Virus record (IMG/VR): IMGVR_UViG_3300029967_000162 | Coordinates: 70,148-134,147 of that record | Length of the DNA: 64,000 nucleotides | From: a virus | Taxonomy: Duplodnaviria; Caudoviricetes | Strand: one strand, 5' to 3' | Shown here: positions 1 to 64,000 of the stretch, in pieces | Numbering within the stretch: the first letter of the stretch is position 1 | How the letters are laid out: every line of letters begins with the position of its first letter | Program-made: the position numbers and the translations under genes | Notes under the pieces: model-generated | Databases searched by the model: none | Told to the model about the DNA's origin: nothing | What the model saw: the letters and a program-made list of their open reading frames with translations, nothing else

Positions 1-216
1 CCAACTGTCAATGAAGCTTTCCTCTTTCAGCTTCTCCAAGTATGGCTTCACCTTGCTTGGGATCTCACTCTGCAAATCATAAGACTTGTCTTGCACATAG
101 ACCGCAAGATACTTCACTCCGGCTTCTCTCATTCGAGAGCAGATGTCTTTCAAGAACTCTACATTCTCAAATGCAATGATGCCTACACCAAGGTCTAAGT
201 CTCTCTTTGTTCTCAT
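1..216 (-). CDS. N-terminal part (runs off window) of a possible GT2-like glycosyltransferase
   Basis: ATG at 216; MRTKRDLDLGVGIIAFENVEFLKDIC resembles the GT-A beta1-alpha1 start; lies next to a DxD-containing gene. Confidence 0.35.
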   Translation of the reverse strand, partial: MRTKRDLDLGVGIIAFENVEFLKDICSRMREAGVKYLAVYVQDKSYDLQSEIPSKVKPYLEKLKEESFIDSW

Positions 217-225
217 ATGCTTGTC

Positions 226-1326
226 TTAGTCTTTTTCTTTCAAGCCAATGATCTCAAGCAGCTTCCATGTCCTGAGCTTTGTGTGGTCAAAGTGGTACTT
301 CACAATTAGTGGCAACTTCTTGTCCACATTATCTTGCATCTGTGGGAATGCACAATAGTAGTTGCGGGCATACCAAGTGTGGTACAGCCATCTCTTGTAT
401 ACTCCTGGCTTGTCAACCTCGCTCAACAAGCTAGTTGCAAGGAAGTGCTTCTGCTCATCTATGAAGTCTTGTGAGTTGAGATACCAGAATGGCTTCTTTG
501 TGTTGATGCCAAGCCACCACCACAAGTTGTAGTAAGACTCAAATGCTTCTTCTGTGACATTCATGTCTTTCCAAGTCTCTCTAGTGATTTCATAGAAGTA
601 GAAGTCTTCATGCTGCTCTACTTGCCTGATTGCTTCAATCCTCTCATCGAAGTCTCTGAATGGAGATGTCTTTGCATAGAGCGACCTTGCAAGCACAGAC
701 CTCCTGTTGTCTTCTTGGAGAACTTCTCCTGGGATGCTAGATGTGAACTCTGACCACTTGATCTGCTTGGCTGTCTCAGCAAACTCAAGCACCTTCTCTG
801 ATGTGATGCCTGCCTGCTCTATCACCTCAATGTTCCAGAAAGAGAGGAATGGGTTGATTGCAATTGGGTTCTGTGACCTGACCAAGCAGCAACCTCCATC
901 TGGTATGCCTGCTACTGGAGACCCAGATTCCAAGAACTTCTCAAGCTCATTGAGCATGAGCTCTGCACATGAGATATCAAGGAATGCATCTTCATCAAAG
1001 TAGATGACTGCTCTCACCTTTGAGCCACTATATCCAAGAAGCCGCTCATTGTCATAGAGGACATTGTAAAGCATATACTCAAATGCATCTCTGCCATATC
1101 TGTAGCAAGTATCTACATCATCTTGATTGTAGATACAGAAGTGCTGCTTGGAGTCAAACTTGGAAGCTTTAGAGAAAGTCGATGGCAAGAACATCAAGTT
1201 GTCTTCAAAGAGAGGAGCAAATGACTTGATAGCATATCCACCAACAGAGTTCCACTGGTAGAAGCCATTTGTTGTGAACAAGACTCTTAAATCTTTGAGC
1301 CTCTTCTTTATGTCTCTAATCTCCAT
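226..1326 (-). CDS. putative glycosyltransferase-like (DxD) protein, paralog of 29158..30081
   Basis: Start MEIRDIKK; motifs VIYFDEDAF, GIPDGG, NPFLSFWN and YHTWYAR are shared with 29158..30081. Confidence 0.5.
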   Translation of the reverse strand: MEIRDIKKRLKDLRVLFTTNGFYQWNSVGGYAIKSFAPLFEDNLMFLPSTFSKASKFDSKQHFCIYNQDDVDTCYRYGRDAFEYMLYNVLYDNERLLGYSGSKVRAVIYFDEDAFLDISCAELMLNELEKFLESGSPVAGIPDGGCCLVRSQNPIAINPFLSFWNIEVIEQAGITSEKVLEFAETAKQIKWSEFTSSIPGEVLQEDNRRSVLARSLYAKTSPFRDFDERIEAIRQVEQHEDFYFYEITRETWKDMNVTEEAFESYYNLWWWLGINTKKPFWYLNSQDFIDEQKHFLATSLLSEVDKPGVYKRWLYHTWYARNYYCAFPQMQDNVDKKLPLIVKYHFDHTKLRTWKLLEIIGLKEKD

Positions 1327-1395
1327 CTTCTTACAAATAGTTCCCAAGAAAGGTGGTTGGTCTTCAGCCAAGCACATGAATTGGGAACTTAAAGT

Positions 1396-1848
1396 TTATA
1401 CTAAATTTTCAAAATCTGTCTTGCCTTGGTTCTGTATGTACTTCTTGACAATGTCTTCATTGTTTATGCCAACTGTTGCAACAAAATAACCTCCTGTCCA
1501 AAGCTTCTTTTTCTTTCAGAAGTACCTATTCAAGAACAGCCTTGCATTTCAGTTCTTGTAGATGTAGTCTGTAGACATCTGCTTCATCCTCCTGACCATT
1601 GAAGCAATGCTATAAGTTGGTGAGATCTCAAGCAAGAAGTGAATGTGGTCTTTGTCTATGCCCATCTCGTGTATCTTGAAGTCTGACATAGACTCTGCAT
1701 ACCTGAAAGCTTCAAATACAAGATCTTTGATTGGCTCTAGCACGGGTTTCCTATATTTTGTTGAGAACACAACATGATATCTGATGTGTGTCCTAGCATG
1801 TGAATAAGTCTTGTAATAGAACTCTATATTATTTTTTTCTTGTTGCAA
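1396..1848 (-). CDS. tnpA: IS200-type HUH (Y1) transposase; 2 in-frame TGA read as Trp
   Basis: YHVVFSTKYR and DHIH (HUH); reading through TGA 1549-51 and 1516-18 gives LWTGGYFVATVG and YIQNQ (catalytic Tyr), ending TAA at 1396. Confidence 0.9.
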
Positions 1849-1884
1849 GATAAATAAAGTAAGTTTAGTATATATATTTGTACT

Positions 1885-3198
1885 TTGGAAAGACTTGCCA
1901 AAAATAAATCAATTGCTGACTCTTACAGGCAGACTATGCAGAAGAGGCAGGGGCAAGTCTGCAAAGTGTACACAGTCAAAGTCCAGAAGAACAGGCTCAA
2001 CAAAGTCCAAGCAGAGACTTTGAAGATGCAATTTGTTGAGGCTAAGTGGCTCTACAACTATATTCTCAACAAGTCAATGGAAGGTGATATTAACATCTTT
2101 AAAGCTGACTATAAAGACTTCAAGAAGATAACACATCTTGATAAAGACCACAATGAAGTAGAGGTTGACATATCATTTCTTGATTGTCAAGGCATGCAGA
2201 GCTTGATAACTTCTATCCAGTCTTCTATCAAGACTTTGCACAAGCTGAAGGCATCTGGAAGCAAAGTTGGCAAGTTGAAGTTCAAGACTGACTGGACATC
2301 ATTGAACATCAAGCAGTTTGGTGAAGACAAGATTAGGTCAAAGAACAAAGTCAAAGTTCCTGGCATTCGCAAAGAGCTAAAAGTGAATGGTTTAGACCAG
2401 ATTTTGAATTCAAGGTATGGAAAGCTTGACATAGCAAATGCAAAGCTTATCAAGAAGAATGATGACTACTATGTTGCTATCACCTGCTTCATCGACAAAG
2501 ACGTGTATGAAAGACTAAATGACAAATCTAGAACACTTTATAAAGAAATAGTTGGCATAGACTTTGGTTGTCAGTCCTCATTGACCTTTTCTGATGGAAG
2601 GAAAGTCAACTTGTCTGTTGAAGAAACTGAGCACATAAAGAGACTGCAGAGGAAACTTTGTAGGCAGCAGAAAGGCTCAAGCAACAGACAAAGGACAATC
2701 ATGAAGATCAGGAAAGAGTACGAGAAGATCGACAACAAGAAGAAAGACTTAGCCAACAAGACAGTGCATGGCATCTTTGAAGGATACGGCCAAGTGTGCA
2801 TCCAAGATGAGCAGCTGAACAAATGGAAGAGCCAACATGGCAAGAAAGTCCAGCACTCTTGCCTGGGGCTTGTCAAGCAAAGGCTAATCAACAATGGTGC
2901 ATTTGTCATTCATAAATATGTGCCTACTACAAAGATATGTCTTGAGTGCGGTCATGTTGTTGAAGACATGAAGCTCTTTGATAGGACTTTTAAGTGTCCC
3001 GTCTGTGGAAGCACATTAGATAGAGATGTCCATGCAGCACAGAACATGGTTTGGTATCACCAACACAAAGAGACCATAGGTGTGGAGCGCACCAAATTCA
3101 AGCGACTGGACTTCAAGTCACAGATGGCTAATCTGTTTGGCCATGATGTGTATGAAGGATTTAAGGTCGAAGATGCTCGGTCTTCAGCCGAGCATTAG
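1885..3198 (+). CDS. tnpB: TnpB RNA-guided endonuclease
   Basis: RuvC-I GIDFG, zinc finger CLECG...CPVCG, RuvC-III DRDVHAAQN; 3' end overlaps the RE hairpin. Confidence 0.9.
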   Translation: MERLAKNKSIADSYRQTMQKRQGQVCKVYTVKVQKNRLNKVQAETLKMQFVEAKWLYNYILNKSMEGDINIFKADYKDFKKITHLDKDHNEVEVDISFLDCQGMQSLITSIQSSIKTLHKLKASGSKVGKLKFKTDWTSLNIKQFGEDKIRSKNKVKVPGIRKELKVNGLDQILNSRYGKLDIANAKLIKKNDDYYVAITCFIDKDVYERLNDKSRTLYKEIVGIDFGCQSSLTFSDGRKVNLSVEETEHIKRLQRKLCRQQKGSSNRQRTIMKIRKEYEKIDNKKKDLANKTVHGIFEGYGQVCIQDEQLNKWKSQHGKKVQHSCLGLVKQRLINNGAFVIHKYVPTTKICLECGHVVEDMKLFDRTFKCPVCGSTLDRDVHAAQNMVWYHQHKETIGVERTKFKRLDFKSQMANLFGHDVYEGFKVEDARSSAEH

Positions 3199-3266
3199 TT
3201 CACGAAAAGAAATCTTCGAAAATTCTATCTAGGAAGCTTGAGCTTGTCTAGAGATTTTCAAAGAAA

Positions 3267-3983
3267 TTACTCTTTTGAAGAGAGAGCATCATAGAATGCT
3301 ACATACTCCTCAAGCTCAGTGACTTTGAGCTCAAGCTTGAACCCGCTCTCAGCCATAGCAGCTTTCTGTTGCAAGATTGCTCCCTTCTTGTTGAGAGCAT
3401 TGATGTACTTGATGTGCTTTCCAAGAGTCTCAAGCACCTTGCTGAATGAAGCTTCACTCTTCTGGTCACCATCAAGTTCTTTCATCACTCGAGCGGACTC
3501 AAGACCTATGCCTACAGGATGCTTGGCAGACTCAAAGATGTAAATGAGTGCAAAGATGTCAAGGTCGAACTTCTCGGTCTTCCCAGTCTCAAGGTCTTCA
3601 ATCACTTTAGTGATAACCTCATCAAAGTGGAGAGCACCTACCCATCCCTTGTTCTCCCAAGAGCCAAGCTTCTCATTGTATGTCTTGAGAGCCTTTGCAG
3701 CCTTGAGCGCATCTTCTTTGTTCCCGTCTATGATGTTGAAAGAGCTAGTGTTGAACTCTTTGTTGAATGCCTCAAATGCTTCATTGCACTCTTTCTTGTA
3801 GTCATCAGTCACACCATCTTGAGAGATTGTAGCATACTTTTCAAACCTCTCATTGAAGGCTTTGACCATCTCTTCAGGTGTCCCTTCAGGATTTGCTTGG
3901 ACATTTTCTTGAGCTGTTGCCTCAGCCTTCTCTTTGAGAGCCTCTGCAACATTTGTGCTCTCAGCCTTCTTTGTCTTTGCCAT
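3267..3983 (-). CDS. hypothetical protein
   Basis: 238 aa ORF, typical codon usage, TAA stop. Confidence 0.7.
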   Translation of the reverse strand: MAKTKKAESTNVAEALKEKAEATAQENVQANPEGTPEEMVKAFNERFEKYATISQDGVTDDYKKECNEAFEAFNKEFNTSSFNIIDGNKEDALKAAKALKTYNEKLGSWENKGWVGALHFDEVITKVIEDLETGKTEKFDLDIFALIYIFESAKHPVGIGLESARVMKELDGDQKSEASFSKVLETLGKHIKYINALNKKGAILQQKAAMAESGFKLELKVTELEEYVAFYDALSSKE

Positions 3984-4029
3984 TTGCTGGTACTAATTTT
4001 TAATTTTATTGGACTATGCGCATGTTTGT

Positions 4030-4326
4030 CTAGAAAGATGAAGTGTAGCCAAGCTTTGCAAGCTTCCTGACAAGTGGCACAATGACCTTGTCTCGAGACA
4101 CATTGCCGGTGAAGCAGTCTATCTCTTTAGTTCCGTCTACAAGCAAGAGCTTGCCAGATCCGATCTCTTTGTCAGCCTCTATGTCATCTTCCATCACAGT
4201 CGCATACACGACATATTCAAGCTCATCTTCTCTAGGTGTGCTGTACACTTTCCCATGCAGTGTCTGTGCATTAGAGTTGAACTTGACATCTGCAACAAGG
4301 TTGCTTTCTTTCTTTTCCATCTTCAA
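4030..4326 (-). CDS. hypothetical protein
   Basis: About 97 aa ORF, co-oriented with the neighbouring gene. Confidence 0.55.
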   Translation of the reverse strand: MKMEKKESNLVADVKFNSNAQTLHGKVYSTPREDELEYVVYATVMEDDIEADKEIGSGKLLLVDGTKEIDCFTGNVSRDKVIVPLVRKLAKLGYTSSF

Positions 4327-4442
4327 GTTGTCTTAGAAAAAACTACATGTGTTTGTATCATTGGATGCAAGGAATGTCTCACATTTTGAGAGGACAAAGC
4401 CACTATCCCACTTTAAAAACTTTGACAAAAGAATTTTTGACA

Positions 4443-6104
4443 ATGGCAAAGAAGACAGCAACTGGAGACCCTGGGCAGATGAGTTCTGTGTTTGATCTCA
4501 TAAAGAGCTTTGATGACTCAGCAGAGATCATCGCAGACAGTGCATACTCTAACATCAAAGAGTGGATTCCATCAGGCAACTACATATTGAATGCATGCAT
4601 GTCTGGTGACTTGTTCAAGGGACTTCCTTCCGGCAGGACAATATCTTTGATTGGCGAAGAAGGGACTGGCAAGTCATATTTGCAAGTATCATTTTGTCGT
4701 GAAGCACAGAAACTTGGATGGGTCCCCGTGATATTGGATAGTGAGGGTGCGATTGACTCTACATTTGTTGAACGGCTTGGTGTAGATCCCAAGAACTGCA
4801 TCATCAAGCAGGTGAACACAATCTTTGAGACAAACAACTTCATATCTAACTTGGCCAAGTCTCTGCAAGAGCAGCAAGACAAGTATGGTGAGCACCAGAA
4901 AGTGATACTTGTGCTTGACTCTCTTGGCAACTTGACTTCAAGCAAAGAGCGTGATGACACAATGGCTGGTGAGCAGAAGCGAGACATGACGAAGGCACAA
5001 GAGATTCGTGCACTGTTCAGGGTAAACCAAGTAGCATTGTCTAAGCTGCAGATCCCATGGATTGTAATTGGGCATGTTTATGCATGCCTATCTAAAGATG
5101 CTGAAGTGCTTATGGCTGACAACTCAACAAAGAACATCAATGAGGTATCTATTGGTGAGAAAGTCATGACTCTTGCTGGTCCTAGAAAAGTTGAGTCACT
5201 TCATGAATATGAAGTGAAGAATTGCATACATTTTGTGTTTGAAGATAGTACTTCTCTCACTTGCACACCAAACCATATGTTTGCCCAATCTGTAGAAGAT
5301 GGTGGATATATATGGGTAGAAGCAGCAAATTTGATTGAATGCGACACAGTAGTGCTCAAAGATTCTCATGAGCTTAGAATCACATCAAAGACAATCATAG
5401 AAGAACAAACAAAAGTCTATGACTTGACTGTGAGTGGTGAGCACACATATTTCTTGAAGAATGGAATCATATCACACAACAGCAATGACATGTTCCATCC
5501 AGGCCCTCAGCAGTCAGGTGGAGGTGGCATCAAGTACAACTCTTCTATCACATTGCTCCTCTCTACTAGGAAGCTTGAAGACAAAGAGAATGATGCAGCG
5601 GCTGGCAAGAACATAGGCAACACCCAGACTAAGAATGGCATACTTGTCAGTGTGACACCTAAGAAGTCTAGGTTCTGTGTGCCTAACAAAGTCTCATTCC
5701 AGATTCCATTCTTCAAGGCACCTAATCCATATGTTGGGCTCGAGCAATACTTGAACTGGGAGAATGCAGGTGTATGTCGTGGCAATGTCCTTGATGAGAA
5801 GGCATATGCCAAGCTGAATGCAGCTGAGCAGGCTAAGTGCCATGAGTTTGAGCATGATGGGCAAAAGCTCTGGTGCCAGCCTAAGGACAATGCACGTGGC
5901 ATGGCGGTGAAGCATCTTGGACGGCAAGTCTCATTCATTGAGTTCTTCTCAGATGTCGTGTTCACAGATGACTACTTGCATGAGATCAATGAGAGAGTGA
6001 TCAAGCCAATATTCCAGCTGCCTTCACGAGATGCATTTGATGACATCAAAGATGTTGAGGAGACACTTGGGATCGACCAAGAAGATGAAGAGACAACAGA
6101 GTAG
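4443..6104 (+). CDS. uvsX: RecA/UvsX-like recombinase with a mini-intein
   Basis: Walker A GEEGTGKS, LDSEGA, Walker B VLDSLG, SGGGGIKY. Confidence 0.85.
   Translation: MAKKTATGDPGQMSSVFDLIKSFDDSAEIIADSAYSNIKEWIPSGNYILNACMSGDLFKGLPSGRTISLIGEEGTGKSYLQVSFCREAQKLGWVPVILDSEGAIDSTFVERLGVDPKNCIIKQVNTIFETNNFISNLAKSLQEQQDKYGEHQKVILVLDSLGNLTSSKERDDTMAGEQKRDMTKAQEIRALFRVNQVALSKLQIPWIVIGHVYACLSKDAEVLMADNSTKNINEVSIGEKVMTLAGPRKVESLHEYEVKNCIHFVFEDSTSLTCTPNHMFAQSVEDGGYIWVEAANLIECDTVVLKDSHELRITSKTIIEEQTKVYDLTVSGEHTYFLKNGIISHNSNDMFHPGPQQSGGGGIKYNSSITLLLSTRKLEDKENDAAAGKNIGNTQTKNGILVSVTPKKSRFCVPNKVSFQIPFFKAPNPYVGLEQYLNWENAGVCRGNVLDEKAYAKLNAAEQAKCHEFEHDGQKLWCQPKDNARGMAVKHLGRQVSFIEFFSDVVFTDDYLHEINERVIKPIFQLPSRDAFDDIKDVEETLGIDQEDEETTE
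5085..5480 (+). mobile_element. mini-intein (132 aa, no endonuclease) in RecA/UvsX
   Basis: Starts CLSKDAEV; block B TPNH; block F VYDLTV; ends IISHN followed by Ser(+1). Confidence 0.9.
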
Positions 6105-6133
6105 GCAAGCTACTTTTGGATGACGGTTGTTTT

Positions 6134-6161
6134 GAGAGCTCAGTGGAGATGCTGAGCTCTC
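6134..6161. terminator. bidirectional terminator-like hairpin
   Basis: gagagctcag-loop-ctgagctctc between convergent genes. Confidence 0.6.
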
Positions 6162-6168
6162 TTTGTGT

Positions 6169-6852
6169 CTAGAGGCCTATGGCATCTCTTGCTTGGAGAG
6201 GAAGTGAAGAGATGAAAGTCTCAAATTCTTGTGATCCTTCATAGTAGTGCACATTGTCTGAAGTGACCACAAATGACCTCAACACATCAACTAAGATGCA
6301 GACTTTGTGGAATGGGCTAGAGGTAGACGCAGACAAGTCTTGGAAGACATAGATGTCATAGAGCTTGGCATAGTTCTCATACTCTAGAGAATCAAGAGCA
6401 ATGCACCACTTTGTGGAGTTCCCTTGCTCTTCTATCTCTTCAAATGATGAGATGTGCCAGAGCCTGGATGTGCTGTCTGAATAGATCAAGCCAGAAGCTT
6501 TCAAAAGCTTGTGAGCTTGTGACTTCGACATGTGCTTCTTGAGCTCTGCTTGCTTGACATCATCTATGAGATCTTGCCAGGTCTTCTTTGTCAGGTCTGG
6601 GCTGTCAATCTAAGGAGTGAGCTCATGCCACTTGTTCACTACTGAAGCAACTGAGAGATAGTTGTGCCCTTGTGTGGTGAGCTCACACATCTTCTTCACA
6701 AGCTTCTTTGTTGGTGTCTTGTCTGAAGCTATGAGAGCATCAAGCATGAACTTTGGCATCAAGTTGCCATAGAGCTGCCTTGCAAGCTTGAGTGATTCAG
6801 AGAGTTGTTCCATAAGTCTATCTATTGATTTCCTGTCAAGCTCTTTGAGCAT
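6169..6852 (-). pseudogene. hypothetical gene interrupted by one in-frame TAG (6610-6612)
   Basis: ORFs 6610..6852 and 6169..6531 are in frame, linked by 26 sense codons. Confidence 0.5.
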
Positions 6853-6885
6853 AAATACTTAAATGTCAAAATTTTAGTTTAGCCT

Positions 6886-7236
6886 ATGGATTTCATCTCT
6901 TTGATAATAAGCATATTAGCACTCATAATCTCAGCTCTTGCATTGATTGCAAAGCTTGGCAAGGCAGAGAAAGGCGACAAGGGAGACAAAGGTGACCAAG
7001 GACCGATGGGTCCTCAAGGTCCTAGAGGTGCTGATGGTGAAGCCGGTGCTCAAGGCCCACAAGGAGCTCAAGGCGCAGTCGGCCCACAAGGACCCCAAGG
7101 TGCTGCAGGTGAAAGTGCAATCAAGGTTGAAGGATCACTCACCCATGATGACATCATCAAGCTCCTCAATGAGTCTGATGTAGAGATAGAGAGCAATGTG
7201 AAGGCAAAGGCCTTCTATGCCAATGAGAAGAAGTAA
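6886..7236 (+). CDS. small membrane-anchored collagen-like protein
   Basis: N-terminal hydrophobic helix followed by Gly-X-Y repeats. Confidence 0.75.
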
Positions 7237-7257
7237 TCTAGAGAGACACCGCACAGA

Positions 7258-7288
7258 AGAAGAGCTCTAGACTTGAGCTCTTCTTTTT
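7258..7288 (+). terminator. Rho-independent terminator
   Basis: agaagagctc-tagactt-gagctcttct followed by a T-run. Confidence 0.65.
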
Positions 7289-7329
7289 GCTTATAAATCT
7301 TAAGCATGCAAAATCATTTCAAAGGTTAG

Positions 7330-9375
7330 ATGCCATTCAATGAGAATGAGAAGAGATACAACAAGCTAGACAAGCTTGCGGAAGGTGAGAAGCTGCAGAC
7401 TGTGTACTCAACTGAGAAAGTTGAGAAGATACTCAAAGACATGGGCAAAGGCTTGCAAGTTGACATGTCGCCTTTCTTCCATGGAGACACTAGATATAAA
7501 GATGCCGGATTGCTCTACAACTACACAGAGCATGAGATTGAAGAGCTGCAGAAGTGTGCTGATGACTGCTTGTACTATGTGAAGAACTATTGCAAGTTCT
7601 TGAATGACAAAGGCCGCACACTAGTCCAGCTGCGCGACTACCAAGAGCAATACATACAGATGCTTGGAGAGCAAGAGTATGATGAAGACATTGGAGAGTC
7701 GATACCTAAGAACAGGAGAATCATAACAATGATGGCTAGGCAATCATCCAAGACCACATCCACAGCAGCTTACATGTCATGGTACATGACATTCCATACA
7801 GACAAGAACTTGGCCATTGTGGCGAACAAAGGCAAGACTTCACAGGAGATTGTCTCTAAAGTCAAGGAAGTATTTGAAGGTCTTCCATTCTTCATGAAGC
7901 CTGGCATCATCCGTGCACAGATGCAGTCTATCACACTTGAGAACGGATGCTACTTGATGTGTGCGACTACTAACCCAACTTCCATCACTGGCCAGTCTAA
8001 CAATGTGCTCTACATAGACGAGGCAGCCCACATACCCCAGAACATCATGGATGCATTCTGGAAGTCAGTGTATCCCACTCTGTCTTCATTCAAGAACCAG
8101 CAGCTCATCATATCTTCTACACCTAAAGGCAAGCAGAACTTGTTCTATCGCATATGAGATGGCTCTATGAAAGGAGAGAACAACTTCAAGAACTTCAGAG
8201 TGGACTGGTGGCAGGTGCCTGGACATGATGATGCTTGGGCAGCAGAGCAGATCAAAGACTTTGGTGCTGACAACTTTGCACAAGAGTTTGGGCTCAGGTT
8301 TGAGTCAGACTCATCAAAGCTCATACGAGGCGAAGACTTCAAGCTCATGGACAGGTGGAAGTCCAAGTACAAGGTTAGGTCATTCGATGGCGTTGACAAA
8401 AGGATCTCTGACAAGATCTTCTGAGACCCAAGATTCACAATAGACACAAACAACTTGCAAGAGCTCCAGAGAAGGCACTTCTTGATAAGCATAGACACAG
8501 CAGAAGGCAAGCAAGCTGGTGTGAAAGGCAAGCAGGACTCTGACTACAACATTGGCAACATATTTGAGGTAGAGCTCATGTCGCCAGCTAGGGTGCGGAG
8601 GAACAAGAGAAGCACGATGAAGAAGCAAGTGGCATATGCGGACTGCATCAGGTACAGGCAGGTTGGCATATACATTGACAACGACAGAGATGAGGAAGAG
8701 CTTGCTGAAGCGATGAAGGTTGTGACCTTCAATGTGCTGAAGTGTGGTGTTGGTGATGTGGATAATGTGAGGCTCCTCATAGAGATGAACTTCAATGGCA
8801 AGAACTTCGTGAACAAGTTCAAGGCACATGACAACTTCTATGACAGTGTAATAATCAAGACATACCACAACAAGCCGGTGCCAGGGCAGCAGCACACAAG
8901 GCAGTTTGGCTATAAGACAGTAGGTGGCGAGAGAGGCAAGGGATACTGATGTGAGCTAGGTGCAAAGATGGTCGCAGATGGGCGAATCATCATAAGCCAC
9001 TATGATGATGACTGGAACAAGTCATCTATTGGAGAGCTTGAGAACTTTGGCAAGAACAACAGAGGAGTGTATGAAGGCTGCTGCGTGCATGATGACATAG
9101 CGATGACTGTGCTCTCTGTGAGCCACACACTAGATGACTCTCTTGAAGACTATACAGCTTGGCTTGAAGAGTATGTAGACAGGCTGCCGAAGGATGACAA
9201 GCATGCTGAAGATGTGAAGAAGCTGATGAAGATATACTCAGAGAGTGAGAGTGACTGGTCTGACAGCGACTTCAATGCAATGTATGGAATTGACAATGGA
9301 GCACACAACAACATGCCATACCAGAGCATGGTGCAGAATGTGCAGTGGGCTATTGCACAGAAGTGAAGGCACTAA
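7330..9375 (+). CDS. terL: terminase large subunit (T4 gp17-like); 4 in-frame TGA read as Trp
   Basis: LRDYQ, ARQSSKT, YIDEAAH, SSTPKG, SIDTAEG, HDDIAM; four ORF pieces join in one frame across TGA at 8155, 8422, 8947 and 9364. Confidence 0.92.
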
Positions 9376-10199
9376 TGCTTGTTGTCATCTAGCAGGTAGT
9401 TCAAGAACTTAGCAGATGCATTGATGTCAAACTTCAAGAACTCTGGCCTAATGTTCTCTTTTGTATAATAAGACCTTCCCATCATTGGATCTTTATAGAA
9501 CCTCATGTCTTTAGGAAGGTTCTTTGTCTCTATCATGAAGATTGCTGGATATATTGTTGTTCTGTTCAAGATTTTCTTGAATCTATCAAGCTTAGAATAC
9601 CAAACATCTGCAAGCAACTCAAATGTTGCATTTAAGTCTGATGAAGGCTCTATGAAATAGATTCTATCAGAATAGCCAAAGTCTTTGTTCTTTCCAGAAG
9701 GCATAAGCCCAATAGTTTCAATCTTCTTTTGTCAAACACTTGCTGTCATATGAAACAATGTTGAACACTTCTTAGAAAACTTTGAGACCGGCTGTACCCA
9801 ATCTGCTTCATATTGATAGTGATGGATTGTTGCACCTTTATATGTTCTTACGCTATATGTAGCAGGGCTATATCCACATGCTTTGAAAATCTTGTCAGCT
9901 TTGCTTACTATGTCTTCATGAACTTTGTCATCAACATCAACAGGTATAGTAAGATGAAGGATAGTAGGCACATTGTTTATGTCTTTTGTATATGACATGA
10001 TTTCATCTAAGTCTAAGTCATCATAGTCAAGCATAGACTTCAAATACCTAATTGCAGCCTTAGGCGAGTAAGTTCGTATCAATCCTTCTTCTATCATGAC
10101 TTCAGCCGCTATTTGAGAGATTCCACGCATCTTTATTTCTTGCTTGCCATTCAATCTTTCTGATATGTCTCTTGCCCAAGCTTGGTTGATTCTCTTCAT
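9372..10199 (-). CDS. ART/KptA-fold-like protein, paralog of 39585..40541; 1 TGA
   Basis: LFHMTASV(W)QKKIETIGLMPS...RIYFI...YKDPMM...YTKENIRP aligns with 39585..40541. Confidence 0.7.
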
Positions 10200-10242
10200 G
10201 GCATTCAAAATAATTAAAATTATTAAAAATAATTAAATTATT

Positions 10243-11454
10243 TTAATTTGTGAGGGCAATCCTCACTGGCCTAGCCACAAGGCCTCTACTCCCTAGCAAT
10301 GCATCAGGAGATGCTTTTCAAAACTTTCTTGCAATGTTGAGCGAACCATTCACATCAGCATTCAAGAGTCCAGTTGGGTCTTTGAACAATCCACGCTTGA
10401 TCCTCTTCCCAGTTGGCTTGAAGAGTTCATCATCAACTTTCCAAGTTGGCAGATAGTCATTGTTGAAGAAACTGCACTTTGATGTATAGCTTTCTTCTTG
10501 CAACACCACATTAATTCCTAACAACTTAGCCTTATATTCAATCATCTTCACAAACTGTCAGAATGGTATCTGCACAAAATTCTGGTTTGACTTCTTTGAC
10601 ATGCTTGTGTCTTGTTTCCATCCTTTGTTGTAACCAACAATGATTGTTGTCAAGGAATGTTCAACGGCTTGATTCACAATCACTCTAGAAGCCTTGTGGA
10701 GATAGTCTTTGACTTTGTTGTTTCTTTTCAGGCTCAATGCTTTGACTTTGTTGCTTGATTTTTGCTTGTTTTGCTCTAACTTTGACTTATAATGTGCTAA
10801 CTGTTTGTTATAGAATTGGTTGATTGACTTCAAAGGTTTCCCATCAATAATGAATGCATTCACTCTATTAGAAGTACATGTTGCTAAGTTGTTTACCCCT
10901 AAGTCTATAGAAAGCCAATTCCCGTTCTGTTCTTTGAGTTCTTGTTCTTCTACTTCATAGACAACTTCTATGATAAGATAATCACCTTTTGGTATTACTC
11001 TAACTTGCTTTAAATCATTAGTATGCTTTGAATTAAATTCTAAATTTGTCTTTGGTAATCTGATAATACCAATTTTCAAAAAGTTCTTGCTTAAAGTCAT
11101 TGAATTATAAGTCAAGACAAATCTTCCTTTCTCTTTATCTAAATAACTAGGTATCCTAACTTTTTTTCCTGATTTCTTCTTGAGCGACTGAAAAAATGAC
11201 TTATAATTGTAATAGACTAACTTAAGTACTTCTTGTGATGTATTTGAAGGCAATGCAAAGTAGTTCTCATCATGTCTGTCATGCAAGAGTCTGTTGAGGC
11301 CATAGTAGTCAAGAAAAGTCTTGTCTTTGAAGAACTGCTGCCTGACTTCATAGAGAGCAGCATTATAGAGGTTCTTAGACAAGAAGCACAAATGATCAAG
11401 CTCTTTGTAGAGCTTGTCTGCCTTCTTGACTATATGTTGCTCAACTAATTTCAT
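10243..11454 (-). CDS. tnpB: TnpB (IS607-associated); 2 TGA
   Basis: SIDLGVNN, EESYTSKCS, NADVNGSLNI; continuous through TGA at 10558 and 10318. Confidence 0.88.
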
Positions 11455-11476
11455 TATTTAATAATCTCAATCATAT

Positions 11477-12079
11477 TTATTTATCTTCAAGCTTCAAATC
11501 TTTTTCAATGAGCTGCAACTTCTCTTTTCTTCTTGATGAGTACATCTTCATAGAGAAACAATGAATCAAAGAGATGATTTCTTCAAAGATTTCTTTCTCA
11601 ATCTCTCTAGGATTGTCTATCTCATTGAGCACTACTATGTCTACTCCATACTTTTCAAACAAAGACTTGAAAGTCTGAAATGAGATTCTTGAAAGTCTGT
11701 CTTTGTAAGTTATGAAGATCTTGTTGATCTTGTATGATGTGACATCATCTAGAAGCTCTTGGAACCCGTCTCTATCAAGTGACATCCCTGAAGCAATGTC
11801 TTTGTAAATCTTTGAGACCTTTACACCATTCTTGAAGCAGAACTGCTCTAATGTAGAGATTTGATTCTCAAGGTCTTTCTTCTGGCAGGTTGAAGAAACT
11901 CTAGCATAGATTACATTGATTTGCTCTACATTCTTGTTAAGTAGTTTATAGACATCATTCTTGTTGTAGTCATATTGGCCGTTTGGTAAGGTCTTTGTTG
12001 ATATTCAGCCTCTAGAGACATAATGACAAAGAGTAGGTCTTGTAATTTTTAACAAAGACAATACTTCTTTAGCTTTCAT
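11477..12079 (-). CDS. tnpA: IS607 serine-recombinase transposase; 1 TGA
   Basis: MKAKEVLSLLKITRPTL...RG(W)I HTH, then YARVSS and DRLSR. Confidence 0.88.
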
Positions 12080-12201
12080 ATAATAAATAGTTAAGATTTT
12101 GTTATTTATTATAATAGAAGAAAATAATTTTAACAAAATCTATGTATAAAAAAGAAGTGGAGATAGACAATCTTTAAAATTTAAGATATAATTTAAAAAT
12201 T

Positions 12202-12285
12202 GCCAATATGGGACAGTGGTCAACTCCACCTGCCTTGTAAGCAGGCTCTGTATAAGATGCGCAAGTTCGAATCTTGCTATTGGCT
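12202..12285 (+). tRNA. tRNA-Thr(TGT) with an unusually long (15 nt) variable region
   Basis: Acceptor gccaata/tattggc; anticodon arm cctgc-cttgtaa-gcagg; T arm gcaag-ttcgaat-cttgc. Confidence 0.8.
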
Positions 12286-12305
12286 CAAGATAAATTATCT
12301 TGACA

Positions 12306-12378
12306 TGTGGGATAGAGCAGTTGGCAGCTCATCAGGCTCATAACCTGAAGGTCGCAGGTTCAAGTCCTGCTCCCGCAA
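12306..12378 (+). tRNA. tRNA-Met(CAT), initiator-like
   Basis: Acceptor tgtggga/tcccgca; tcagg-ctcataa-cctga; gcagg-ttcaagt-cctgc. Confidence 0.9.
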
Positions 12379-12383
12379 CCGAA

Positions 12384-12730
12384 GTGCATGATGGGCACCG
12401 GCGCCCTACAGATGCACAACTCTCAAGGCATAGCCGGCGATGGGGCTACATGCATCCATTGCAACCTGTGGAGAGTGGCGCAAGATACAAGGGAAACTTG
12501 CAACAGAAGAGTGCCAGAATTGGCATTAGCAGATGCCTAGGATCATGTGGTGACACATGATGAAAAGCTTCAAATCTCTTCTAAATGGTGTACCTGTGAT
12601 GGAGTTCACCTCATCAGAGATGATCACATGCACAGCTTGCTAAATACATGATAGGTTCGCTGCCTTTGTACACCACTGTTTGCATCAAGAAGACAACTGG
12701 CCCTAACAAGTTGGTTGTCTTTTGGGGCAC
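12384..12730 (+). ncRNA. candidate structured non-coding RNA downstream of the tRNAs
   Basis: Many nested hairpins (gtgcat/atgcac, atcatgtg-gtga-cacatgat, gtgcca/tggcat, ggtgtac/gtacacc, agacaac/gttgtct); no convincing ORF. Confidence 0.4.
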
Positions 12731-12777
12731 CATGCAACATAAATAAAAAGACGAATAGAAGACTTGGAGATGGAGAC

Positions 12778-13749
12778 ATGAGGAGAACTATTTGGCATAT
12801 CTTTATAGTTGCTGCACTTGCACTTCTAGCAAGCTGCCAACGTAGGCCTATTGAGCAGACAATGTCACTAGTGCATATCACAGTTGTAGAGCAAGACTCT
12901 ATCATGAATGTGACATATGGCTTGCCAACTAAAGCTGTAGATCCACCTGAGATCACAGCAGATGGCTTCCTCCTCTACTGCTACAAGGATGATGAGAATG
13001 GCAGGCAGACCGGGCCTTATGTGATGGCAGTGCGAGGCACGGACATGAGCTATGATGGATGGCTCAGCCTTGAGAGTGGTGAGTGGACTGTCATGGCAGC
13101 CACATTTGACGGCACTGACATACAGACATCAATCACAGACATATTTGAAGATGGCTATGCATGAGTGTCACACCAGGTGAACGGCACTCTGCAACAGCCA
13201 GACCACTTCTTTGTTGGATCAGAGAGGCAGATAGAAATTGTGCCACAAGTTGCAGCTGACTTTGACACTGTGCAAGTGGCAATCAATGCTGAGACCATCA
13301 CGAAGACTTGGTATGTGCAAGTTGGCGTGGCAGAAGAGAGTGATGAGATGCCAAGTGCACTCTCTGCTTGTGTGACAGGCCTTGCAGACAATGTGAAGCT
13401 CATCACAAAGAGCATAGATGGGCAAGATCAGTCACAGCTGAAGCTTGAGCTTGTGGATGATCCATTCAGCTCAGGCAAGAAAGTGTATGCTGGGGTGTTC
13501 TCAACATTCGGGTTCAACAGCAAAGCACCAGAGATTGTGCTATCGCCTCAAACAAAGTCAATCACAAAGACATTGAGCTTGAGCGATGCTCTTGTGACTG
13601 AAGATGCGACTGAGAGGCAATGGATCATCTTGGATGATGCAGTGGGGCCAGACGACTTCAAGAGAGACACCACCCAGGCTAGCTCAGGCAGCATGTGGCA
13701 GCCATATGTCGAAGACTGGGAACATGAGACAATAAAATTTTACATATAA
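12778..13749 (+). CDS. Bacteroidota-type lipoprotein (Mfa2/DUF5119-like pilus accessory protein); 1 TGA
   Basis: Lipobox LLASC; C-terminal WQPYVEDWEHETIKFYI typical of fimbrillin-like proteins; continuous across TGA 13162. Confidence 0.6.
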
Positions 13750-13754
13750 TAAAC

Positions 13755-14765
13755 ATGAAAATGAAGTTCATTCTAGGTGCTGCTGTTGCAGCATTCATGG
13801 TGGCAGTTGGATGCACTAAAGAGAATGTCCAGCTTGCTCCTGCACAGGAGATAACAATGTCTCCTTACTACACTACAAGTGTTGCTACAAAGGCAGATGA
13901 TAACGAGCATTCGTTTGCAACTACTGAGACCTTTGTCACTAAAGTGTACTATGATGACAGCAAAGATGAAAATGGTGTCTATGTGCCAGAGTCTGTAGTG
14001 AAGTACACAGATCAATGGAGAGCTTATAATAATGAAGATGTTATGATGCACTACTATTGGCCAGTTGATGGAAAGAAGCTGACTTTCTACTCTTACTACC
14101 CAGCAAGCTTGAAGTCTCAAGAGAATGCTCCTAAAGCTTGGATTACTAGCGTTGGTGTCAATGCAGAGTTCACTTCTCGTCCAGAAGTAGACTTCATGGT
14201 TGCTGACACGCAATGTGGCCAGACTGCTAATAGTTCTAATGACAACTACACAGGTGTTCCAACGATCTTCCGGCATGCTCTTGCTAAGATTGAGACTGTG
14301 CATTTGAAGTTGCAGGGTGCGCCATATAATAGTTTGTCATACAAAGTCATGTATGTGAAGTTGACAGGCTTGAAGAATGGCACTTATACACAATCTGGTG
14401 AATCACATTGGAAATTGTCTGAAAATGATGAATATTCTGAAAATGATGGATATAGTGAATTTCTTTATAATAATAAAGATGGCTTAGAGATCAACAAAAA
14501 GGATGGCGGTAGCTTCAATGTTAATAAGTTCTTCATACCTGGAAACAACTTCAACATCACAGTTGGCTTCGAAGTTACTGGCTCTAACAACATAGTGCAA
14601 AAATTTGAGAAGACAGCAAGTGTTGAAAACCTTAGTATGCAAGAGAACTACAACTACACCTTGAACATCACTAGAGGAAGTGATAACGACAAGCCGGTGA
14701 ATGAGATCCTCTGGGCACCTTCTGTGAAAGATTGGATTGATGATACAATCAGTGTCACACTTTAG
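13755..14765 (+). CDS. fimbrillin-family (Mfa-like) lipoprotein
   Basis: Lipobox VAVGC, ATKA processing-like site, YYWP, TFYSYYP, DFMVA, FRHALAKI, C-terminal VKDW. Confidence 0.8.
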   Translation: MKMKFILGAAVAAFMVAVGCTKENVQLAPAQEITMSPYYTTSVATKADDNEHSFATTETFVTKVYYDDSKDENGVYVPESVVKYTDQWRAYNNEDVMMHYYWPVDGKKLTFYSYYPASLKSQENAPKAWITSVGVNAEFTSRPEVDFMVADTQCGQTANSSNDNYTGVPTIFRHALAKIETVHLKLQGAPYNSLSYKVMYVKLTGLKNGTYTQSGESHWKLSENDEYSENDGYSEFLYNNKDGLEINKKDGGSFNVNKFFIPGNNFNITVGFEVTGSNNIVQKFEKTASVENLSMQENYNYTLNITRGSDNDKPVNEILWAPSVKDWIDDTISVTL

Positions 14766-14769
14766 ATTC

Positions 14770-16269
14770 ATGTCTCTCAAGTGGGTCGCCGCACTAGCAG
14801 TGACCCTTGTTGTCTTTGGGTGCTCTAAAGATGATGGCACTGCATATGATGCTCCCACACAACCATCTACATTGCCATTGCTCAGCTCATGGCAGGCCTC
14901 AACAAAAGCTGACAACGCACAAGATGAGCAAGCTTCTGCAGACACAGTTGCCCTTGATCACTCAAAGGCCTTCTACATGACCGCTCTGACAACTGATGAT
15001 AGGAAACTCTGGTCATCATCAGATGCACAAGTCAGCTACGCAGAAGGCATTGGGTGGCATTCAGGATGATATTGGCCAGCAGAGCTAGACAGAGAGCTTG
15101 AGATTTGGACATATCCAACAAAGATGTGGACAGCTATAGACACAACTGCAAAGACAGTCTCTGTCGCTCTAGATGGCAAAGATGACTTGATCTTCACAGC
15201 CACCCCATCTTATAGCAAAGGTCCAAACCCAGTGAATGTGAAGTTCATCCACTCTCTTGCAGGTGTGACTGTAAGCAGCAACATCAAGAACCCAAACACA
15301 AAGCAGAAGATGGCATGGGCAGAGCAGATCACTGCAAGCTACATGAACACTTCTGGCATCTGGGACTTCACCAACCAAAGATGGACTTCTCTGGATGGAA
15401 AGCAAGCAGAGGATGCAAAAGTAGGCTCTGTCTTCTATGTCACTCCTGGGCAGACTATTAGCTTGCACCTTGAGAAGCTGCATGTCATCAACAACAATGA
15501 TGAAGATGCTGCACAGATCCTTGACTATGACCTCAAGACACCTGTAGAAGTCAAAGAAGGTATGATGCATGAAGTTGTCATCAACATGAGTGAAGCTGAA
15601 GAGTGGGTTGACTTAGGCCTGCCTTCTGGCACGCTCTGGGGTACAAAGAACATCGGTGCATGCAAGCCAGAGATGTATGGCAACTTCTACAGGTGGGCAA
15701 ACTTGAAACAGCGAATGAAAGGAGACTCAAACACTTCAGACCCAGAAGCAAGCCAACGGCAGAGCAATGGAGAGATGCAAGACACCTATGACATTGCATA
15801 CCAGATTCTAAAAGGTGAAGGAGAGACCCCAACTTACACTCAAGTTGAAGAGCTCAAGAAGTGGTGCAAGTGGGAGTGGATGGAAGAAGGCAACACTGAG
15901 TTCAGCGGAGTGCCAGGATTCAAGATCTATGCTTCTGGCTACTATAACACAGACAGCAAGAGCACTTTCATCTTCATTCCTGCAAATGGCTACTATGATG
16001 ACAATGGCTGGATGATAGACTACAACACTTATCAATACAAAGGCAGCACTTCAGAGCAAGGAGTGAAGTCTACAAGGAAGGGATCATACTGGACTTCTAC
16101 CTACAACAATGGCACTCCACACACTCTCAACTTTGGTGCAGGATGGGAGACAATGCCAGACAATGAATACCAGACTGGGCAGACCCCACATGCTCTTGGC
16201 ATCAGGCCGGTGAAAGTACAGAAGATCTCTGGCCGTAACCCTAACCCAACCAGGAGCAACCAATGGTAG
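14770..16269 (+). CDS. fimbrillin lipoprotein with a C-terminal VDLGLPSG (DUF1566/Fib_succ-like) domain, putative tip adhesin; 1 TGA
   Basis: Lipobox VVFGC, STKA, G(W)YWP, FIHSLA, EWVDLGLPSGTLW, FIPANG, YWTST, GIRPV. Confidence 0.75.
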
Positions 16270-16452
16270 CTCTCTAACTGCTTAGTATCCACCAGGACAT
16301 CTTTTCCTGGCATAAACATGTCCCAACAAGAAAAGGTTTCTCATGGAAAATTGTCCTAAGAAACCTTTTTAATTGTCTCATATTCATTTGCTTAAACCGA
16401 TTAAAATCAGAGTTGCCTCTATATAAATCATGTAAACAAACACAGAGACAAC

Positions 16453-16848
16453 ATGAGACACACATTCACTTCTATCATCGCTGCGATCGCAATTGCATTC
16501 TCTACCATCAGCTGCTCTGCTGAGAGATATGACATCGAACCAATGCCTGCAGAAGAAAGCCCTGCTTATGTGATGTACAAAGCAGTGTCTGCAGACTCTA
16601 CCGACATCATGGAGATCTCAACTCTCACTTCTGTAGGTGTAGCAGACTTCAAGAGCACTGCCGAGTTTGAAGCAATCATAGGACCAGTGGATGCAAACAC
16701 ATTTGAGCCTTCAATCGAAGCAGTCTCTCAGAAAGATGCGGAGATCAAGATCTCTATCTACATCAGTGAGGACCTTGAGAGCTGGAAGCATGTCGGTGGC
16801 ACGACAGGAGAAGCATATGCTGAAGTAGTGACAAAGATCTCTGAATAG
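16453..16848 (+). CDS. small lipoprotein
   Basis: Signal peptide ending in STISC. Confidence 0.65.
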   Translation: MRHTFTSIIAAIAIAFSTISCSAERYDIEPMPAEESPAYVMYKAVSADSTDIMEISTLTSVGVADFKSTAEFEAIIGPVDANTFEPSIEAVSQKDAEIKISIYISEDLESWKHVGGTTGEAYAEVVTKISE

Positions 16849-16894
16849 AAGGAAGACAATCTCATGTTGCCTAGATATGATTGATGTTAGGCAT

Positions 16895-16969
16895 TGAGGT
16901 GTCGTATAAAGCTCAATACACAAGATTTTGGTTCTTGCAATCAGGGTTGGATTCCCTGCACCTCAACCA
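16895..16969 (+). tRNA. tRNA-Gln(TTG)
   Basis: Acceptor tgaggtg/cacctca + A + CCA; caaga-ttttggt-tcttg; atypical T loop ttggatt. Confidence 0.8.
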
Positions 16970-17036
16970 AGCATTGATCAAAGTTTTTTCCTATGCACTT
17001 GCTACATTAGCAGGTGCATTTTTAGCAAAGAAAGCC

Positions 17037-17267
17037 ATGTGCTTCAAGAAGAAAGACAAGACATATGTTGAAGTTGTAGGAGAGCATTGGCTAGATGAGA
17101 CAAAGATGCTCTCATACAAAGAGTTCATTGCATGCAAGCACCCTTCTGAGATAAAGCTTTGCAAGCTCTATGAAAGTTTTGACGAGCTTGAGAAGACAAA
17201 GCAAGACCACAAGCATAGAATCTTTGATTTGATTCAGAAGTTCATTGATAAAGATTACGGGATGTAG
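17037..17267 (+). CDS. small hypothetical protein; 3' end overlaps tRNA-Pro
   Basis: MCFKKKDKTY..., ORF with typical codon usage. Confidence 0.45.
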   Translation: MCFKKKDKTYVEVVGEHWLDETKMLSYKEFIACKHPSEIKLCKLYESFDELEKTKQDHKHRIFDLIQKFIDKDYGM

Positions 17268-17408
17268 TTCAGTTGGCCAGAACGCTGGTTTTGGGATACA
17301 GAATGATTTACTGTGACAAATCAACATTGTAGTCAAGACGTGAGGTTGAAGATCGAATCTTCCTACAATGTCAACCAGAGGTCGCGCGTTCGAGTCGCGC
17401 CATCCCGA
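17258..17408 (+). tRNA. tRNA-Pro(TGG) with a 77-nt insertion (17296-17372) at position 37/38
   Basis: Acceptor cgggatg/catcccg; anticodon stem ctggt/accag separated by tttggg + insert + a; T arm gcgcg-ttcgagt-cgcgc. Confidence 0.85.
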
Positions 17409-17443
17409 CAATTTAAGTTCAACATTTTAGACTTTCATATATC

Positions 17444-17698
17444 ATGCCAATTGGTCTCACACTCTTGATTGTGTTCTTGCTTGGTGGCTTGCTAGGCTAC
17501 TCACTTCCATTCATGAAGCTCTACATTGACTTGAAGAATGACCCTGAGCTTCGGCAGAGGACTTATGATGAGATGGCAGATTGGTTCATCAAGCAGAATG
17601 ACTGGGAATCTCTCAGAGAGCTGAACTGGTCAGAAGTATACAGAGGATGCAAGAAGAGGATGACTGACATGACTGGCAACATCGATGATGAGAGCTAA
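17444..17698 (+). CDS. small membrane protein
   Basis: N-terminal TM helix. Confidence 0.6.
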   Translation: MPIGLTLLIVFLLGGLLGYSLPFMKLYIDLKNDPELRQRTYDEMADWFIKQNDWESLRELNWSEVYRGCKKRMTDMTGNIDDES

Positions 17699-17721
17699 AG
17701 ACTAAAGCTTGGCACATACAA

Positions 17722-17755
17722 AAAATCTCAGAGCTTTCACTCTGAGATTTTTTTC
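17722..17755. terminator. bidirectional terminator
   Basis: aaaaatctcagag-loop-ctctgagattttttt between convergent genes. Confidence 0.7.
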
Positions 17756-17757
17756 TT

Positions 17758-20319
17758 CTATTCAGTGTTCTTTGGTATGTAGTTCGTATGGAACACTATG
17801 TCCTCAAGCATCTTCCACATTGTCGTGAGAGAAGCATCTATCCTGTCAGTCAAGCCCTCAAGTGAGTTGATTGATATGTTCATCACTTTTATAGAGCTGT
17901 CAGTTGCATCAGCAAAGTCAAACAGAGTGCTCAAGTTCTTTGAGTGCGTGGCAACCTTTGTGCTCAAGTCTTTGAATGAGTCTGAGCCCATGATTGCATT
18001 CTCAAGGTTCACGACAAAGTTCTGTATGTAAGCGATGATGTAAGGAATCAGCTTCTCATAGTTGATGTTAGCAGTCTTGATGTCTGACCCATAGAGCACG
18101 CTTGTGTCTTGGCTCTCTACCAAGTATGTCAAGTCAACGCCATTTCATGAGCTGTCACCACCCCATGAAGAGCTGTTCAACGCTGGGCTGTCTGGGTCGA
18201 CATAGAACTCAAGGATCCTGTCAGAAGAGTTCTGCACAGTGCCATCTTCAGCGATGTACTTGTACTCAACATTCTTGGTTGACATCAGTATGTTGATGCC
18301 CGCATAGTAGAGTGGTGTCTGGCTTGCCTCAGTAGTCTGCCCACTTGGGTCTGACACACTCACCATGTGCTCTTGCACGTCAAATATGGTTGAGAGGATT
18401 CTGCCAGCTTCTTCAGTCAAGGCACCTTCTTCATTCAAGAGAGTAGAGAATGCAGAAGCATCATCATAGTACTTGGTGACCTTGACATATGAGTCTATCT
18501 TGTTGAGAGTCGACACATCAAGATGGTCAATGTGCACCCCACTTGAGTCAAAGATTGCCACTGTCTTGTACTCTACATCTTTGTATGCATATGCTTCAGT
18601 GTCATAAGTGTCAACTGCATCTGGCACCTGTATCAGCAAGACAGAGTCATCTAGTGTCTTGCCTGGCCTGATTGTAGAAGCATTCAGCACAGCTGTCGTG
18701 AGCACTGCTGCACGATCACCTGCCACATAAGATGCAAGAGCTGTGCTCAAGTCCTTCACCTGTGTAGCATAAGTGTCATATGCATTCACTACCTGTGCAT
18801 AAGAGCTCTGGATGTTCTTTGTCGTGACGACATTGGTGTTCATCGCATCCACTGCTTGGCTCAAGCTGCTCAAGATGCCAGCGAAGTCAGAAGTGAGGAG
18901 TGAAGTCGTAGTCGTGTTGTCATTGACTTCAGAGTCGGTGTCGTCATAGACAGAGTTCGTCTTCACGTTCACACGGAATGCATAGCCAGTGCCAAACCCA
19001 TTTGCATTGCTCATCTTCTTGGTGAGTGGTGGGATGCAGAATGAAGTCTGCTCTCCAGTCTCATCTCCAGACATGTCTTCAGGGGCATCCAAGAAGAGCA
19101 CGCCAAACAAGTTGGTAGCTACAGGCACCTTAGTCGAGTTGGTCGTGTCATAGACAGAGTAGTAGAGCAAGATGGCATTGAAGTCGAACTGGTCATCAGG
19201 AGCGAATGCATCTGGGGCCTTCACGTTCACGTCATCATAGCTGTTCACAATGTGCGTCACACCAGGCTCAAGCTTGTCCCAGATTGCAGCGATGTCGTTC
19301 ACATCCTTCACAATCTCTACCCCATCAAGGTTAGATCTCCTGAAAGTGAATGTGCTGTCACCCTTGTATGTGATGTCATAGTTGATTGGGTCACTCTTGT
19401 CCCACTTCTGAGTTATGTATGCTCCACCAGTCTTCACATAGCTGAGCATGCTGCTCCACCAGAAAGCGTCATCGTCACCAGACCCATCGCTTGCACTCCA
19501 TGAAGGAGTGTACTCGTCAAACGTGTCGGCGTAGTCAGACCATGGCACGTTGACTGTGTATGTGTTCACGACATTCTCTGCTTCAGACTCACGGCCTTGC
19601 AGAGTAGAAGGGTTGTCATAGATGTATGCCTTGCCAAGCACATAGTTAGTCTCACCATCGTCATCTTTCACCCTGAAGTAGACTTTGCCACCACCATAAG
19701 AAGTCGGCACAGCGACATAAGTCTCATTGAACATGCCAAACTCTGTAGACCGAGAGTTCCCAGCATCTATGGCCCCAAAGCACCTCACGACTTTCTGGTA
19801 GCCTGTGCGGTTGCCTACAGCCTCTATGCTGGTAGAGACATCCTGATCCTCCTCAAAGATCTCTCCACACCTTGTCGTCTTGATGTTGTCATCCTTCCAC
19901 CTGATGGCACCAGTCTCCTTGAGTCACTTCCAGAAGACACGCTCAGACACAGTCTGCAAGTCTTGGTAGTTGTACTCATCTTGGTTCATCAAGAGGGTCT
20001 CAAAGTTCATCGCATAGTTCTGGAGAGATGCAGCGATGTGCCATGATGGAGAGTAGTCCAAGCCACCTTGCCCAGCTACATATGCAAACTCACCTGGTAT
20101 GAGAGTTGGGTTGAAGAAGTTGACTGCCAAGTTCTTCTTGGTTGCAAGCTCTGTGTTGCTCTCTGGTATGTTGAGGAGAGCATAGTGTGAGAGGCACACT
20201 GTGTTGGCTCTTGCATTGAGGTTGAGCCCTATGTCTTCAGAAGCCGATGGGAACACATAGAGGGTCCCACCTTGGCTCCTTGGTTGGTTGATGATTGGTG
20301 TCTTGTTCTGACTAGCCAT
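17758..20319 (-). CDS. large virion structural protein (853 aa); 2 TGA
   Basis: Three ORF pieces in one frame across TGA at 19924 (VFWK-W-LKETG) and 18145. Confidence 0.75.
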
Positions 20320-20414
20320 ATGACAAAATTCAAAAATACACCATATTTATGCTCAAAAGCCAAGCCGGCCACAAAAGCGGCATAAATATCAAAATCAAAA
20401 GGTTGGAACGGCAC

Positions 20415-21764
20415 ATGCCTACAAAAGTCATAGACAAGAAGCTATTTGAAGAGCGCAATATTGACAACAACTTCCCAAGAGAGGTGATACTCGGCCTCTT
20501 GAGGATCCTCAACCAGCAGATATCATATGAGCAGATTTGGGAAGACACTTCTGTTGGCAGAGAGAGGATCAATGTGCCATTCTTGTTTGACTTTGGTGAG
20601 GCATACAACTCCGAGAAGTTCATCCAAGACAACTACATCTTCTTTGGAAGCGACTGCACTACTGCTGGGCTCACCAAGATGCCTGGCAACTTTGACTTCT
20701 ACCCTAGAGGAGTAGTGTCCCTCAAGTCGATTGCCATAGACTCTGGATCTATCACAAACAGGTATGTCATGGGCAGGTTCCAAAAGAAGATAGGGCCTCA
20801 GGTCAAGTCATATGTCTCTTGGCTCTACTCTCTGCCACTCAACATGTCATTCAGCCTTGAAGTTCGTGCAGACACTTTCAACACAGCACTCAAGATAGAC
20901 TCTGCATTCAGAGAGTTCTTCTACAAGAACAAGACATACTACATCAACTACCATGGGTCTAGAGTGCCATGCCGATGTGGCTTTGCAGAGCAGCTTGCAC
21001 TTGACAAAGGCTCAACATACACAATGGGCACTTATGACTCTGACAGATACTTCAAGCTCACTATGGACTTGAGTGTAGAGACATACCAGCCAGTGTATGA
21101 CCCGACTGCAGAGATGCCAGCTGATGCATCTGCAAGATGGGGCCTCTCTCTGAACGTCAATCCAGGCACTCAGCATGAGAAGAAGATCTGGTTCACAAAT
21201 GACTTGACAAACACCCTCATCACAGCTGGTGAAGACACAGTGATAGAGTGAGACTGAGACTTCAACCGGTCAGACATGCTCCATGTGCAGCTCTCTTACA
21301 TAGATGCTTCATCTGGTGATGAAGTAGAGATCGCTGCAGTGCAGAACCACAACTTCTATGACTGGGCAGTGCCTGAAGAGCTCTCAGCAATGGAGAAGCT
21401 AGAAGTGGTCGTGCCAAACACAGATGAGCTCAGCGTCTATGAGCAACCTCAGCTCAGGATTGTCCCAGACTTGTCCACGATGGTCGTGAGGCCATCAGAT
21501 GTAGTTGTGCTCAACAAAGGATACTTTGTCACAAAGCAGAGCAAAGTCGATGGTTGGATTGACTACACTAGAGACAAAGATGGAGGATTAGAAGAGATTC
21601 CGGTCAAGTTGAACTTGGCAAATGGGCAGATTGACTTGAGCAATCCAATAGAGTTTGAGCCATTTGTGTACTTGAACAAAGTCAAGAAGAAAGAGATCAC
21701 AGTCAAGCTTGTCGATGTCACGAATGGAAAGGAATACACGATGAGCCCTGTCTATGTCGTGTAG
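20415..21764 (+). CDS. tail completion / sheath stabilizer (gp15-like) protein with a C-terminal extension; 2 TGA
   Basis: INVPFLF, YPRG, LPLNMSFSLEV; joins the 21276 ORF via E-W-D-W. Confidence 0.6.
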
Positions 21765-21864
21765 ACTTAGAAACTTCGAAAAAAATTTTCGGGAGGGCCT
21801 GTCAGTCTCTAGAAGAAAAGAAGAGTCTTCCAGTCAGTCTCTCTCATACTCTCTCTGCTAAGCC

Positions 21865-22090
21865 TACTAGATCTGTCTAGTTTAGTTAAAGTTTTAACTA
21901 GATCTAGTTAAAACTTTAGCTAAAGTTAAAGTCTTAACTAGATCTAGTCTAGTTAAGACTTTAACTAGATCCTTCACCGACCTTGTCCCAGACAAGAATT
22001 GTATCGACTTCAGGGCGGAATGTCTACAAAATTTTGTTAAAGTTTTGTTAAAGTTTTGTTAAATTTTTGTTTCAATTTTGTTACAAAATT
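21865..22090. repeat. AT-rich palindrome and direct-repeat cluster (origin-like)
   Basis: Two long near-perfect inverted repeats built from ttaactagatctag units, then about 4-5 ttttgttaaag-like direct repeats. Confidence 0.7.
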
Positions 22091-22172
22091 ATTTCAAAGA
22101 TATTCAGCACTTCTAATCCAACTTAAACCTTCAAGCTCTTTCATGAAATGCCCTAGGAATGCGACATTTAGT

Positions 22173-22244
22173 CCAAGTGGGCGGCTAAGCACAAGGATGA
22201 TTAACTAATCAAAAGTTTGATTTTGATGGTTTGCCGCTTCCTGG
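22173..22244 (+). repeat. intergenic structured repeat, copy 1 (copy 2 at 45576..45652)
   Basis: Shared agtgggcggctaaRcacaaggatgattaactaatcaaaagtt...ggtttgcc. Confidence 0.8.
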
Positions 22245-22311
22245 CACAAACTTCTATTTGGACAACTTCATCTTTTTGTGATACAAATCTAGATTTGAAA
22301 GCAAAGACAAG

Positions 22312-23223
22312 ATGAAAAGAGAGAAAGAGACCTATAGCCCAGATGAGAAGCTCTTTGGATACACAATCCAAGATGTCATAGACATATGCTGGGGTGCACC
22401 ATTCCCTGGATCTAAGGCATGGGTGCCAGAGCATCCTATCTGGGACTGCTGGGTGCCAGGCATGCCAAGCCCAAAGCAAGCATGGGCAGACTATGCCTTG
22501 ATAGAGCGGGCTGTGAAGAACATGTTCTGGATATTGTGGAAAGACATGGGGAATGGCCATGAGCCGGACTTTGTAGCTAGGCACAGAGAGGCATTCAATG
22601 CTGCACAGAATGGAGAGACTGAGACGTTGAAGCGGCTTGTGCTTGTGAGGTTCACTGTTGGCAAGTTTGCACCTAAGGTGACTGCCATCCGCCCATCTGA
22701 GGTGCTGAAAGCTGTGAAGCAGAGTGGGCTTGACTTGTCTTCTGGCGTGTACTGCCCGATGGCGGGGTTTGGTGGCATCATAGAAGCAGGGAAGAAGTGG
22801 CTTGCTGCACACAACATAGACTGGCATGGCAAGATAGAGGCATATGACATAAACCCACGGTTTGTAGAGTGGTATCATTATGATGGGGTGAGAGACATGC
22901 TTGCACAAGTGGTAGAGACTGACAAGACTGTGGTGGTGTGCCCTCCATTTGGAAAGACTTATGAGCATTGGGATGGGACTCCTGATGAGATGGCAGACAT
23001 ATCATTCTTGGATTGGTACAGGCTCATCCATGAGCATGTGAAAGCTCCAGGATATGTCATCATTGGGCCAGAGCTGAGAGTGAACTCAAAGACGGTGTCT
23101 GTGAATGGAGTAGAGTTCAATGGCTTGTTCAAGCGCAAAGCCGGTGTGCAGTACTGGAGTGAAGAGCTGTACCAAGGAGCGTTGGCTGGGACTGTAGAGC
23201 CAGAGAACAAAGCATTCAGATAA
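22312..23223 (+). CDS. SAM-dependent (DNA amino-)methyltransferase-like protein
   Basis: YCPMAGFGG (motif I-like), YDIN, CPPF (motif IV-like). Confidence 0.55.
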   Translation: MKREKETYSPDEKLFGYTIQDVIDICWGAPFPGSKAWVPEHPIWDCWVPGMPSPKQAWADYALIERAVKNMFWILWKDMGNGHEPDFVARHREAFNAAQNGETETLKRLVLVRFTVGKFAPKVTAIRPSEVLKAVKQSGLDLSSGVYCPMAGFGGIIEAGKKWLAAHNIDWHGKIEAYDINPRFVEWYHYDGVRDMLAQVVETDKTVVVCPPFGKTYEHWDGTPDEMADISFLDWYRLIHEHVKAPGYVIIGPELRVNSKTVSVNGVEFNGLFKRKAGVQYWSEELYQGALAGTVEPENKAFR

Positions 23224-23329
23224 GAAGGCATCTATCAACTTCATGATATTGAGAGACACTCTTTGTAGGGTGTCTCTCTTTGGATTTGCCAGGAGCTCAC
23301 AGATTGATAAATACCTAAATTGGTAAAAT

Positions 23330-23599
23330 ATGCAACTTAGTATGCCAAAGATCCATAGCATGAACCATCTTGATGAGCTAGAGCGGCACTGCCATGACTA
23401 CTACCCAAACCTTGGATATGACTATGAGAAGAATGGCATACTCAAGAATGTCGTGTCACAAGAGCTGTTTGGCAACCCACTCAATGACTCTGCAATGCAC
23501 CAGATTGAGCGGCTTGTCACATTCTTGGTGAACCAAGTCAAGAGGATAAAGCTGCAGTTCACATTTGCTCTTGACAAAGACTCAAAGCTGCTCAACTAG
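23330..23599 (+). CDS. hypothetical protein, probably structural
   Basis: Follows a GATAAAT motif and precedes the giant structural gene. Confidence 0.6.
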   Translation: MQLSMPKIHSMNHLDELERHCHDYYPNLGYDYEKNGILKNVVSQELFGNPLNDSAMHQIERLVTFLVNQVKRIKLQFTFALDKDSKLLN

Positions 23600-23606
23600 T
23601 TCAGAG

Positions 23607-26600
23607 ATGGAGATCAACAACACATTCATAGACTCATCTGTGCTGTTTGCAGACTACTCAAAGCTGAGGTTCTTCAATGACTTTGGCTATGAGGTGTATG
23701 TGCAGACAGTGTATGACTTGACTTGGAGCATAACCACAAAAGCAAGGCACCCGTTCAACATATCTTCACTTCCATCTGGATACATCATCAGCGACATAAG
23801 CTGCACCAACTATGAGATGTTCTCTGGCATGATAGACATGGGAGCTCTCACTGTGAAAGTCGCGACATTCCCCGGAAGCATATCAGTCTCTGATGTGGCA
23901 AAGTACATAGACACAGATGCATCAGTCGGCTCTACATATGAAGATACAGATGATGCAGGCAGGCTTGCAATCAGAGAGGCATATGTCACGAAGTACTTCA
24001 ACCGTGCAATCAGCAAGCTTGAGGTGTCATACACTGGTGAGCATGCAAAAGCTAGGACATACAAGCTAGACATCTGGCCATATGTGAAGGGCCACCTCAC
24101 TCTCAGGATGAAGGAGAAGTCATTCAACACAGAGAGTTTCAATGACCCATCTGCAGGCTATACAGTGCCAGACTGGCAAGAGTACACATTCTCACATGCA
24201 GAGTGTGACAGCTCATTCTATGAGACCCTCAACGCTGTGCTTGGCTCATTCCTCTATGGGAATGTCGACAGCAGTGTGCTTGACACTTCATTTGGTACAC
24301 CAGTCGTGAAGCTAGAGAGAGCTGCTAGCTTGTGGCCATACTTCTCATTGAATGGTGTCTTCAACCAAGAGAAAGTGTCTGCTGGCCTTGTGGCCGCCAA
24401 CACAATCTATGCGCTCTATGATGACTTCGGCTCTGCCCCAGACTGAGGCAAGCATAGCTTCAGCACACCATGGACAGAGTCAGGCTGCTCACTCATGCTT
24501 GGCACGACAGAAGACCATGAGCTCAGGTATGTGTCGAATGCACATGACGTAGATGCTGTGACATGGTCAGACACCTACATGATAGGGCTCAGTGAGAGAG
24601 TCGACAACTCTGATGACCCTGACAAGGAAGACAAGCCGATCTCATTCTCTATAGGCGTCCTTGCTGATGAGGAGGGAGTGTACCAGAACCACATAGTGCT
24701 GTATGTAGTTGGGCCGACTGATGACCTCTACATCATCGGCACGATAGCTGTCAACACAGAGGTGGTAGGAGAAGATGAGCGCTACAGGACGGTGTTCACC
24801 AACTTCGGGGTGCCAGACCCAGTCACATATCCATTCCTCTTCAAGGAGCATGACCCAGACCAAGAGTCAGTAGACTGACAACTTGTGAATGAGAAGAGCA
24901 AGCAGCTCTTCTTGAGCTATGACCAGATCTTCCCATATGCTGGCACTTACAAGGCACTGATGAACGCTGTAGAGTGGCTTGGCTACACTGACATCTACTT
25001 CAAGGAATGGTACAAGGTCATAGACCCAGACAAGAGCTCTAGAGTCGTGCTTTGGCAGTCAGTCGACCTAGAGAACAAGAAGACCATAGAGAGCAAGCTC
25101 AAGAGGGTGAACGTGAGCATTGATGACTTCATCAACTACAAGAAGCTCAACAAGCTCTCAATGATATACCTCATCAACTCTGAGAGTGAAGGCTATGACA
25201 CACAGCCGACTTACACCTATGACAGCTGTGAGTATGTAGGGAAAGGTCCGACCAAGGTGTTTGACATACCTTACACAGACCCTAACTATGACTACAACTC
25301 AGATGCTCTGCTTGCCAAGCTCTGGTCACTGAAGAGGTGGCTTGAAAAGCACATCCTTGGCGTGAGCTGCCACATAGTCGACGTGACTGGTGAGGGTGTC
25401 TACTTCTACAGAGACAAGAGCGTAGCATACCAGACTGGAGACTACTTGCTTGACTACAGCAAAGCTGCTCCACTCACACCATTCAATGCACGAGTGTCAG
25501 TGTCTGACAACCAGATGGTAGAGAGCTCTGCGCTTGTCAGGTGCTCAATGCACGAGTTTGAGGAGCTCAGGTTCAGAGACTACAAGGAGAATGCAATATC
25601 AGAGTTCAATGACAAGATCTATGACTCTTCCAATGCAGTGACTTGGACAGACCCAGACACCCTTGCCAAGTATGATGCATCTACATATGCCATGAGTGTG
25701 CTCAGTGAGGATGGCAACTACGACTTCAAGAAGCTCGATGAGGCAATAGATGCATCAGTGATGGTGAGCAACCCACTTGCTGCTCCAGTCTTGATGCAAG
25801 AGTTCTCCTACAACTTGGAGCTCGACACATCATGCGGCACTCTCTATGAGGCTGCATCTCCAGAAGACAAGGCAGATGCAAATGTGATCCTCATCAAGGA
25901 CAATGAGATCACTTTCTATGACAACAAGAGCATAGAGAGCTGCATAGACCAGAAGATGCTGCCAATCATCACTCTCAAGAAGGCAAACATCAGGAAGCCT
26001 TATGGTGACTGGACCTCTAACATACTCTACACCATAAAGCCGGTGCTCAAGGCTGATGGCGACACGGTGTACCAGCTCAGGATGGTAGACTATGGAAGCA
26101 TGCAGACACAGTACATCTCTACTAATGAGGTGATAGTGCTGAAGCCAAGGTATGCCCTTGACTCTTCAATGAGCTTAGTGCCAACCTCAGGGCTGAAGTA
26201 CACAGGCAAGACGAAGTACAATGTGCCGCTCTTCATCATGAGCAACTATATGATCGACTACCCAGTAGCTGAGGAGTACAAAGGCATGTTTGACTTGTCT
26301 AAGGACTATGTGCTTGAGGTGCTTGATGGAGAGCTGAGGTTCGACAATGTCGCTGTGCTTGACAATGCGGTTGACACATCTGCTGCACATGACACGAACA
26401 CATACATGTCGATGGAGCTTGACTTCAGTGTTGAGGATGCTGTAGCTTACAACATAGAGAATGAAGTCGACTATGATGCTGATGAGCAGTTCATCCAGCC
26501 GACATATAACTTCAAGACTGGCAGGATTCCATTCTATGAGTGGAGGATAGAGAGCTCGACTTGGAAGCAGGACATTGCAGATGCAATCAATGAGGAGAAG

Positions 26601-28820
26601 GCGAAGCTCCGTGACCCAAGCTACCTCTATGATGAGATTGCATGGGTAGAAGATGGGGCGCCATCTGGCCCTAAGGTAGCAAAGTTCTGGTACAAGAAGC
26701 TTGCAGAGAATGTGCTCAGGTACAAGCTCTGGCAGTGGAGGCACTACCCAGATTGGCTAGTCGACTCATCGACGTACAACTCATCGCTCCATGAGTTCAT
26801 GGAAGACCTGCTTGGTGAAGACCCATCTTCTTATCTCGAGAGCGGAGGTCCACTCTATGAGCTGAATGACAACATGTACAGCATGATCTTCCAAGCAGTC
26901 GATGGATCGCTCTCACCAACTTCATATGTGCAAGATCATGACTTGGTGAAGTGGATACTCAATGAGAGGGTCCCAGCTGATGTCTCACAGTGGATAGAAG
27001 ACAACTACAATGTGTACTGTAGCAGCTTGTATGCATGGACTGAAGAGAAGCTCCGTGAAGGCATCTACTCTGTGAACAAGTATGTAGATGTGAAAGTCAA
27101 CAGGCTTGGTGATTACTCTCTGAATGCAATTGGCTATGACCACCACAACAACTTGTTCTACAACAAAGCTAACTCTTCTGTGAATGTGTGAGGCATTCCA
27201 CCTTCTGTCGAGCTCTACACAAACAGCCTCTACTCTGGCAATGCATCGACATGGTACCGGTGGAACATGTATGGCGACTTGCTTGGCTGGATAGATGCAA
27301 GTGAAGGAGCCATGCTTGACACCTCTACTCTTGTGGGCATGGCAGAAGATGAACCAGTATATCCACGCAGGTGGAGAATCTATGACTTGTCGATAGGCAG
27401 GAAGAACATCTCATATGATGCTGTGTCATATGCAATAGACACACCAAAGAAGTATGACACATTCAACTTGGAGAACTTGACAGAAGTCTGCACAGAGATT
27501 GCAGTTGAGAGTGACAGCAGCTTGGCAGACACAAGCATGCTTGACTCAAGTGCGCAAGAGGTCATCATGCTGAGGATGCTTGATGAGAATGAAGACTCTC
27601 AAGAGCTCTACTATCCAGGTGCCAAGCTGAAGATCTATGTCTATGATGAAGAGCGGTTTAGGATGTTTGCTTCATATGGGCCATATGTCGTGCTTGACTG
27701 CTCTAAGGCTGGTGAGCTCACAGACCAGAACTACTATGATGACTCTTGGATCAAGCTGAGCACTGTAGGTGTAGAAGACAAGATAGACTCTTCTGTGATG
27801 GTTGGCATGGAGTCTGGGCAGTACAAGTGCTTTGTTGGGAATGTGACAGAGCACAATATTGTGGATGCAGTGACAGACCCATCTGGGAACACGCAGCTCT
27901 CAATCAATGTGCTGAACTCTTCTAACCCTCGCACCATGAGGTATCATGCAGGAGATGTCATCAAGGCAAAGTACTTGCAGTATGATGTAGACTACCCACA
28001 ATACCAGATCAACACCAACTTGTATGTAGGAGAGACTTGCTATAGGATCCTTGATACATCAATAGTTGGTGATGACATAAGCACACTCCAGAAGTACACT
28101 CTTGATGGCTCACTCTGCAAGTCACTCATAGACAACATACACAACAACAAGAGCACCCCAGACAATGAGATGTTCTGCAAGATTAGCTACCCACAGTATG
28201 AGTATGTCAACTATGCAGTCAGGGTGAATGGTGATGCAGATGAAGAGTCTGTGACTAGGCTCTTGACAGATGCTGACGTGTCTGTGAAGGTTGACCGCCT
28301 GTTTGCATCCAAGCTCTCAGTAGAGAACTTCTACAATGACACTCTTGAGAACAGGACTACATTTGCATATGACTCTTCCAAGTGGTTTGCAAATGACTAC
28401 TTAGACAACACATACAGCGGGTGATGCACCGACTATGACTTCAGAGACCTCTGGAGAGACTGGATCCAGGCAGGCAAGTGGTACTCAGAAGACACTGAGA
28501 CATACCAATACCAAGACTTCCCAGTGACACTTAGCATGGGCAAGTCAGTGCTTGTAGGCTCATATGACACATCTGCGACGTTCATCTCTTATCGGCCAGA
28601 GTGGAAGTGGGAAGTAGAGTGGGCAGATACTGAGACATACCTTGAAGACAACCAGCTTGACAGGATGCTTGGGAAGCCAGTGCTCTACCGGTCAATGAAC
28701 AACATGATGAGCGTGCTCACTTCTGTAGAGGGCCCGAACTGGATCACCCTTGAAGCGATAGACCCACTTGGCAACAGGCTCTTCAACACAAGGTCTGGCA
28801 TCTATGTCAGCTCTGACTAG
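23607..28820 (+). CDS. giant baseplate/tail structural protein (1737 aa); 4 TGA
   Basis: Five ORF pieces in one frame across TGA at 24444, 24876, 27189 and 28422; GTYKALMNAVEWLGY resembles baseplate-wedge motifs. Confidence 0.75.
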
Positions 28821-28851
28821 ACATGATGCTCTCCAGCACAATACAAAAGAC

Positions 28852-29157
28852 ATGGACAAGCAACTTGATGAATGGATTGCAGCACTAGGCCAGATGCCAG
28901 AGCGAGAGCGGCGGCGGGAGATAGCAAAGTGCATTGCAAATGCAGATGAGTTTGATGAGAAGTCTAGAGCAGTCTGGAGAGACACAGTAGACTATGTTGA
29001 GAAGCTCATAGACCAAGACAAGCCATTTGACACTGACCTCTACAAAGCATACATTGACTTGAGAGGGCATGACAAGCTAGATGGACAGCAGATGGGAATC
29101 ATCATGACATTGCTTGCCATGTGTGGATATAACATGCAAGAGATAGATCAAAAGTAG
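28852..29157 (+). CDS. hypothetical protein
   Basis: ATG start MDKQLDEW, operon context. Confidence 0.6.
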   Translation: MDKQLDEWIAALGQMPERERRREIAKCIANADEFDEKSRAVWRDTVDYVEKLIDQDKPFDTDLYKAYIDLRGHDKLDGQQMGIIMTLLAMCGYNMQEIDQK

Positions 29158-30081
29158 ATGACAAAGCAAGAGATTAGGAAGAAGTTCAAGGAGATGAATG
29201 TTGTGTTTGTGTCAAACACAAACTGCATGATGCCTTCACTCTTGAGCTACTCATTGAGGACTTACATAGATCTCGCTGATGGGAACTTTGTGCTCTATCC
29301 CGCTAACATGGGAAATGGAAGGCTTTATGGGTTCAGTATGTTCTACAACATGATCTATGGGCTTGTGCAACACTATGACTACGCTATCTACTTTGATGAT
29401 GATGCTTTCTTGGTGCCAGGTGCTGAAGAGGCATTCTTCCACATGTTTGAGAAGTTTGTAGAGAGTGGATCACTCATTGCTGGCACTCCAGATGGAGGTG
29501 TGGTTTGCCATCGTAACCACAATCCATTCATGGTGAACACTTTTGTCTCTTTCTGGAACTTCAAGGAGATGAGAGTACATGCTATCACACCAGAGTTGCT
29601 CACAGCTAAAGACTCTTGGAGCAGCATCAACAGCATGACCTTTCATGAGTATGATGGGCATGCATCATACAAGTCGATGCTTGCAATGAAAGACATGCAT
29701 GAGGCTGCCATTGCTGACTCTGCAAAGAAGCGTGAAGGCATAGAAGTGCCTTATGCAGCTATAGTGAGGAATGATCCAAGCAACTTAGTTGACCCGCATC
29801 AAGAGCCATGGTCAACTAAGCTTGATGACTTTGAACCATACTACAAGCTGATAGAGTGGCTGCTCTTGAAGTGTGATGGCACTATCTGGTACTTCAATGC
29901 AAGAGATAAAGTGTCTGGGCTTGAAAGCTCTGGATTGAGCTCTGAGATCTATGTGAATGACAATGATGGCAATGCAGCTCCAGTCATCTGGCACTCATGG
30001 TTCTCTCGTCAGTGGATGAACCCAAGTTCTCCTCACCATGAGAGGATTGCAAAGCTCTTGCAAGATCTTGGACTTTCTTAG
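29158..30081 (+). CDS. putative glycosyltransferase-like (DxD) protein
   Basis: AIYFDDDAF, GTPDGG, NTFVSFWN, WHSWFSR; paralog of 226..1326. Confidence 0.55.
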   Translation: MTKQEIRKKFKEMNVVFVSNTNCMMPSLLSYSLRTYIDLADGNFVLYPANMGNGRLYGFSMFYNMIYGLVQHYDYAIYFDDDAFLVPGAEEAFFHMFEKFVESGSLIAGTPDGGVVCHRNHNPFMVNTFVSFWNFKEMRVHAITPELLTAKDSWSSINSMTFHEYDGHASYKSMLAMKDMHEAAIADSAKKREGIEVPYAAIVRNDPSNLVDPHQEPWSTKLDDFEPYYKLIEWLLLKCDGTIWYFNARDKVSGLESSGLSSEIYVNDNDGNAAPVIWHSWFSRQWMNPSSPHHERIAKLLQDLGLS

Positions 30082-30141
30082 AAATCTAGTTTATGATACT
30101 AGATAAGTTATAATTGTTTCACTCTTTAAAACATCTTTTAG

Positions 30142-30987
30142 ATGCAACTAAAATTCAAGAGCTCTGGAAGCAATGCTGAGTTTGCTGCATGAGCTAAGCA
30201 ATTCAAAGAAATCTCTGAATGTCTGCTCATAGAAGCGGATGTAGATCAGAAGAAGTTTGTAGCAAAGTCTTTCACTCAGGACAAAGCATTGGTGAAGTAC
30301 TCCGAGATTACTTTTGAAGATGCTGGCTACACTCTCGACAATGTGAAGCTTGACAAAGGAATTGACCTCACTGGGTCTCGTGTGAAGATTGGTGTGTTCA
30401 TGATCCTCAGCAAGTTCATCGATGTCATAAAGACTTTCAGTGGTGCAGAGCACACAATGACTGTCATGTTTGACAAGAATGTTGAGAAAGACCCAGTTGA
30501 GTATCATTCACAGAGCATTGTGTTCCAGTCTAAGACACTCTCAATCAAGGTTTCTACAGCGAACATATCTGAGTTTGATGAAGTCACTGATGACATGTTC
30601 TTCAACAAAGTGTTTGTTGCTGCTGACCCATTCACTGTCAATGTGACGCCTGATGTGATGAAGAATCTCCTCTCTGTGTCTTCACTCTTGAGCACCTCAC
30701 CAATGCAAGACATCATGGCTGTCTATCTCAAGGAAGAGAAAGGCAAGAAGATGTGCTATGTCAAGGATGATGCTGATGGGACTTATGACTACTGCATAGG
30801 AGAAGCCATTGGAGATGGTGACGCAAAGGACGTGCTGTTGAAGATATTCAGGTACAAGTTTGCTTCTGCGCTCAATGGAGTTTCAACTGATGCCGTGATG
30901 TCATTCTCATCGACTAACCCGAACAGGCTGCTCATCGTGAGCAATGATGGAGACACTAAGACTGTGATATCTGCTGTACGTTATTAA
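30142..30987 (+). CDS. possible sliding clamp / processivity factor-like protein; 1 TGA
   Basis: MQLKFKS...FAA(W)AKQF extends ORF 30289; size and alpha/beta pattern are clamp-like (inference). Confidence 0.4.
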
Positions 30988-30999
30988 CAAATCAAAGCT

Positions 31000-32058
31000 A
31001 TGTTGAACCAAAGCATAAGTCCAGAGGCATTTGATTGGTCTCTGTATGAGAACTGGGATGGATGCTCTCTTCGTGAGAACAAGAGCGTGAAGAAGCATGA
31101 TGATGACCTTGGCACTGTTGTGTATTGCCATGAGCCATATGCACAAGAGGCATATGAAGCATACTATGCACATGACCATGGCAAGCCGAGCCCAGTAGTA
31201 GACATCAAGGCAGACACTCTCTATGGTGTTGAGAATGTGAAGGTAGGTGCAAATGGCACTGTCATTGTGACACTCACTGGTGGAGCAGTCGATGTTGAGG
31301 TTGACCTCAACAAGGAAGGAAGGTACTTTGATCTCTTCTACCAGATGTATGGTGTGAAGTACGACAAGGAGTCATTCATGGCAATGGCTCGTGATGACTA
31401 CCAGAAGCAGGAGTTCCTTGGAACAGGAGTCAATGTAGTGATGAATGCAACAAAGACGAAAGCTTCTCTCTGGGATGGCTATGTGAGAGCCTTCAGGAAT
31501 GAGCTCTTTGCACAGACTAAGCTGCAGAACATGGCATATGTCGCTCATGTCAACTCAACTAACAATGGCGGATACTTCGTCACTGTGAATGGATGTGTGG
31601 ATGCATTCATGCCTGGCTCTATGGCAGCATCTAACCGAGTGATGGACTTTGAGTCTCTCCTTGGGAAGGACCTCCTTGTAGTCGCTGTCAACTATGACAC
31701 TAGGTATGGCTTTGTTGTGAGCCACAAGAAGTACCTCCAGACTATCATGCCAACTCGCCTTGCAGAGTTCAAGGAAGACTATGAGAAGGATCCCGACAAG
31801 TGGATAGAAGGCACCGTGACCGGCACAACCAAGTTTGGTGTGTTTGTTGAGCTTGATGAGGTGCTCACTGGCATGATCCACTACTCTCTCTACAGCAAGG
31901 AGCTGAAGAAGAAGGTTGATGCTCATGAGATCAATGCAGGTGACAAGATCCAGGTGCGAGTAGAGAGGTTCGAAGGCAACAGGATCATCCTCACTGACAT
32001 GGAGCCAAAAGTCGACCTCAACAAGGTTGTTGAGAAGCTCAACACAAAGGAGGTGTAG
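31000..32058 (+). CDS. ribosomal protein S1-like (two S1 domains) RNA-binding protein
   Basis: GGYFV...DAFMPGS...VVSHK; GTVTGTTKFGVFVEL...GMIH. Confidence 0.8.
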   Translation: MLNQSISPEAFDWSLYENWDGCSLRENKSVKKHDDDLGTVVYCHEPYAQEAYEAYYAHDHGKPSPVVDIKADTLYGVENVKVGANGTVIVTLTGGAVDVEVDLNKEGRYFDLFYQMYGVKYDKESFMAMARDDYQKQEFLGTGVNVVMNATKTKASLWDGYVRAFRNELFAQTKLQNMAYVAHVNSTNNGGYFVTVNGCVDAFMPGSMAASNRVMDFESLLGKDLLVVAVNYDTRYGFVVSHKKYLQTIMPTRLAEFKEDYEKDPDKWIEGTVTGTTKFGVFVELDEVLTGMIHYSLYSKELKKKVDAHEINAGDKIQVRVERFEGNRIILTDMEPKVDLNKVVEKLNTKEV

Positions 32059-32061
32059 GTG

Positions 32062-32340
32062 ATGGATGGAATGAGTGCTGCACAGATGCAGCTCAAAGTC
32101 AATCCATTTGAGCATCCAACTCTCAAGTGTGACAAGTGTGGGAATGAGCTCTTTGTGCCACAGGTTATGTTCAGACAAGTGCCTGGTATCCTGCTTGGAT
32201 CTGATGAGAAAGTCGTGAACATCCCAATGAAGGTCTATGCATGCTCTAGGTGTGGAGAGCTCTCTCCAGAAGACAAAGAGATCATAGCTAAAGAAGAGAA
32301 GCTTGCAAAGACAAAGAGCCAAAGCTCTCTTATTATTTAA
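32062..32340 (+). CDS. zinc-ribbon protein
   Basis: CDKC...CSRC. Confidence 0.65.
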   Translation: MDGMSAAQMQLKVNPFEHPTLKCDKCGNELFVPQVMFRQVPGILLGSDEKVVNIPMKVYACSRCGELSPEDKEIIAKEEKLAKTKSQSSLII

Positions 32341-32372
32341 GATTATTGTTTTATTTTTAAAGTGTTACAAAG

Positions 32373-32606
32373 ATGGCAAATGAGATAAGTCCGAAAGGGA
32401 AGTTCTATGAGGTGTCGATTGAGGTCCTCAATGAAGTGCCTGGAAAGAAAGGTGAAGTGAAGATCAAGAAGGAACATGAGACACACCTTGTAGATGCATC
32501 AAGTCCAACTGAGGTAGAGACTAAGGTCAAGGAAGAGATGGCAGGAGAGATGTATGAGTGGAAGATCCTCTCGATACGTGTGTCAAAGATCCTTGTAGTC
32601 TACTAA
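32373..32606 (+). CDS. DUF4494-like small protein
   Basis: KKEHETHLVDASSPTEVE resembles the Bacteroidota DUF4494 family. Confidence 0.5.
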   Translation: MANEISPKGKFYEVSIEVLNEVPGKKGEVKIKKEHETHLVDASSPTEVETKVKEEMAGEMYEWKILSIRVSKILVVY

Positions 32607-32695
32607 GTACAATAACTTTAATTTCAAAGAGCTCAAGCAGTGCCATGCTTGAGCTCTTCTTGGTTTATGATGATACACGAGTGGAGAACCTTCTC

Positions 32696-33142
32696 CTATT
32701 CTTCTGGAAGTACCAGGTAGCATCCACCTGTAGAGGTATAATGCACTTTCACACCACCTGGAGCATGCTTGTTTGCCCAAGCCTCAGTGTAGAAGTCATA
32801 GTAGCAGTCACAGCTAGAGAGTGCTGCATGGAGCACAGATGGCAACCCAATGATGAGAAGGTAGAACGGGCCAAGCAGATGTGAGTCTCAGCAATGCCCA
32901 AGCTCATGCCTCATGCTTGTCTCTTTCTTTCCATTAGAAGGGCTCAAGAAGACAAATGACCCAAGGCTGATTGCTCCTGACATGCCTTCGGCTTGCCATG
33001 CAAATGTATAGCGATCTACCCTCTTCAAAGTCTTCTTGCCAATGAATGGCATCATGACAAGAGCGACAAGGTTCTGTGGCAGCTGCCAGATGAACAAGAT
33101 GATGAACACGACTCACCACCAAAAGGACTTAGTCTCTTCCAT
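32696..33142 (-). CDS. membrane metallopeptidase-like protein (HExxH); 2 TGA
   Basis: WQLPQNL, AISLG, HELGHC(W)...LGPFYLLIIGLPS...FYTEAWAN. Confidence 0.75.
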
Positions 33143-33175
33143 AGACTTTAGGTTAGTTTTTGTTTCCTTCTTTCT

Positions 33176-34858
33176 CTACTTCTCTAGAGCTTCCTCAAAC
33201 TGTTCTTTGATTGCATTGACTCTCTCTTGCAGCTTCTCTGCTTCTTCTGTCCTTATTGCAAGCTCTTTAGAGTGGGCCTCAATTGCATGATAGATGCCGG
33301 TCCATCTCCTATTGAACATGTTGATGCTGTAGTCACTGAGCTCTGGATGCTGTGCATGGAGTTCTCTATGGAGCATGTGATCAAAGTCTATGTCACTGAG
33401 AGCTCTTGCAAACTTCACCGGATCTCTTGTCACTATGTCTGCGATTGCTGCCATCACTGGCTCTCCATCTTCACTGTATCCTAAAAGATTGTTGGCTTCT
33501 TCTTCAAGCACACTGAACTCATCATTCCACCCACTGACTGCACTGCTCACTTCTCCTGCAAGGCTTTGCATACTCTTCAAGAAGCCTTGGCTCTTCACTA
33601 AGTCGATGTCACCAAGATGCTCATAGACTTCCTTTGTGAACTTTGACATGCTTGAGTTCAAGCTAGTCACAACCTTGAAGTTTATGTTGTCAAAGAAGTT
33701 TCCTTTAGCATATCTGATGATCAATGAGAGCGCTTTCCTTATAGATTGCTTAGAGTTAGAGATTCTTGCCATGCTGTAGTCATATGACTCTAGATCTCTT
33801 GTCTCTTTGCCACCTGCATTGTATGGCAAGACTTTTCCATCTCTGACAATCCACTTGTATGGCTTTGGCTGTATCTGCTCTAAGTCATCATTCATCTTTC
33901 GTGCAAACTCTTTCCCAAACTTTTGCTTGTACGCGCTGTTTGCTTGGATTGTGCCATATGCATCTTCTCTTGCCTTAGTGTCAAACTTGCCACTCTTGAG
34001 GAATGCATCTACATCTCTCTTGTTCCTTGCACCCTTGAAGAGGACTACGACATAGTCATCTGGTGCATTGCCCCAAGATATGTCAAGGTCTTTCAGCATG
34101 CTGATTGGACCAGGGCTCTTGAGGATGACATATGGGTGCTTGGCTGCCCCACAGAATGGCTTCCTGACAAGCTTCATCTTGCCTTTAGACCCATCTTCAT
34201 GGATGACATCTATAGTCCTGTACACCTTGTACTTCTCTCTGTTTGCACGGCCTACCTTCACAAATGAGAAGTCTCCATCATCATACTGGCCTAAGTTGCT
34301 GTTGCAATATGAAGATACTTTCCCATGATATGACATTGCTACTACAAGATCTGGCATATCTGCTTCATTAGTGCTTCCAGCACACCACAAGATTGTGTTC
34401 CTGTCTTTCACATTCGTGAACACCTTGCCCATCTTCCTTGTCTCTTTTAGAGAGTAGACACCTACATTTGCATCGCCTGCTTCAGACATCTTGAGCCCAT
34501 CAGTGAATTGGCCAAACTCTATAGAGTCTGGTGCAGATCCAAGCTTCACAAGAGCTGCATGGAATGCTTGCTGGAGCCTCTCTGCTTCTTTTTCAGCCAT
34601 CTCTATCTCTTCATCAGGCACACCTTCAAGCAAGAACTTGTTGTTGCCAAGGTCTTTCACATATTCCCAAATTCGGTTGGACACATTCAAGATGAATCCT
34701 TTATTCTCTCTGTTGCTCTTGACAAACCAAGTGTTGAAGAACTCTTTCCATGAATATGTTGGGTTGCCAAATGGGTTGTGTCAAATTGTGTTCATGAACT
34801 CATTCTCTGTATATGCTTCTGTGAGGTATCTTGAAAGACTGAACTTAGTGCCCATCAT
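33176..34858 (-). CDS. hypothetical protein (possible head/ejection protein); 1 TGA
   Basis: ORF 33176..34690 extends to ATG 34858 through one TGA; YLTEA motif near the N-terminus. Confidence 0.65.
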
Positions 34859-34884
34859 TGAAATGAAATTTAAGATATTAAGAT

Positions 34885-35916
34885 TTATTTGGTGTTGATG
34901 AAGTCATCGATTGCTATAAAAAGTTCATCTACATTTGTGTATAGTGTTCCTAATGGGTAGTCAAAGTCTTTAAACTCTTTGTTGAAAGTGAAATAAAAAA
35001 TTTTAATGTCATTTGCTTTTGATGCTTCTGCTTTTTTCTTGTCAAGCTCTTGCCTATGTTGTAGATTGTGCCTATAATCATTTCACCATAGAACATCTTT
35101 AAAATGCTGAGCTCCATGGTATTCAACAGCAAACTTGTGTTGTGGACAATATCAATCATATCTAAGAGGCTTTGTTCATTCTTGAGTCTTGTCATGAATG
35201 AATTCTAAGTTTGGAAATCTTTGCACTAACAAGTCCCCGATTCTCCTCTCACAATTGAAGATTCCTTCACGTTTGCATTCTGGGCATCCTTCTCCTCTCA
35301 AATGAAGATATGGAAGCTGCCAGAAGTCTCCATGTTCAGGACAAGTTATGCAAACTTTAGTGCCTGTGTCTTTTATTTCAACCTTTGAATAATCATATCT
35401 ATTGCCATGCGCTTCTTTTGCAAGTTTGGTGAATTGATTTTTGTCTGCAATCTTTGATCTGCTATGCAACTTGCTATTGACTTGTTCATTTCTACACTTT
35501 GGGCAGCCATGTGTGGAATAAAGGAAATTTTGTGGTGTCTTGATGAAGTCCCCATGTTTCTTGCAAGTCAATATTACCGGTTTTACACCTGAGACCCAAT
35601 CTATTTTTTCAAATGTGAACTTATCTCCAAACTTTTTATAAGCGGCATCTAAGAACTGGTCTTTTGTCATTCGCTTGCCAGTATTTTCGGAAATATAAGC
35701 TGGATGCCCAATAGAAGACATCCTTGCACATTCTGGACACCCATATTTGTTTTTTAAGAATCTTTTAGGAGGCATTATGAACTCTCCATGTATAGGACAT
35801 ACAATCTTGATTTCAGTGTTTCAGTTTTTTATCTCAACAAGGTTATAATTGAACTTGTCTCCAAATTTTTTATGTGCAGCATTTAGGAACTCCTCAATGT
35901 TCTTTTTCTTTGGCAT
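34885..35916 (-). CDS. free-standing homing endonuclease (CPxHG zinc-finger repeats + Vsr/DUF559-like nuclease); 4 TGA
   Basis: Repeated ICPIHGEF/TCKKHGDF/TCPEHGDF...GCPEC units; C-terminal LRYD(W)YCP...AVEYHGAQHF. Confidence 0.8.
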
Positions 35917-36075
35917 TTCTTTATTTTTTACTTTTCTTTTTATTTATGTTGGAAGTTCCTAGATTTTTGTCATATTGTCTTAACTTTATGCCAATTTGAC
36001 ATAAAATTTGGATTGGCATACATTTTTCAGATATGATGTTCAAAGAAAAATTAACAAACAAACTTAAGTATTATC

Positions 36076-39000
36076 ATGAGTAAAGTAAAACATGTAGCCG
36101 GAATTGATTTAGGTAGCTCAACTCTATGTGTTGCTGGTATCGAAGGTGGCAAGCCAACCGTGCTAGTGAACAGTGAAGGCAACCGGACAACTCCATCTAT
36201 GATGTCCATCAAGAATGGAGAACGCAAAGTTGGTGGCCCTGCAAAGCGCCAGGCAGTCATGGACCCTAAGAACACTGTGATGTTTGTGAAGAGGTTCATG
36301 GGTGTCCCATATGATGACCCAGATGCGTTGAAGATGACAAAGATGGCTGCATATGATGTGGTCAACGAGAATGGCAAGCCAAGGATAAAGCTTGACGGGA
36401 AGAACTACACCCCAGAAGAGATAAGTGCACATTATCTCACCTACATGGCAAAGATAGCTTCTGACTGGTATGGAGACAAGGTGACTGATGTTGTCATCAC
36501 ATGCCCTGCATGGTACAATGACATCCAGCGCAATGCAGTCAAGCAAGCTGGTGAGCTAGCTGGATTGAATGTGCTTAGGGTCATCAATGAGCCTACTGCT
36601 GCAATCCTTGCATCAGACATCGATGTGAAGAAGAAACCAAAGATCATTGTCGTGAACGATCTCGGTGGTAAAAAGTATACTGCCTCCGCGCTTGCAGCAT
36701 AACAAGTGTAAAGTTAAAAATTGGTTAATTGCGGGCAATCCCTTAGAGCTATTAGTACCGTCATATAGTGGTGACATTATATATTGACACCAGCTTTAAT
36801 GTACTGGGTATGGTAACAAGCTAATAGATTGGGTCATCAAAATAAAGGATTTAATGTCCTAACGCAGCCAAGGTTCTTAGAAATAAGAAACAGGTTCAAC
36901 GACTAGAAAAAGTAATCTTAAGCATTATTGTAAGATGAAATTTCCACGAATGCCAATTAGAAGTGGCACCATAGATAAATAATTGAAAGATTATTTTATT
37001 TTATGGAAATGAAAGAGTTCTTTGAAATCTTTGAAAAAAGTATATTTGATATATTTGACCCTAAGACTAATGAGCATTTGCCATTCAAGTCAATTGCATT
37101 TAAATATGAAGCACCTAAATCTAAGATTCAGGAACTTAGTAAATCTATGCATATTTACATTGATGGTGAATATCTAAAAAATTGTAGAAGATGGAAGTTC
37201 AAATATATTTGTAGATGTGGTAAAGAGCAAGAGATTTGGTGTTCTAAACTTATTGCTAAAATTGAAAGAGGGAAGGAGTTTTGGTGCCAGAGCTGTATGC
37301 AGAAATCAAAATATGGCTCAAGATTTGTTGCAAATCCATATGGTACTTCTGGAAAGAAATTTCATCCAGATGAGTATTGCAAACAAGAAGAACCATTAAA
37401 AATAAATTTTAATGATGAATCTGAGCAGTTCAAAAAACAATATGCATTACGTCCAATTGTATTTTCATATGAAAAGTTTAATGAAACATTAGCAAATTGT
37501 TATTCATTGAATAATATTTTACAGGAAGACCTTAAAGATCATGAAATAAAATTAAATTATGCTGTTCCTTCTCACAATCAACAAAAATATACTCAGCATG
37601 TAATGATAGATGGAAAGGATGAAGGAATTCATTTTAAAATGAAGTGTTCTATGTGTGGAAATATAATAAATCCACACATTGATAATTTAGTTAGATCAAA
37701 AGACCTTTCACATTATCTATGTAGAGATTGTGCATTATCAAATAAAACATATCCTATACAAATATACGAACCGTTGAATATTAAATATCAATCTAATCTT
37801 GAATTAAAATTTATAAAAAGATGTGAAGAGCTTAAGATTGATATTTCCAGAGGTCCAAACATTCCATATATTTGAAATAATGAAGAACACATCTATCGAT
37901 GTGACTTCATGCTTCCACAATATAATCTTCTTGTTGAAATTAAAGACAAGCATCAATTTTATCGTAAGCAAACTAGAATTGGTAAGGAACCAGCAAAATC
38001 AGCTGCTGCAAAAGCTTATGCTAAGTCTATAGGTTGAGAATTCAAAAAACTTTTTTCTGAAGATTTTGATACATTCTTTTATTCACTTCAAAAGAGATAG
38101 TCTGAACTTAAGCGAAAGCTTAAGATGATAGGATAAAGAGCCTATCGATAACATGATTGGGTACAGAAGACGTGACAGTGTGTGAAGTCTCTGATGTAGA
38201 TGGGCAGAAGATGATTGAGGTCCTTGCATCTTATGGGGATGTCTTCCTTGGAGGACAGAACTATGACAACGCCATAGTGCAGTGGATTTGCTCTGAGTTT
38301 GAGAAAGACAATCCTGGCATTGACTTGCACAAAGACCCTATGGCATATTCTAGGGTTGTAGAAGCCGCAGAGAAAGCAAAGATTGAGCTCTCTACTTCTG
38401 CATCGACTGAGATCAACTTACCTTACATCTCTGCAAAAGATGGCAAGCCTCTCATGCTTGACATAACTCTCACACGTGCAAAGTACACAGCTCTCACACA
38501 GGACTTGACAGACAGAGTCATTGAGTGTGCTCGCACTGCAATTGAGAAGGCACACAAGACTGTAGATGAAGTTGATGAGATTCTGCTTGTCGGCGGCATG
38601 ACTCGTGGTGTGAACATCCAAGAGGCACTCACAGAGGCATTCCACAAGCCACTCAACAAGAGCGTGAACCCAGATGAGGCAGTTGCGCTTGGTGCAGCAA
38701 AGCAAGCTAACATAATAGTAGGTGGCACAAGTGCAGATGATGTGCTCTTGCTTGATGTGACACCTATCTCTCTTGGCATTGAGACGATGGGAAATGTGAT
38801 GACAAAGCTCATCGATGCAAACACCACAATCCCTGTCACTAAGAAGCAAGTCTTCTCTACAGCTGAAGACAACCAGCCTTCTGTGACTATTGTCGTGCTG
38901 CAAGGTGAACGGCCTATGGCGGCTGACAACAAAGAGATTGGGAGGTTCAACTTGGATGGCATTGCCCCTGCAAGGCGTGGAGTGCCTCAGATTGAAGTCA

Positions 39001-39491
39001 GCTTCGACATAGATGCAAATGGCATACTCTCTGTCAAGGCACAAGACAAAGGCACAGGCAAAGAGCAGCACATCACGATTGAGAGCCCGAACTCTCTGTC
39101 TCAGGAAGAGATTGACAGGATCAAGGCAGATGCAGAGAAGTTCAGAGAGCAGGATGAGAAGAAGGAGAAAGAGCTCAAAGAGCTGAACAGTGCAGAGTCA
39201 TTCATCTATGGCATAGAGAATGCAATGAAAGATGAATCATTCAAGAGCTTGATCCCAGCTGACAAGGTTGATGAGCTCAGCAAAGGCATAGAAGAGGCAA
39301 AGAGCTTTGTTGAGAAGAGAGATCTTGAAGGCATGAAGCCATCACTTGAGAAGGTGCATGCAATCTGGGACCCTGTTATAGAGAGTATGTACAAGCAGAG
39401 CCAGGCTCAAGAGAATGGAAGTACCGCTCAAAGCACAAGCAATAATAGTTCCGCTAATGGGCCTGACAATGCTCCATATGAAGAAGTGTAA
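36076..39491 (+). CDS. dnaK: Hsp70 chaperone DnaK, join(36076..36669,38160..39491)
   Basis: [26 protein letters not shown]|[46 protein letters not shown]. Confidence 0.93.
36670..38159 (+). mobile_element. group I self-splicing intron in dnaK
   Basis: Exon ends in U paired with G in P1 (cggtggt/gcctccg); P aattgcggg, Q aacgcagcc, R gttcaacgacta, S aagagatagtct; terminal G at 38159; splicing restores DLGGGT. Confidence 0.9.
37003..38100 (+). CDS. intron-encoded endonuclease (zinc fingers + PD-(D/E)xK/TnsA-like domain); 2 TGA
   Basis: CxxC pairs; YQSNLE...PYI(W)...YRCDF...LVEIK; TGA at 37873 and 38035; AT-rich. Confidence 0.8.
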
Positions 39492-39584
39492 TAACAACTA
39501 AGTGACCTTAGAAGATTGGGAAGATGTTGTCCATGAGACAGCTTCTTCCCTCTTCTTTAAAATTGAAAAGTGAAGTAGCCAAAG

Positions 39585-40541
39585 ATGGTAGAGAGAAACT
39601 ACTACAAAGAGCTCAAAGAGAGGATAGACAAGAAAGCTGAAGAAAAAGAAAGAGAAAGAAGGGCTGAAGAAGAAGCATTTGAAAGTCTGTCTCTTGTTGA
39701 GCGATTGAACACATCTAACATACTTAAGGGATATGGGCTTGAATATGACATGTTTGAGCAAAAGATCAATGAAGGGCTGATATGTTCATATGACCCAGAG
39801 ACAACTGTAAGGTATTTGAAAGATAGGTTGCTGTATCGAGACAAAGACATAGATCAAATTGTACGAATCATAAGAGATGCAAATGATGAAGAAGGCAGGA
39901 ACATAGAAATAGATCTTCCTATTGATGTTGATGAACATGTTCTCAAGAAAGTAGAGCATGAATCTGAGAGTGTGTTCAGAGTATGTGGATACAGCCTAGC
40001 AACTAAGAAGATAGGAAAGCCAGAAGGGGCAAAAGAAGATGTTGTGTGCTTCATCTACAAATATGAAGCAGATTGGTTGAAGCCTATTGAGAACATAGTT
40101 GAAGAGTGCCCAACATTATACCATTTGAGTGTAAGTCCCTGGCAAGAGAAAATCAAGAAGGTCGGCCTTGTCCCATCAGCAAAGAACAAAGTCTACAACT
40201 ACTCTGGAAGGATCTATCTCATGAAGCAATCAAAATATCCAATTGCGGCATTCAAAGAGTTTGCATACATATGGGTTGCAAAGCTGAGAAACTTTGAAGA
40301 AGTTCCAGATGAGCTGATGATTCACCCAGTGATCTATAGGATAGAGACAAAGGACCTTCCAACATCTATCAAGATATACAAAGATCCAATGATGCACAAC
40401 TCTTATTATATAAAAGAGAATATCCCACCTAGTTGTTTGCATTTTGACTTTAATATGACAAAAGATTTCATGAAGTCAAATAAAATCAAAGAGGTAGAAG
40501 AAATAAAAGAGAAGATGTGCAGAAGAACTAAAGACAATTAA
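39585..40541 (+). CDS. ART/KptA-fold-like protein, paralog of 9372..10199
   Basis: LYHLS...IKKVGLVPS...RIYLM...YIKENIPPSCL. Confidence 0.65.
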   Translation: MVERNYYKELKERIDKKAEEKERERRAEEEAFESLSLVERLNTSNILKGYGLEYDMFEQKINEGLICSYDPETTVRYLKDRLLYRDKDIDQIVRIIRDANDEEGRNIEIDLPIDVDEHVLKKVEHESESVFRVCGYSLATKKIGKPEGAKEDVVCFIYKYEADWLKPIENIVEECPTLYHLSVSPWQEKIKKVGLVPSAKNKVYNYSGRIYLMKQSKYPIAAFKEFAYIWVAKLRNFEEVPDELMIHPVIYRIETKDLPTSIKIYKDPMMHNSYYIKENIPPSCLHFDFNMTKDFMKSNKIKEVEEIKEKMCRRTKDN

Positions 40542-40547
40542 AACAAG

Positions 40548-41615
40548 ATGCAAAAAGACTATTATGCAACATTAGGTGTGAGCAGAGAAGCTACACCAGA
40601 AGAGATAAGCAAAGCCTATAAGAAGAAGGCTATGGCACTTCATCCGGATCGCCATGTGAATGATTCTGATGAAGTGAAGAAAGACTGTGAAGAGAAGTTC
40701 AAAGAGGTTGCTGAGGCATACTCAGTGCTCTCTGATCCACAGAAGAAGCAGAGATATGACCAGTTTGGCACTGCTGATGAGAATGCTTTTGACGGCGGAT
40801 TTGACCCATTTGATATCTTTAGGCAGCAGTTTGGTGGATGTGACCCATTTGGCTCATTCTTCCAAGGAGGGTTTGGCAGGTCACAGAGAGAGCAGGTGCA
40901 GAGAGGCCAAGACATCCAGATGCATGTGAAATACACCATCAAGGACTTCTACTGTGGAGCAACTAAGACTTTGAAGTACAAGAGGAAGCACAGGTGCCAA
41001 GTCTGCCATGGTGAAGGTGGCACGGGGGTGCAGACATGCCCGACATGCGGAGGCACTGGCATGGAGACTACTACACAGCGCACACCATTTGGCATCATGT
41101 CTCAGTCTCGACCATGCTCTCATTGCCATGGCGCTGGTAAGATAGTGAGAGACACATGCCCACATTGCCATGGCTCTGGATTTGACGCCGAAGATGCGAC
41201 AATAGATGTCACCTTGCCAGCTGGATGCCAGGATGGGCAGTCATTTGGGATTGCAGGGAAAGGACATGAGAGCAAAGACATCAGAGGAGCAAATGGAGAC
41301 TTCATTGTAGTCATCTCGTTTGCAGATGAGAGTGGAAAGTGGAGAGTTGTTGGCAATGACATCGTGCAGAGAGTTGAGGTGAGCTGGCTAGACTGCATGC
41401 TCGGCACAGATGTTGAAGTCACATTGCCAGATGGAACAAAGAAGACTATATCCCTGAAAGAGTGCACACCAGATGGCAAGCTCTACAAGCTTCGTGGATG
41501 TGGTGTCAAGCAGAATGGCAATGAGCTTGGAAGCTACTTTGTGGAAGTGCATTGGAAGCTGCCAGAGAGCTTGTCAAAGAAAGAGAAAGAAGCTCTAAAG
41601 AGCTTGAAGAGATAA
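40548..41615 (+). CDS. dnaJ: chaperone DnaJ
   Basis: KDYY, HPD, G/F-rich linker, four CxxCxGxG repeats. Confidence 0.95.
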   Translation: MQKDYYATLGVSREATPEEISKAYKKKAMALHPDRHVNDSDEVKKDCEEKFKEVAEAYSVLSDPQKKQRYDQFGTADENAFDGGFDPFDIFRQQFGGCDPFGSFFQGGFGRSQREQVQRGQDIQMHVKYTIKDFYCGATKTLKYKRKHRCQVCHGEGGTGVQTCPTCGGTGMETTTQRTPFGIMSQSRPCSHCHGAGKIVRDTCPHCHGSGFDAEDATIDVTLPAGCQDGQSFGIAGKGHESKDIRGANGDFIVVISFADESGKWRVVGNDIVQRVEVSWLDCMLGTDVEVTLPDGTKKTISLKECTPDGKLYKLRGCGVKQNGNELGSYFVEVHWKLPESLSKKEKEALKSLKR

Positions 41616-41627
41616 ATCTATTACATT

Positions 41628-41984
41628 ATGTCTAGCAACAAAATATATGAAAAGGCCATGTCAATGCCAGCATCGAAGCTCTTTGAGGGAGTTGACCTCT
41701 CACAGTGCACACCAGAGCAGATCTCTATGTCACGCAAGCTCTACAACTACATCGCAGAGAGTGCAGCGATAGCACAAGAAGAGAAGAAGCCACTTGATGA
41801 TGTGCTTGATGAAGGCATACTTGGAGGGATCCTTGGAGGTGTAGTTGGTGCTACAGCCGGCCCAGCAATCATGAAGGCAATCTGCAATGCTCTTGGCATA
41901 TCTGAAAGTGGCACACTCGGCAGGCTCCTGACAAGCAGGGTTGTCATCGCAGCAGTTGGTGCGCAACTTGGATATAACTGATAG
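41628..41984 (+). CDS. hypothetical protein with a glycine-zipper-like segment
   Basis: LDEGILGGILGG...; ends TGA(W)-TAG. Confidence 0.65.
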
Positions 41985-42021
41985 ATGAAAGACTATCATA
42001 TAGATTTTATTTTTTGAAGCT

Positions 42022-42432
42022 ATGAAGATATCTAAAGGAGTGTTGAAAGCTTTGGAAGATAAGCTTGGAGAGAGCCTAGCTGCTCTTTCCACAGTAGATT
42101 TTGTCTCTACAGAAGACCCATCTGTGCATGTTGGAGACTCAACTATGGAGCAAGCCTGGCAGATGTCTGCTTTGCCTAAAGACAGAAGCTTGCTCACCAA
42201 GTATGGTGACTCTGTTGTCTTGAACCTGTACATCTATCCTGATGGAGAGCTGCTTGTTGAAGTCTCTGCACACTTTGACCCACCTATAGACAGATGGGAA
42301 GTCATCTACCAGCACATTGGCACAGAAGAGAAGCTTTGGCCTGATAGGTCAACTGAAGACTTCATCTCTAGATGCAAAGAGCTTGAGAAGAGAAATCTTG
42401 AGAAGCTCTCAAAGAGAGAAGAGAAAGCTTAG
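42022..42432 (+). CDS. hypothetical protein
   Basis: 136 aa ORF. Confidence 0.6.
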   Translation: MKISKGVLKALEDKLGESLAALSTVDFVSTEDPSVHVGDSTMEQAWQMSALPKDRSLLTKYGDSVVLNLYIYPDGELLVEVSAHFDPPIDRWEVIYQHIGTEEKLWPDRSTEDFISRCKELEKRNLEKLSKREEKA

Positions 42433-42527
42433 CCTTTCTTTAGCCTGATAGTCTCTTGACAATTTCTTAGACTCAAAGTATAATTTTCTATAAGGTTTTT
42501 AGTTAGTTAAACAAAACATTTAAACAA

Positions 42528-43688
42528 ATGCTTAAAAAATTTCTTATCAGTGCTGTGCTTGCAGTCTTTGCAGTCTGCAACATGCATGCACAGACGACAA
42601 TTGTGGAAGGCAACAGTCTCCTTGATAACACTTCAGTCTATATAGGTGTTGGAGGCATGAGCTGGCTCAACTCTGATGTTGTGAGCCCCAATGGTGGATT
42701 CATTGACAACACAAGGCTCACAGGTGTTGTAGGCATCCAGAAGTACTTCATCCCCGCATTTGGTCTTCGTGTCAATGCAGAGGCAGGCATCAATTCATTT
42801 CCTTATGCTGACTACACTCATCGCCACACATTCTTTGACAACAGCAATGTGTCTCTTGAAGGACTTGTGAACCTCAATGAGGTGTTTGGTGAGTACAAAG
42901 GCCGTCCTGACAGGGTTGAAGTTGTAGCTTTTGCTGGACCTGGGTGGTACCATGCTTACACTACGAAGGCAGGCTCTGTCATCAGTGGCCAGGTTCAAGG
43001 CAATGCAGAGAACTACATCTCTCTTCGTGCTGGTGGGCAGATCAACTTCAACATGGGCAAGGCTCGTGCATGGCAGATCAATGTGGTCCCTGCTGTGACT
43101 TGGCTTGTTGCTGGTGAAGGCCTCAACCCACAGCTCAACAAGAATCGTGCGTATCTCAGTGTGAGCGCAGGTATCACCTACAAGTTTGGCTACCGTAACT
43201 CTAAAGGTGCTAAGGTGCACAACTTCACTAAGGTAGAGGTTCCTTACTACACTCAGGAAGACATTGACAAGCTCACTGCAAGCATTGCCGCTCTTGAGGC
43301 TCGTGAGCCTGAGAAGATTGTAGAGGAGAAGGTTGTTGAGAAGGTTGTTGAGAAGGAAGTAGTTGAAACACAGCGTGTGTTTGCTGATCCTCAGTTCACT
43401 AGGAATTCTGCTAAGCTTGAGCCGACTGCTCTCACTGTAGTTGAGGATTTTGCAAATGAGATTGCAAATGATGACAAGACTTATGTCATCACCGGCTATG
43501 CTTCTGTAGAAGGTGCTGAGAAGTACAATGAGAAGCTCTCTCTTGAGCGTGCTGAAGCTGTGAAGGATGCACTTGTCAATGCAGGTGTAGATGCTTCCAA
43601 GCTCAAAGTTGTAGCTGGTGGAGCTACTGAAGCCTTCGGTCCTGCTTATGAGATGAACCGTCGGGTCATCATTGAAGCAGAGAAGTAG
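42528..43688 (+). CDS. OmpA-family outer-membrane protein (Bacteroidota type)
   Basis: Signal peptide, beta-barrel ending GITYKFG, C-terminal GYAS...NEKLSLERAEAV...NRRV. Confidence 0.88.
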   Translation: MLKKFLISAVLAVFAVCNMHAQTTIVEGNSLLDNTSVYIGVGGMSWLNSDVVSPNGGFIDNTRLTGVVGIQKYFIPAFGLRVNAEAGINSFPYADYTHRHTFFDNSNVSLEGLVNLNEVFGEYKGRPDRVEVVAFAGPGWYHAYTTKAGSVISGQVQGNAENYISLRAGGQINFNMGKARAWQINVVPAVTWLVAGEGLNPQLNKNRAYLSVSAGITYKFGYRNSKGAKVHNFTKVEVPYYTQEDIDKLTASIAALEAREPEKIVEEKVVEKVVEKEVVETQRVFADPQFTRNSAKLEPTALTVVEDFANEIANDDKTYVITGYASVEGAEKYNEKLSLERAEAVKDALVNAGVDASKLKVVAGGATEAFGPAYEMNRRVIIEAEK

Positions 43689-43802
43689 GAAGAAAACCTA
43701 AGAGATTCTATTTCAGTGGGTCCTGTGAAGTGTAAGAGCTTCACAGGATTCATTGCATATAAGATAAATTTTAATAGCTTAAATTTAAGACCCTCTATAG
43801 AC

Positions 43803-44486
43803 ATGGCAATTCTCAAAGGAACACCTGCTAAAGACATATTCTCTGAGATAGACACAGCAATCAAGATAGAAGAGGTTGTTGACAAATATGTCACTATAAG
43901 TGGGCAGATTTGTAATTTGGACAAAGATTCTGAAAATGCAATAGGAATGATCAATACCTTTGTTGATCCAAGTGTATTTGCTCCCTATCCGAAAGACAAC
44001 ATCAAGTGGACTTATAGTGATGGGATGATCTATGCAAACACCACCCAGAAATACACTTCAATGAACTTCATAATGTTTCGTTCTTTTCGGGACTACAACA
44101 TCAACATAAGGATTGGCAAAGTGGAAGATTCCTTCAACTTTAATATGTCTGAACTTACAGCATCTCGGAAGATTCCAATTGAAGACTATATAATGATGTT
44201 GCCAAAGCGTTGTTCTCGAATCATGATTGACTTTCATCCATTCAAGAATTACAAAAATAGTGAAGAGCTCTATCAATTGCTTGAAGCCGCTGTGAAGTGC
44301 TCATCACAGGCACAATGTTTCAAAGGTGTGTGAGACATTGCATCAACCGTTCCAAAGTTGAACAATGCCTTGAAGGACATCTATAAGAAGACATATCAAG
44401 GTGTGATGAAGATTCATCCTAACATGGCAAAGTGGATGAACAACCTTGGATTCTATGACTGGGGCACAATCTTGAGAAATCTTTAG
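43803..44486 (+). CDS. hypothetical protein (ILKG-leader family); 1 TGA
   Basis: MAILKGTPAKDIFSEIDTAI; reads through TGA 44331 to TAG. Confidence 0.65.
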
Positions 44487-44511
44487 ATAAATTTATAGGG
44501 ATTATACAGAG

Positions 44512-44880
44512 ATGATTAAAGAGATATATTGCAGGATGCCATCTGACAAGAACTATGTTCCTGTCCTTGACACATGCAATGAAGTGGAGCAGATCTTGCA
44601 GAGGTGCAGAGTCATACTTGGCACCAGACCAGGTGAAGTGCTTGGTGACTATACATTTGGTGTGAAGCTTGAAGACTATGTCTTCTCTATGAACTTTGAC
44701 AAAGATGAGCTCAGGAACATGATCATACAAGCTATCAACACCTATGCAAATCCATGGCCTAGCAAGTACAGCATTGACTGTGATGTCAACTATGGCCATG
44801 ACCATGACTCTCGCTCAGACTATGCGGTGATTGACATAATCATCAACCAGAAGAAGTATATGGGCGTGATAGTCTCTTAA
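44512..44880 (+). CDS. baseplate wedge protein, gp25-like
   Basis: ILGTRPGEVLGDYTFGVKLEDYVF. Confidence 0.75.
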   Translation: MIKEIYCRMPSDKNYVPVLDTCNEVEQILQRCRVILGTRPGEVLGDYTFGVKLEDYVFSMNFDKDELRNMIIQAINTYANPWPSKYSIDCDVNYGHDHDSRSDYAVIDIIINQKKYMGVIVS

Positions 44881-44899
44881 AAATAATTTTTTGATTAAA

Positions 44900-45562
44900 A
44901 TGATTCTAGACAAGAATGTAGCTACTGCACAAAGCTCAGACATATACAAGAAGATTGACAATGAGATTAGAGCAGATGAAGTGAAGAATGCTTTCCGTAA
45001 AGACAGTGACACTATGCTAGTCTATGAAGATGGATTCAAAGAGTGCTTCATCTCTAATTGTGGAGATGTTGACAACATAAAGTTCAAGTGTGAAGATGAT
45101 GGAAGGGTGCTAGTCTATGGCATTGATCATCTTGACTTGAGCATCACTGAAGATGCATATCAATGGCTCAAGCTGCGGTTTGGCATATTGCAAGAGTTTA
45201 GGCTGAGCCTCACCGGCAGCTCTTCTTGAGGTGGGTTTGATGGTATGAAGGAGGTTATTGAGTTGTTACCAGAAGAAGTGAAGTCTCGGATGGAGATAGA
45301 CCTCAATGGGGCTGACAGAGGCCAGTTCACTGTTTGGAACCAATACCGGATATTCATAGAGGCAACAAAGTGCTGCAGGAAGGTCAGGTTTGTTGGCTTT
45401 GACAAGCTGTTCAGGAAGTTCTCCAAGGTTGTGCCATCTCTCATCAAATCATCATTCAACTATCCAGACGAGAAAGGCAACAAGAGAAGCTATCATGACA
45501 CTGGGTACACAGACTGGTCTGATTATTTGGCCTCAGAAGATTTGTATTGGGAAATGCGTTAG
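44900..45562 (+). CDS. hypothetical protein (ILKG-leader family); 1 TGA
   Basis: Two ORFs joined in frame via SSS(W)GG. Confidence 0.65.
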
Positions 45563-45575
45563 GATTGCGCTGGAT

Positions 45576-45652
45576 CGCCCTAGTGGGCGGCTAAACACAA
45601 GGATGATTAACTAATCAAAAGTTCAAATTTGAAGGTTTGCCATCACTAGGCG
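45576..45652 (+). repeat. intergenic structured repeat, copy 2
   Basis: Matches 22173..22244; closing stem cctagtg/cactagg. Confidence 0.8.
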
Positions 45653-45724
45653 GCAAATCTCAAAAGATGAGATCTTTTACTAAAAATTTTTAGTGAAAGA
45701 TTTTTTCTTTTAGAAAGTTTGTTT

Positions 45725-45732
45725 TATATTTG
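45725..45732 (+). promoter_or_regulatory. Bacteroidota sigma70-type -7 promoter element (also 47419-47426 and 62131-62138)
   Basis: TATATTTG matches TAnnTTTG; the 47402-47429 and 62114-62141 contexts are nearly identical. Confidence 0.65.
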
Positions 45733-45791
45733 CAATGTCAATTTAGAGTTGATAAATTATAAAGGAATTAATTTTTAAAGAATTAAAGATT

Positions 45792-47363
45792 ATGGCATCA
45801 TCAAACACAATCAACTTTTGGGCAGATAGCAAGATAGCTGGGCATATGTGTGAGATACTTGTAAGGAATGTTCTTACTAGTGTTAAAGGTTGGGATCTTT
45901 CAAGAAGAACAAGCAAATATGAACATGAAGTAGGATTAGATGGAAGCAAAGAAAAGATCAAAACAGATATTATATTGCCAGAAGATGAAGCATTCTTTGA
46001 AGTAAAAGCAAGGACTAGTGATCGTCTTTATAGCAAAATGCGGAAAGAAGACCCAAGTGGAGCATTGTTGAATTCTTCTTATCATTTTTCAAATGATGAA
46101 AGGATTGCGGCAAACATGCCTAATGGATTCGCTGTCATATTTGGATATGATATAACAACAAATTCTAGCATCAATCCTAATTTAAGCAAAGACACAATAA
46201 ACTATGCTTTGCAAATATCAGATGTTTACATCTATCATTCAAACAAAAATGGAAAATGCATATATCCACACGGCAAAGAAAACTATGTAAATACAAAGTG
46301 CTTGCTTGATTCTAAATATGATTCTAAGTTTGGAGGAAACATCCCAGAGGTGCTCAAATTGATACGTGAATTGAAAGGAAAGAAGCTTGACATAAGCATG
46401 TCATACATGTGGGAAGAGTGAAAAAACAAAGATTTAAATGTTCTTCTAGAGTCTGGACGCGGCCATTGCATATTTCCGGCTGAGCACAGCAAGGTAAAAG
46501 ACAACAAAGATCACTTTCCAATCAATGACTTAGCTCATGCAAGGAATGCACTTGCTCAAGTTGCAAAGTATGACAGGTCTCCAGATTGGTATGATGGCAC
46601 ACTCACACAGCTCAAAGACACTGTGAAGAAGACAGTTGCTAGAGAGTATCCTTCTATAGTTGTGAATGAGTCTATACTCAAAGGCAGCTATGTTAAAGAT
46701 GATGCATACAAGGCAATTGACACAGCTATACATGACGATGAGTTGATTAGCAAAGCTAAAGAAGCCGTGAATGCAATGAGAGGAAGTTATTGATATGATG
46801 AAGATTTTAATAGTAAGATAAGAGCTGCCCTTTATATAAAATATCCTAAAAGAGGAAGAGTAGACTTCAAGTTCACAGATGACAAGCTTTCTTATAGAAT
46901 TGTTGGCGATAAAGTGTTTCTTGACATAAAAGATCCTAAGTTCAGCTTGGACACAAAAATATATATCGACCCAAGCAAGATACCATTTAGATTTGGAGAG
47001 ATCGGTCAATGCTTTACAATTACATATGCTGACACTTATAAAGATGTTCAACAAATGATAGAGATGCTTCCAACTCATGCTAAGGAAATTGAAGTCATAG
47101 TTGAAACAGAAAACAAAGAGCTGTTTTATAGTCTAGTCAAAGATGAAAGAGGGTTCTATGATCTTCTTGATGCATTGAAGAAAAAAGCAAAGAAGTTCAC
47201 TTTGTTTGGGGGAGCAGCACAAGCATTGAAACATCATGCTAAAAGAAATGAACAACTGATGGAATCATTGAAAAGCATTGCAACATCTAATGGATTTCCT
47301 AATGACATCGAAGAATGGTTCACAAATGATTGTGAAATAGATTCAAAGATGCTTGAGTATTAA
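45792..47363 (+). CDS. multidomain protein: N-terminal PD-(D/E)xK-like nuclease + ILKG-family domain; 2 TGA
   Basis: TDIIL...FFEVKART; no TAA/TAG in frame from 45792 to 47363. Confidence 0.55.
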
Positions 47364-47368
47364 AGACA

Positions 47369-47400
47369 AGCCTTTCACTATTTTTAGTGAAAGGCTTTTT
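47369..47400 (+). terminator. Rho-independent terminator
   Basis: agcctttcacta-tttt-tagtgaaaggct followed by a T-run. Confidence 0.7.
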
Positions 47401-47452
47401 AGTTTCAAGATTTTGTGTTATATTTGCATTTGAAACAAAGATAAAATAATAC

Positions 47453-48190
47453 ATGATAATCAATATATTGCTTAAAGGCAATAGTGCACAAGGTGCAACT
47501 AGAGCTAATGATCCATATCTCAGGATTGACAAAGAGATAAAGAAAGACCTCATCAAGAAGCAGTTCTTAGGAAACTATGATGAGTACACAAGAGCTCTTT
47601 ATTCTGATAGATCTAATCACATCATAGGAGCATATGTTGGCTTAAATGGCAGGGATGAATTTTTCTCCAGATGGGGTGATGCACATGCATACATTCCAAT
47701 GTCTAAAGAGACATGCAACCTTAGGCTTGATGATGACATAGATCATATCATCTTAGACACTATTGATGACTATCCATTTTTGCAGATTTATGCATTCAAA
47801 GAGTTTAAAGACACAACACTTAGGATTGGCTATGTACGATCATTGCTTGTGAAGCTGCCAGAAAAGCCAATATTCACTGAAGAAGAGATCATGGCATTGC
47901 TTCCAGAGCATGCAAGCATTGCACATCTCACAATAGAGTCTAAGGGTATGAACTATGCACTCTCTAGAGACAAACAAGGCATTGCTGACTATGCAAGATT
48001 TGTCAAGGAGTTTGTAAAGAGGTCTGACAAGATATCATTTGATGGGTTCGCGCCAGTGTTTGTCAATGACCCAGAGCTCAACAAAGCACGGAAGAGGATG
48101 TACAAGTCTGAAGCATCTTTCCGAGATGACAACCTCTACAAATTCTCTAATGCCATTCCTACAAGAGACTGGCACAACTACATCAAGTAG
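47453..48190 (+). CDS. hypothetical protein (ILKG-leader family)
   Basis: ILLKGNS...DPYLRIDKEI. Confidence 0.65.
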   Translation: MIINILLKGNSAQGATRANDPYLRIDKEIKKDLIKKQFLGNYDEYTRALYSDRSNHIIGAYVGLNGRDEFFSRWGDAHAYIPMSKETCNLRLDDDIDHIILDTIDDYPFLQIYAFKEFKDTTLRIGYVRSLLVKLPEKPIFTEEEIMALLPEHASIAHLTIESKGMNYALSRDKQGIADYARFVKEFVKRSDKISFDGFAPVFVNDPELNKARKRMYKSEASFRDDNLYKFSNAIPTRDWHNYIK

Positions 48191-48194
48191 TTAC

Positions 48195-48309
48195 AAATAG
48201 TTCCCAAGAAAGGTGGTTGGTCTTCAGCCAAGCACATGAATTGGGAACTTAAAGTTTATACTAAATTTTCAAAATCTGTCTTGCCTTGGTTCTGAACATA
48301 CTTCTTGAC
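48195..48309. mobile_element. orphan left end of the IS200/IS605 element, with a tnpA 3' remnant
   Basis: 48191-48309 matches 1331-1449 with 3 mismatches, starting exactly at TTAC. Confidence 0.9.
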
Positions 48310-48353
48310 TTAGAGCATTTCAACATAAATATTGAAATTTGAGGTCCTAGCTC

Positions 48354-49013
48354 TTGGCGGTCTTAAACAACTTGGCTCAGGCATTCTCAATCTATTGGAT
48401 GCCAAATACTTTCTATCCAGCAACTAACACGACTTGGTTGCCGGTCTTGAAGCGCATGGGCTTGCCATACATGAACCTTGAAGACTTCATGAATGCACAG
48501 ATCCAGTCATTTGACTTTGTTGGCCTTGACAACAACCCAAAGACCCAGCAGCTAGGCCTTTATGAAGTAGGCAAGCGTCGCGGATATGCTGCAGACATGC
48601 TGATGAACAAGACATTCACACTCACATACAAGCTGACAGAGAGCTACATATCATACTTCATTGCATACCAGAACTTTGCAGAGTATCTCTCTATTGCAGA
48701 ACTGCATGACTTGTACTATCCACCAATCATAGTAGACTTGCTTGATGATGCTGGCTTTGCAACAATCAGCTATGAGTTTGATCAGCTCACACCAACTAGC
48801 TTGAGCAACCTCTCGCTCTCATATGCTGCACGACTTGGGACATACAACACTTTCACACAAGGATTCAGGTTCAACTACTTCTCAATATACTATAGAGATG
48901 AGTCTGGTCGAAGGATTTTGCTCTCAACAGACAACATCACAAAAGAAGAGAAGTATGAGAACTTAGGCAATGACTTGCTGAATGGCAAGCTGAAGAAGCA
49001 CACTAAAAACTAA
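48354..49013 (+). CDS. tail-tube-like structural protein
   Basis: Beta-rich pattern ...LSNLSLSY...TFTQGFRFNYF; follows CATAAATA. Confidence 0.45.
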   Translation: MAVLNNLAQAFSIYWMPNTFYPATNTTWLPVLKRMGLPYMNLEDFMNAQIQSFDFVGLDNNPKTQQLGLYEVGKRRGYAADMLMNKTFTLTYKLTESYISYFIAYQNFAEYLSIAELHDLYYPPIIVDLLDDAGFATISYEFDQLTPTSLSNLSLSYAARLGTYNTFTQGFRFNYFSIYYRDESGRRILLSTDNITKEEKYENLGNDLLNGKLKKHTKN

Positions 49014-49023
49014 GAGAAGCCAT

Positions 49024-49212
49024 ATGGACTGTGGATACAGCACACTTGCAAGCACAATAGGAGTTGGGGATGTAGTTGCACCAGGAGAGTGTGGAGCTGG
49101 GTCTGGCGACAAGTTCCAAGCAGGAAAGGGAATTGCAAAGAAGAAGCAATCACCTAGCTTTGACTACTCACAGCCACTCCCAACTATTGTGTATTCACAA
49201 ACAAAAAAGTAG
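49024..49212 (+). CDS. small hypothetical protein
   Basis: 62 aa; GVGDVVAPG...GSGDKF. Confidence 0.45.
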   Translation: MDCGYSTLASTIGVGDVVAPGECGAGSGDKFQAGKGIAKKKQSPSFDYSQPLPTIVYSQTKK

Positions 49213-49237
49213 AGGGGTATCCTCTACTTTTTTGTTT

Positions 49238-50683
49238 TTATTGCAACTTTGCAAGCTCTTTGAAGAGAGACACATCTGTGGTCTCTTTTATCTTAACTTG
49301 GATGTCTCTTATCTTCTCTGGAAGCTCTCCTTTCTTTGCAAACACATATGTGTAGCTGTCACTAGGATCATAGAACTTGTCAAACCATCCTAGCTGATCC
49401 ATGAAGTTGCGAACTTTGTACTTGTCTTCTTGTGCTTGGGTGATGATGTATGTCTTTGTATCAATAGCCGCAAGCATATGGTCATTTATGCTATCTAGCA
49501 GCTTCAACAGCCCTGGAACAAACTTGTAGTCTTCTTTGCCAGATGATGTAATTGTTGAAGAGACTTCGTTCACAAGCTCTTGTAGACTTGCCATGAACTT
49601 GTCAAGCTCTTTCACAGGACCGCCGTTCTTTAATCTGTTCTCTGATAGAATCTTCTTGTATCTCTCTACATTCTTCTTAGCCATGTCCTTCTGGTGTTCT
49701 AAGAATGAAGCTCAGTCTTTCCTGAGTGTGAACTTCTCTTTGTCTGTGTTCTTCTCCACAGCATCTTTCTTGATCACCCAGATGTCCCAATAGGCGGGCA
49801 CATCAGCGACTTTCACATTTGTCCTACCAGACTGTGTGTGCTCTGCTGGCTTAGCAAGCACAAAGCTTGGAATGAGGTCACTCACTTGCTCAGTGACTTT
49901 GTCAAACTCACAGATTGTCTCTGCAAGAGACTTCAGCATGACATCATCGTCTCTCTTGTCTTTCCAGAGGATGCACTTCATGTCTTTCTTTGTGAGTGTT
50001 ATTGGTTTTCCATCTTTCACATACACTGGCACTTTGTAAGTGTCGCCAGCATTGAGGTCAAGGCACATCCTCAAGTATTGTGTGTTTGCCACACCTACAA
50101 TCCTACCATATGGGTCAGTGAATATCTTTGGGGTGTCAGAGTTCAGCTTCAAGTCTCTGTCAGTTGCTCTTGTAATGTCATCATCTGTGATCTCTGAGAG
50201 GTTGAAGGTTGCTTCAGACTTCTCTTTAGCCCTCTCAAAGAATGCTGCCTTGAACTCTGCCTCTTCATCCGTCCTGTTAGAGACCCAATATATGTTGGCT
50301 TTCTTCTTCATGCATTCTCTAATAGCTTTCTCAGTGATCTCTCTGTTTATCTCTTGCATCTTCTTAAGGTTTTCAGAATCACTAAATCATGCAAAGAGCG
50401 GCTCTGAAATCTTGTCTCTTGCTTGCTCTGGGTCAGATGTTGCAATGGTAGAGATGTAAGACCAGTCGCTGTCATCTATGTTGTTGAATCTCATGAAGTC
50501 TCCCATGATGGCTTCCGCAAAGAGCTTGCCATATCTCTTTTTGAACTCATATTCACCTGCAAACTCATCCTTGAAGATGTATCGATGGAAGTCATTCCAC
50601 CACTTGGACATCTTAGATGACTTGAATGACTCATTTAACATCTTTGCATTCTTCAACTTTATGAGGTCACTTAGAGAAAGCAT
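49238..50683 (-). CDS. hypothetical protein (481 aa), possible head protein; 2 TGA
   Basis: Three ORFs in frame across TGA at 50387 and 49712; MLNESF motif. Confidence 0.7.
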
Positions 50684-50772
50684 TTGGCTAATAAAAATTT
50701 AAACTTAAAAGATTTATCTCTAGTTTCATGAGCTGCCACCAGGTGATAAATAAGAGAAAGTATGGAAAGCCC

Positions 50773-51135
50773 ATGAAGAAGTTCTTCATATTGGCATGCT
50801 TGTGCATCATTGCTGCATTCTCATCATGCTCTCACAAGATATATGACAACACAAAGATATATGGAGATAAAGTCAATGTAGAGAAAGCATATACAGAGGT
50901 GCAACATGACACCCTCACAATGTACATGTTTAGGCAAGAAGTAGGTGAAGGCACATTGCCTTCTCTTGACAAGTGGGTGGCTTCTTCATATGTTGAAGGT
51001 GAGAGCAAAGTATCACACACTTCATATGCATGATACTCAAGTGAGCTTGGCAAGATCATGACGATAAAGGAAGTCATAGAAGGAAGGGACACTTTGATGA
51101 TACTGCAAGTCCGTAGCATACAAGCAAGCAAATAA
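50773..51135 (+). CDS. lipoprotein; 1 TGA
   Basis: MKKFF...AAFSSC lipobox. Confidence 0.6.
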
Positions 51136-51155
51136 AGCAAAGAAAAGCTAGATAG

Positions 51156-54100
51156 ATGGGAGACAAAGAGCAGACACAGATACTGAGCGCCATCTATGGT
51201 GTGCTTGGTGACATATACAAGGCAACTGTTGATGACAAGAAGCAAAGACAGGTGAAGAGTAAACAAGACCCAAAGGTTGCTACAATTGCTGGCAAAGACA
51301 CTTTAGGAAACATATCTTCATTTGTCAGAGATGTGTCTGTGCTCTCTAAGAAGGATGCAAGGAATGCTGCATACATGCTTGACACTCTTGCAGACTCTCT
51401 TCCTAAGTTCACAGAAGCAGTGAACAAGATAGATGCAGATGCACTGCAAGGAATCTATGCAGTCAGTGTGGCAATCAACACTCTAAGCGAGATTTCAATA
51501 GGAACAGCAATCAAGCTCAAGATCACATTGCCAATGATGGCAAGTTCCTTGAAGAAGTTCATGGAAAGTCTTGATGGTGTGATGGTCAAGACTGATGAAG
51601 AAGGAGAGAATGGCCTCAAGCTTGTGGTCGGGTCTCTCAAGTCTCTTGCTGAAGTCTCTGTTTGGTCTGCTGCCAAGCTCAAGGTGTTCTTGCCTAGCAT
51701 TGGGAAGAGCCTCAAAGACATCATCTCTGTTGTCAATAGTGCAACTAAAGGTGAAGACAACACACAGAGCCTTGAAGCTGTGACAATGATGATGAAGACT
51801 CTCAGCTCACTTGCACTCTGAGACCTTGTGAAGCTCTCTGTGTCACTCAACAAGCTGAAGAAAGTTGCAAGGAAGCTTGGTGAAGTCTATGTCATCATGG
51901 CTGGGTATCCAGAAGTGAGCAAAGAGAAGATCAACCAGCTCAAAGACACTTTAGGAGCGACAGGCACATCAATGCTTGAGAGCATGTCTAAGTTCATGCT
52001 TGCAGCAAGTGCTACTGCATTGAGCATCGTCGCTGTTGGGAAGGTTGCAACGAAAGAAGACCTCCAGAGAGGTGGTCTTGTCATAGGAGCAATAGCAGTT
52101 GTGGCTGTCATTGTGAGCGGCCTTGTGCTTGTGTTGAGCAAGTTCATTGGTGCAAGGAAGATGAGTGCTGCGGCTGATGCACTCAGTGGGAGTGCACAAG
52201 TCATTATGGCGGCAGGTGTTGCTGGAATGGCCGCTGCATTGATCAGCCGGATTGCAGGAGAGAATGAGATAAGAGCTGGTGTAGAGACTATAGGGGCTAT
52301 ATCATTTCTCATGATTGGATGTGCAGCGCTCATCAAGCTCCTTGCTGGGATGAAGCCAAGAAAGATAAAGGCAGCAACTAATGCACTCAAGGCATCTGCC
52401 CAAGTGATTGTTGTTGCAGCTGGAGTCGGGCTTGCAGCTGCATTGATTGGGACGCTCTTCAAGACTGGTGACCTTGTAGAAGGCGTATTACTGATAGGCA
52501 TCATCACAGCTCTGATTCTCAAGCTCACAGACACAATACAAGTCCTTGGTAAAAAGAGTTGAGGCACATTGATCAAAGGGACACTTGTGATGAGTGCAGC
52601 TACAGCAGCAATGACATACATCACTGCCCTTGGCATCTCTATTGCAATGGCTGCTAGAGACTTCCAGACTAAAGATGTAGTGAATGGTGCACTTGCTGTT
52701 AGTGCTGTGCTTGCAGCTGTTGTTGCTATGAGCCAAGTGATGGTGAAGCTTGGCAAAGATGGCAAGAGAAGAATGAAGTGGTTTGGATATGGAGCTGCTA
52801 TGATTTCTGTTGCTACTGTCATAGTGACTGCTTGCACTGCACTTGGCATCATTATGGCTGCTGCTGGTGGAGAGATGGAGATTAAAGATGTAGTGAATGG
52901 TGCACTTGCTGTTAGTGCTGTGCTTGCAGCTGTTGTTGGTGTCGCATTCTTGACTGTCGCACTTGGCAAGATGGTTGGAAAGAACTCCAATCAGATATAT
53001 GAAGGTATTGCTGTGATAGGTGTTGCAACACTTGTTGTTGCTGCTTGCACTATGCTTGGAAGGTCAATGGCAGACATAGGTGCAACAACCAAGACCAAAG
53101 ATATAGGCAATGGTGCTCTTGCACTAGGTGCTGTGCTTGCTGGTGTTGCAGTTGTTGCACTTGGAATCATTGGGATTGGTGCGCTTGTTGGTGGCACTAG
53201 CGCAGTCTCATTCCCAGCATTGTTGGTTGGGATTGCTGTCATTGGTGTAGCAATCTTTGCAATCCACATGGTGATGAGAATTGCTGAGAGAATGGTTGAT
53301 CTCATCAAAGAAGTGAATGGCATCAACAAAGAAGACTTAGCAGATGCAAAGGGCAAGATAGCTGGTCCTGATGGCATCATGAGTGTGTTTGGTGACATCA
53401 TCTCAAGCATCATCAATATGAATGTGCTCACTGGTGAAGGAGATAGCAAAGACAAGACCATTGCTGGAAAGTTTTTTGCAAACATACTTGGCAACATGGC
53501 TTTGCCAGGTGCAATCATCAGTGTGTTTGCAAAGTCTGCTATGTTCATGATGGCTCTTGTGCCAGTCTTCATGATGATCAACATTGTCAAGAAGTTCTCT
53601 GACTTGAGGTATTATAACCCAGACACTAAAGAGTGGGAGCCATACAAGACAGAAGACTTCAAGCAAGTCTCTGCTGACATTGCATCTGCATTCAGCACTT
53701 TCATCACAACGATCATCGGCTCTTTCAAAGATCTCCCAGAAGACAATGAGAACTTCAACAGGAAGACTATCAGGAAGATCAAGAAGCTGATGGGTCCAGT
53801 CGGCTCATTCATTGACATCGCTAACAAGTTTGCTGAAGGAAAATGGGTTGATGAAGAAGGTGTTGAGCACAAAGACTTCAACCAAACATTCATTGATGCA
53901 TCTAAGGCAATTGCAGAAGGATTCTCAACATTTGTCAACAGTGTCACATCAGAGACATCTGGCATCAAGTTTGAAGATGTGAATGCTGATGGCATCAGGA
54001 GTGTGGCAAGGATGATGAAGTGGATCACTGCGATCTTTGGTGCATTCGGTACAGTAGATGGGGAGCCGGTGATCTATGAATATGATGGCAAGACTCATGA

Positions 54101-54989
54101 CTTCTTAGGCATTGGTGGCATCCCAATCTTCAACAAAGATCAAGCAGTTGTCATTGCTGATGCTGTTGAAGGCATGAAGAAAGTTGTCGATGCAATTGCA
54201 CAGATCAATGTGCTTGCTGCATCTATCAGCACAATTGAAGCTGTCCGAGACACATTCTTCACAAACACCCCTCTTGAGACAATCACAAAGAATGCTCTTC
54301 CACAGATTCACCACATGCTTGGTGCATTCGGGAGTGATGGGACACACCATTTCATCTATGAGTGGACTAAGGATGGATATGACAAGACAAGCCCTGTAGA
54401 CCTTGAAGTTGCAAGTGAGAGTATTGGAATTCTTGCAAGCACCATTCAGAGCTTCTCTGGCATCAACACGACATATGCAGCTCTTGATGAGAAGGCATTT
54501 GCATCATGGGACAAAGCAAGTCAGACATTTGTCAAAGATGCCAAGGACACTATATCTACTGCAAACTCTGGGCTCAAGACATTACAAGCAGTAGACAAGT
54601 ATCTCAAGAAGAGCCAGAAAGACAGGAAGCAGCAGCTTGAAGAGCTTGCAAAGCTCTGGAGAGATGTTGGTGAGGCAGTCAAGGAGTCCAGCAAGGCAAT
54701 GAATGACATGAACATCACTGTACAGCAGTCAAGTGCAACTATCAACAATGCTGTTGGCAGTGGAAAAGAAGAGAAGCAAGGTGTTCTTGCTAAAATTGGG
54801 ACCGTTCTTTCAGGAAAAGACAAGAATGAAGCCCAACACCCTCAACATCAGCCGCAGCCGCTCCAATCACAACAGCAAGTGCAGCAAGATCTCATGGCTG
54901 CAATGCAAGACAGTGAGAAGCAGATTCTCATCAAGATCGACAATGCAAATGGGGTCGCTCTCATAAAAGCTCTCATGCAGTACATTTAG
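51156..54989 (+). CDS. tape-measure-like protein (1277 aa); 2 TGA
   Basis: Ala/Gly-rich helical repeats; joined across TGA at 51819 and 52560. Confidence 0.7.
52670..52938 (+). repeat. exact 56-bp direct repeat inside the tape-measure-like gene
   Basis: 52670-52725 equals 52883-52938 (KDVVNGALAVSAVLAAVV), 71-codon spacing. Confidence 0.85.
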
Positions 54990-55029
54990 CATCTAGACTT
55001 TCCTCAAGTTTCAAATATAATGATTGCTT

Positions 55030-55118
55030 GGAAGGTGAACTGGACAAGCGCGCCAGGACGGTCTTGAAAACCGATCGAGCGGGATCTCTCGCTTTGGGGG
55101 CGGGACCTACGCCTTCCG
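55030..55118 (+). tRNA. tRNA-Ser(TGA) with a non-canonical 8/4 fold
   Basis: 8-bp acceptor ggaaggtg/cgccttcc; 4-bp T stem tggg/ccta; cggt-cttgaaa-accg; long variable arm; G discriminator. Confidence 0.75.
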
Positions 55119-55144
55119 CTTGAGTTCTTTTGATAAATTTAATA

Positions 55145-55338
55145 CTGCCACAACTGGGGTGCGGCGCACGAAATTACGTATGGATTCCTATAAATGCTAG
55201 CAAAGGAGTGATACACATAGGTGAAATGTGGGCTTGAGCATATGTTTAAGGCTCGGCTATCAAACATGGAGAATAGCTGCAAGGCAATGGCCATGAAAGC
55301 ATATTTTTAAGCTTTAGGATAGATGCAGCATGCGGCAG
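55145..55338 (+). ncRNA. candidate ~190-nt structured RNA between tRNAs
   Basis: Terminal pairing ctgccaca/tgcggcag, internal hairpins (gagc/gctc, gctat/atagc), no ORF. Confidence 0.35.
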
Positions 55339-55342
55339 ACAA

Positions 55343-55419
55343 GGGTCGGTGGCTCCAATTGGCACAGCACCAGATTTGCATTCTGGCATTTGTGAGTTCG
55401 AATCTCATCCGATCCACCA
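55343..55419 (+). tRNA. tRNA-Ala(TGC)
   Basis: gggtcgg/ccgatcc with a G3-U70 pair; ccaga-tttgcat-tctgg; encoded ACCA. Confidence 0.88.
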
Positions 55420-55507
55420 GACATGGAGGGCTTGCAAGAAGGATTCACAAGATCATCTTGCAAGCTTTTTGGAAGATAAATCTTAAAAATCAAAACAACT
55501 TTAAGAG

Positions 55508-56260
55508 ATGTATCGTATTTCTTGGAAAGACAATGAAAGTGGAAAGCCACATGCAGTATATTTTGTATCTAGGGAAGATGCAATCAAGATGTCTGAGAAG
55601 CTAGATGATGTTGATTTCACGATCAGCAAGCTTGATGTGGAGCAGATGATGAAGGATGTGCAAGATGGAGCTCTTCCAATAGCTGAAGAGATTGGCATAG
55701 ACAAAGATGAGCTCATCAGCAGTGTTCTTGATGATGAACCTAATGATGAGAATGTTGAGGAAGTCGTAGACTATGAGATTGATGAGCTTGTGCCGGAGAC
55801 AATCATAGATGACGAAGTTGAAGCAGAAGATGATGAGAGCAGAGCTTGCCCTTGTTGTGGAAAGGAAGACTGTGAGTGTGAATGTGGCGGAGATGAGTGT
55901 GAGTGTGAAGACTGCTCTTATGAAAGCTATGACTTAGATGACTTTGCTGTTGAAGAGAGCTTTGTAGGTAGTGCAGTGAATGTAGCTTCTGGTGCAATCA
56001 GAGCTCTCAAAGATGCATGTGACAAAGCAAATGAGAAGCTTGAGTTTGACAATCGTGAGATCGACTGGTTTCAAATCTACAGAAAAGATGTAGACAAGTA
56101 CCTTGACAATGTCCACAAGAAGACTTTGTTTGGGCTCCATCCATGGGATGTAATAGAGTTCTACAGAGGCAAAGGCAAGGAAGATGCCTTGAAGTGGTAC
56201 AATGACTGGCAAGAAAAGAAGTATGGTGATGTGCTTGAGTATCACCAGGATGAAGACTAA
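55508..56260 (+). CDS. acidic protein with a Cys/Glu-rich segment
   Basis: CPCCGKEDCECECGGDECECEDC. Confidence 0.7.
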   Translation: MYRISWKDNESGKPHAVYFVSREDAIKMSEKLDDVDFTISKLDVEQMMKDVQDGALPIAEEIGIDKDELISSVLDDEPNDENVEEVVDYEIDELVPETIIDDEVEAEDDESRACPCCGKEDCECECGGDECECEDCSYESYDLDDFAVEESFVGSAVNVASGAIRALKDACDKANEKLEFDNREIDWFQIYRKDVDKYLDNVHKKTLFGLHPWDVIEFYRGKGKEDALKWYNDWQEKKYGDVLEYHQDED

Positions 56261-56356
56261 GATTGGGAACCTGAATGCCATTCGAGAGCATGCTTGGAAA
56301 TCAAGCATGCTCTTTTTGCTGATAAATTTAAGTAGTTGACAAATCATAAGTTGTAG

Positions 56357-57007
56357 ATGAAGCTCAAAGACCAGAGCCAAGAGCTTGCAAAGATGGTAGA
56401 TCGGCTTGCTGCTCCACAAGCAACAGCTGACTTGAGTGATGCAATCCCTGAAGAGCTTGAAGAGCCAGAGCCCCTGTTCACGATCGACTACAAGAAGGAG
56501 ATGCGTGAAGCGGTGAAAAAGGCTCGCCGCTCTATCAAGACGATGCTCAAGACTATCATCCCAGCTGAGTACATAGATGATCCTTACATCACTGACAAGA
56601 TAGAGCAGGATGCAGAGTCACTTGGTCGACTGTACTACCAGCAGCACATCATAGAGAAAGTTGAAGAGGCAAACGTCAACGCAATTGGGAATGGAAACCT
56701 CTCTGCTAGGCTTTTTGAGACTTTCAACCAGACAGCAAAGTCGCACTCAGACCTTGCAAAGCAGATAAGTGACACACAGACTGCAATCCGCAAGTCATAC
56801 ATAGATGTGATACTTGATGTGAAAGCAAAGAGCAAGCTAGCTTCTAAGCCGTTGCTTGCTGGTGGAGCTGCTCCACTCCAAGTCACAGACAAGAGCACTG
56901 AGTTCTCTAGAGTGTTCGTTGGCACTAAAGACTTGGTGAAGAGCTTGCACATGAAGCGACCAGATGGAGCAACTCTACTCAAAGACAACCAAATAGAAGA
57001 GATATAA
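56357..57007 (+). CDS. hypothetical helical protein
   Basis: 216 aa, follows GATAAAT. Confidence 0.7.
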   Translation: MKLKDQSQELAKMVDRLAAPQATADLSDAIPEELEEPEPLFTIDYKKEMREAVKKARRSIKTMLKTIIPAEYIDDPYITDKIEQDAESLGRLYYQQHIIEKVEEANVNAIGNGNLSARLFETFNQTAKSHSDLAKQISDTQTAIRKSYIDVILDVKAKSKLASKPLLAGGAAPLQVTDKSTEFSRVFVGTKDLVKSLHMKRPDGATLLKDNQIEEI

Positions 57008-57014
57008 GATCAAT

Positions 57015-59258
57015 ATGGCATATAGATACAAATCAATGGCAAAGCAAGTAGAGCTTGGCAGAGACCAAAACATATTTGAGTCAGGTGATGCTTGGGACCT
57101 TGATACACAGCTCAACAACTTGAAAGAGACTTTCCAAAAGAAAGTCCTTGTGCGTGGAACTTCAGACTTAGACGGCATGTCTGACTTGTCTGATGAGACT
57201 GACTACCAATACAGGACACCAGGTGACCCAACTGTGTACCACTTGAACATCAAGAGGCTTGCACACATGATAGACAACACTCTCACAATGGCAAGGTCAC
57301 TCTCTGGCATATCTTTGATGGTAGAGTATTGGAACTCTCCAATCATCTGGACATTTGAATGCGGCACAGCTTGCACTGATGGCATCAGGATTGCATTCAA
57401 CCCTCTGTTTGCACAGCATTTGATTGGTGAAGATCCAACTACTGAGGCTAGAGAAGAGACCAAGGAAGAGTCTGATGACCCATTGACAAGCATGAAGAAA
57501 GTTATGCCACTTTTCTTCATCATCGTGCACGAGACATATCACCAAATCTACAGGCACCCACTTCGTGAGAAGCTGAAAGGTGTGCCAAGCTCTCTGCACA
57601 TGACTGCAAATGTTGCACAAGATGCAGAGATAAACCGAGACATTGAGAGCGACTATCCAGCGTTCTTCAAGGGGATGACTGACTACATCCATGGAATCAT
57701 TGGCACACCTGAGTACCCAAATCAAGAGTGGGAGTACATATATGACCAAATCTTAGAAGGCAAGTGGGATAGAGCAAATGAGTTCTTAGGCAACTTGCAA
57801 GATGAAGAGAAGCAGAGACAATCTGGGAAGAAACAGCAAGGTAAGGGACAGCAAGGACAATCCGGACAGGGGCAATCTGGTCAAGGTCAACAAGGCCAGT
57901 CTGGACAATCTGGACAAGGCGGTTCTCAAGGACAAGGACAACAAGGAGATGATGGTGTGCCAGAGCAGAGCTTTGGTGGCGGAGGAGCTAGCAGTTCACA
58001 ATCACAAGATAATCAATCTAATCAGCAAGGACAAGGAGGGCCACAAAGCCAAGGTCAAGGTGAACAAAGCCAATCTGGAGAACAAGGGAGCCAGCAAGGT
58101 CAAAGCGGAAGTGCTCAACAAGGAAGCCAACAATCTCAAGGTTCTGGTGTCGGCAATAGTGAGCAATCTGATGACTATAAGAAAGGCCAGATTGATGCAT
58201 ACAAAGATGCAATCAATGGAAAGCCTAAGTCTAAGTCTGGCAACGATGCTTATGAGAAAGGATACCAAGATGCAAAGGAGCAGATCAACAAAGCTAAAGA
58301 GAATGCTGGCAAGAGTGTGTATGATGAACAAGATCCATCAAGCTCTACATTTGGTGGTGATCGTGTAAGCAAAGAGCAGATGGACAAGCTCGCAGATGAT
58401 GCAGGACAATCATACAAGAATGACACAAGTGAGACTGATGCTGACAAGAAAGCCAAGGACTACATTAATGAGCACAGAGATGCGCTTGACAAGATAGGCA
58501 ATGGTTGAGGATCTCCATCAGGCAGCAAGAGTAGAAGCAGTGGCGCTGGCTCTATGAAGGAGCGATTGCGCAAGATTGATGACATGCTCAAGCCAAAGAT
58601 TAATTGGAAGTCTCGCCTTCGTCGAATCTTCAATGCAATGGTGCCAGCTGGCCAGAGATACCTTCGTTCTAAGCCACTCATCTCTCAAGATCGCATGGAC
58701 CGTTACAACATGGTCAAGCCACAAGAGTACAAGAAACGCGAAGGGATTGCCCAAGTGCTCTATCTTGTAGATGGAAGTGGCTCTATGTACATGAACACTG
58801 ACAAAGTCTTTGACTACATCATGTCTGAGATCATCAACCTTGAGAAGTCATGCCAAGTCAAGACATCTGCATTCACATACTTCACTTATGGTGTCCATTC
58901 AGAGAACCTCAAGCTTTGGCATGACACAACATCAAAGGCAAAGATCAAGGAGATGATTGCAAGCCAGCCAGAATCTGGTGGCACTGACATGGTCAAGAGC
59001 TTGTATGATGTGATGGCTCTTAAGAAGCCATACTTCAGCAAGCAAGAGCCAGGAACTGTCGTGATTATATTCACTGATGGTGAAGATGACTACAGCAAGA
59101 TGAAAGAGTTCCCATGGTCATTCCGGAAGAAGCTTATGTTCATTGTCATAACACCAGATGGAAACCATGATGCGGCTGAGAGATTGAAAGAAGGTGGCAT
59201 ACAAGACACTAACATCATGTACATCTCATCAGATGAAGTCTTGAGAAATGCAAAGTAA
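57015..59258 (+). CDS. DUF2201-like metallopeptidase + Q/G/S-rich linker + vWA domain; 1 TGA
   Basis: TACTDG, HETYH, NVAQDAEIN, VDGSGSM (MIDAS), GGTD, IFTDG. Confidence 0.8.
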
Positions 59259-59259
59259 G

Positions 59260-59865
59260 ATGACGCCGAAGAGAGTCTTGTTGTTCCCAGGTGGATTCAA
59301 GCCATTCCATGATGGACATTGGCTGAAGCTCAAGCAAGCATTGAGCTCACGAGTTGCTGACACTATAGAGATAGTCATGTCCAAGAAGAGTCGTGAAGGT
59401 GTCACAGCTAGGTCGACAATGTGGCTCTTGCAGCAGTCTGAGATCTTCAAGCAAGAGCCGATGCTCAAAGTCTCTGTCACTGATGAAGTGTCACCAGTTA
59501 GAGAGTGTTACAAAAGAGCATCAGAGAGTGATGGAAGCATTATCTATGCTATGCTTGATGCAGACAAAGATGATGCAAAGAGTTTGCCAAGGATCATTGC
59601 ATTCAACAATGCGTACCAAGAAGGTGGAAAGTACTATGATGGCATTGCAAAGACTTGGACATTAGACTTGCCAAGGAGCTCATTCGAGTCAGATGGCAGG
59701 ATGCTGAGTGCAACATATGTCAGGCAAGCTGTGAGAGACTTGGACTTTGGCATGTTCATAGACAGCTACTTATCTATGCTTGACGATCGAATCATCACAA
59801 TGCCACAGCTCAGATGCTATTGGTATGTGCTAGGCTGTGAGATGCAAGTGAATTGTGCAAAATAA
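59260..59865 (+). CDS. cytidyltransferase-like (HxGH) nucleotidyltransferase
   Basis: FPGGFKPFHDGH and LSATYVR. Confidence 0.75.
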   Translation: MTPKRVLLFPGGFKPFHDGHWLKLKQALSSRVADTIEIVMSKKSREGVTARSTMWLLQQSEIFKQEPMLKVSVTDEVSPVRECYKRASESDGSIIYAMLDADKDDAKSLPRIIAFNNAYQEGGKYYDGIAKTWTLDLPRSSFESDGRMLSATYVRQAVRDLDFGMFIDSYLSMLDDRIITMPQLRCYWYVLGCEMQVNCAK

Positions 59866-59916
59866 ATAGTTGAGCTGAAGATTGTTCAGCTTTAGTTTGA
59901 AACATACAATTAGACA

Positions 59917-61818
59917 ATGATTAATAGAACAAAGCGAATTCATGAGGATGCTTCGAATCCAGAATTCATAGATGTTGTGTTGAACATAACAAAGATGTCA
60001 GAGAAGTATGATGTTGACTTCAACAAGCTCTCTAGTGACTTGAGCAGCTATGCTGACAGTGTTGATGGCACAATTCGTGAAGATGGCCTTGTCATCATGC
60101 GAATCAAGCACATTGATGAGCAAGACCTTGAAGATGTGCTTGTTGACAAGTATGGCATGTCTCCAAGGGATGTGCATAGCTACATCTACTCTGAAGATGA
60201 TGAGCTTGAGGAGTGTGGAGACTTCGATATTGAAGAGTGTGGTGAGTTTGGCATAGATGAATGTGGTGATGAGTGTGAAGATGATGAGTTTAAGGTAGAG
60301 GAGTGTGGTGATGAGTTTTCTCTTGATGAAGGCATCAAGGTGCAGAACCCAAGGAAGCGTGGTGGGAACCCACGCAAGAAGCTTCATGAAGATCTTGATG
60401 AAGGAGACTTGACCCCAGTCACTGTGAAGCTCTATGCAATTGAAGATGCATATGGTCCAGATGTAAAAGATGCAGTGTATGATGTAATTGATAGGTCTAC
60501 ATATCCATTCAAGATCTATGCGCTCCGTAGAGGCAAAGTTGCTAGGTCATTGAAAGCTTTAGCTGATGAAGCATTCTACAATCTGCGTGATGAAGTCATT
60601 GCAGCAGGTGTTCCTGAAGAGGATGTTGACACAGTTGTGTATGATGGCTATATGAGTGAGTCTCTCAAGGCTCCAGCTCCAGTGCTCCAAGCTAAAGTTG
60701 ACAAGTCTGAAGCAGCTCTCAATGACATAATTGCTAAAGTCAAAGAAGAAGATCTTGATGAAGCAACTGCTAAGGCAGCTTGCAAGAAGCTTCACAAGGA
60801 AGTTAGCAATCTCAAGAACTATGGTGTAGATCCTAAGAGAGTTGCAGGCATCAAGTCGACGATTGCTAAACTTGCAAAGACCGACCCGTCTCTCAAGCAG
60901 ATTCTTGAAGGTGGAAGCTGTGAGCTCATCATTGCAAAGATGATGAAGAAGTCTAGGACTCTCCATGATGATGTCAAGCTCAATGGCAAGAAGATGTCTT
61001 CTATAAGCACAGTGTCTCTCAATGAAGCATTGAAGAAGATTGCTGAGATGATGAGAGAGCTCACTGGGAAGCTCAATGAGAGTGCTTCTCTTGCTGATGC
61101 AGAGAAAGTCGCTAAGCTCACCAAGCTTCGCAAGAGCATAATTGAAGAGATTGACTATCGCACTTATATGTTCAAGAAGCTCAATGAAGCTGAAGATGAA
61201 GCAGAAGCAAAAGATGAGGATGAGCCAAAGGAGACTAGTGCAAAGGCTATTCCAGAAGATGTAGAGAAAGATGAAGAAGTAGAGCTCTCTGAGATCGTGT
61301 TTACATTTAAGGATGACAAAGCAGCAGATGACTTCATTGAGGCTTGCAAAGATGCAGATATTCCAGAAGATGTATTTGCTAAGGAAGACCTTGAGGAAGA
61401 AAAGAGAGAAGATGACAAGAAAGAAGATGAAGCAGAAGATGAAGAGAAGAATGAATCTGCTAAGTCTTCTGGTGACAGCAAGCACCTCAATGAGGAAGGC
61501 GAAGATGAGGAATCATCTGAGGAAGATGCAGATTCTGAAGGTGATGATGCTTCTGACAATGAAGAAAATACAAAGAAAGATGATAAGCCTAAGGAAGTCA
61601 AAGTACGGCTTCTTGATGTAGACTACACTAGCAAGGTAATAGATGTGCTTGACTCTGTCTATGGAATCTCTAAAGAAGAGTTTGAGAAGATGATTGGTGG
61701 TGAGATTGTAGATGATGAGGAAGCTTCTTCTGATGAAGGCGAAGAGAAAGACAAAGAAAATGACGAGGAAGATGCAGAAGATGAAGTCTCCCCAGAAGAC
61801 ATCTTCAAAGACCTTTAA
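59917..61818 (+). CDS. highly acidic protein, possible prohead core/scaffold
   Basis: EECG repeats, many (I/L)xE motifs, E/D-rich C-terminus. Confidence 0.6.
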   Translation: MINRTKRIHEDASNPEFIDVVLNITKMSEKYDVDFNKLSSDLSSYADSVDGTIREDGLVIMRIKHIDEQDLEDVLVDKYGMSPRDVHSYIYSEDDELEECGDFDIEECGEFGIDECGDECEDDEFKVEECGDEFSLDEGIKVQNPRKRGGNPRKKLHEDLDEGDLTPVTVKLYAIEDAYGPDVKDAVYDVIDRSTYPFKIYALRRGKVARSLKALADEAFYNLRDEVIAAGVPEEDVDTVVYDGYMSESLKAPAPVLQAKVDKSEAALNDIIAKVKEEDLDEATAKAACKKLHKEVSNLKNYGVDPKRVAGIKSTIAKLAKTDPSLKQILEGGSCELIIAKMMKKSRTLHDDVKLNGKKMSSISTVSLNEALKKIAEMMRELTGKLNESASLADAEKVAKLTKLRKSIIEEIDYRTYMFKKLNEAEDEAEAKDEDEPKETSAKAIPEDVEKDEEVELSEIVFTFKDDKAADDFIEACKDADIPEDVFAKEDLEEEKREDDKKEDEAEDEEKNESAKSSGDSKHLNEEGEDEESSEEDADSEGDDASDNEENTKKDDKPKEVKVRLLDVDYTSKVIDVLDSVYGISKEEFEKMIGGEIVDDEEASSDEGEEKDKENDEEDAEDEVSPEDIFKDL

Positions 61819-62161
61819 TTGATAGCAACAGTGATGCAGAGCTGCCCAACAAACAAGACAAAGTTTGAAGTCAGGTCTAAGGAGTGCATCAACTGCAAAG
61901 TGAAATGCATGTTCCGTGAAGAGTTCATCAAGAATGCAAGTGTGGACAACATTCATGAAGATGTGAGTGATGCATATGTCAAGTATGAAGGTAAAGCTTT
62001 GTTAGGATAAGTTTCATTTGATTTTTTGATAAGTTTTCATTTTGTTTGTGGAGAGCCATGCTAGATTTTTAGCATGGCTCATTTTTTGCAAATTTCTTCA
62101 GAAATGTTTTCATGTTTCAAAAGTTTGTGTTATATTTGCATCAACAAAAAACACAAACAAC

Positions 62162-62623
62162 ATGAACAAGAAACTTAAAGCATTGATTTCAGGTGTCACA
62201 ATGCAGATGGATTGCCGTGAAGCCTACATGAACACAAAGTATGGGTGTAGCTATACCCCAGAGAAGATCTTCAAGGAGTTTCTCAACAAGTGCGGCGCAA
62301 TCATCAAGAACAAGATCGCCATTGGGTCTTACTGTGCAATCATTGACATTGACAAAGACATGAAGCCATACAGAGACAAAGTAGTCTCTTACTTCAAAGA
62401 CACTCTCAACTACAAAGTAGCATGCATAGATGCAGACATGCTGAACAAAGTGTCTGGTGGAGGAGAAGGATTTGATCCAGACACTGAATACATCTTCATA
62501 TCTTGGAAGCTTCCTACTTTAGTCTCTCTTGATGAAGAGAAGATTGAAGAGATGCTTGATGTGTCTCTTGGTGGCTCTCCTTCTAAAGTTGACAGTGCAA
62601 CCACTTCATATATAGAAGGATAA
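62162..62623 (+). CDS. hypothetical protein (likely early gene)
   Basis: Directly follows a TAnnTTTG promoter. Confidence 0.65.
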   Translation: MNKKLKALISGVTMQMDCREAYMNTKYGCSYTPEKIFKEFLNKCGAIIKNKIAIGSYCAIIDIDKDMKPYRDKVVSYFKDTLNYKVACIDADMLNKVSGGGEGFDPDTEYIFISWKLPTLVSLDEEKIEEMLDVSLGGSPSKVDSATTSYIEG

Positions 62624-62633
62624 CAAGATAGAT

Positions 62634-62719
62634 GCCTCAGTGGCGGAATTGACAGATGCGAAGGACTTAAAATCCTTTAGGCAGCATTGCTTGTGTGAGT
62701 TTGATCCTCACCTGAGGCA
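62634..62719 (+). tRNA. tRNA-Leu(TAA)
   Basis: gcctcag/ctgaggc; aagga-cttaaaa-tcctt; long variable arm. Confidence 0.88.
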
Positions 62720-62739
62720 CAACTATATTAAGAAATTAT

Positions 62740-63399
62740 ATGAAGATATCAGAAGCACAGATTGAGACCAACAAGCAGAGATTCATTGACATTCTCTCAT
62801 CTGTAGACAGACCAGGAATCCAAGAGCTCCTTGCTTGGCTTGAAAAGACAGACTTCTATGTGGCACCAAGCTCTGCAACATATCACAACAACTGCAAAGG
62901 TGGGCTTTGTGCACATAGCCTCAATGTATATGATGTAGCTAGGAAGCTAGAGAGTGAAGTCATGCCAATGAGCAACAAGACATGCCAGCACCAATACACT
63001 GAAGATGAGCTGAAAGTGTCATGCTTGTTGCATGACTTGTGCAAGATTGCTTTCTACGTGCCTAAAGAGAAAGTCTGGAAAGATGAGAGTGCACCTTATG
63101 GGCAGCAATGGAAGAAGTACCAAGGTTATGAGATAGTTGACAAGCTGCCGCTTGGCCATGGTGAGAAGAGTGTGATGATGGCACAGCAGTTCATCAAGTT
63201 GAGCCTCAATGAAATGGTTGCTATCAGATGGCACATGGGCGCGTTCAGTCCAGCAATCACTATAGACCCATATGAAAAGCCAGCATACAACCAAGCAATC
63301 AATGAATGGCCATTAGCAGTGCTTGTTGCATATGGTGACCAACTTGCATCAATGCTTGTTGAAGAGACTTATGACTTGAAAAGAGAAGGAGATGTATAA
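62740..63399 (+). CDS. HD-domain phosphohydrolase
   Basis: FYVAPSS...H...GGLCAHSLNV, LLHDLCK, GHGEKS, IRWHMG. Confidence 0.85.
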   Translation: MKISEAQIETNKQRFIDILSSVDRPGIQELLAWLEKTDFYVAPSSATYHNNCKGGLCAHSLNVYDVARKLESEVMPMSNKTCQHQYTEDELKVSCLLHDLCKIAFYVPKEKVWKDESAPYGQQWKKYQGYEIVDKLPLGHGEKSVMMAQQFIKLSLNEMVAIRWHMGAFSPAITIDPYEKPAYNQAINEWPLAVLVAYGDQLASMLVEETYDLKREGDV

Positions 63400-63413
63400 G
63401 CATCTCCTTCTCT

Positions 63414-64000
63414 TTATCTTTTGGTCTCTAAGATTGCAATTCGAGCTTCAAGTTCTCGAACTTTCTCTTGAAGCTTACCAACTGCAAGTGACAGTGTTGC
63501 ATTATAGTCAACATGCTTCATGTTGTCTTCTTCAGAGACAGAGACAAGTGAAGAGAGCCCTTGTGACTCAAGCTCTTGAGCGATGAAGCCATAAGACTTG
63601 AGAGAAGTGTCTTTCCACTTGAATGCAAACACTGATGGCTCTGGTGTTTGACTAGAGATTTGGTTGATCTCTGTCTTGAGTTTCTCATCAGAAGAGGCAT
63701 AGAAGGAAGAAGCCGTCATACTACCTGAGATAGAAACTGTATTTGTGAGGCTAATTGTTGTACTAGAAATTGAGATATTAGACCCACCAGTATATGAAGT
63801 AGTTGTACTGTCGCCTTTTGGGCCAGTAGGGCCTTGTGGGCCTTGGTATCCCTGCCTGCCTTGTGGTCCTTGTGGGCCAGTAGGGCCTTGACGGCCTTGG
63901 TATCCCTGCCTGCCTTGTGGTCCTTGTGGGCCAGTAGGGCCTTGACGGCCTTGGTATCCCTGCCTGCCTTGTGGTCCTTGTGGGCCAGTAGGGCCTTGTG
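63414..64000 (-). CDS. C-terminus of a collagen-repeat tail fibre with an intramolecular chaperone (peptidase S74) domain; partial
   Basis: [19 protein letters not shown], coiled-coil end; upstream Gly-X-Y repeats. Confidence 0.85.
63820..64000. repeat. 54-bp tandem repeat encoding collagen triplets
   Basis: Unit recurs at 63841, 63895 and 63949. Confidence 0.9.

Follow-up and report, generated by a model that had tools for sequence, protein, structure and literature searches.

The DNA analysed here (the window) is a stretch of 64,000 nucleotides that forms the final 64 kb of a 134-kb phage contig, for which CheckV estimated a completeness of 24%. Gene models, built with TAA and TAG as the only stops and scored by codon usage, gave 54 genes in the window. 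The TerL gene (7330..9375, + strand; Pfam Terminase_6N, E 7.5e-18) has in-frame TGA at residues 276, 365, 540 and 679, the last of which stands two codons ahead of the TAA and outside the alignment with homologues. The neighbouring gene at 9372..10199 (−), with one TGA at residue 156, is a paralog of the TGA-free gene at 39585..40541 (+), which provides an internal control (BLASTP, 40% identity, E 8e-70). TnpB (10243..11454, −; OrfB_IS605 and Cas12f1-like TNB, Pfam E 1.1e-25 and 4.8e-9; TGA at residues 299 and 379) is part of an IS607-type element, and a serine-recombinase TnpA lies at 11477..12079 (−; Pfam Resolvase, E 4.1e-25; TGA at residue 25). Other TGA-bearing genes encode a fimbrillin-like protein (13695..14765, +; Mfa_like_1, Pfam PF13149, E 3.5e-14; one TGA), a conserved 853-aa protein (17758..20319, −; TGA at residues 132 and 725) that is 44% identical to a product of the megaphage Lak-B5, a conserved 471-aa protein (20349..21764, +; residues 301 and 303), a 1737-aa protein presumed to be structural (23607..28820, +; four TGA), a DUF723 endonuclease-like protein (34885..35916, −; Pfam DUF723, E 1.1e-17) in which 4 of 7 Trp codons are TGA, a 1277-aa protein (51156..54989, +; two TGA), and a metallopeptidase-like/VWA protein (57015..59258, +; Pfam DUF2201_N, E 1.8e-8; one TGA). 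The 1737-aa protein belongs to no family in Pfam or PHROGs, and profile searches likewise matched the 1277-aa protein to no family.

A probable baseplate module extends over 43803..47363 (+) and consists of genes at 43803-44486 (one TGA), 44512-44880 (gp25-like, none), 44900-45562 (one) and 45792-47363 (two), three genes of the module being preceded by an ATAAAT motif. The gene names given in an earlier sequence-only reading of this DNA held for TerL, which Pfam recognized; the baseplate assignment comes down to a weak GPW_gp25 match of 44512-44880 (E 1e-4, below the Pfam cut-off), and the genes called tape measure and tail completion had no match in Pfam or in PHROGs searches of 20 window proteins. 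Among the genes free of TGA are RecA/UvsX with an intein (4347..6104, +; Pfam RecA, E 6.8e-12, and Hint/intein domains; 7 TGG), DnaJ (40548..41615, +; Pfam DnaJ, DnaJ_C and CXXCXGXG domains), and both pieces of dnaK (36076-36702 and 38211-39491, +; HSP70 positions 1-203 and 210-599). The dnaK pieces are parted by a 1.5-kb insert holding an endonuclease-like ORF (37003-38100) with two TGA codons and weak TnsA-like and DUF7487 matches. ARAGORN and Rfam detected tRNA-Thr(UGU), of 85 nt, together with tRNA-Met(CAU) at 12202..12380 (+), tRNA-Gln at 16895-16969, tRNA-Pro with a 77-nt insert at 17258-17408, tRNA-Ala at 55343-55419, and tRNA-Leu(UAA) at 62634-62720.

The sequence-only reading had counted about 40 in-frame TGA codons in about 23 genes, and our models give 40-41 in 22-23 genes (the higher figures include the fimbrillin-like ORF). 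Reading TGA as sense reduced the ORFs of the window from 89 to 59 and raised their mean length from 224 to 341 aa; the gain was far smaller when TAG or TAA was read as sense (79 ORFs with a mean of 255 aa and 77 with a mean of 260 aa, respectively). Over the initial 70 kb of the contig, the mean ORF was 301 aa under code 4 versus 208 aa under code 11. Over the whole contig, 105 in-frame TGA codons fall in 55 of 117 genes, leaving 53% of the genes without one, and the frequency of in-frame TGA is 2.7 per 1000 codons versus 31 and 67 per 1000 in the other two frames. All 117 models end in TAA (67) or TAG (50). The rejoining of split genes with TAA or TAG ends, the dominance of TGG (246 TGG versus 40 TGA in the window; TGA makes up 15.8% of the Trp codons of the contig), and the lack of TGA in RecA/UvsX, DnaK, DnaJ, S1, OmpA-like and HD genes were all as the earlier reading had described them. 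These results show that TGA is a sense codon in this phage. A few of the 105 TGA codons may reflect miscalled starts or pseudogenes; seven lie within the first 10 codons of a gene, and one gene (g044) has six TGA inside 50 codons.

The residue encoded by TGA was examined in alignments. TerL column 365 is Trp in 120 of 120 homologues, and columns 276 and 540 are Y/W/V and Y/F/W, respectively. For 43 TGA sites, alignment with Lak-B5 or with the standard-code contig L007 gave a facing residue, which was Trp in 13, Phe in 7, Tyr in 7 and Gly in none, and Trp was the maximum-likelihood residue (lnL −103, versus −131 for Tyr and −213 for Gly). Code 25, in which TGA is Gly, is excluded because none of the 43 sites is Gly; its likelihood lies 110 units under that of Trp. 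Selenocysteine was rejected as well, since Trp or aromatic residues face these sites. In the 853-aa protein, column 132 is Trp in Lak-B5; in the 471-aa protein, columns 301 and 303 are Trp and Tyr in Lak-B5 and TGA and TGG in the related contig L024; the four TGA columns of the 1737-aa protein are N, W, F and Y in Lak-B5 and L007. Paralogs within the genome agree: of 18 TGA sites with such a partner, 7 face TGG and 4 face TGA. The pair singled out by the sequence-only reading as an internal control proved exact, with ASV-TGA-QKKI of 9372..10199 facing the TGG-encoded Trp of VSPWQEKI in 39585..40541, and its proposed comparison of TGA columns with homologues favoured Trp over Gly or random residues. 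On the evidence of these alignments, TGA means Trp in this phage.

Close relatives show how readily the two Trp codons replace each other. In segments at least 80% identical to contigs L024 and L025, 18 sites involve TGA, of which 15 pair TGA with TGG, 3 pair TGA with TGA, and none has another codon; the TGA sites of TerL are TGA or TGG in both relatives. In the 853-aa protein, which is 89% identical to its L024 counterpart, L024 has TGG at both TGA sites and, conversely, TGA at two further Trp sites. Comparison at these aligned sites shows that TGA and TGG swap freely between close relatives. TGA sites are also less conserved than TGG sites; Trp occupies the aligned Lak position at 30% of TGA sites versus 49% of TGG sites.

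The base following TGA is G in 48% of cases and C in 8%, which is the same pattern as that of AAA, GAA, CAA, TTA and AGA, and the context of TGG resembles that of the G-ending partner codons. The bias was seen again in the adjoining contig G001 (22 of 28) and in L024 (9 of 12). We conclude that TGA obeys the genome's own next-base rule for A-ending synonymous codons. The alternative that TGA followed by G is a signal for a release factor or suppressor was rejected because all NNA codons share the rule and TAG in Lak does not.

The sequence-only reading had called the virus a jumbo phage, and the phage does appear to be very large and related to Lak. The CheckV value corresponds to an estimated whole genome of ~550 kb, of which the contig and G001 together cover ~30%. 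G001 (48.7 kb; CheckV 9% complete) was reached from the left end of the contig, and its far end matched nothing except itself. A search of IMG/VR for loci related via TerL gave no match, nor did 28-mers from the right end and from tRNA-Leu searched against IMG/VR, or a tRNA-Leu 23-mer searched against JGI metagenomes. Contigs 99-100% identical to the phage are present in JGI 3300017492. Lak-B5 has homologues for 56 of the 117 contig proteins, and the best GenBank matches of TerL are Lak proteins (43% identity over 90% of the protein). In the TerL tree, the phage, L024 and L025 form one clade with a support of 1.0, and the sister group includes L007, whose ORFs stay whole when read with code 11 (97% coverage), the standard-code status of this group resting on that single contig. 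Lak-B5, on the other hand, reads best under code 15. Judged by its protein homologies, the phage is a gut-type relative of the Prevotella Lak megaphages that lies outside Lak proper by TerL, and the tree shows its lineage to be a TGA-using branch among the huge phages related to Lak, with a standard-code contig as its nearest sister.

How UGA is decoded can be approached from what the phage carries. As the sequence-only reading had stated, none of the tRNAs that ARAGORN and Rfam found in the 64-kb window has a UCA anticodon, and no tRNA(UCA), RF-1/RF-2 domain or TrpRS/class Ib tRNA synthetase was found on the 134-kb contig or G001 (183 kb, ~30% of the estimated genome); the scan of G001 returned no tRNA, RF or TrpRS domain. 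Lowering the ARAGORN threshold or allowing long introns produced noise only, and a hidden UCA tRNA in the 77-nt insert of tRNA-Pro was rejected, the insert having no anticodon arm. Suppressor tRNAs, RF1 and TrpRS are known from TGA-recoded phages, yet Borges et al. (bioRxiv 10.1101/2021.08.26.457843) detected a TGA suppressor in just 35% of the code-4 phage genomes. We consider it very likely that TGA is a second Trp codon genome-wide, NCBI table 4 being in effect with TAA and TAG as stops; its decoding is probably suppressor-based. The host would use the standard code and probably belong to the Bacteroidota, and UGA would be read by a phage-encoded tRNA-Trp with a UCA anticodon, perhaps with the help of an RF1 or TrpRS that the phage also encodes, as is the case in Jade phages; these genes would sit in the ~70% of the genome unassembled here and compete with host RF2. 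Decoding would have to be efficient because TerL and the 1737-aa protein hold four TGA codons each. The products of roughly half of the genes, among them TerL and the tail sheath, could not be made before UGA is decoded; virion production would therefore depend on the suppressor whether or not it acts as a timer.

Two other accounts of the decoding start from the same lack of suppressor machinery on 183 kb. The host might itself read TGA as sense, by code 4 as in Mycoplasmatota or by code 25 as in Absconditabacteria/Gracilibacteria, with the phage merely matching it. The alignments exclude code 25, TGA accounts for just 16% of Trp codons, more than half of the genes have none, the nearest sister contig is standard-code, and Lak relatives infect Prevotella, so that we regard this account as highly improbable. 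The Mfa domain, the OmpA-like gene and the scarcity of Shine-Dalgarno-like 4-mers (in 5 of 117 upstream regions versus 8.5% background) also fit the Bacteroidota; with the Lak kinship, these sequence features make the Bacteroidota host named by the sequence-only reading plausible rather than demonstrated. TnpB was discarded as a host marker, its sole match being 27% identical and in a spirochaete MAG, with no close bacterial relative. Alternatively, UGA might be decoded with no dedicated phage tRNA, if the phage modified or inactivated host RF2, or changed host tRNA-Trp(CCA) into a reader of UGA, a possibility raised by Borges et al. and compatible with the low rate of suppressor detection in code-4 phages. 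However, the available sequence lacks ~70% of the genome, Lak relatives have 24-56 tRNAs that include suppressors (Lak-B5 carries tRNA(CUA) and tRNA(UUA)), no candidate protein was found, and plain leakiness cannot yield full-length products across four TGA codons. We think this route improbable, and favor a phage-encoded suppressor.

A separate question is whether the placement of TGA serves a purpose. The sequence-only reading had proposed that sparse TGA codons gate structural and packaging genes until a suppressor or RF2 antagonist is made; neither was found on the available phage sequence. The idea is not new; Borges et al. published it as a model built on other clades. In that model, selection retains TGA in late genes and in those for structure, packaging and lysis, whose translation must wait for a suppressor or release-factor change, and early genes are kept free of TGA. 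Consistent with it, TGA is present in TerL, the tail sheath (residues 228 and 301) and baseplate-region genes, and ten housekeeping-like genes (RecA, gp32, ClpX-like, two DnaK, DnaJ, S1, HD, NrdD and OmpA-like) have 1 TGA in 38 Trp codons (P = 0.012, for a class picked post hoc). Genes behind the late-promoter-like ATAAAT motif contain TGA in 21 of 35 cases versus 34 of 82 others (P = 0.07), and their TGA fraction is 0.19 versus 0.145 (P = 0.16), a trend only. Against it, TGA-free genes number 62, versus the 58.7 ± 3.4 that a random assignment of TGA to Trp codons would give (P = 0.20); with the DUF7487-like family removed, 61.8 are expected (dispersion P = 0.22). Among the virion and packaging genes that could be identified, 11 of 65 Trp codons are TGA, which equals the genome average, the prohead protease has none in 5 whereas the anaerobic ribonucleotide reductase NrdD has one, and TGA clusters only weakly by region (P = 0.07). 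Most members of the housekeeping class are conserved, host-like genes, in which recent acquisition or stronger constraint could explain the lack of TGA, and the power of all these tests is low because most genes are without assigned function. The proposal thus gained no specific support, and we find it rather doubtful for this phage. TGA is enriched in selfish genes (32 of 71 Trp codons). With a suppressor present, TGG-to-TGA changes would be nearly neutral and would build up by drift and the A/G context preference, from which a near-random spread over Trp codons is expected to follow. Tentatively, we propose that TGA-to-Trp arose from a standard-code ancestor independently of the TAG-to-Gln change of Lak, and that TGA use may reflect essentially neutral synonymous drift under a constitutive suppressor and the NNA|G context, with TGA accumulating in selfish genes for endonucleases and transposases and no tuned checkpoint.

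This type of phage code change has already been described, and the known picture of stop-codon recoding is unchanged. Annotation under code 11 splits about half of the genes, among them TerL, the tail sheath and the largest virion proteins, and public protein sets already contain the fragments, a 275-aa TerL piece being a database cluster. Because TGA use is near random among Trp codons, the phage may also offer a counter-example to recoding as a late-gene timer. The Jade/Agate code-4 gut phages of standard-code hosts (Borges et al.; Nat Microbiol 2022) are alike in that TGA faces Trp with TAA and TAG kept as stops, part of the genes are recoded, close relatives vary between TGA and TGG at the same sites, the nearest relatives are standard-code, and structural and packaging genes require readthrough. 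They differ in genome size (~130-210 kb versus an estimated ~550 kb here); our phage has a Lak-related TerL, no suppressor tRNA/RF1/TrpRS module on its assembled part, and no enrichment of TGA in virion genes. The crAss-like phages with TAG-to-Gln or TGA-to-Trp changes (Yutin 2021; Peters 2022, PMC9523058) share stop reassignment and, probably, Bacteroidota hosts with it, but are a separate lineage with a much smaller genome; there, recoding was mainly noted in late genes and has proteomic support.

The Lak phages themselves are Prevotella megaphages of the 'Grandevirales' with genomes of ~470-660 kb (Devoto 2019; Crisci 2021, PMC8346664; Cook 2024, PMC11165621). Like them, our phage has a huge estimated genome, many endonuclease-like DUF7487 genes, scattered tRNAs and one recoded stop. 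In Lak, however, TAG is Gln and TGA is a stop, whereas our phage reads TGA as Trp and terminates 50 of the 117 genes with TAG; the code 15 test gave little gain on this phage and a clear gain on Lak-B5. The GC content is 43%, versus 26-31% in Lak, and TerL falls outside the Lak clade, beside standard-code contigs. A TGA-to-Trp branch next to TAG-to-Gln Lak and a standard-code sister provides a natural three-way comparison of code change in huge phages.

Reading TGA as sense reduced the greedy, non-overlapping ORF set of the window from 89 ORFs to 59 and lengthened the mean ORF from 224 to 341 aa; the first 70 kb of the contig (the whole phage record) responded in the same way, and reading TAG or TAA as sense had a much smaller effect. 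Gene models, taken as TAA/TAG-bounded frames and ranked by a score for codon usage that had been trained on long standard-code (code 11) ORFs, numbered 117 on the contig, 54 of them in the window. In-frame TGA was found 105 times in 55 contig genes, or 15.8% of the 664 Trp codons, and 40 times in 22 window genes, to which the fimbrillin-like ORF at 13695-14765 adds one gene and one TGA. These figures agree with the sequence-only reading, which had counted about 40 TGA in about 23 genes; its list of TGA-free genes was confirmed, as was its paralog control, in which 9372..10199 has TGA and 39585..40541 has TGG at the same aligned site. TGA occurred at 2.7 per 1000 codons in frame, compared with 31 and 67 in the two other frames. 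The last 10 codons of genes held four TGA against a rough expectation of about three, and there was no sign of residual TGA stops.

The amino acid read at TGA was assessed with homologs at several distances. Against 120 full-length TerL homologs, TGA-365 aligned with W in every one; the column of TGA-276 shows Y, W or V, and that of TGA-540 shows Y, F or W. TGA-679, two codons from the end, lies outside the alignment. When the full set of 117 proteins, with every TGA entered as X, was compared by tblastn with the whole genome of the Prevotella Lak megaphage Lak-B5 and with the standard-code contig L007, 56 had a match, and the 43 aligned TGA sites stood opposite W (13), F (7), Y (7), a gap (4) or K (3) among others, and never opposite G. 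With substitution spectra taken from the same alignments, Trp was the likeliest identity (lnL -103, versus -131 for Tyr and -213 for Gly). Two closer, TGA-using relatives, L024 (83-89% protein identity) and L025 (about 90-96% in most genes), gave 12 TGA/TGG swaps with three shared TGA and three swaps, respectively, and no codon other than TGG or TGA stood opposite any TGA site where HSP identity was 80% or higher. Among 18 TGA sites aligned with in-genome paralogs, seven were opposite TGG and four opposite TGA.

TGA also behaved as the A-ending synonym of TGG in its choice of following base. The next base was G after 48% of TGA codons on the contig, 79% on the neighbouring contig G001 and 75% in L024, compared with 15-29% after TGG. 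The same preference was seen for AAA, GAA, CAA, TTA and AGA, the A-ending members of A/G synonymous pairs (next base G 48-73%, C 5-9%), versus only 9-15% G after their G-ending partners. This codon-pair rule is strong across the contig, G001 and L024. A termination signal in the TGA+G context was ruled out, because the A-ending codons of all A/G pairs behave alike; no next-base bias of this kind was detected at TAG in Lak-B5. Homologs, close relatives, paralogs and codon context thus bear out the proposed recoding, and on this comparative evidence we regard the assignment of TGA to Trp as established.

The record is linear (134,147 bases, 43% GC, 24% complete by CheckV; the window is its bases 70148-134147), and a 101-kb contig of JGI metagenome 3300017492 is 99-100% identical to it. 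G001, an IMG/VR contig of 48.7 kb that comes from the same sample, shares a 240-base overlap (99.2%) with the left end, within a repeat of about 100-240 bp (contig 1-244 and about 8470-8571, G001 19-258) that recurs some 8.5 kb into the contig; G001 is TGA-recoded too (28 TGA in 18 of 50 genes). The contig terminates inside a collagen-repeat gene of tail-fibre type with an S74 intramolecular-chaperone domain (window 63414-63998, minus strand), whose repeats probably broke the assembly. UGA would be decoded by a phage suppressor tRNA. The window lacks a tRNA(UCA), as had been stated; none of the six contig tRNAs (Thr UGU, Met, Gln UUG, Pro UGG, Ala UGC, Leu UAA) reads UGA, G001 has no tRNA, and neither contig encodes an RF-1/RF-2 or class Ib synthetase domain. 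These absences say little, since the two contigs make up about 30% of the estimated genome and about 70% lies outside them; searches outward from them added no further sequence. The tRNA-Thr(UGU) at 12202-12286, whose total length of 85-90 nt and long extra arm are unusual for a Thr tRNA, is conserved in both relatives (L024:12008-12097, L025:7504-7588). The tRNA-Pro(UGG) at 17258-17408 carries after its anticodon loop a 77-nt insert with an acceptor/T-arm-like minihelix, but neither an anticodon arm nor a UCA anticodon; the L024 tRNA-Pro is uninterrupted.

The sequence-only reading had further proposed that TGA codons hold back structural and packaging genes until a phage suppressor or RF2 antagonist is made. 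A random deal of the 105 TGA among the 664 Trp codons left 58.7 +/- 3.4 genes TGA-free, compared with 62 observed (P = 0.20). Over-dispersion across all genes (P = 0.009) disappeared without the multi-copy DUF7487 endonuclease-like family (62 versus 61.8 TGA-free genes; dispersion P = 0.22). Virion and packaging genes (TerL, sheath, prohead protease, pectate-lyase-like, BspA-like) were at the mean, with TGA at 11 of 65 Trp codons, which together with the near-random spread argues against such a checkpoint. In its favour, housekeeping-like genes (RecA, gp32, ClpX-like, two DnaK, DnaJ, S1, HD, NrdD, OmpA-like) had 1 of 38, a depletion with P = 0.012 in a class chosen post hoc. An ATAAAT motif (often [G/A]ATAAAT[A/C/T]) peaks 30-39 nt upstream of 35 contig gene starts, including those of TerL, prohead protease and baseplate-region genes (in the window, upstream of 7330, 17758-20319 on the minus strand, 43803, 45792 and 55508). 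It is probably a phage promoter, and resembles the T4 late promoter, TATAAATA. Genes behind it tended towards a higher TGA share (0.19 versus 0.145, P = 0.16) and more often had any TGA (60% versus 41%, P = 0.07). We conclude that the checkpoint, an idea already published, is weakly supported: the data allow a timer without requiring it, and drift following the acquisition of a suppressor accounts for the pattern just as well.

The excess of TGA lay in selfish genes, the endonuclease-like and transposase genes of the contig (DUF7487, DUF723, TnsA-like, TnpB, TnpA; in the window, e.g. 34885-35916 and 37003-38100). TGA made up 32 of their 71 Trp codons, or 45%, compared with 16% overall (P = 6e-9), and one gene model, g044, has six TGA inside 50 codons; some of these genes may be decaying and supplying part of the excess. 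Two insertion elements lie at 1399-3198 and 10243-12079. The IS200/IS605-type element has a Y1 transposase and a TGA-free TnpB; the IS607-type element (serine-recombinase TnpA and TnpB) is adapted to the phage code, because its genes carry three TGA. DnaK is divided between two ORFs (HSP70 1-203 at 36076-36702, 210-599 at 38211-39491) about 1.5 kb apart, the gap holding the endonuclease-like ORF 37003-38100 with two TGA; no Rfam intron family matched 36076-39491 at gathering score, and an intron, splitting of the gene or its breakage may each account for the arrangement. RecA/UvsX (4347-6104) contains a Hint/intein insert that L025 lacks, and in L025, which is likewise TGA-recoded, TerL (L025:3846-6413) is enlarged by some 175 aa through an in-frame insert, itself with a TGA, that is missing from the phage TerL. 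In this lineage, inteins seem to pass from one essential gene to another.

The relationship to Lak, an Mfa domain of fimbrillin type, an OmpA-like gene and the scarcity of Shine-Dalgarno-like 4-mers, which preceded 5 of 117 genes versus a background of 8.5%, make a Bacteroidota host plausible. TnpB had no near relative among bacteria. A lipoprotein-like cluster (12778-16269) includes the fimbrillin-like (Mfa_like_1) protein at 13695-14765, a Bacteroidota-type pilus component borne by a phage.

In GenBank, TerL is most similar to that of Prevotella Lak megaphages (43% identity across 90% of its length), and metagenome proteins reach 53-56%. In a FastTree phylogeny of 124 TerL sequences, the phage groups with L025 and L024 in a clade (support 1.0) whose sister includes P0001 (support 0.99), a contig (L007 and L008) fully open under code 11; Lak-B5, which reads best under code 15 (TAG as Gln), is placed elsewhere. 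According to the literature, every Lak lineage uses code 15, and the deepest branches are not recoded (PMC8346664; PMC11165621). Borges et al. found codes 4 (TGA as Trp), 11 and 15 intermixed inside clades, and described TGA-recoded Jade phages with a module of tRNA(UCA), TrpRS and RF1 (bioRxiv 10.1101/2021.08.26.457843). Given this mixing of codes and the Jade precedent, a branch beside Lak that reads TGA as Trp is of a kind already known, and what is new here is only the placement of the lineage and its near-random, context-governed use of TGA.

Follow-up and report, generated by a model that had tools for sequence, protein, structure and literature searches.

The four-gene cassette described here appears to encode the set of components of a minimal type V pilus, namely an anchor, a stalk and a tip plus a small lipoprotein, and is best explained as a locus of bacterial (Bacteroidales) origin that became an accessory of a Lak-like megaphage with recoded TGA; we assign this explanation as a whole a probability of about 0.6. 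The window, i.e. the 64,000-nucleotide stretch of DNA that was analysed, comes from a 134-kb IMG/VR virus record estimated to be 24% complete. As the earlier note had described, four consecutive lipoprotein genes occupy positions 12778-16848 on the plus strand and are flanked by tRNA genes on both sides (Table 1), the upstream tRNA-Thr and tRNA-Met scoring 55.8 and 67.4 bits with the Rfam tRNA model. Translated with TGA as tryptophan, each gene opens with a signal peptide and a lipobox cysteine (LLASC20, AVGC20, VFGC18 and TISC21 in genes 1-4); this cysteine is invariant in the family alignments, and the products are predicted to be lipidated, as are the precursors of the type V pilin superfamily. 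The available evidence supports the assignment of genes 1-3 to this superfamily, with an anchor-like, a stalk-like and a tip-like product in that sequence.

Table 1. Features of the lipoprotein cassette and its surroundings (positions in the window).
Feature	Position	Strand	Description
Terminase large subunit	7330-9375		3.4 kb upstream of the cassette
IS607-like tnpA and tnpB	10243-12079		Directly upstream of the cassette
tRNA-Thr(UGU)	12202-12286	+	Upstream border; ARAGORN, Rfam tRNA
tRNA-Met(CAU)	12306-12380	+	Upstream border; ARAGORN, Rfam tRNA
CATAAATA motif	12738-12745	+	33 nt before the gene 1 ATG
Gene 1 (P0001, 323 aa)	12778-13749	+	Divergent DUF5119-family lipoprotein, predicted anchor-like (Mfa2/FimB-like) fold
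In-frame TGA, W129 of gene 1	13162-13164	+	Split point under translation table 11
Gene 2 (P0002, 336 aa)	13755-14765	+	Mfa_like_1 fimbrillin lipoprotein, stalk-like
Gene 3 (P0003, 499 aa)	14770-16269	+	Pilin-like body and C-terminal lectin-like domain
Gene 3 N-terminal body, residues 1 to ~287	14770-15630	+	Weak Mfa_like_1
In-frame TGA, W100 of gene 3	15067-15069	+	Split point under translation table 11
Gene 3 C-terminal domain	15631-16269	+	Lcl_C/DUF1566-like (VDLGLPSG...RPV), putative glycan-binding
12-bp hairpin followed by a U-run	16330-16370	+	Terminator-like, between genes 3 and 4
Gene 4 (P0004, 131 aa)	16453-16848	+	Small orphan lipoprotein, lipobox Cys21
tRNA-Gln(UUG)	16895-16969	+	Downstream border
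tRNA-Pro(UGG), intron-bearing	17258-17408	+	Downstream border
853-aa gene conserved in Lak phages	17758-20319		~42% identity to Prevotella Lak phages

The carrier of the cassette is a phage, as supported by the terminase, the Lak-conserved gene and the assignment of the record as a virus in IMG/VR, and the record represents a Lak-like, gut-type megaphage. Published Lak genomes are translated with code 15, in which TAG is recoded, whereas the present phage reads TGA as tryptophan. It resembles the Prevotella Lak megaphages (MK250015-MK250029) in its core genes (~37-44% identity), in its many tRNAs, some of them intron-bearing, and in having an altered genetic code. The sequence of the record supports TGA=Trp as the phage's own code: ORFs of at least 300 aa account for 66% of the record when it is read with code 4, compared with 40% for code 11 and 49% for code 15, a conserved tryptophan of a Lak-A1 homologue is aligned with a TGA, and ORFs joined across TGA codons are typical of the record throughout. 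The box that had been noticed upstream of the cluster is the motif CATAAATA, which is found in 7 copies in the window versus 1.57 expected (0 of 100 shuffles reached 7). Five of the seven copies lie 22-33 nt upstream of start codons, including that of the 853-aa gene, the start at 20415 being putative, and the motif is thus considered a candidate phage promoter or leader element.

Two cassette genes, 1 and 3, each carry one in-frame TGA, in line with the earlier note, and translation table 11 splits both exactly there without a frameshift. Their full-length products are obtained only if TGA is read as tryptophan, and therefore the region is not a chimera with DNA of a standard-code bacterium, an outcome that would have undone the earlier proposal. 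We regard it as highly improbable that the locus is an artefact, either host DNA joined to the phage during assembly or a set of degenerating pseudogenes whose TGA codons are genuine stops. Although the record is metagenome-assembled and each of the two genes falls into two pieces under table 11, full-length family homology continues in frame across both TGAs (the DUF5119 homologues of gene 1 align in the same frame on either side of W129, and alignment to full-length family members runs across the TGA of gene 3), ORFs joined across TGA are usual in this record and one of its TGAs corresponds to a conserved tryptophan, phage genes and tRNAs flank the cassette on a single 134-kb contig, and the split products are on record from two contigs.

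Gene 1 had been called Mfa2/DUF5119-like, and both its homologues and its predicted structure agree with that description. A phmmer search retrieved 62 homologues other than gene 1 itself, which align along the whole protein with 22-32% identity, and Pfam DUF5119 is present in 51 of the 51 that were aligned. The DUF5119 model itself (PF17145, gathering score 27 bits) gives no match to gene 1 at E<=1 and none in the record at E<=10; since the aligned homologues carry the domain and the HMM misses gene 1, the latter is considered a divergent relative that the curated model does not capture. The family profile matches PDB 5CAG at 1.4e-28. The AF2 model of gene 1 (pLDDT 86.6, pTM 0.80) aligns over 231-244 residues, with two tandem beta-sandwich (transthyretin-like) domains, to 5cag (VIA Z 16.6), 3gf8 (14.8), 3pay and 4qdg (both 14.3) and Mfa2 (5nfi, 13.6), and scores lower against stalk and tip pilins (Z 9-11.6; 9-10.5 for FimA, Mfa1, Mfa3 and Mfa4). 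This confident model places gene 1 nearest to the Mfa2-type anchor pilins; 3pay, 3gf8 and 4qdg are themselves putative anchors (PMC5789003). The two-domain fold on which the earlier note had made its proposal depend is thus predicted for gene 1 by modelling (Z 13.6-16.6), and for gene 2 by family membership. Pfam Mfa2 (PF08842; FimB/Mfa2 anchors) has no match in the record at E<=10 and matches weakly 1 of 52 relatives, and gene 1 may therefore be described as 'shaped like an anchor' rather than as a member of PF08842. Its lipobox cysteine is followed by the family motif RRP, and its C-terminal tail carries V-x-D-W with a candidate terminal strand; over the final ~23 residues the model shows no secondary structure and its pLDDT drops to a minimum (50-65).

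The identification of gene 2 as a fimbrillin is confirmed by its match to Pfam Mfa_like_1 (PF13149) at 54.3 bits, or 55.1 bits in the record-wide search, against a gathering score of 27. It aligns over its full length to 26 bacterial fimbrillins, and a profile that includes gene 2 matches the PDB pilins 4QB7 (7e-31), 4K4K, 3UFI and 3T2L; these family matches in Pfam and PDB alone predict the two-beta-sandwich fold. The C-terminus, V-K-D-W with a terminal strand, fits the family consensus I-x-F-x-x-x-V-x-x-W, and K45 occupies the Arg/Lys position of the family, aligned with the conserved TRA.

Gene 3 had been described as a fimbrillin with a VDLGLPSG lectin-like domain, and the sequence relations of both parts agree with this description. 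The body, in which lipobox Cys18 is followed by SKDD and which has the family-invariant D139 and H161, matches PF13149 with a score of 21.2 bits (E 1.4e-5), short of the 27-bit cut-off, and a bacteria-only profile with a probability of 96.8% (hhalign, E 3.1e-10, residues 5-205). In 401 Bacteroidales genomes it matches only Mfa_like_1 lipoproteins adjoining DUF5119 genes. Its AF2 model is of low confidence (pLDDT 62.5), and the ten top Foldseek matches are all type V pilins (TM 0.25-0.35). The C-terminal domain has 645 homologues, many of them bearing Pfam Lcl_C, and is present in 24 of the 401 Bacteroidales genomes; among 20 homologous bacterial fragments, 11 match Lcl_C and two match Fib_succ_major. 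Pfam Lcl_C itself (PF07603, formerly DUF1566; gathering score 34.9 bits) does not match gene 3, and the domain is a divergent relative. It is predicted to adopt a C-type-lectin-like fold, as would be expected of the Lcl_C/DUF1566 family. In the alignment the lectin-like domain begins right after EEW, the equivalent of V-x-D-W, and since it occupies the place of the C-terminal strand of stalk pilins, the layout of gene 3 is tip-like.

These features can be compared with the Mfa and Fim type V pili of Porphyromonas gingivalis, whose pilins are lipoprotein precursors with a two-beta-sandwich fold; the anchor (Mfa2/FimB) is uncleaved, and in stalk and tip pilins the first strand is followed by a basic site for cleavage (PMC5789003). 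A site of this kind is predicted in the cassette for the stalk-like and tip-like proteins and is missing from the anchor-like one: in the alignment with the 26 bacterial fimbrillins, K45 (gene 2) and K46 (gene 3) fall on the conserved T-R/K-A, and gene 1, aligned with its DUF5119 homologues, has no Arg/Lys processing site at the pilin position. The residue at the presumed cleavage site is lysine, arginine being more usual. Relative to Mfa (Mfa1-5) and Fim (FimA-E), to which the cassette is related through the alignment of the gene 1 model to Mfa2, it has one tip-like protein and no von Willebrand protein of the Mfa5 type. The mfa operon has the stalk gene before the anchor gene, the opposite of the cassette order.

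The order of the cassette is that of another group of loci. DUF5119 followed by Mfa_like_1 recurs in Bacteroidales genomes, usually after a DUF3575 gene (structures 5CAG, 4QB7, 4K4K and 3UFI represent these loci), and DUF5119 adjoins Mfa_like_1 in 18 of the 34 bacterial loci examined. The bacterial loci have DUF5119 and then one or two Mfa_like_1 lipoproteins, as does the phage, and share with it the lipobox, RRP, NVT, PDH and V-x-D-W motifs; in the Bacteroidaceae MAG JAFTUK010000001 (locus L004) the order is DUF3575, DUF5119, Mfa_like_1, Mfa_like_1, and an 819-aa protein that bears Lcl_C is a neighbour. The phage cassette differs from them in its identity of only 22-32%, in being phage-borne and dependent on TGA=Trp, and in having tRNAs and an IS607-type element as upstream neighbours instead of DUF3575 (PF12099, an OmpA-like beta-barrel), for which the 134-kb record has no match at E<=1. 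It also fuses the pilin body to the Lcl_C-like domain, a combination that none of the 71 pilin ORFs and 35 lectin ORFs in the bacterial loci shows, many of these ORFs being incomplete at locus ends. A parallel for the fusion is provided by the Bacteroides type V tip adhesins BfrT, BthT and BunT, which have C-terminal C-type-lectin folds, are encoded at the end of anchor-stalk operons and are diversified by a diversity-generating retroelement, DGR (10.1101/2024.11.15.621889). Gene 3 likewise has a pilin-like body and a C-terminal lectin-like domain and follows anchor-stalk genes on mobile DNA. Unlike these adhesins, it has a head of the Lcl_C/DUF1566-like sequence family, its carrier is a lytic-type megaphage rather than an ICE, and neither a template repeat (a repeat of 15600-16300) nor a reverse transcriptase (RVT_1) was found in the 134 kb, which cover ~24% of the genome.

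The same architecture bears on the possibility that the products do not polymerise at all and are surface or periplasmic lipoproteins sharing only the pilin fold, each serving the phage singly as a 'moron' (receptor masking, superinfection exclusion) or as a debris decoy that protects the progeny. The cassette would share with Llp of phage T5 and with the Cor proteins the use of the host lipoprotein pathway to change the outer membrane of the infected cell; those are single small lipoproteins that block a receptor, and the cassette is a multi-gene set with pilus-subunit architecture. We consider such a role rather unlikely, though it is the foremost competitor of the pilus. It would suit a set of four separate lipoproteins, one of which (gene 4) is of no pilin kind, that is accessory within its lineage and has no DUF3575 partner in the 134-kb record, and some pilin-like DGR targets of Bacteroides are periplasmic, outside pili (10.1101/2024.11.15.621889). 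However, the complete anchor, stalk, tip order is preserved, the lysine at the cleavage position is conserved in genes 2 and 3 and absent from gene 1, and V-x-D-W tails are present in genes 1 and 2 and lacking precisely in gene 3, the tip-like one, a set of features without obvious use outside strand-exchange assembly.

The view of all four genes as one cluster held for the order of genes 1-3 and less well for gene 4, which follows gene 3 after a gap of 183 nt containing the terminator-like hairpin. The RNA fold of 16270-16452 has a free energy of -35.7 kcal/mol (z = -2.9); the consensus terminator scan makes no call at the hairpin, which can be explained by its AT-rich stem. Given the gap, the hairpin and the U-run, gene 4 may be a separate transcription unit and may be unrelated to genes 1-3. 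It is unlike the pilin profile and has no Pfam, NCBIfam or PHROG match, and its nearest Atlas clusters are hypothetical Bacteroidota proteins of 125-133 aa (features 0.93, TM 0.65-0.67).

A check of related phages, as suggested earlier, covered six megaphage records (Lak-A1 and five others, three of the six complete) and found the cassette in none of them, and neither DUF5119 nor Mfa_like_1 in Lak-A1. The cassette is therefore considered a lineage-specific accessory acquisition that is dispensable for the lineage. Only 2 of its 36 tryptophan codons are TGA (5.6%), versus 176 of 714 phage-wide (24.6%; Fisher p=0.0046), and the closest homologues of its proteins among ~15 billion proteins have at most ~30% identity, so the transfer is not fresh. 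The earlier description of the operon as domesticated rather than a fresh host fragment thus stands with respect to the two TGA codons and the low identity, and is weakened by the low TGA share and the absence from the six relatives. The low TGA share could mean that the cassette is a passenger acquired recently, and perhaps not yet adaptive, beside an IS607-type element. A recent neutral passenger from a Bacteroidales host, possibly arriving with that element in a tRNA/insertion hot spot and having no phage role, seems to us improbable: the low TGA share, the IS607-like genes directly upstream and the six cassette-free relatives would fit it, but all four reading frames and lipoboxes are intact, two TGG-to-TGA changes have been tolerated with no other damage, the phage-wide motif precedes gene 1, and exhaustive searches gave no homologue above ~30% identity.

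The cassette is positioned between the terminase and large structural genes. This placement would also agree with virion components, in which pilin-like beta-sandwich bodies and a lectin head serve as fibres or decoration binding host or mucus glycans, as would the occurrence of the lectin-like domain in Lak-A and Lak-C phages and a related megaphage contig, as a stand-alone homologue without a lipoprotein leader, and the BFVD matches of the gene 1 model, mostly Ig-like parts of tail fibres and baseplates, weak and with TM <0.3. We judge such a role very unlikely, as the four classical lipoprotein signal peptides direct the products away from the cytoplasm, the site of tailed-phage assembly, the nearest relatives are lipoproteins of bacterial pilus loci rather than virion proteins, and the cassette proteins have no PHROG match.

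Returning to the preferred type V pilus, we infer its assembly and its function (adhesion, aggregation or receptor masking) from the parts described above. The checks by HMM and Foldseek proposed earlier bore out gene 2 through Pfam and gene 1 through structure; weighing against the pilus are that curated Pfam cut-offs are missed by gene 1 and by each of the two domains of gene 3, that the gene 3 body was modelled with low confidence, and that no DUF3575 gene was found in the 134 kb (about a quarter of the genome). The genes would be transcribed from the phage motif in the phase of infection when TGA is decoded, and the precursors would pass through the host Sec, Lgt, LspA and Lol machinery and the host route of lipoprotein surface export; SKDD in gene 3 and TKE in gene 2, after the lipobox cysteine, resemble the export signal of Bacteroidota lipoproteins. 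A host protease would then cleave the gene 2 product after K45 and the gene 3 product after K46. The only species with a known processing protease is P. gingivalis (gingipains), and none of the gingipain type is known for the presumed Prevotella-like host. The freed grooves would accept the C-terminal V-x-D-W strands, that of gene 2 and then that of gene 1, gene 3 having the lectin-like domain in place of such a strand. The outcome would be a fibre, presumably short, or failing that a surface complex, showing the lectin-like head on the infected cell, vesicles and debris. Its likeliest use would be glycan binding, which would either aggregate infected cells with neighbouring hosts or mucus or else mask the phage's own receptor and act as a decoy for it. 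As its genes are laid out like a type V pilus operon of Bacteroidales, the virus probably gives its infected host cell a changed surface.

The cassette of four lipoprotein genes at 12778-16848 (+) of the window lies in the genome of a giant phage and is locked to that phage's genetic code; it encodes divergent members of known pilin families, one of them a pilin-lectin fusion. The window forms the right-hand 64 kb of a linear 134,147-bp IMG/VR virus record that CheckV rates as 24% complete, so that the whole genome would be about half a megabase, near 550 kb. It encodes a T4-type terminase large subunit and an 853-aa protein with ~42% identity to proteins of the Lak megaphages of Prevotella. 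With code 4, 66% of the record is taken up by ORFs of at least 300 aa; the share is 40% with code 11 and 49% with code 15. TGA is present in 59 of the 95 long ORFs, every one of which stops at TAA or TAG, and TGA codon 132 of the 853-aa gene is aligned to a conserved Trp in the homologue from Lak-A1, a complete Lak genome. On this sequence evidence TGA=Trp is the phage's own code; no tRNA with a UCA anticodon was found among the six tRNAs of the 134-kb record.

Genes 1-3 are separated by spacers of only 5 and 4 bases, and under the standard code a single in-frame TGA splits gene 1 and gene 3 into two pieces each, which agrees with the claim of the earlier note that two cassette genes use TGA for Trp. 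That the cassette is an artefact is very unlikely, and comes last in weight among the alternatives, because homology continues in frame across the TGAs and the flanks are those of a phage. All four products have an N-terminal signal peptide ending in a lipobox cysteine, and the description of the locus as four consecutive lipoprotein genes was thus borne out. These leaders speak against virion proteins, an explanation that is unlikely for this reason and third in weight.

Features of the cassette and its surroundings (positions in the window)
Feature	Position	Strand	Remarks
CATAAATA copies	2911, 6850, 12738, 20344(-), 20381, 35941(-), 48324		
Terminase large subunit, T4-type	7330-9375		
IS607-type tnpA/tnpB pair	10243-12079	-	directly 5' of tRNA-Thr/tRNA-Met pair
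tRNA-Thr + tRNA-Met	12202-12380	+	upstream flank of cassette
Gene 1	12778-13749	+	323 aa, read with TGA=Trp; lipobox C20
In-frame TGA, gene 1	13162-13164	+	W129
Gene 2	13755-14765	+	336 aa, read with TGA=Trp; lipobox C20
Gene 3	14770-16269	+	499 aa, read with TGA=Trp; lipobox C18
In-frame TGA, gene 3	15067-15069	+	W100
Gene 4	16453-16848	+	131 aa, read with TGA=Trp; lipobox C21
tRNA-Gln	16895-16969	+	downstream flank of cassette
tRNA-Pro(UGG), intron-bearing	17258-17408	+	downstream flank; Rfam 53.4 bits
853-aa protein gene	17758-20319	-	

The cassette lies between tRNA genes and behind a CATAAATA box, as noted earlier, with the box 33 nt upstream of gene 1. This motif has seven copies in the window against 1.6 expected, five of which are located 22-33 nt 5' of start codons, including that of the Lak-conserved 853-aa gene, and two of these five precede the divergent gene pair around 20319/20415. 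We regard CATAAATA as a candidate promoter or leader motif of the phage. The ~350 nt between tRNA-Met and the cassette's copy (12381-12737) contain no ORF and no Rfam match at E<=1. Gene 4 is possibly outside the transcript of genes 1-3, because the 183-nt gap in front of it contains a 12-bp hairpin followed by a U-run. In the downstream flank, tRNA-Pro(UGG) carries a 77-nt insert 3' of the anticodon and is detected by ARAGORN only with introns allowed. The IS607-type element in the upstream flank consists of a serine-recombinase tnpA and a tnpB with OrfB_IS605 and Cas12f-like TNB domains, with TGA codons in both.

Searches of the PDB with single cassette proteins gave no match, nor did searches of NCBIfam and PHROGs, and gene 1 has none in Pfam either (the curated Mfa2 and DUF5119 models included). 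Exhaustive phmmer retrieved 62 full-length relatives of its product at 22-32% identity. Pfam DUF5119 is carried by 51/51 of the aligned relatives, and one cluster, from Candidatus Cryptobacteroides/Bacteroidales, is labelled 'DUF5119 domain-containing protein'. Gene 1 and these proteins have in common a lipobox followed by RRP, NVT, PDH and TFG motifs and a C-terminal P-x-V-x-D-W tail, and the alignment stays in frame through the TGA. The family profile matches the B. ovatus 'putative adhesin' 5CAG in the PDB (1.4e-28). AlphaFold2 gave a confident model (pLDDT 86.6, pTM 0.80), in which the final ~23 residues are of lowest confidence and without secondary structure. Comparisons by Foldseek and VIA-align place this model in the type V pilin superfamily, with Z scores of 16.6 against 5cag, 13.6-14.8 against 3gf8, 3pay, 4qdg and P. 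gingivalis Mfa2 (5nfi), and 9-11.6 against the stalk and tip pilins FimA, Mfa1, Mfa3 and Mfa4. The structures 3pay, 3gf8 and 4qdg are putative anchors beside Mfa2, which is without a protease site and remains lipid-linked (Hall et al. 2018, PMC5789003). Gene 1, like Mfa2, is without a basic site where pilins have one. Since after 5cag its closest structures are Mfa2 and the putative anchors and the basic site is missing, gene 1 is anchor-like in shape, and the comparison with known pilins proposed in the earlier note has come out in favor of the pilin assignment, for gene 1 through its fold and for gene 2 through Pfam. The only viral predicted structure in BFVD covering most of the gene 1 model is A0A8S5VJP7 (499 aa; TMq 0.47, E 1.6e-4), which could be another phage-encoded pilin-like protein; other BFVD matches are weak and Ig-like only.

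The product of gene 2 is a member of Pfam Mfa_like_1 (54.3 bits, cut-off 27) and aligns over its full length to 26 bacterial fimbrillins. Its K45 occupies the conserved T-R/K-A of fimbrillins, where characterised pilins are cleaved during maturation, and its C-terminus matches the family I-x-F-x-x-x-V-x-x-W and terminal strand. A profile including gene 2 matches the solved pilins 4QB7, 4K4K, 3UFI and 3T2L. Gene 4 has no family in Pfam, NCBIfam or PHROGs and no resemblance to the pilin profile; its nearest protein atlas clusters are unnamed Bacteroidota proteins of 125-133 aa.

For the ~287 N-terminal residues of gene 3, a word-seeded search returned no homologue beyond its own fragment, and the match to PF13149 is under the cut-off (21.2 bits, E 1.4e-5 for the record). 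The few matches in 401 Bacteroidales genomes are all Mfa_like_1 lipoproteins adjoining DUF5119 genes. Aligned by hhalign to a profile of the 26 bacterial fimbrillins only, residues 5-205 give a probability of 96.8% (E 3e-10), and this body keeps the family-invariant D139 and H161, as well as K46 at the cleavage position. Mixed full-length alignments put fimbrillins onto the lectin domain and were left out of folding. The AlphaFold2 model of the body is weak (pLDDT 62.5), and its pilin matches (TM 0.25-0.35), which lean on the model's input alignment, add little. The lectin-like domain begins right after the Trp equivalent to that of the V-x-D-W motif, so that gene 3 has a groove-bearing body without the C-terminal strand kept by genes 1 and 2, the layout expected of a tip subunit. 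Taken together, the reading of the products as pilin-type proteins has good support for genes 1 and 2 and reasonable support for gene 3.

The C-terminal ~210 residues of gene 3, from VDLGLPSG to the RPV end, have hundreds of homologues, many with Pfam Lcl_C. Among 20 bacterial fragments of this domain, 11 match Lcl_C and two match Fib_succ_major; the phage copy is under every cut-off, and a PDB profile search matched no solved structure. We take this family (Lcl_C/DUF1566-like) to have a C-type-lectin-like fold. The domain was found in 24 of the 401 sampled Bacteroidales genomes. Lak-A and Lak-C phages also have it, as does a related megaphage contig of 263 kb (locus L070:3-674), in all of them with no leader of the lipoprotein type. 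In Lak-A1 (L003:4896-5654) it is a stand-alone 252-aa ORF adjoining radical-SAM, FolD and topoisomerase genes. A lectin-like-domain ORF of one Bacteroidales genome (L014; G293:C1:120161-120601) has one in-frame TGA; it could be a pseudogene, or could belong to a recoded prophage or to a phage contig that was binned with this genome. In Bacteroides, tip adhesins whose C-terminal part has a C-type-lectin fold are located at the ends of anchor-stalk operons (10.1101/2024.11.15.621889). In contrast to these adhesins, no diversity-generating system (DGR) was seen for the phage gene in the 134-kb record: neither a template repeat nor a reverse transcriptase was found, and action of a DGR on the lectin head was rejected.

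The bacterial counterpart of the cassette is exemplified by a Bacteroidaceae MAG from roe deer colon, with the order Mfa_like_1, an 819-aa DUF4906+Lcl_C protein, DUF3575, DUF5119, Mfa_like_1, Mfa_like_1 and a protein without a family. The order DUF5119 followed by Mfa_like_1 is common to this locus and the phage cassette, and a DUF5119 gene adjoins an Mfa_like_1 gene in 18 of the 34 bacterial loci examined, a few of which overlap one another. The 819-aa protein (L004:3998-6457 of the MAG locus), with DUF4906 and an Lcl_C-like stretch, has fimbrillin genes on one side and the DUF3575-DUF5119 pair on the other; it ties lectin-like heads to DUF5119-fimbrillin loci in bacteria. No fusion of a pilin body to a lectin-like domain was present in the bacterial loci examined, a small sample with many ORFs cut at locus ends. 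DUF3575, the usual first gene of such loci, was not found in the phage's 134-kb record.

The distribution across related phages, a check suggested earlier, was examined in Lak-A1 and in five related megaphage records from IMG/VR, of which two are 100% complete. Neither DUF5119 nor Mfa_like_1 was detected in any of them; therefore the cassette is a lineage-specific accessory. Genes 1 and 2 had no tblastn match in 50,697 GenBank phage records, and IMG/VR pattern scans with the gene 2 product and with the 853-aa protein gave none; the DUF5119 alignments varied too much to yield patterns for such scans. Bacterial DUF5119 and Mfa_like_1 queries matched just two contigs among GenBank phages, both unannotated, fecal and named 'Bacteriophage sp.', each with a DUF5119-like ORF. 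These ORFs, both from human feces (MT835733.1:4855-5754 and MT836511.1:5357-6190), have 24% identity to a bacterial member; they may represent additional pilus-type genes carried by phages, or host DNA filed in error as phage. Literature searches returned no relevant paper on DUF5119 and no description of pilin genes in megaphages.

TGA accounts for 176 of 714 Trp codons (24.6%) in the 95 long ORFs of the whole record, but for only 2 of 36 in the cassette (Fisher p=0.0046). This low use fits gain from a standard-code host with limited drift thereafter, and also fits a different expression class. Absence of homologues above ~30% identity speaks against a fresh transfer. The earlier view of the operon as domesticated rather than a fresh host fragment is partly supported: the two TGA codons and the sequence divergence favor it, and the low share of TGA and the absence from related records speak against deep domestication. 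The nearest DUF5119 relatives are sourced only to 'Candidatus Cryptobacteroides sp. / Bacteroidales bacterium', which is too generic for a donor genus to be named. A neutral passenger beside the IS element is the alternative that we place second in weight.

We give roughly a one-in-four chance to the reading that the megaphage, while TGA is being decoded in the infected cell, equips its host with a working adhesive pilus of anchor, stalk and lectin-tipped subunits, the tip head being kin to Lak-type lectin-like domains and assembly running by strand exchange without DUF3575, and that this fibre tethers infected cells to fresh hosts or mucosal glycans, aiding the spread of a slow giant phage. 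In the most likely course of events, the cassette would be transcribed together with other phage genes bearing CATAAATA, and the full set would be made in the infected cell under the phage translation regime, because full-length products of genes 1 and 3 require TGA to be decoded. Host machinery would export and lipidate the precursors. The SKDD (gene 3) and TKE (gene 2) after the cysteine resemble the Bacteroidota lipoprotein surface-export signal, and gene 1 has RRP in their place. A host protease would then remove the first strand of the gene 3 and gene 2 products, the gene 2 tail would occupy the groove of gene 3 and of more gene 2 copies, and the uncleaved, lipid-linked gene 1 product would cap the base. 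The lectin-like head may bind glycan on neighbouring bacteria, in mucus, or on the surface or debris of the infected cell itself, with aggregation, tethering or receptor masking as candidate uses of the fibre. Among the alternatives to pilus assembly, most weight goes to surface lipoproteins that do not polymerise and would act in exclusion or masking.

In gut and oral Bacteroidota, the chief adhesive fibres are type V pili; their role in gut species and their need for partners such as DUF3575 are poorly known. With its anchor, stalk and lectin tip, a minimal, code-locked phage set would offer a compact natural test case for the parts sufficient for assembly, and also for the remodelling of host surfaces by giant phages.

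Follow-up and report, generated by a model that had tools for sequence, protein, structure and literature searches.

A tRNA-shaped insert in a phage tRNA-Pro gene and its likely relatives among the introns of Lak megaphages

How is a phage tRNA to be made from a gene that is interrupted by 77 nt immediately after the anticodon? To our knowledge, the tRNA introns of bacteria are regarded as exclusively self-splicing (group I), and an interrupted tRNA-Pro(UGG) gene lies in a stretch of phage DNA that fits no such intron. The stretch (hereafter the window) is the terminal 64 kb of an IMG/VR virus record of 134 kb, for which CheckV gave a completeness of 24%, so that the genome would measure roughly 550 kb. 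The original prediction for this locus described a nested tRNA-like minihelix within the tRNA and proposed an undescribed splicing or processing route.

The novelty of the phenomenon does not stand. Lak phages were reported in 2019 to 'have tRNAs with introns', which were called enigmatic and of which one was tRNA-like (Fig. 4 and Table S6 in Devoto et al. 2019, Nat Microbiol, PMC6784885). A 2026 survey found intronic sequences in tRNAs of 262 (77%) alternatively coded jumbo phages and noted that these introns 'could encode another tRNA' (PMC13037316). No mechanism for tRNA-shaped megaphage introns was found in the literature searched. The phenomenon is thus already published with its mechanism unexplained, and the tRNA-Pro intron of the window is very probably a further member.

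The split tRNA-Pro gene and its surroundings

Positions 17258-17408 matched the Rfam tRNA model RF00005 from end to end with 53.4 bits (E 1e-8; the gathering score is 29 bits), and the alignment contained a single large insertion of ~80 nt in the anticodon loop. ARAGORN missed this gene in its default run; with introns allowed, it identified a tRNA-Pro(tgg) whose intron of 77 nt occupies 17296-17372. When joined, the exons fold into a cloverleaf of 74 nt, in which the anticodon loop reads UUUGGGA, and they align with the intron-less tRNA-Pro(UGG) of Lak-A2, the D arm and the anticodon loop being identical. Since its anticodon loop is identical and the intron is absent, the Lak-A2 gene can be used as an empty-site homologue. 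By all three comparisons, removal of the insert directly 3' of the anticodon restores a canonical tRNA, as had been predicted. The predicted insertion site between positions 37 and 38 was also borne out, with the reservation that the boundary slides by one A (37/38 or 38/39). The 3' exon does not encode CCA. The GC content is 36% in the intron and 61.3% in the spliced tRNA (ARAGORN), and averages 43% over the record. The split tRNA-Pro is a real feature; judged from its exons, the gene is intact and probably functional. A UCA (TGA-reading) anticodon formed from the 'tca' at the end of the intron was rejected, as the alternative junctions leave loops of 5 or 6 nt. The parts of the gene are listed in Table 1.

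Table 1. Parts of the split tRNA-Pro gene, in window coordinates
Feature	Position	Strand	Basis
5' exon of tRNA-Pro(UGG): acceptor 5' strand, D arm, anticodon stem 5' strand, loop nt 32-37 (UUUGGG)	17258..17295	+	RF00005, ARAGORN -i
Intervening sequence, 77 nt, ORF-less	17296..17372	+	RF00005, ARAGORN, family parse; Lak-only covariance model aligns to exactly both boundaries
5' hairpin UACAG / loop AAUGAUUUA / CUGUG, outer pair U.G	17297..17315	+	Family parse, centroid fold, covariation among Lak hairpins
A-rich linker ACAAAUCA	17316..17323	+	Family parse
Acceptor-like stem, 5' strand ACAUUGUAG	17324..17332	+	Fold and family parse
15-nt core in place of D and anticodon arms	17333..17347	+	Family parse
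T-arm mimic GAAG / AUCGAAU / CUUC; closing pair of the G53-C61 type, UCGA in the loop	17348..17362	+	Fold and family parse
Acceptor-like stem, 3' strand CUACAAUGU, contiguous with the T-stem (9 + 4 = 13 bp)	17363..17371	+	Family parse
Unpaired C in the discriminator's place, final intron nt	17372..17372	+	Family parse
3' exon: A38, anticodon stem 3' strand ACCAG, variable loop, T arm, acceptor 3' strand, discriminator A	17373..17408	+	RF00005, ARAGORN

A tRNA-Gln gene (16895-16969), a 53-aa ORF (17106-17267, + strand) and the tRNA-Pro gene lie head to tail on the same strand and may therefore be co-transcribed. With its stop codon TAG (17265-17267), the ORF overlaps the 5' end of the tRNA-Pro gene by 10 nt.

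The source appears, from its gene content, to be a Lak-related megaphage in which TGA encodes Trp. The 853-aa structural gene next to tRNA-Pro (17758-20319, - strand) is open only when TGA is read as Trp. Metagenomic homologues of its product show 33-45% identity over ~90% of the length, one of them being from Wendovervirus sonii (660 kb), and the best matches among GenBank phage records were 15 Prevotella Lak phages, with 42% identity over ~55% of the length. Genes for an Mfa-type fimbrillin, for a protein with an OmpA domain, for DnaK/DnaJ, for a RecA/UvsX-like protein that contains an intein and for TnpB likewise point to a megaphage of Bacteroidota. The host thus probably belongs to this phylum, and the archaeal or eukaryotic context that would make a 37/38 intron canonical is absent.

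The window carries other inserted elements. The dnaK/Hsp70 gene is split (36076-39491, + strand), with 36076-36702 corresponding to positions 1-203 of the HSP70 profile and 38157-39491 to positions 196-599. The insert of ~1.45 kb (35% GC) contains a 365-aa ORF (37003-38100, which needs TGA as Trp) without a Pfam match, and sub-threshold matches to RF00028 flank this ORF at 36717-36958 (E 0.026) and 37950-38124 (E 9e-4); it is probably an ORF-bearing group I intron. In the RecA/UvsX-like gene (4347-6104, + strand), the RecA core spans residues 68-217 and is followed by Hint/intein splicing domains (residues ~243-379). The TnpB gene (1885-3198, + strand), with OrfB_IS605 and Cas12f1-like TNB domains, represents an IS605-family element within the phage. 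Islands of low GC content (35-39% versus ~44% elsewhere) were found at 10001-12000, 34001-38000 and 44001-48000, one of which contains the dnaK insert.

A common plan in seven introns

We compared the tRNA regions of the Lak-A1, A2, B1 and C1 phages and parsed seven introns in five tRNA species: the tRNA-Pro intron of the window and six Lak introns (tRNA-Phe of Lak-A1 and Lak-B1, tRNA-Gly of Lak-A2, tRNA-Tyr of Lak-A1 and Lak-B1, and tRNA-Thr of Lak-A1). The rules of anatomy given here were derived from the same seven sequences that they describe, six of which come from Lak phages. The order of parts was identical in all seven, namely a hairpin, a linker, an acceptor-like stem, a T-arm and a tail.

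When folded alone, the window insert was no more stable than shuffled sequences (z = -0.88), and its structure must therefore be argued from its relatives. The 5' hairpin has 4-6 bp and begins 1-3 nt past the 5' junction in all seven introns. The 1-3 unpaired nucleotides that precede it always end in A; they are UA except in the tRNA-Phe introns, where UUA stands before ACAG. The Lak counterparts of the window hairpin are ACAG..CUGU, which is identical in the window intron and the tRNA-Phe intron of Lak-A1, CAGG..CCUG, ACAAG..CUUGU and CAAUC..GAUUG, and three of four pairs of this helix change on both sides among the Lak members. The original prediction had instead placed a gattt/aaatc hairpin in the insert. 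This hairpin is the minimum-free-energy choice, whereas the centroid structure contains ACAG/CUGU, and it is the (U)ACAG/CUGU(G) hairpin at 17297-17315 that the relatives keep. The gattt/aaatc pairing competes with the family hairpin and would sequester the conserved linker. That linker is A-rich, 8-12 nt long and includes AAAUYAA in every member. In the window, the linker and the next A give AAAUCAA, which is shared with the tRNA-Phe intron of Lak-A1, the other members having AAAUUAA.

The 3' strand of the acceptor-like stem is continuous with the T-stem in all seven introns. The two stems together comprise exactly 13 bp in each, divided as 9+4 or 8+5, compared with 12 bp in ordinary tRNAs. 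The predicted 9-bp stem (17324-17332 with 17363-17371) and T-arm mimic (17348-17362) are present in the window. The T-loop has 7 nt and conforms to xUCRWxx, being of the UUCGAAU type in Lak phages and AUCGAAU in the window. The tail is C in five of the seven introns and CU in both tRNA-Tyr introns, so the 3' junction always lies 1-2 nt past the acceptor-like helix, and the 3' exon always begins with AA (AACCAG in the window). The original prediction had noted that this exon supplies an ACCA; these nucleotides simply belong to the anticodon-stem strand ACCAG, and the Lak relatives have no CCA there. The core varies in length: with 15 nt, no other member has one as short as the window intron, the Lak cores ranging from 18 to 79 nt, and the core of the Lak tRNA-Thr intron contains D-arm-like and anticodon-arm-like hairpins, the latter with a 6-nt loop. 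As a whole, too, the window intron is the shortest of the seven members compared.

The Lak junctions lie at 36/37, giving A37 and A38. In tRNA-Pro, position 37 is a G and an AA begins only at position 38, which places the window junction at 37/38. Since the junctions differ in this way between host tRNAs while they are constant relative to the hairpin and the helix, they track the landmarks of the intron and the AA rather than the body of the host tRNA.

The window intron thus resembles the Lak introns in that an insert of about 80-140 nt without an ORF interrupts a phage tRNA gene right after the anticodon, with the same series of 5' hairpin, AAAUYAA linker, 13-bp acceptor/T helix with T-loop, C tail and AA exon, in a related phage lineage with stop codons apparently recoded in both. 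It differs in its host tRNA (tRNA-Pro is new) and hence in its 37/38 rather than 36/37 junction, in a hairpin loop of 9 nt instead of 6, in the A that starts its T-loop, in its 15-nt core and in its GC content (36%, versus 17-30% in Lak introns).

Comparisons among Lak phages bear on the history of the element. The tRNA-Thr gene of Lak-C1 lacks the intron, and its exons are identical to those of the intron-bearing Lak-A1 allele; this empty site fixes the ends of the Lak-A1 tRNA-Thr intron exactly and reveals no target duplication. A near-identical intron resides in two very different tRNA-Tyr genes of Lak-A1 and Lak-B1, from which it appears that the element has probably moved between genes. 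In Lak-A1, an intron-less tRNA-Tyr(GUA) gene was found ~2 kb from the intron-bearing tRNA-Tyr(GUA) gene (27791-27874 and 29984-30148 of the analysed Lak-A1 region), which makes the split gene redundant. Lak-B1 carries an 86-nt intron of the same family in a tRNA-Phe(GAA) gene (MK250020.1, about 126885-126970). Both ARAGORN and Rfam missed this host gene, and the intron was found by the covariance model R1 (33 bits, E 0.002). Only one tRNA intron is listed for B-Lak genomes in Table 1 of Devoto et al. 2019 (PMC6784885).

MAFFT put the intron hairpins out of register by 1 nt, and the covariance model was therefore seeded from one intron and the rest were aligned by Infernal. The single-sequence model R1 matched the Lak tRNA-Gly intron and the Lak tRNA-Phe introns, including that of Lak-B1, and did not find the window intron. 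The model R2, built from Lak introns only, aligned to exactly 17296-17372 with the hairpin, the linker, the acceptor stem and the T-arm in register. Its score of 16.2 bits (E 2.2) is not significant alone and was the second of six matches at E<=10 in the window; R2 is strongly AT-biased, the Lak introns having 17-30% GC and the window intron 36%. The chance that one of six random matches overlaps the intron is estimated at ~0.7%, and agreement at both boundaries would be far rarer. The window and Lak introns share the motifs ACAG..CUGU, AAAUCAA and UCGAAUC, the 13 bp and the C|AA junction. Taken together with the R2 alignment, these motifs make it very likely that the window insert belongs to the Lak-type family of tRNA-shaped introns. 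Similar inserts, for which the original prediction had proposed to search, occur as the six Lak introns with the same plan; in the 134-kb record itself the insert is single-copy.

No orthologue of the window intron was found in the collections searched, and its conservation is therefore deduced from the family. A blastn search of phage records detected no close relatives of the locus. In viral contigs, neither exon-plus-gap and intron patterns nor a protein-seeded search found relatives of the locus, and a hairpin-linker-T-loop pattern gave one match, by chance. The same pattern gave 22 matches in metagenome contigs, comprising 5 to the Lak tRNA-Phe intron and 17 by chance. A 21-nt exon word of the tRNA-Pro gene had no match in metagenome contigs, and no tRNAs were found on the contigs that carry the closest homologues of the 853-aa gene next to tRNA-Pro. 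R2 gave one weak match, outside a tRNA, in four uncultured phages (0.46-0.64 Mb) and one 255-kb IMG/VR record.

Probable removal from RNA and the competing explanations

The known types of tRNA intron do not fit, in agreement with the original prediction that the insert is neither of group I nor of the archaeal/eukaryotic type. An Rfam scan of 17150-17500 at E<=10 detected only the tRNA and one chance lncRNA match, with no ribozyme or intron family and no match to group I (RF00028). The 5' exon ends with G (or A) and not U, and the intron ends with C (or A) and not G. Group I was rejected on these wrong terminal nucleotides, the length of 77 nt and the unmatched RF00028. Group I introns of bacterial-type tRNAs (cyanobacterial tRNA-Leu(UAA), Azoarcus tRNA-Ile) are likewise inserted in the anticodon loop and probably mobile, but they exceed 200 nt and have a P1-P9 core, whereas the window intron possesses neither this core nor the 5'-exon U or the terminal G. 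Archaeal and eukaryotic introns, which are excised by EndA/TSEN at a bulge-helix-bulge (BHB) and joined by RtcB or Trl1, share the position 37/38 and a probable excision by proteins. The window intron differs from them in its bacterial host and in a junction that follows intron landmarks, and it forms no BHB: nucleotides 32-35 (UUUG) cannot pair with AAUG, the intron nucleotides preceding the 3-nt bulge. The EndA family PF01974 had no match in the 134-kb record or in the complete Lak-A1 and Lak-B1 genomes, whereas archaeal controls were matched.

Covariation was examined in the Lak introns. All 82 cells of the alignment are standard pairs (100%), 10 of 17 stem pairs change on both sides, none of 500 shuffles reached the observed values, and pairing collapsed when the registers were slid. 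In the tRNA-Phe intron, the T-stem AAUGG/CCAUU of Lak-A1 is replaced by AUUAG/CUAAU in Lak-B1 with pairing kept, while the core has diverged with indels. The exons of the same gene have also changed from Lak-A1 to Lak-B1, a T-stem pair from C-G to U-A and the pair 27-43 to U.G. The covariation that had been proposed as a check is thus found in the Lak stems. Since the Lak tRNA-Phe keeps its fold while bearing the insert, removal of the insert from RNA is the easiest explanation. The stem covariation and the compensatory exon change argue for such removal, and we regard it as fairly likely that the intron is removed at the RNA level.

Were the insert instead a selfish DNA that is never removed from RNA, the tRNA-Pro would be dead and a host tRNA-Pro would serve the phage. 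Its single copy in 134 kb would be in keeping with this, and the intron-less tRNA-Tyr(GUA) beside the split gene in Lak-A1 raises the possibility that split copies are dispensable. This explanation is nevertheless unlikely, because the window exons are undamaged (53.4 bits), the fold of the Lak tRNA-Phe is maintained by compensatory exon change while the intron stems covary, and the tRNA-Thr exons are identical in the intron-bearing and empty alleles. Structural selection on the mimic, as indicated by the Lak stem covariation, would also be expected if the nested tRNA-like RNA were itself the product, either a decoy for tRNA-targeting defence nucleases, as the original prediction had allowed, or a small regulatory RNA, with the tRNA gene as a platform for its expression and processing; tRNA-like signals are known to release other RNAs, as in mascRNA and mitochondrial punctuation. 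We consider this improbable, since it leaves the intact exons and the constant site just after the anticodon unexplained, and the core, the expected seat of a specific function, is the least conserved part.

A small RNA of a new kind that splices or cleaves itself, with a catalytic fold made up of hairpin, AAAUYAA linker and T-loop helix and without the need for a nuclease, would account for junctions that are fixed relative to intron landmarks and not to the tRNA body, and for the conservation of the single-stranded UA before the hairpin and of AAAUYAA from Lak phages to the window phage. It is a little less probable than a dead gene: the core varies from 15 to 79 nt, pairing between intron and exon is absent even though the anticodon varies, the ribozyme and intron families of Rfam gave no match at E<=10 (hammerhead, twister, HDV-like, hatchet and pistol were the small self-cleaving families considered), the lone insert folds no better than shuffles, and the close mimicry of tRNA points to recognition by proteins. 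The least probable alternative is a miniature element of the IS200/IS605 type (PATE) that is excised precisely at the DNA level. It would agree with the TnpB gene in the window (1885-3198), the lack of a target duplication and the hairpins near both ends, but the insert is single-copy in 134 kb, the flanking tetranucleotides differ among members (UGGG, UUGU, UGUA, UGAA, UUCC), and the tRNA-consensus T-loop and the G.U pairs in the outer window hairpin and the Lak-B1 tRNA-Tyr T-stem fit RNA rather than DNA hairpins.

A candidate processing route and its meaning

RNase Z cuts pre-tRNAs one nucleotide past the tRNA helix, and RNase P cuts at the 5' end of the helix. Both leave 3'-OH and 5'-P ends, and ATP-dependent RNA ligases join such ends without repair. 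Mitochondrial tRNA punctuation and the MALAT1 mascRNA exemplify tRNA-like processing signals. As in these systems, the mimic in the window intron is sited so that end-processing enzymes would cut its borders, but there the flanking RNAs are released and not rejoined, whereas the flanks of the window intron need ligation to give a tRNA.

We slightly favour processing of a three-part intron (hairpin, linker and tRNA top half) by enzymes that recognise features of the intron itself, with sealing by an RNA ligase as the last step. Protein enzymes would cut the pre-tRNA on both sides of the insert, reading the structure of the intron and not the tRNA body. The 3' cut would be RNase Z-like, one nucleotide past the helix and always before AA; RNase P could release the mimic at its 5' end (17323|17324); and a further nuclease would cut 1-3 nt in front of the 5' hairpin. 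The 3'-OH and 5'-P ends would then be sealed by an ATP-dependent RNA ligase of the PF09414 type, or, alternatively, cyclic-phosphate ends would be joined by the host RtcB. The specific scheme of RNase Z and RNase P with an additional nuclease and a ligase is tentative, and on balance we doubt it in this exact form.

The original prediction that tRNA-processing nucleases read the nested mimic agrees with the 3' junction, which lies 1-2 nt past the helix in all seven introns. It does not extend to the 5' junction. This junction is located 28 nt upstream of the mimic and precedes a different conserved hairpin, so that RNase P and RNase Z alone cannot explain it. We know of no tRNA-processing enzyme that would be expected to cut at this junction. 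At the 3' side, too, a simple RNase Z ruler is not an exact fit, because the helix has 13 bp instead of 12 and the tRNA-Tyr tail has 2 nt. A possible regularity is that either junction is placed 1-3 nt 5' of a helix with (W)WA after it; speculatively, this would suit a single structure-guided endonuclease. Other ways of defining the cuts were judged unlikely: RNase P at the 5' junction, as no helix begins at intron +1 in any member; pairing between linker and exon, as the anticodons vary but the linker hardly does; and MazF-type cutting at UACA, as the tRNA-Phe introns lack this motif, which is situated within the intron and at no fixed distance.

The proposed search for ligases gave a divided result. 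The PF09414 RNA-ligase family exceeded the cut-off at four places in Lak-A1 and three in Lak-B1, and a 227-aa PF09414 gene of Lak-A1 lies ~8 kb from the main tRNA cluster. The 134-kb record of the window phage, about a quarter of its genome, yielded no ligase gene, and RtcB was absent from this record, Lak-A1 and Lak-B1 and was found in Bacteroides. In the Rnl1 profile search, the controls themselves had no match.

The window intron comes from a divergent lineage (43% GC, with TGA apparently recoded), and since it retains only the hairpin, the linker and the 13-bp tRNA top half, it shows which parts are indispensable. Its value thus lies in defining the conserved core and in providing a small test substrate, not in a first discovery of the phenomenon. 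The 151-nt pre-tRNA is a compact in vitro substrate for RNase P, RNase Z and RNA ligases, and three rules can be tested directly: landmark-fixed junctions, a helix whose length is always 13 bp and cleavage ahead of AA, all of which rest on seven sequences, six of them from Lak phages. It is conceivable, though we hold it with considerable reserve, that megaphages of bacteria splice tRNAs by a third route that depends on proteins alone. The intron would carry its own signal in the form of a tRNA mimic and a hairpin, RNase Z/P-like end-processing enzymes and one more nuclease would cut at the sites that the intron defines, and an ATP-dependent RNA ligase would rejoin the anticodon loop. If so, the member of 77 nt would approach the smallest possible substrate of that route.
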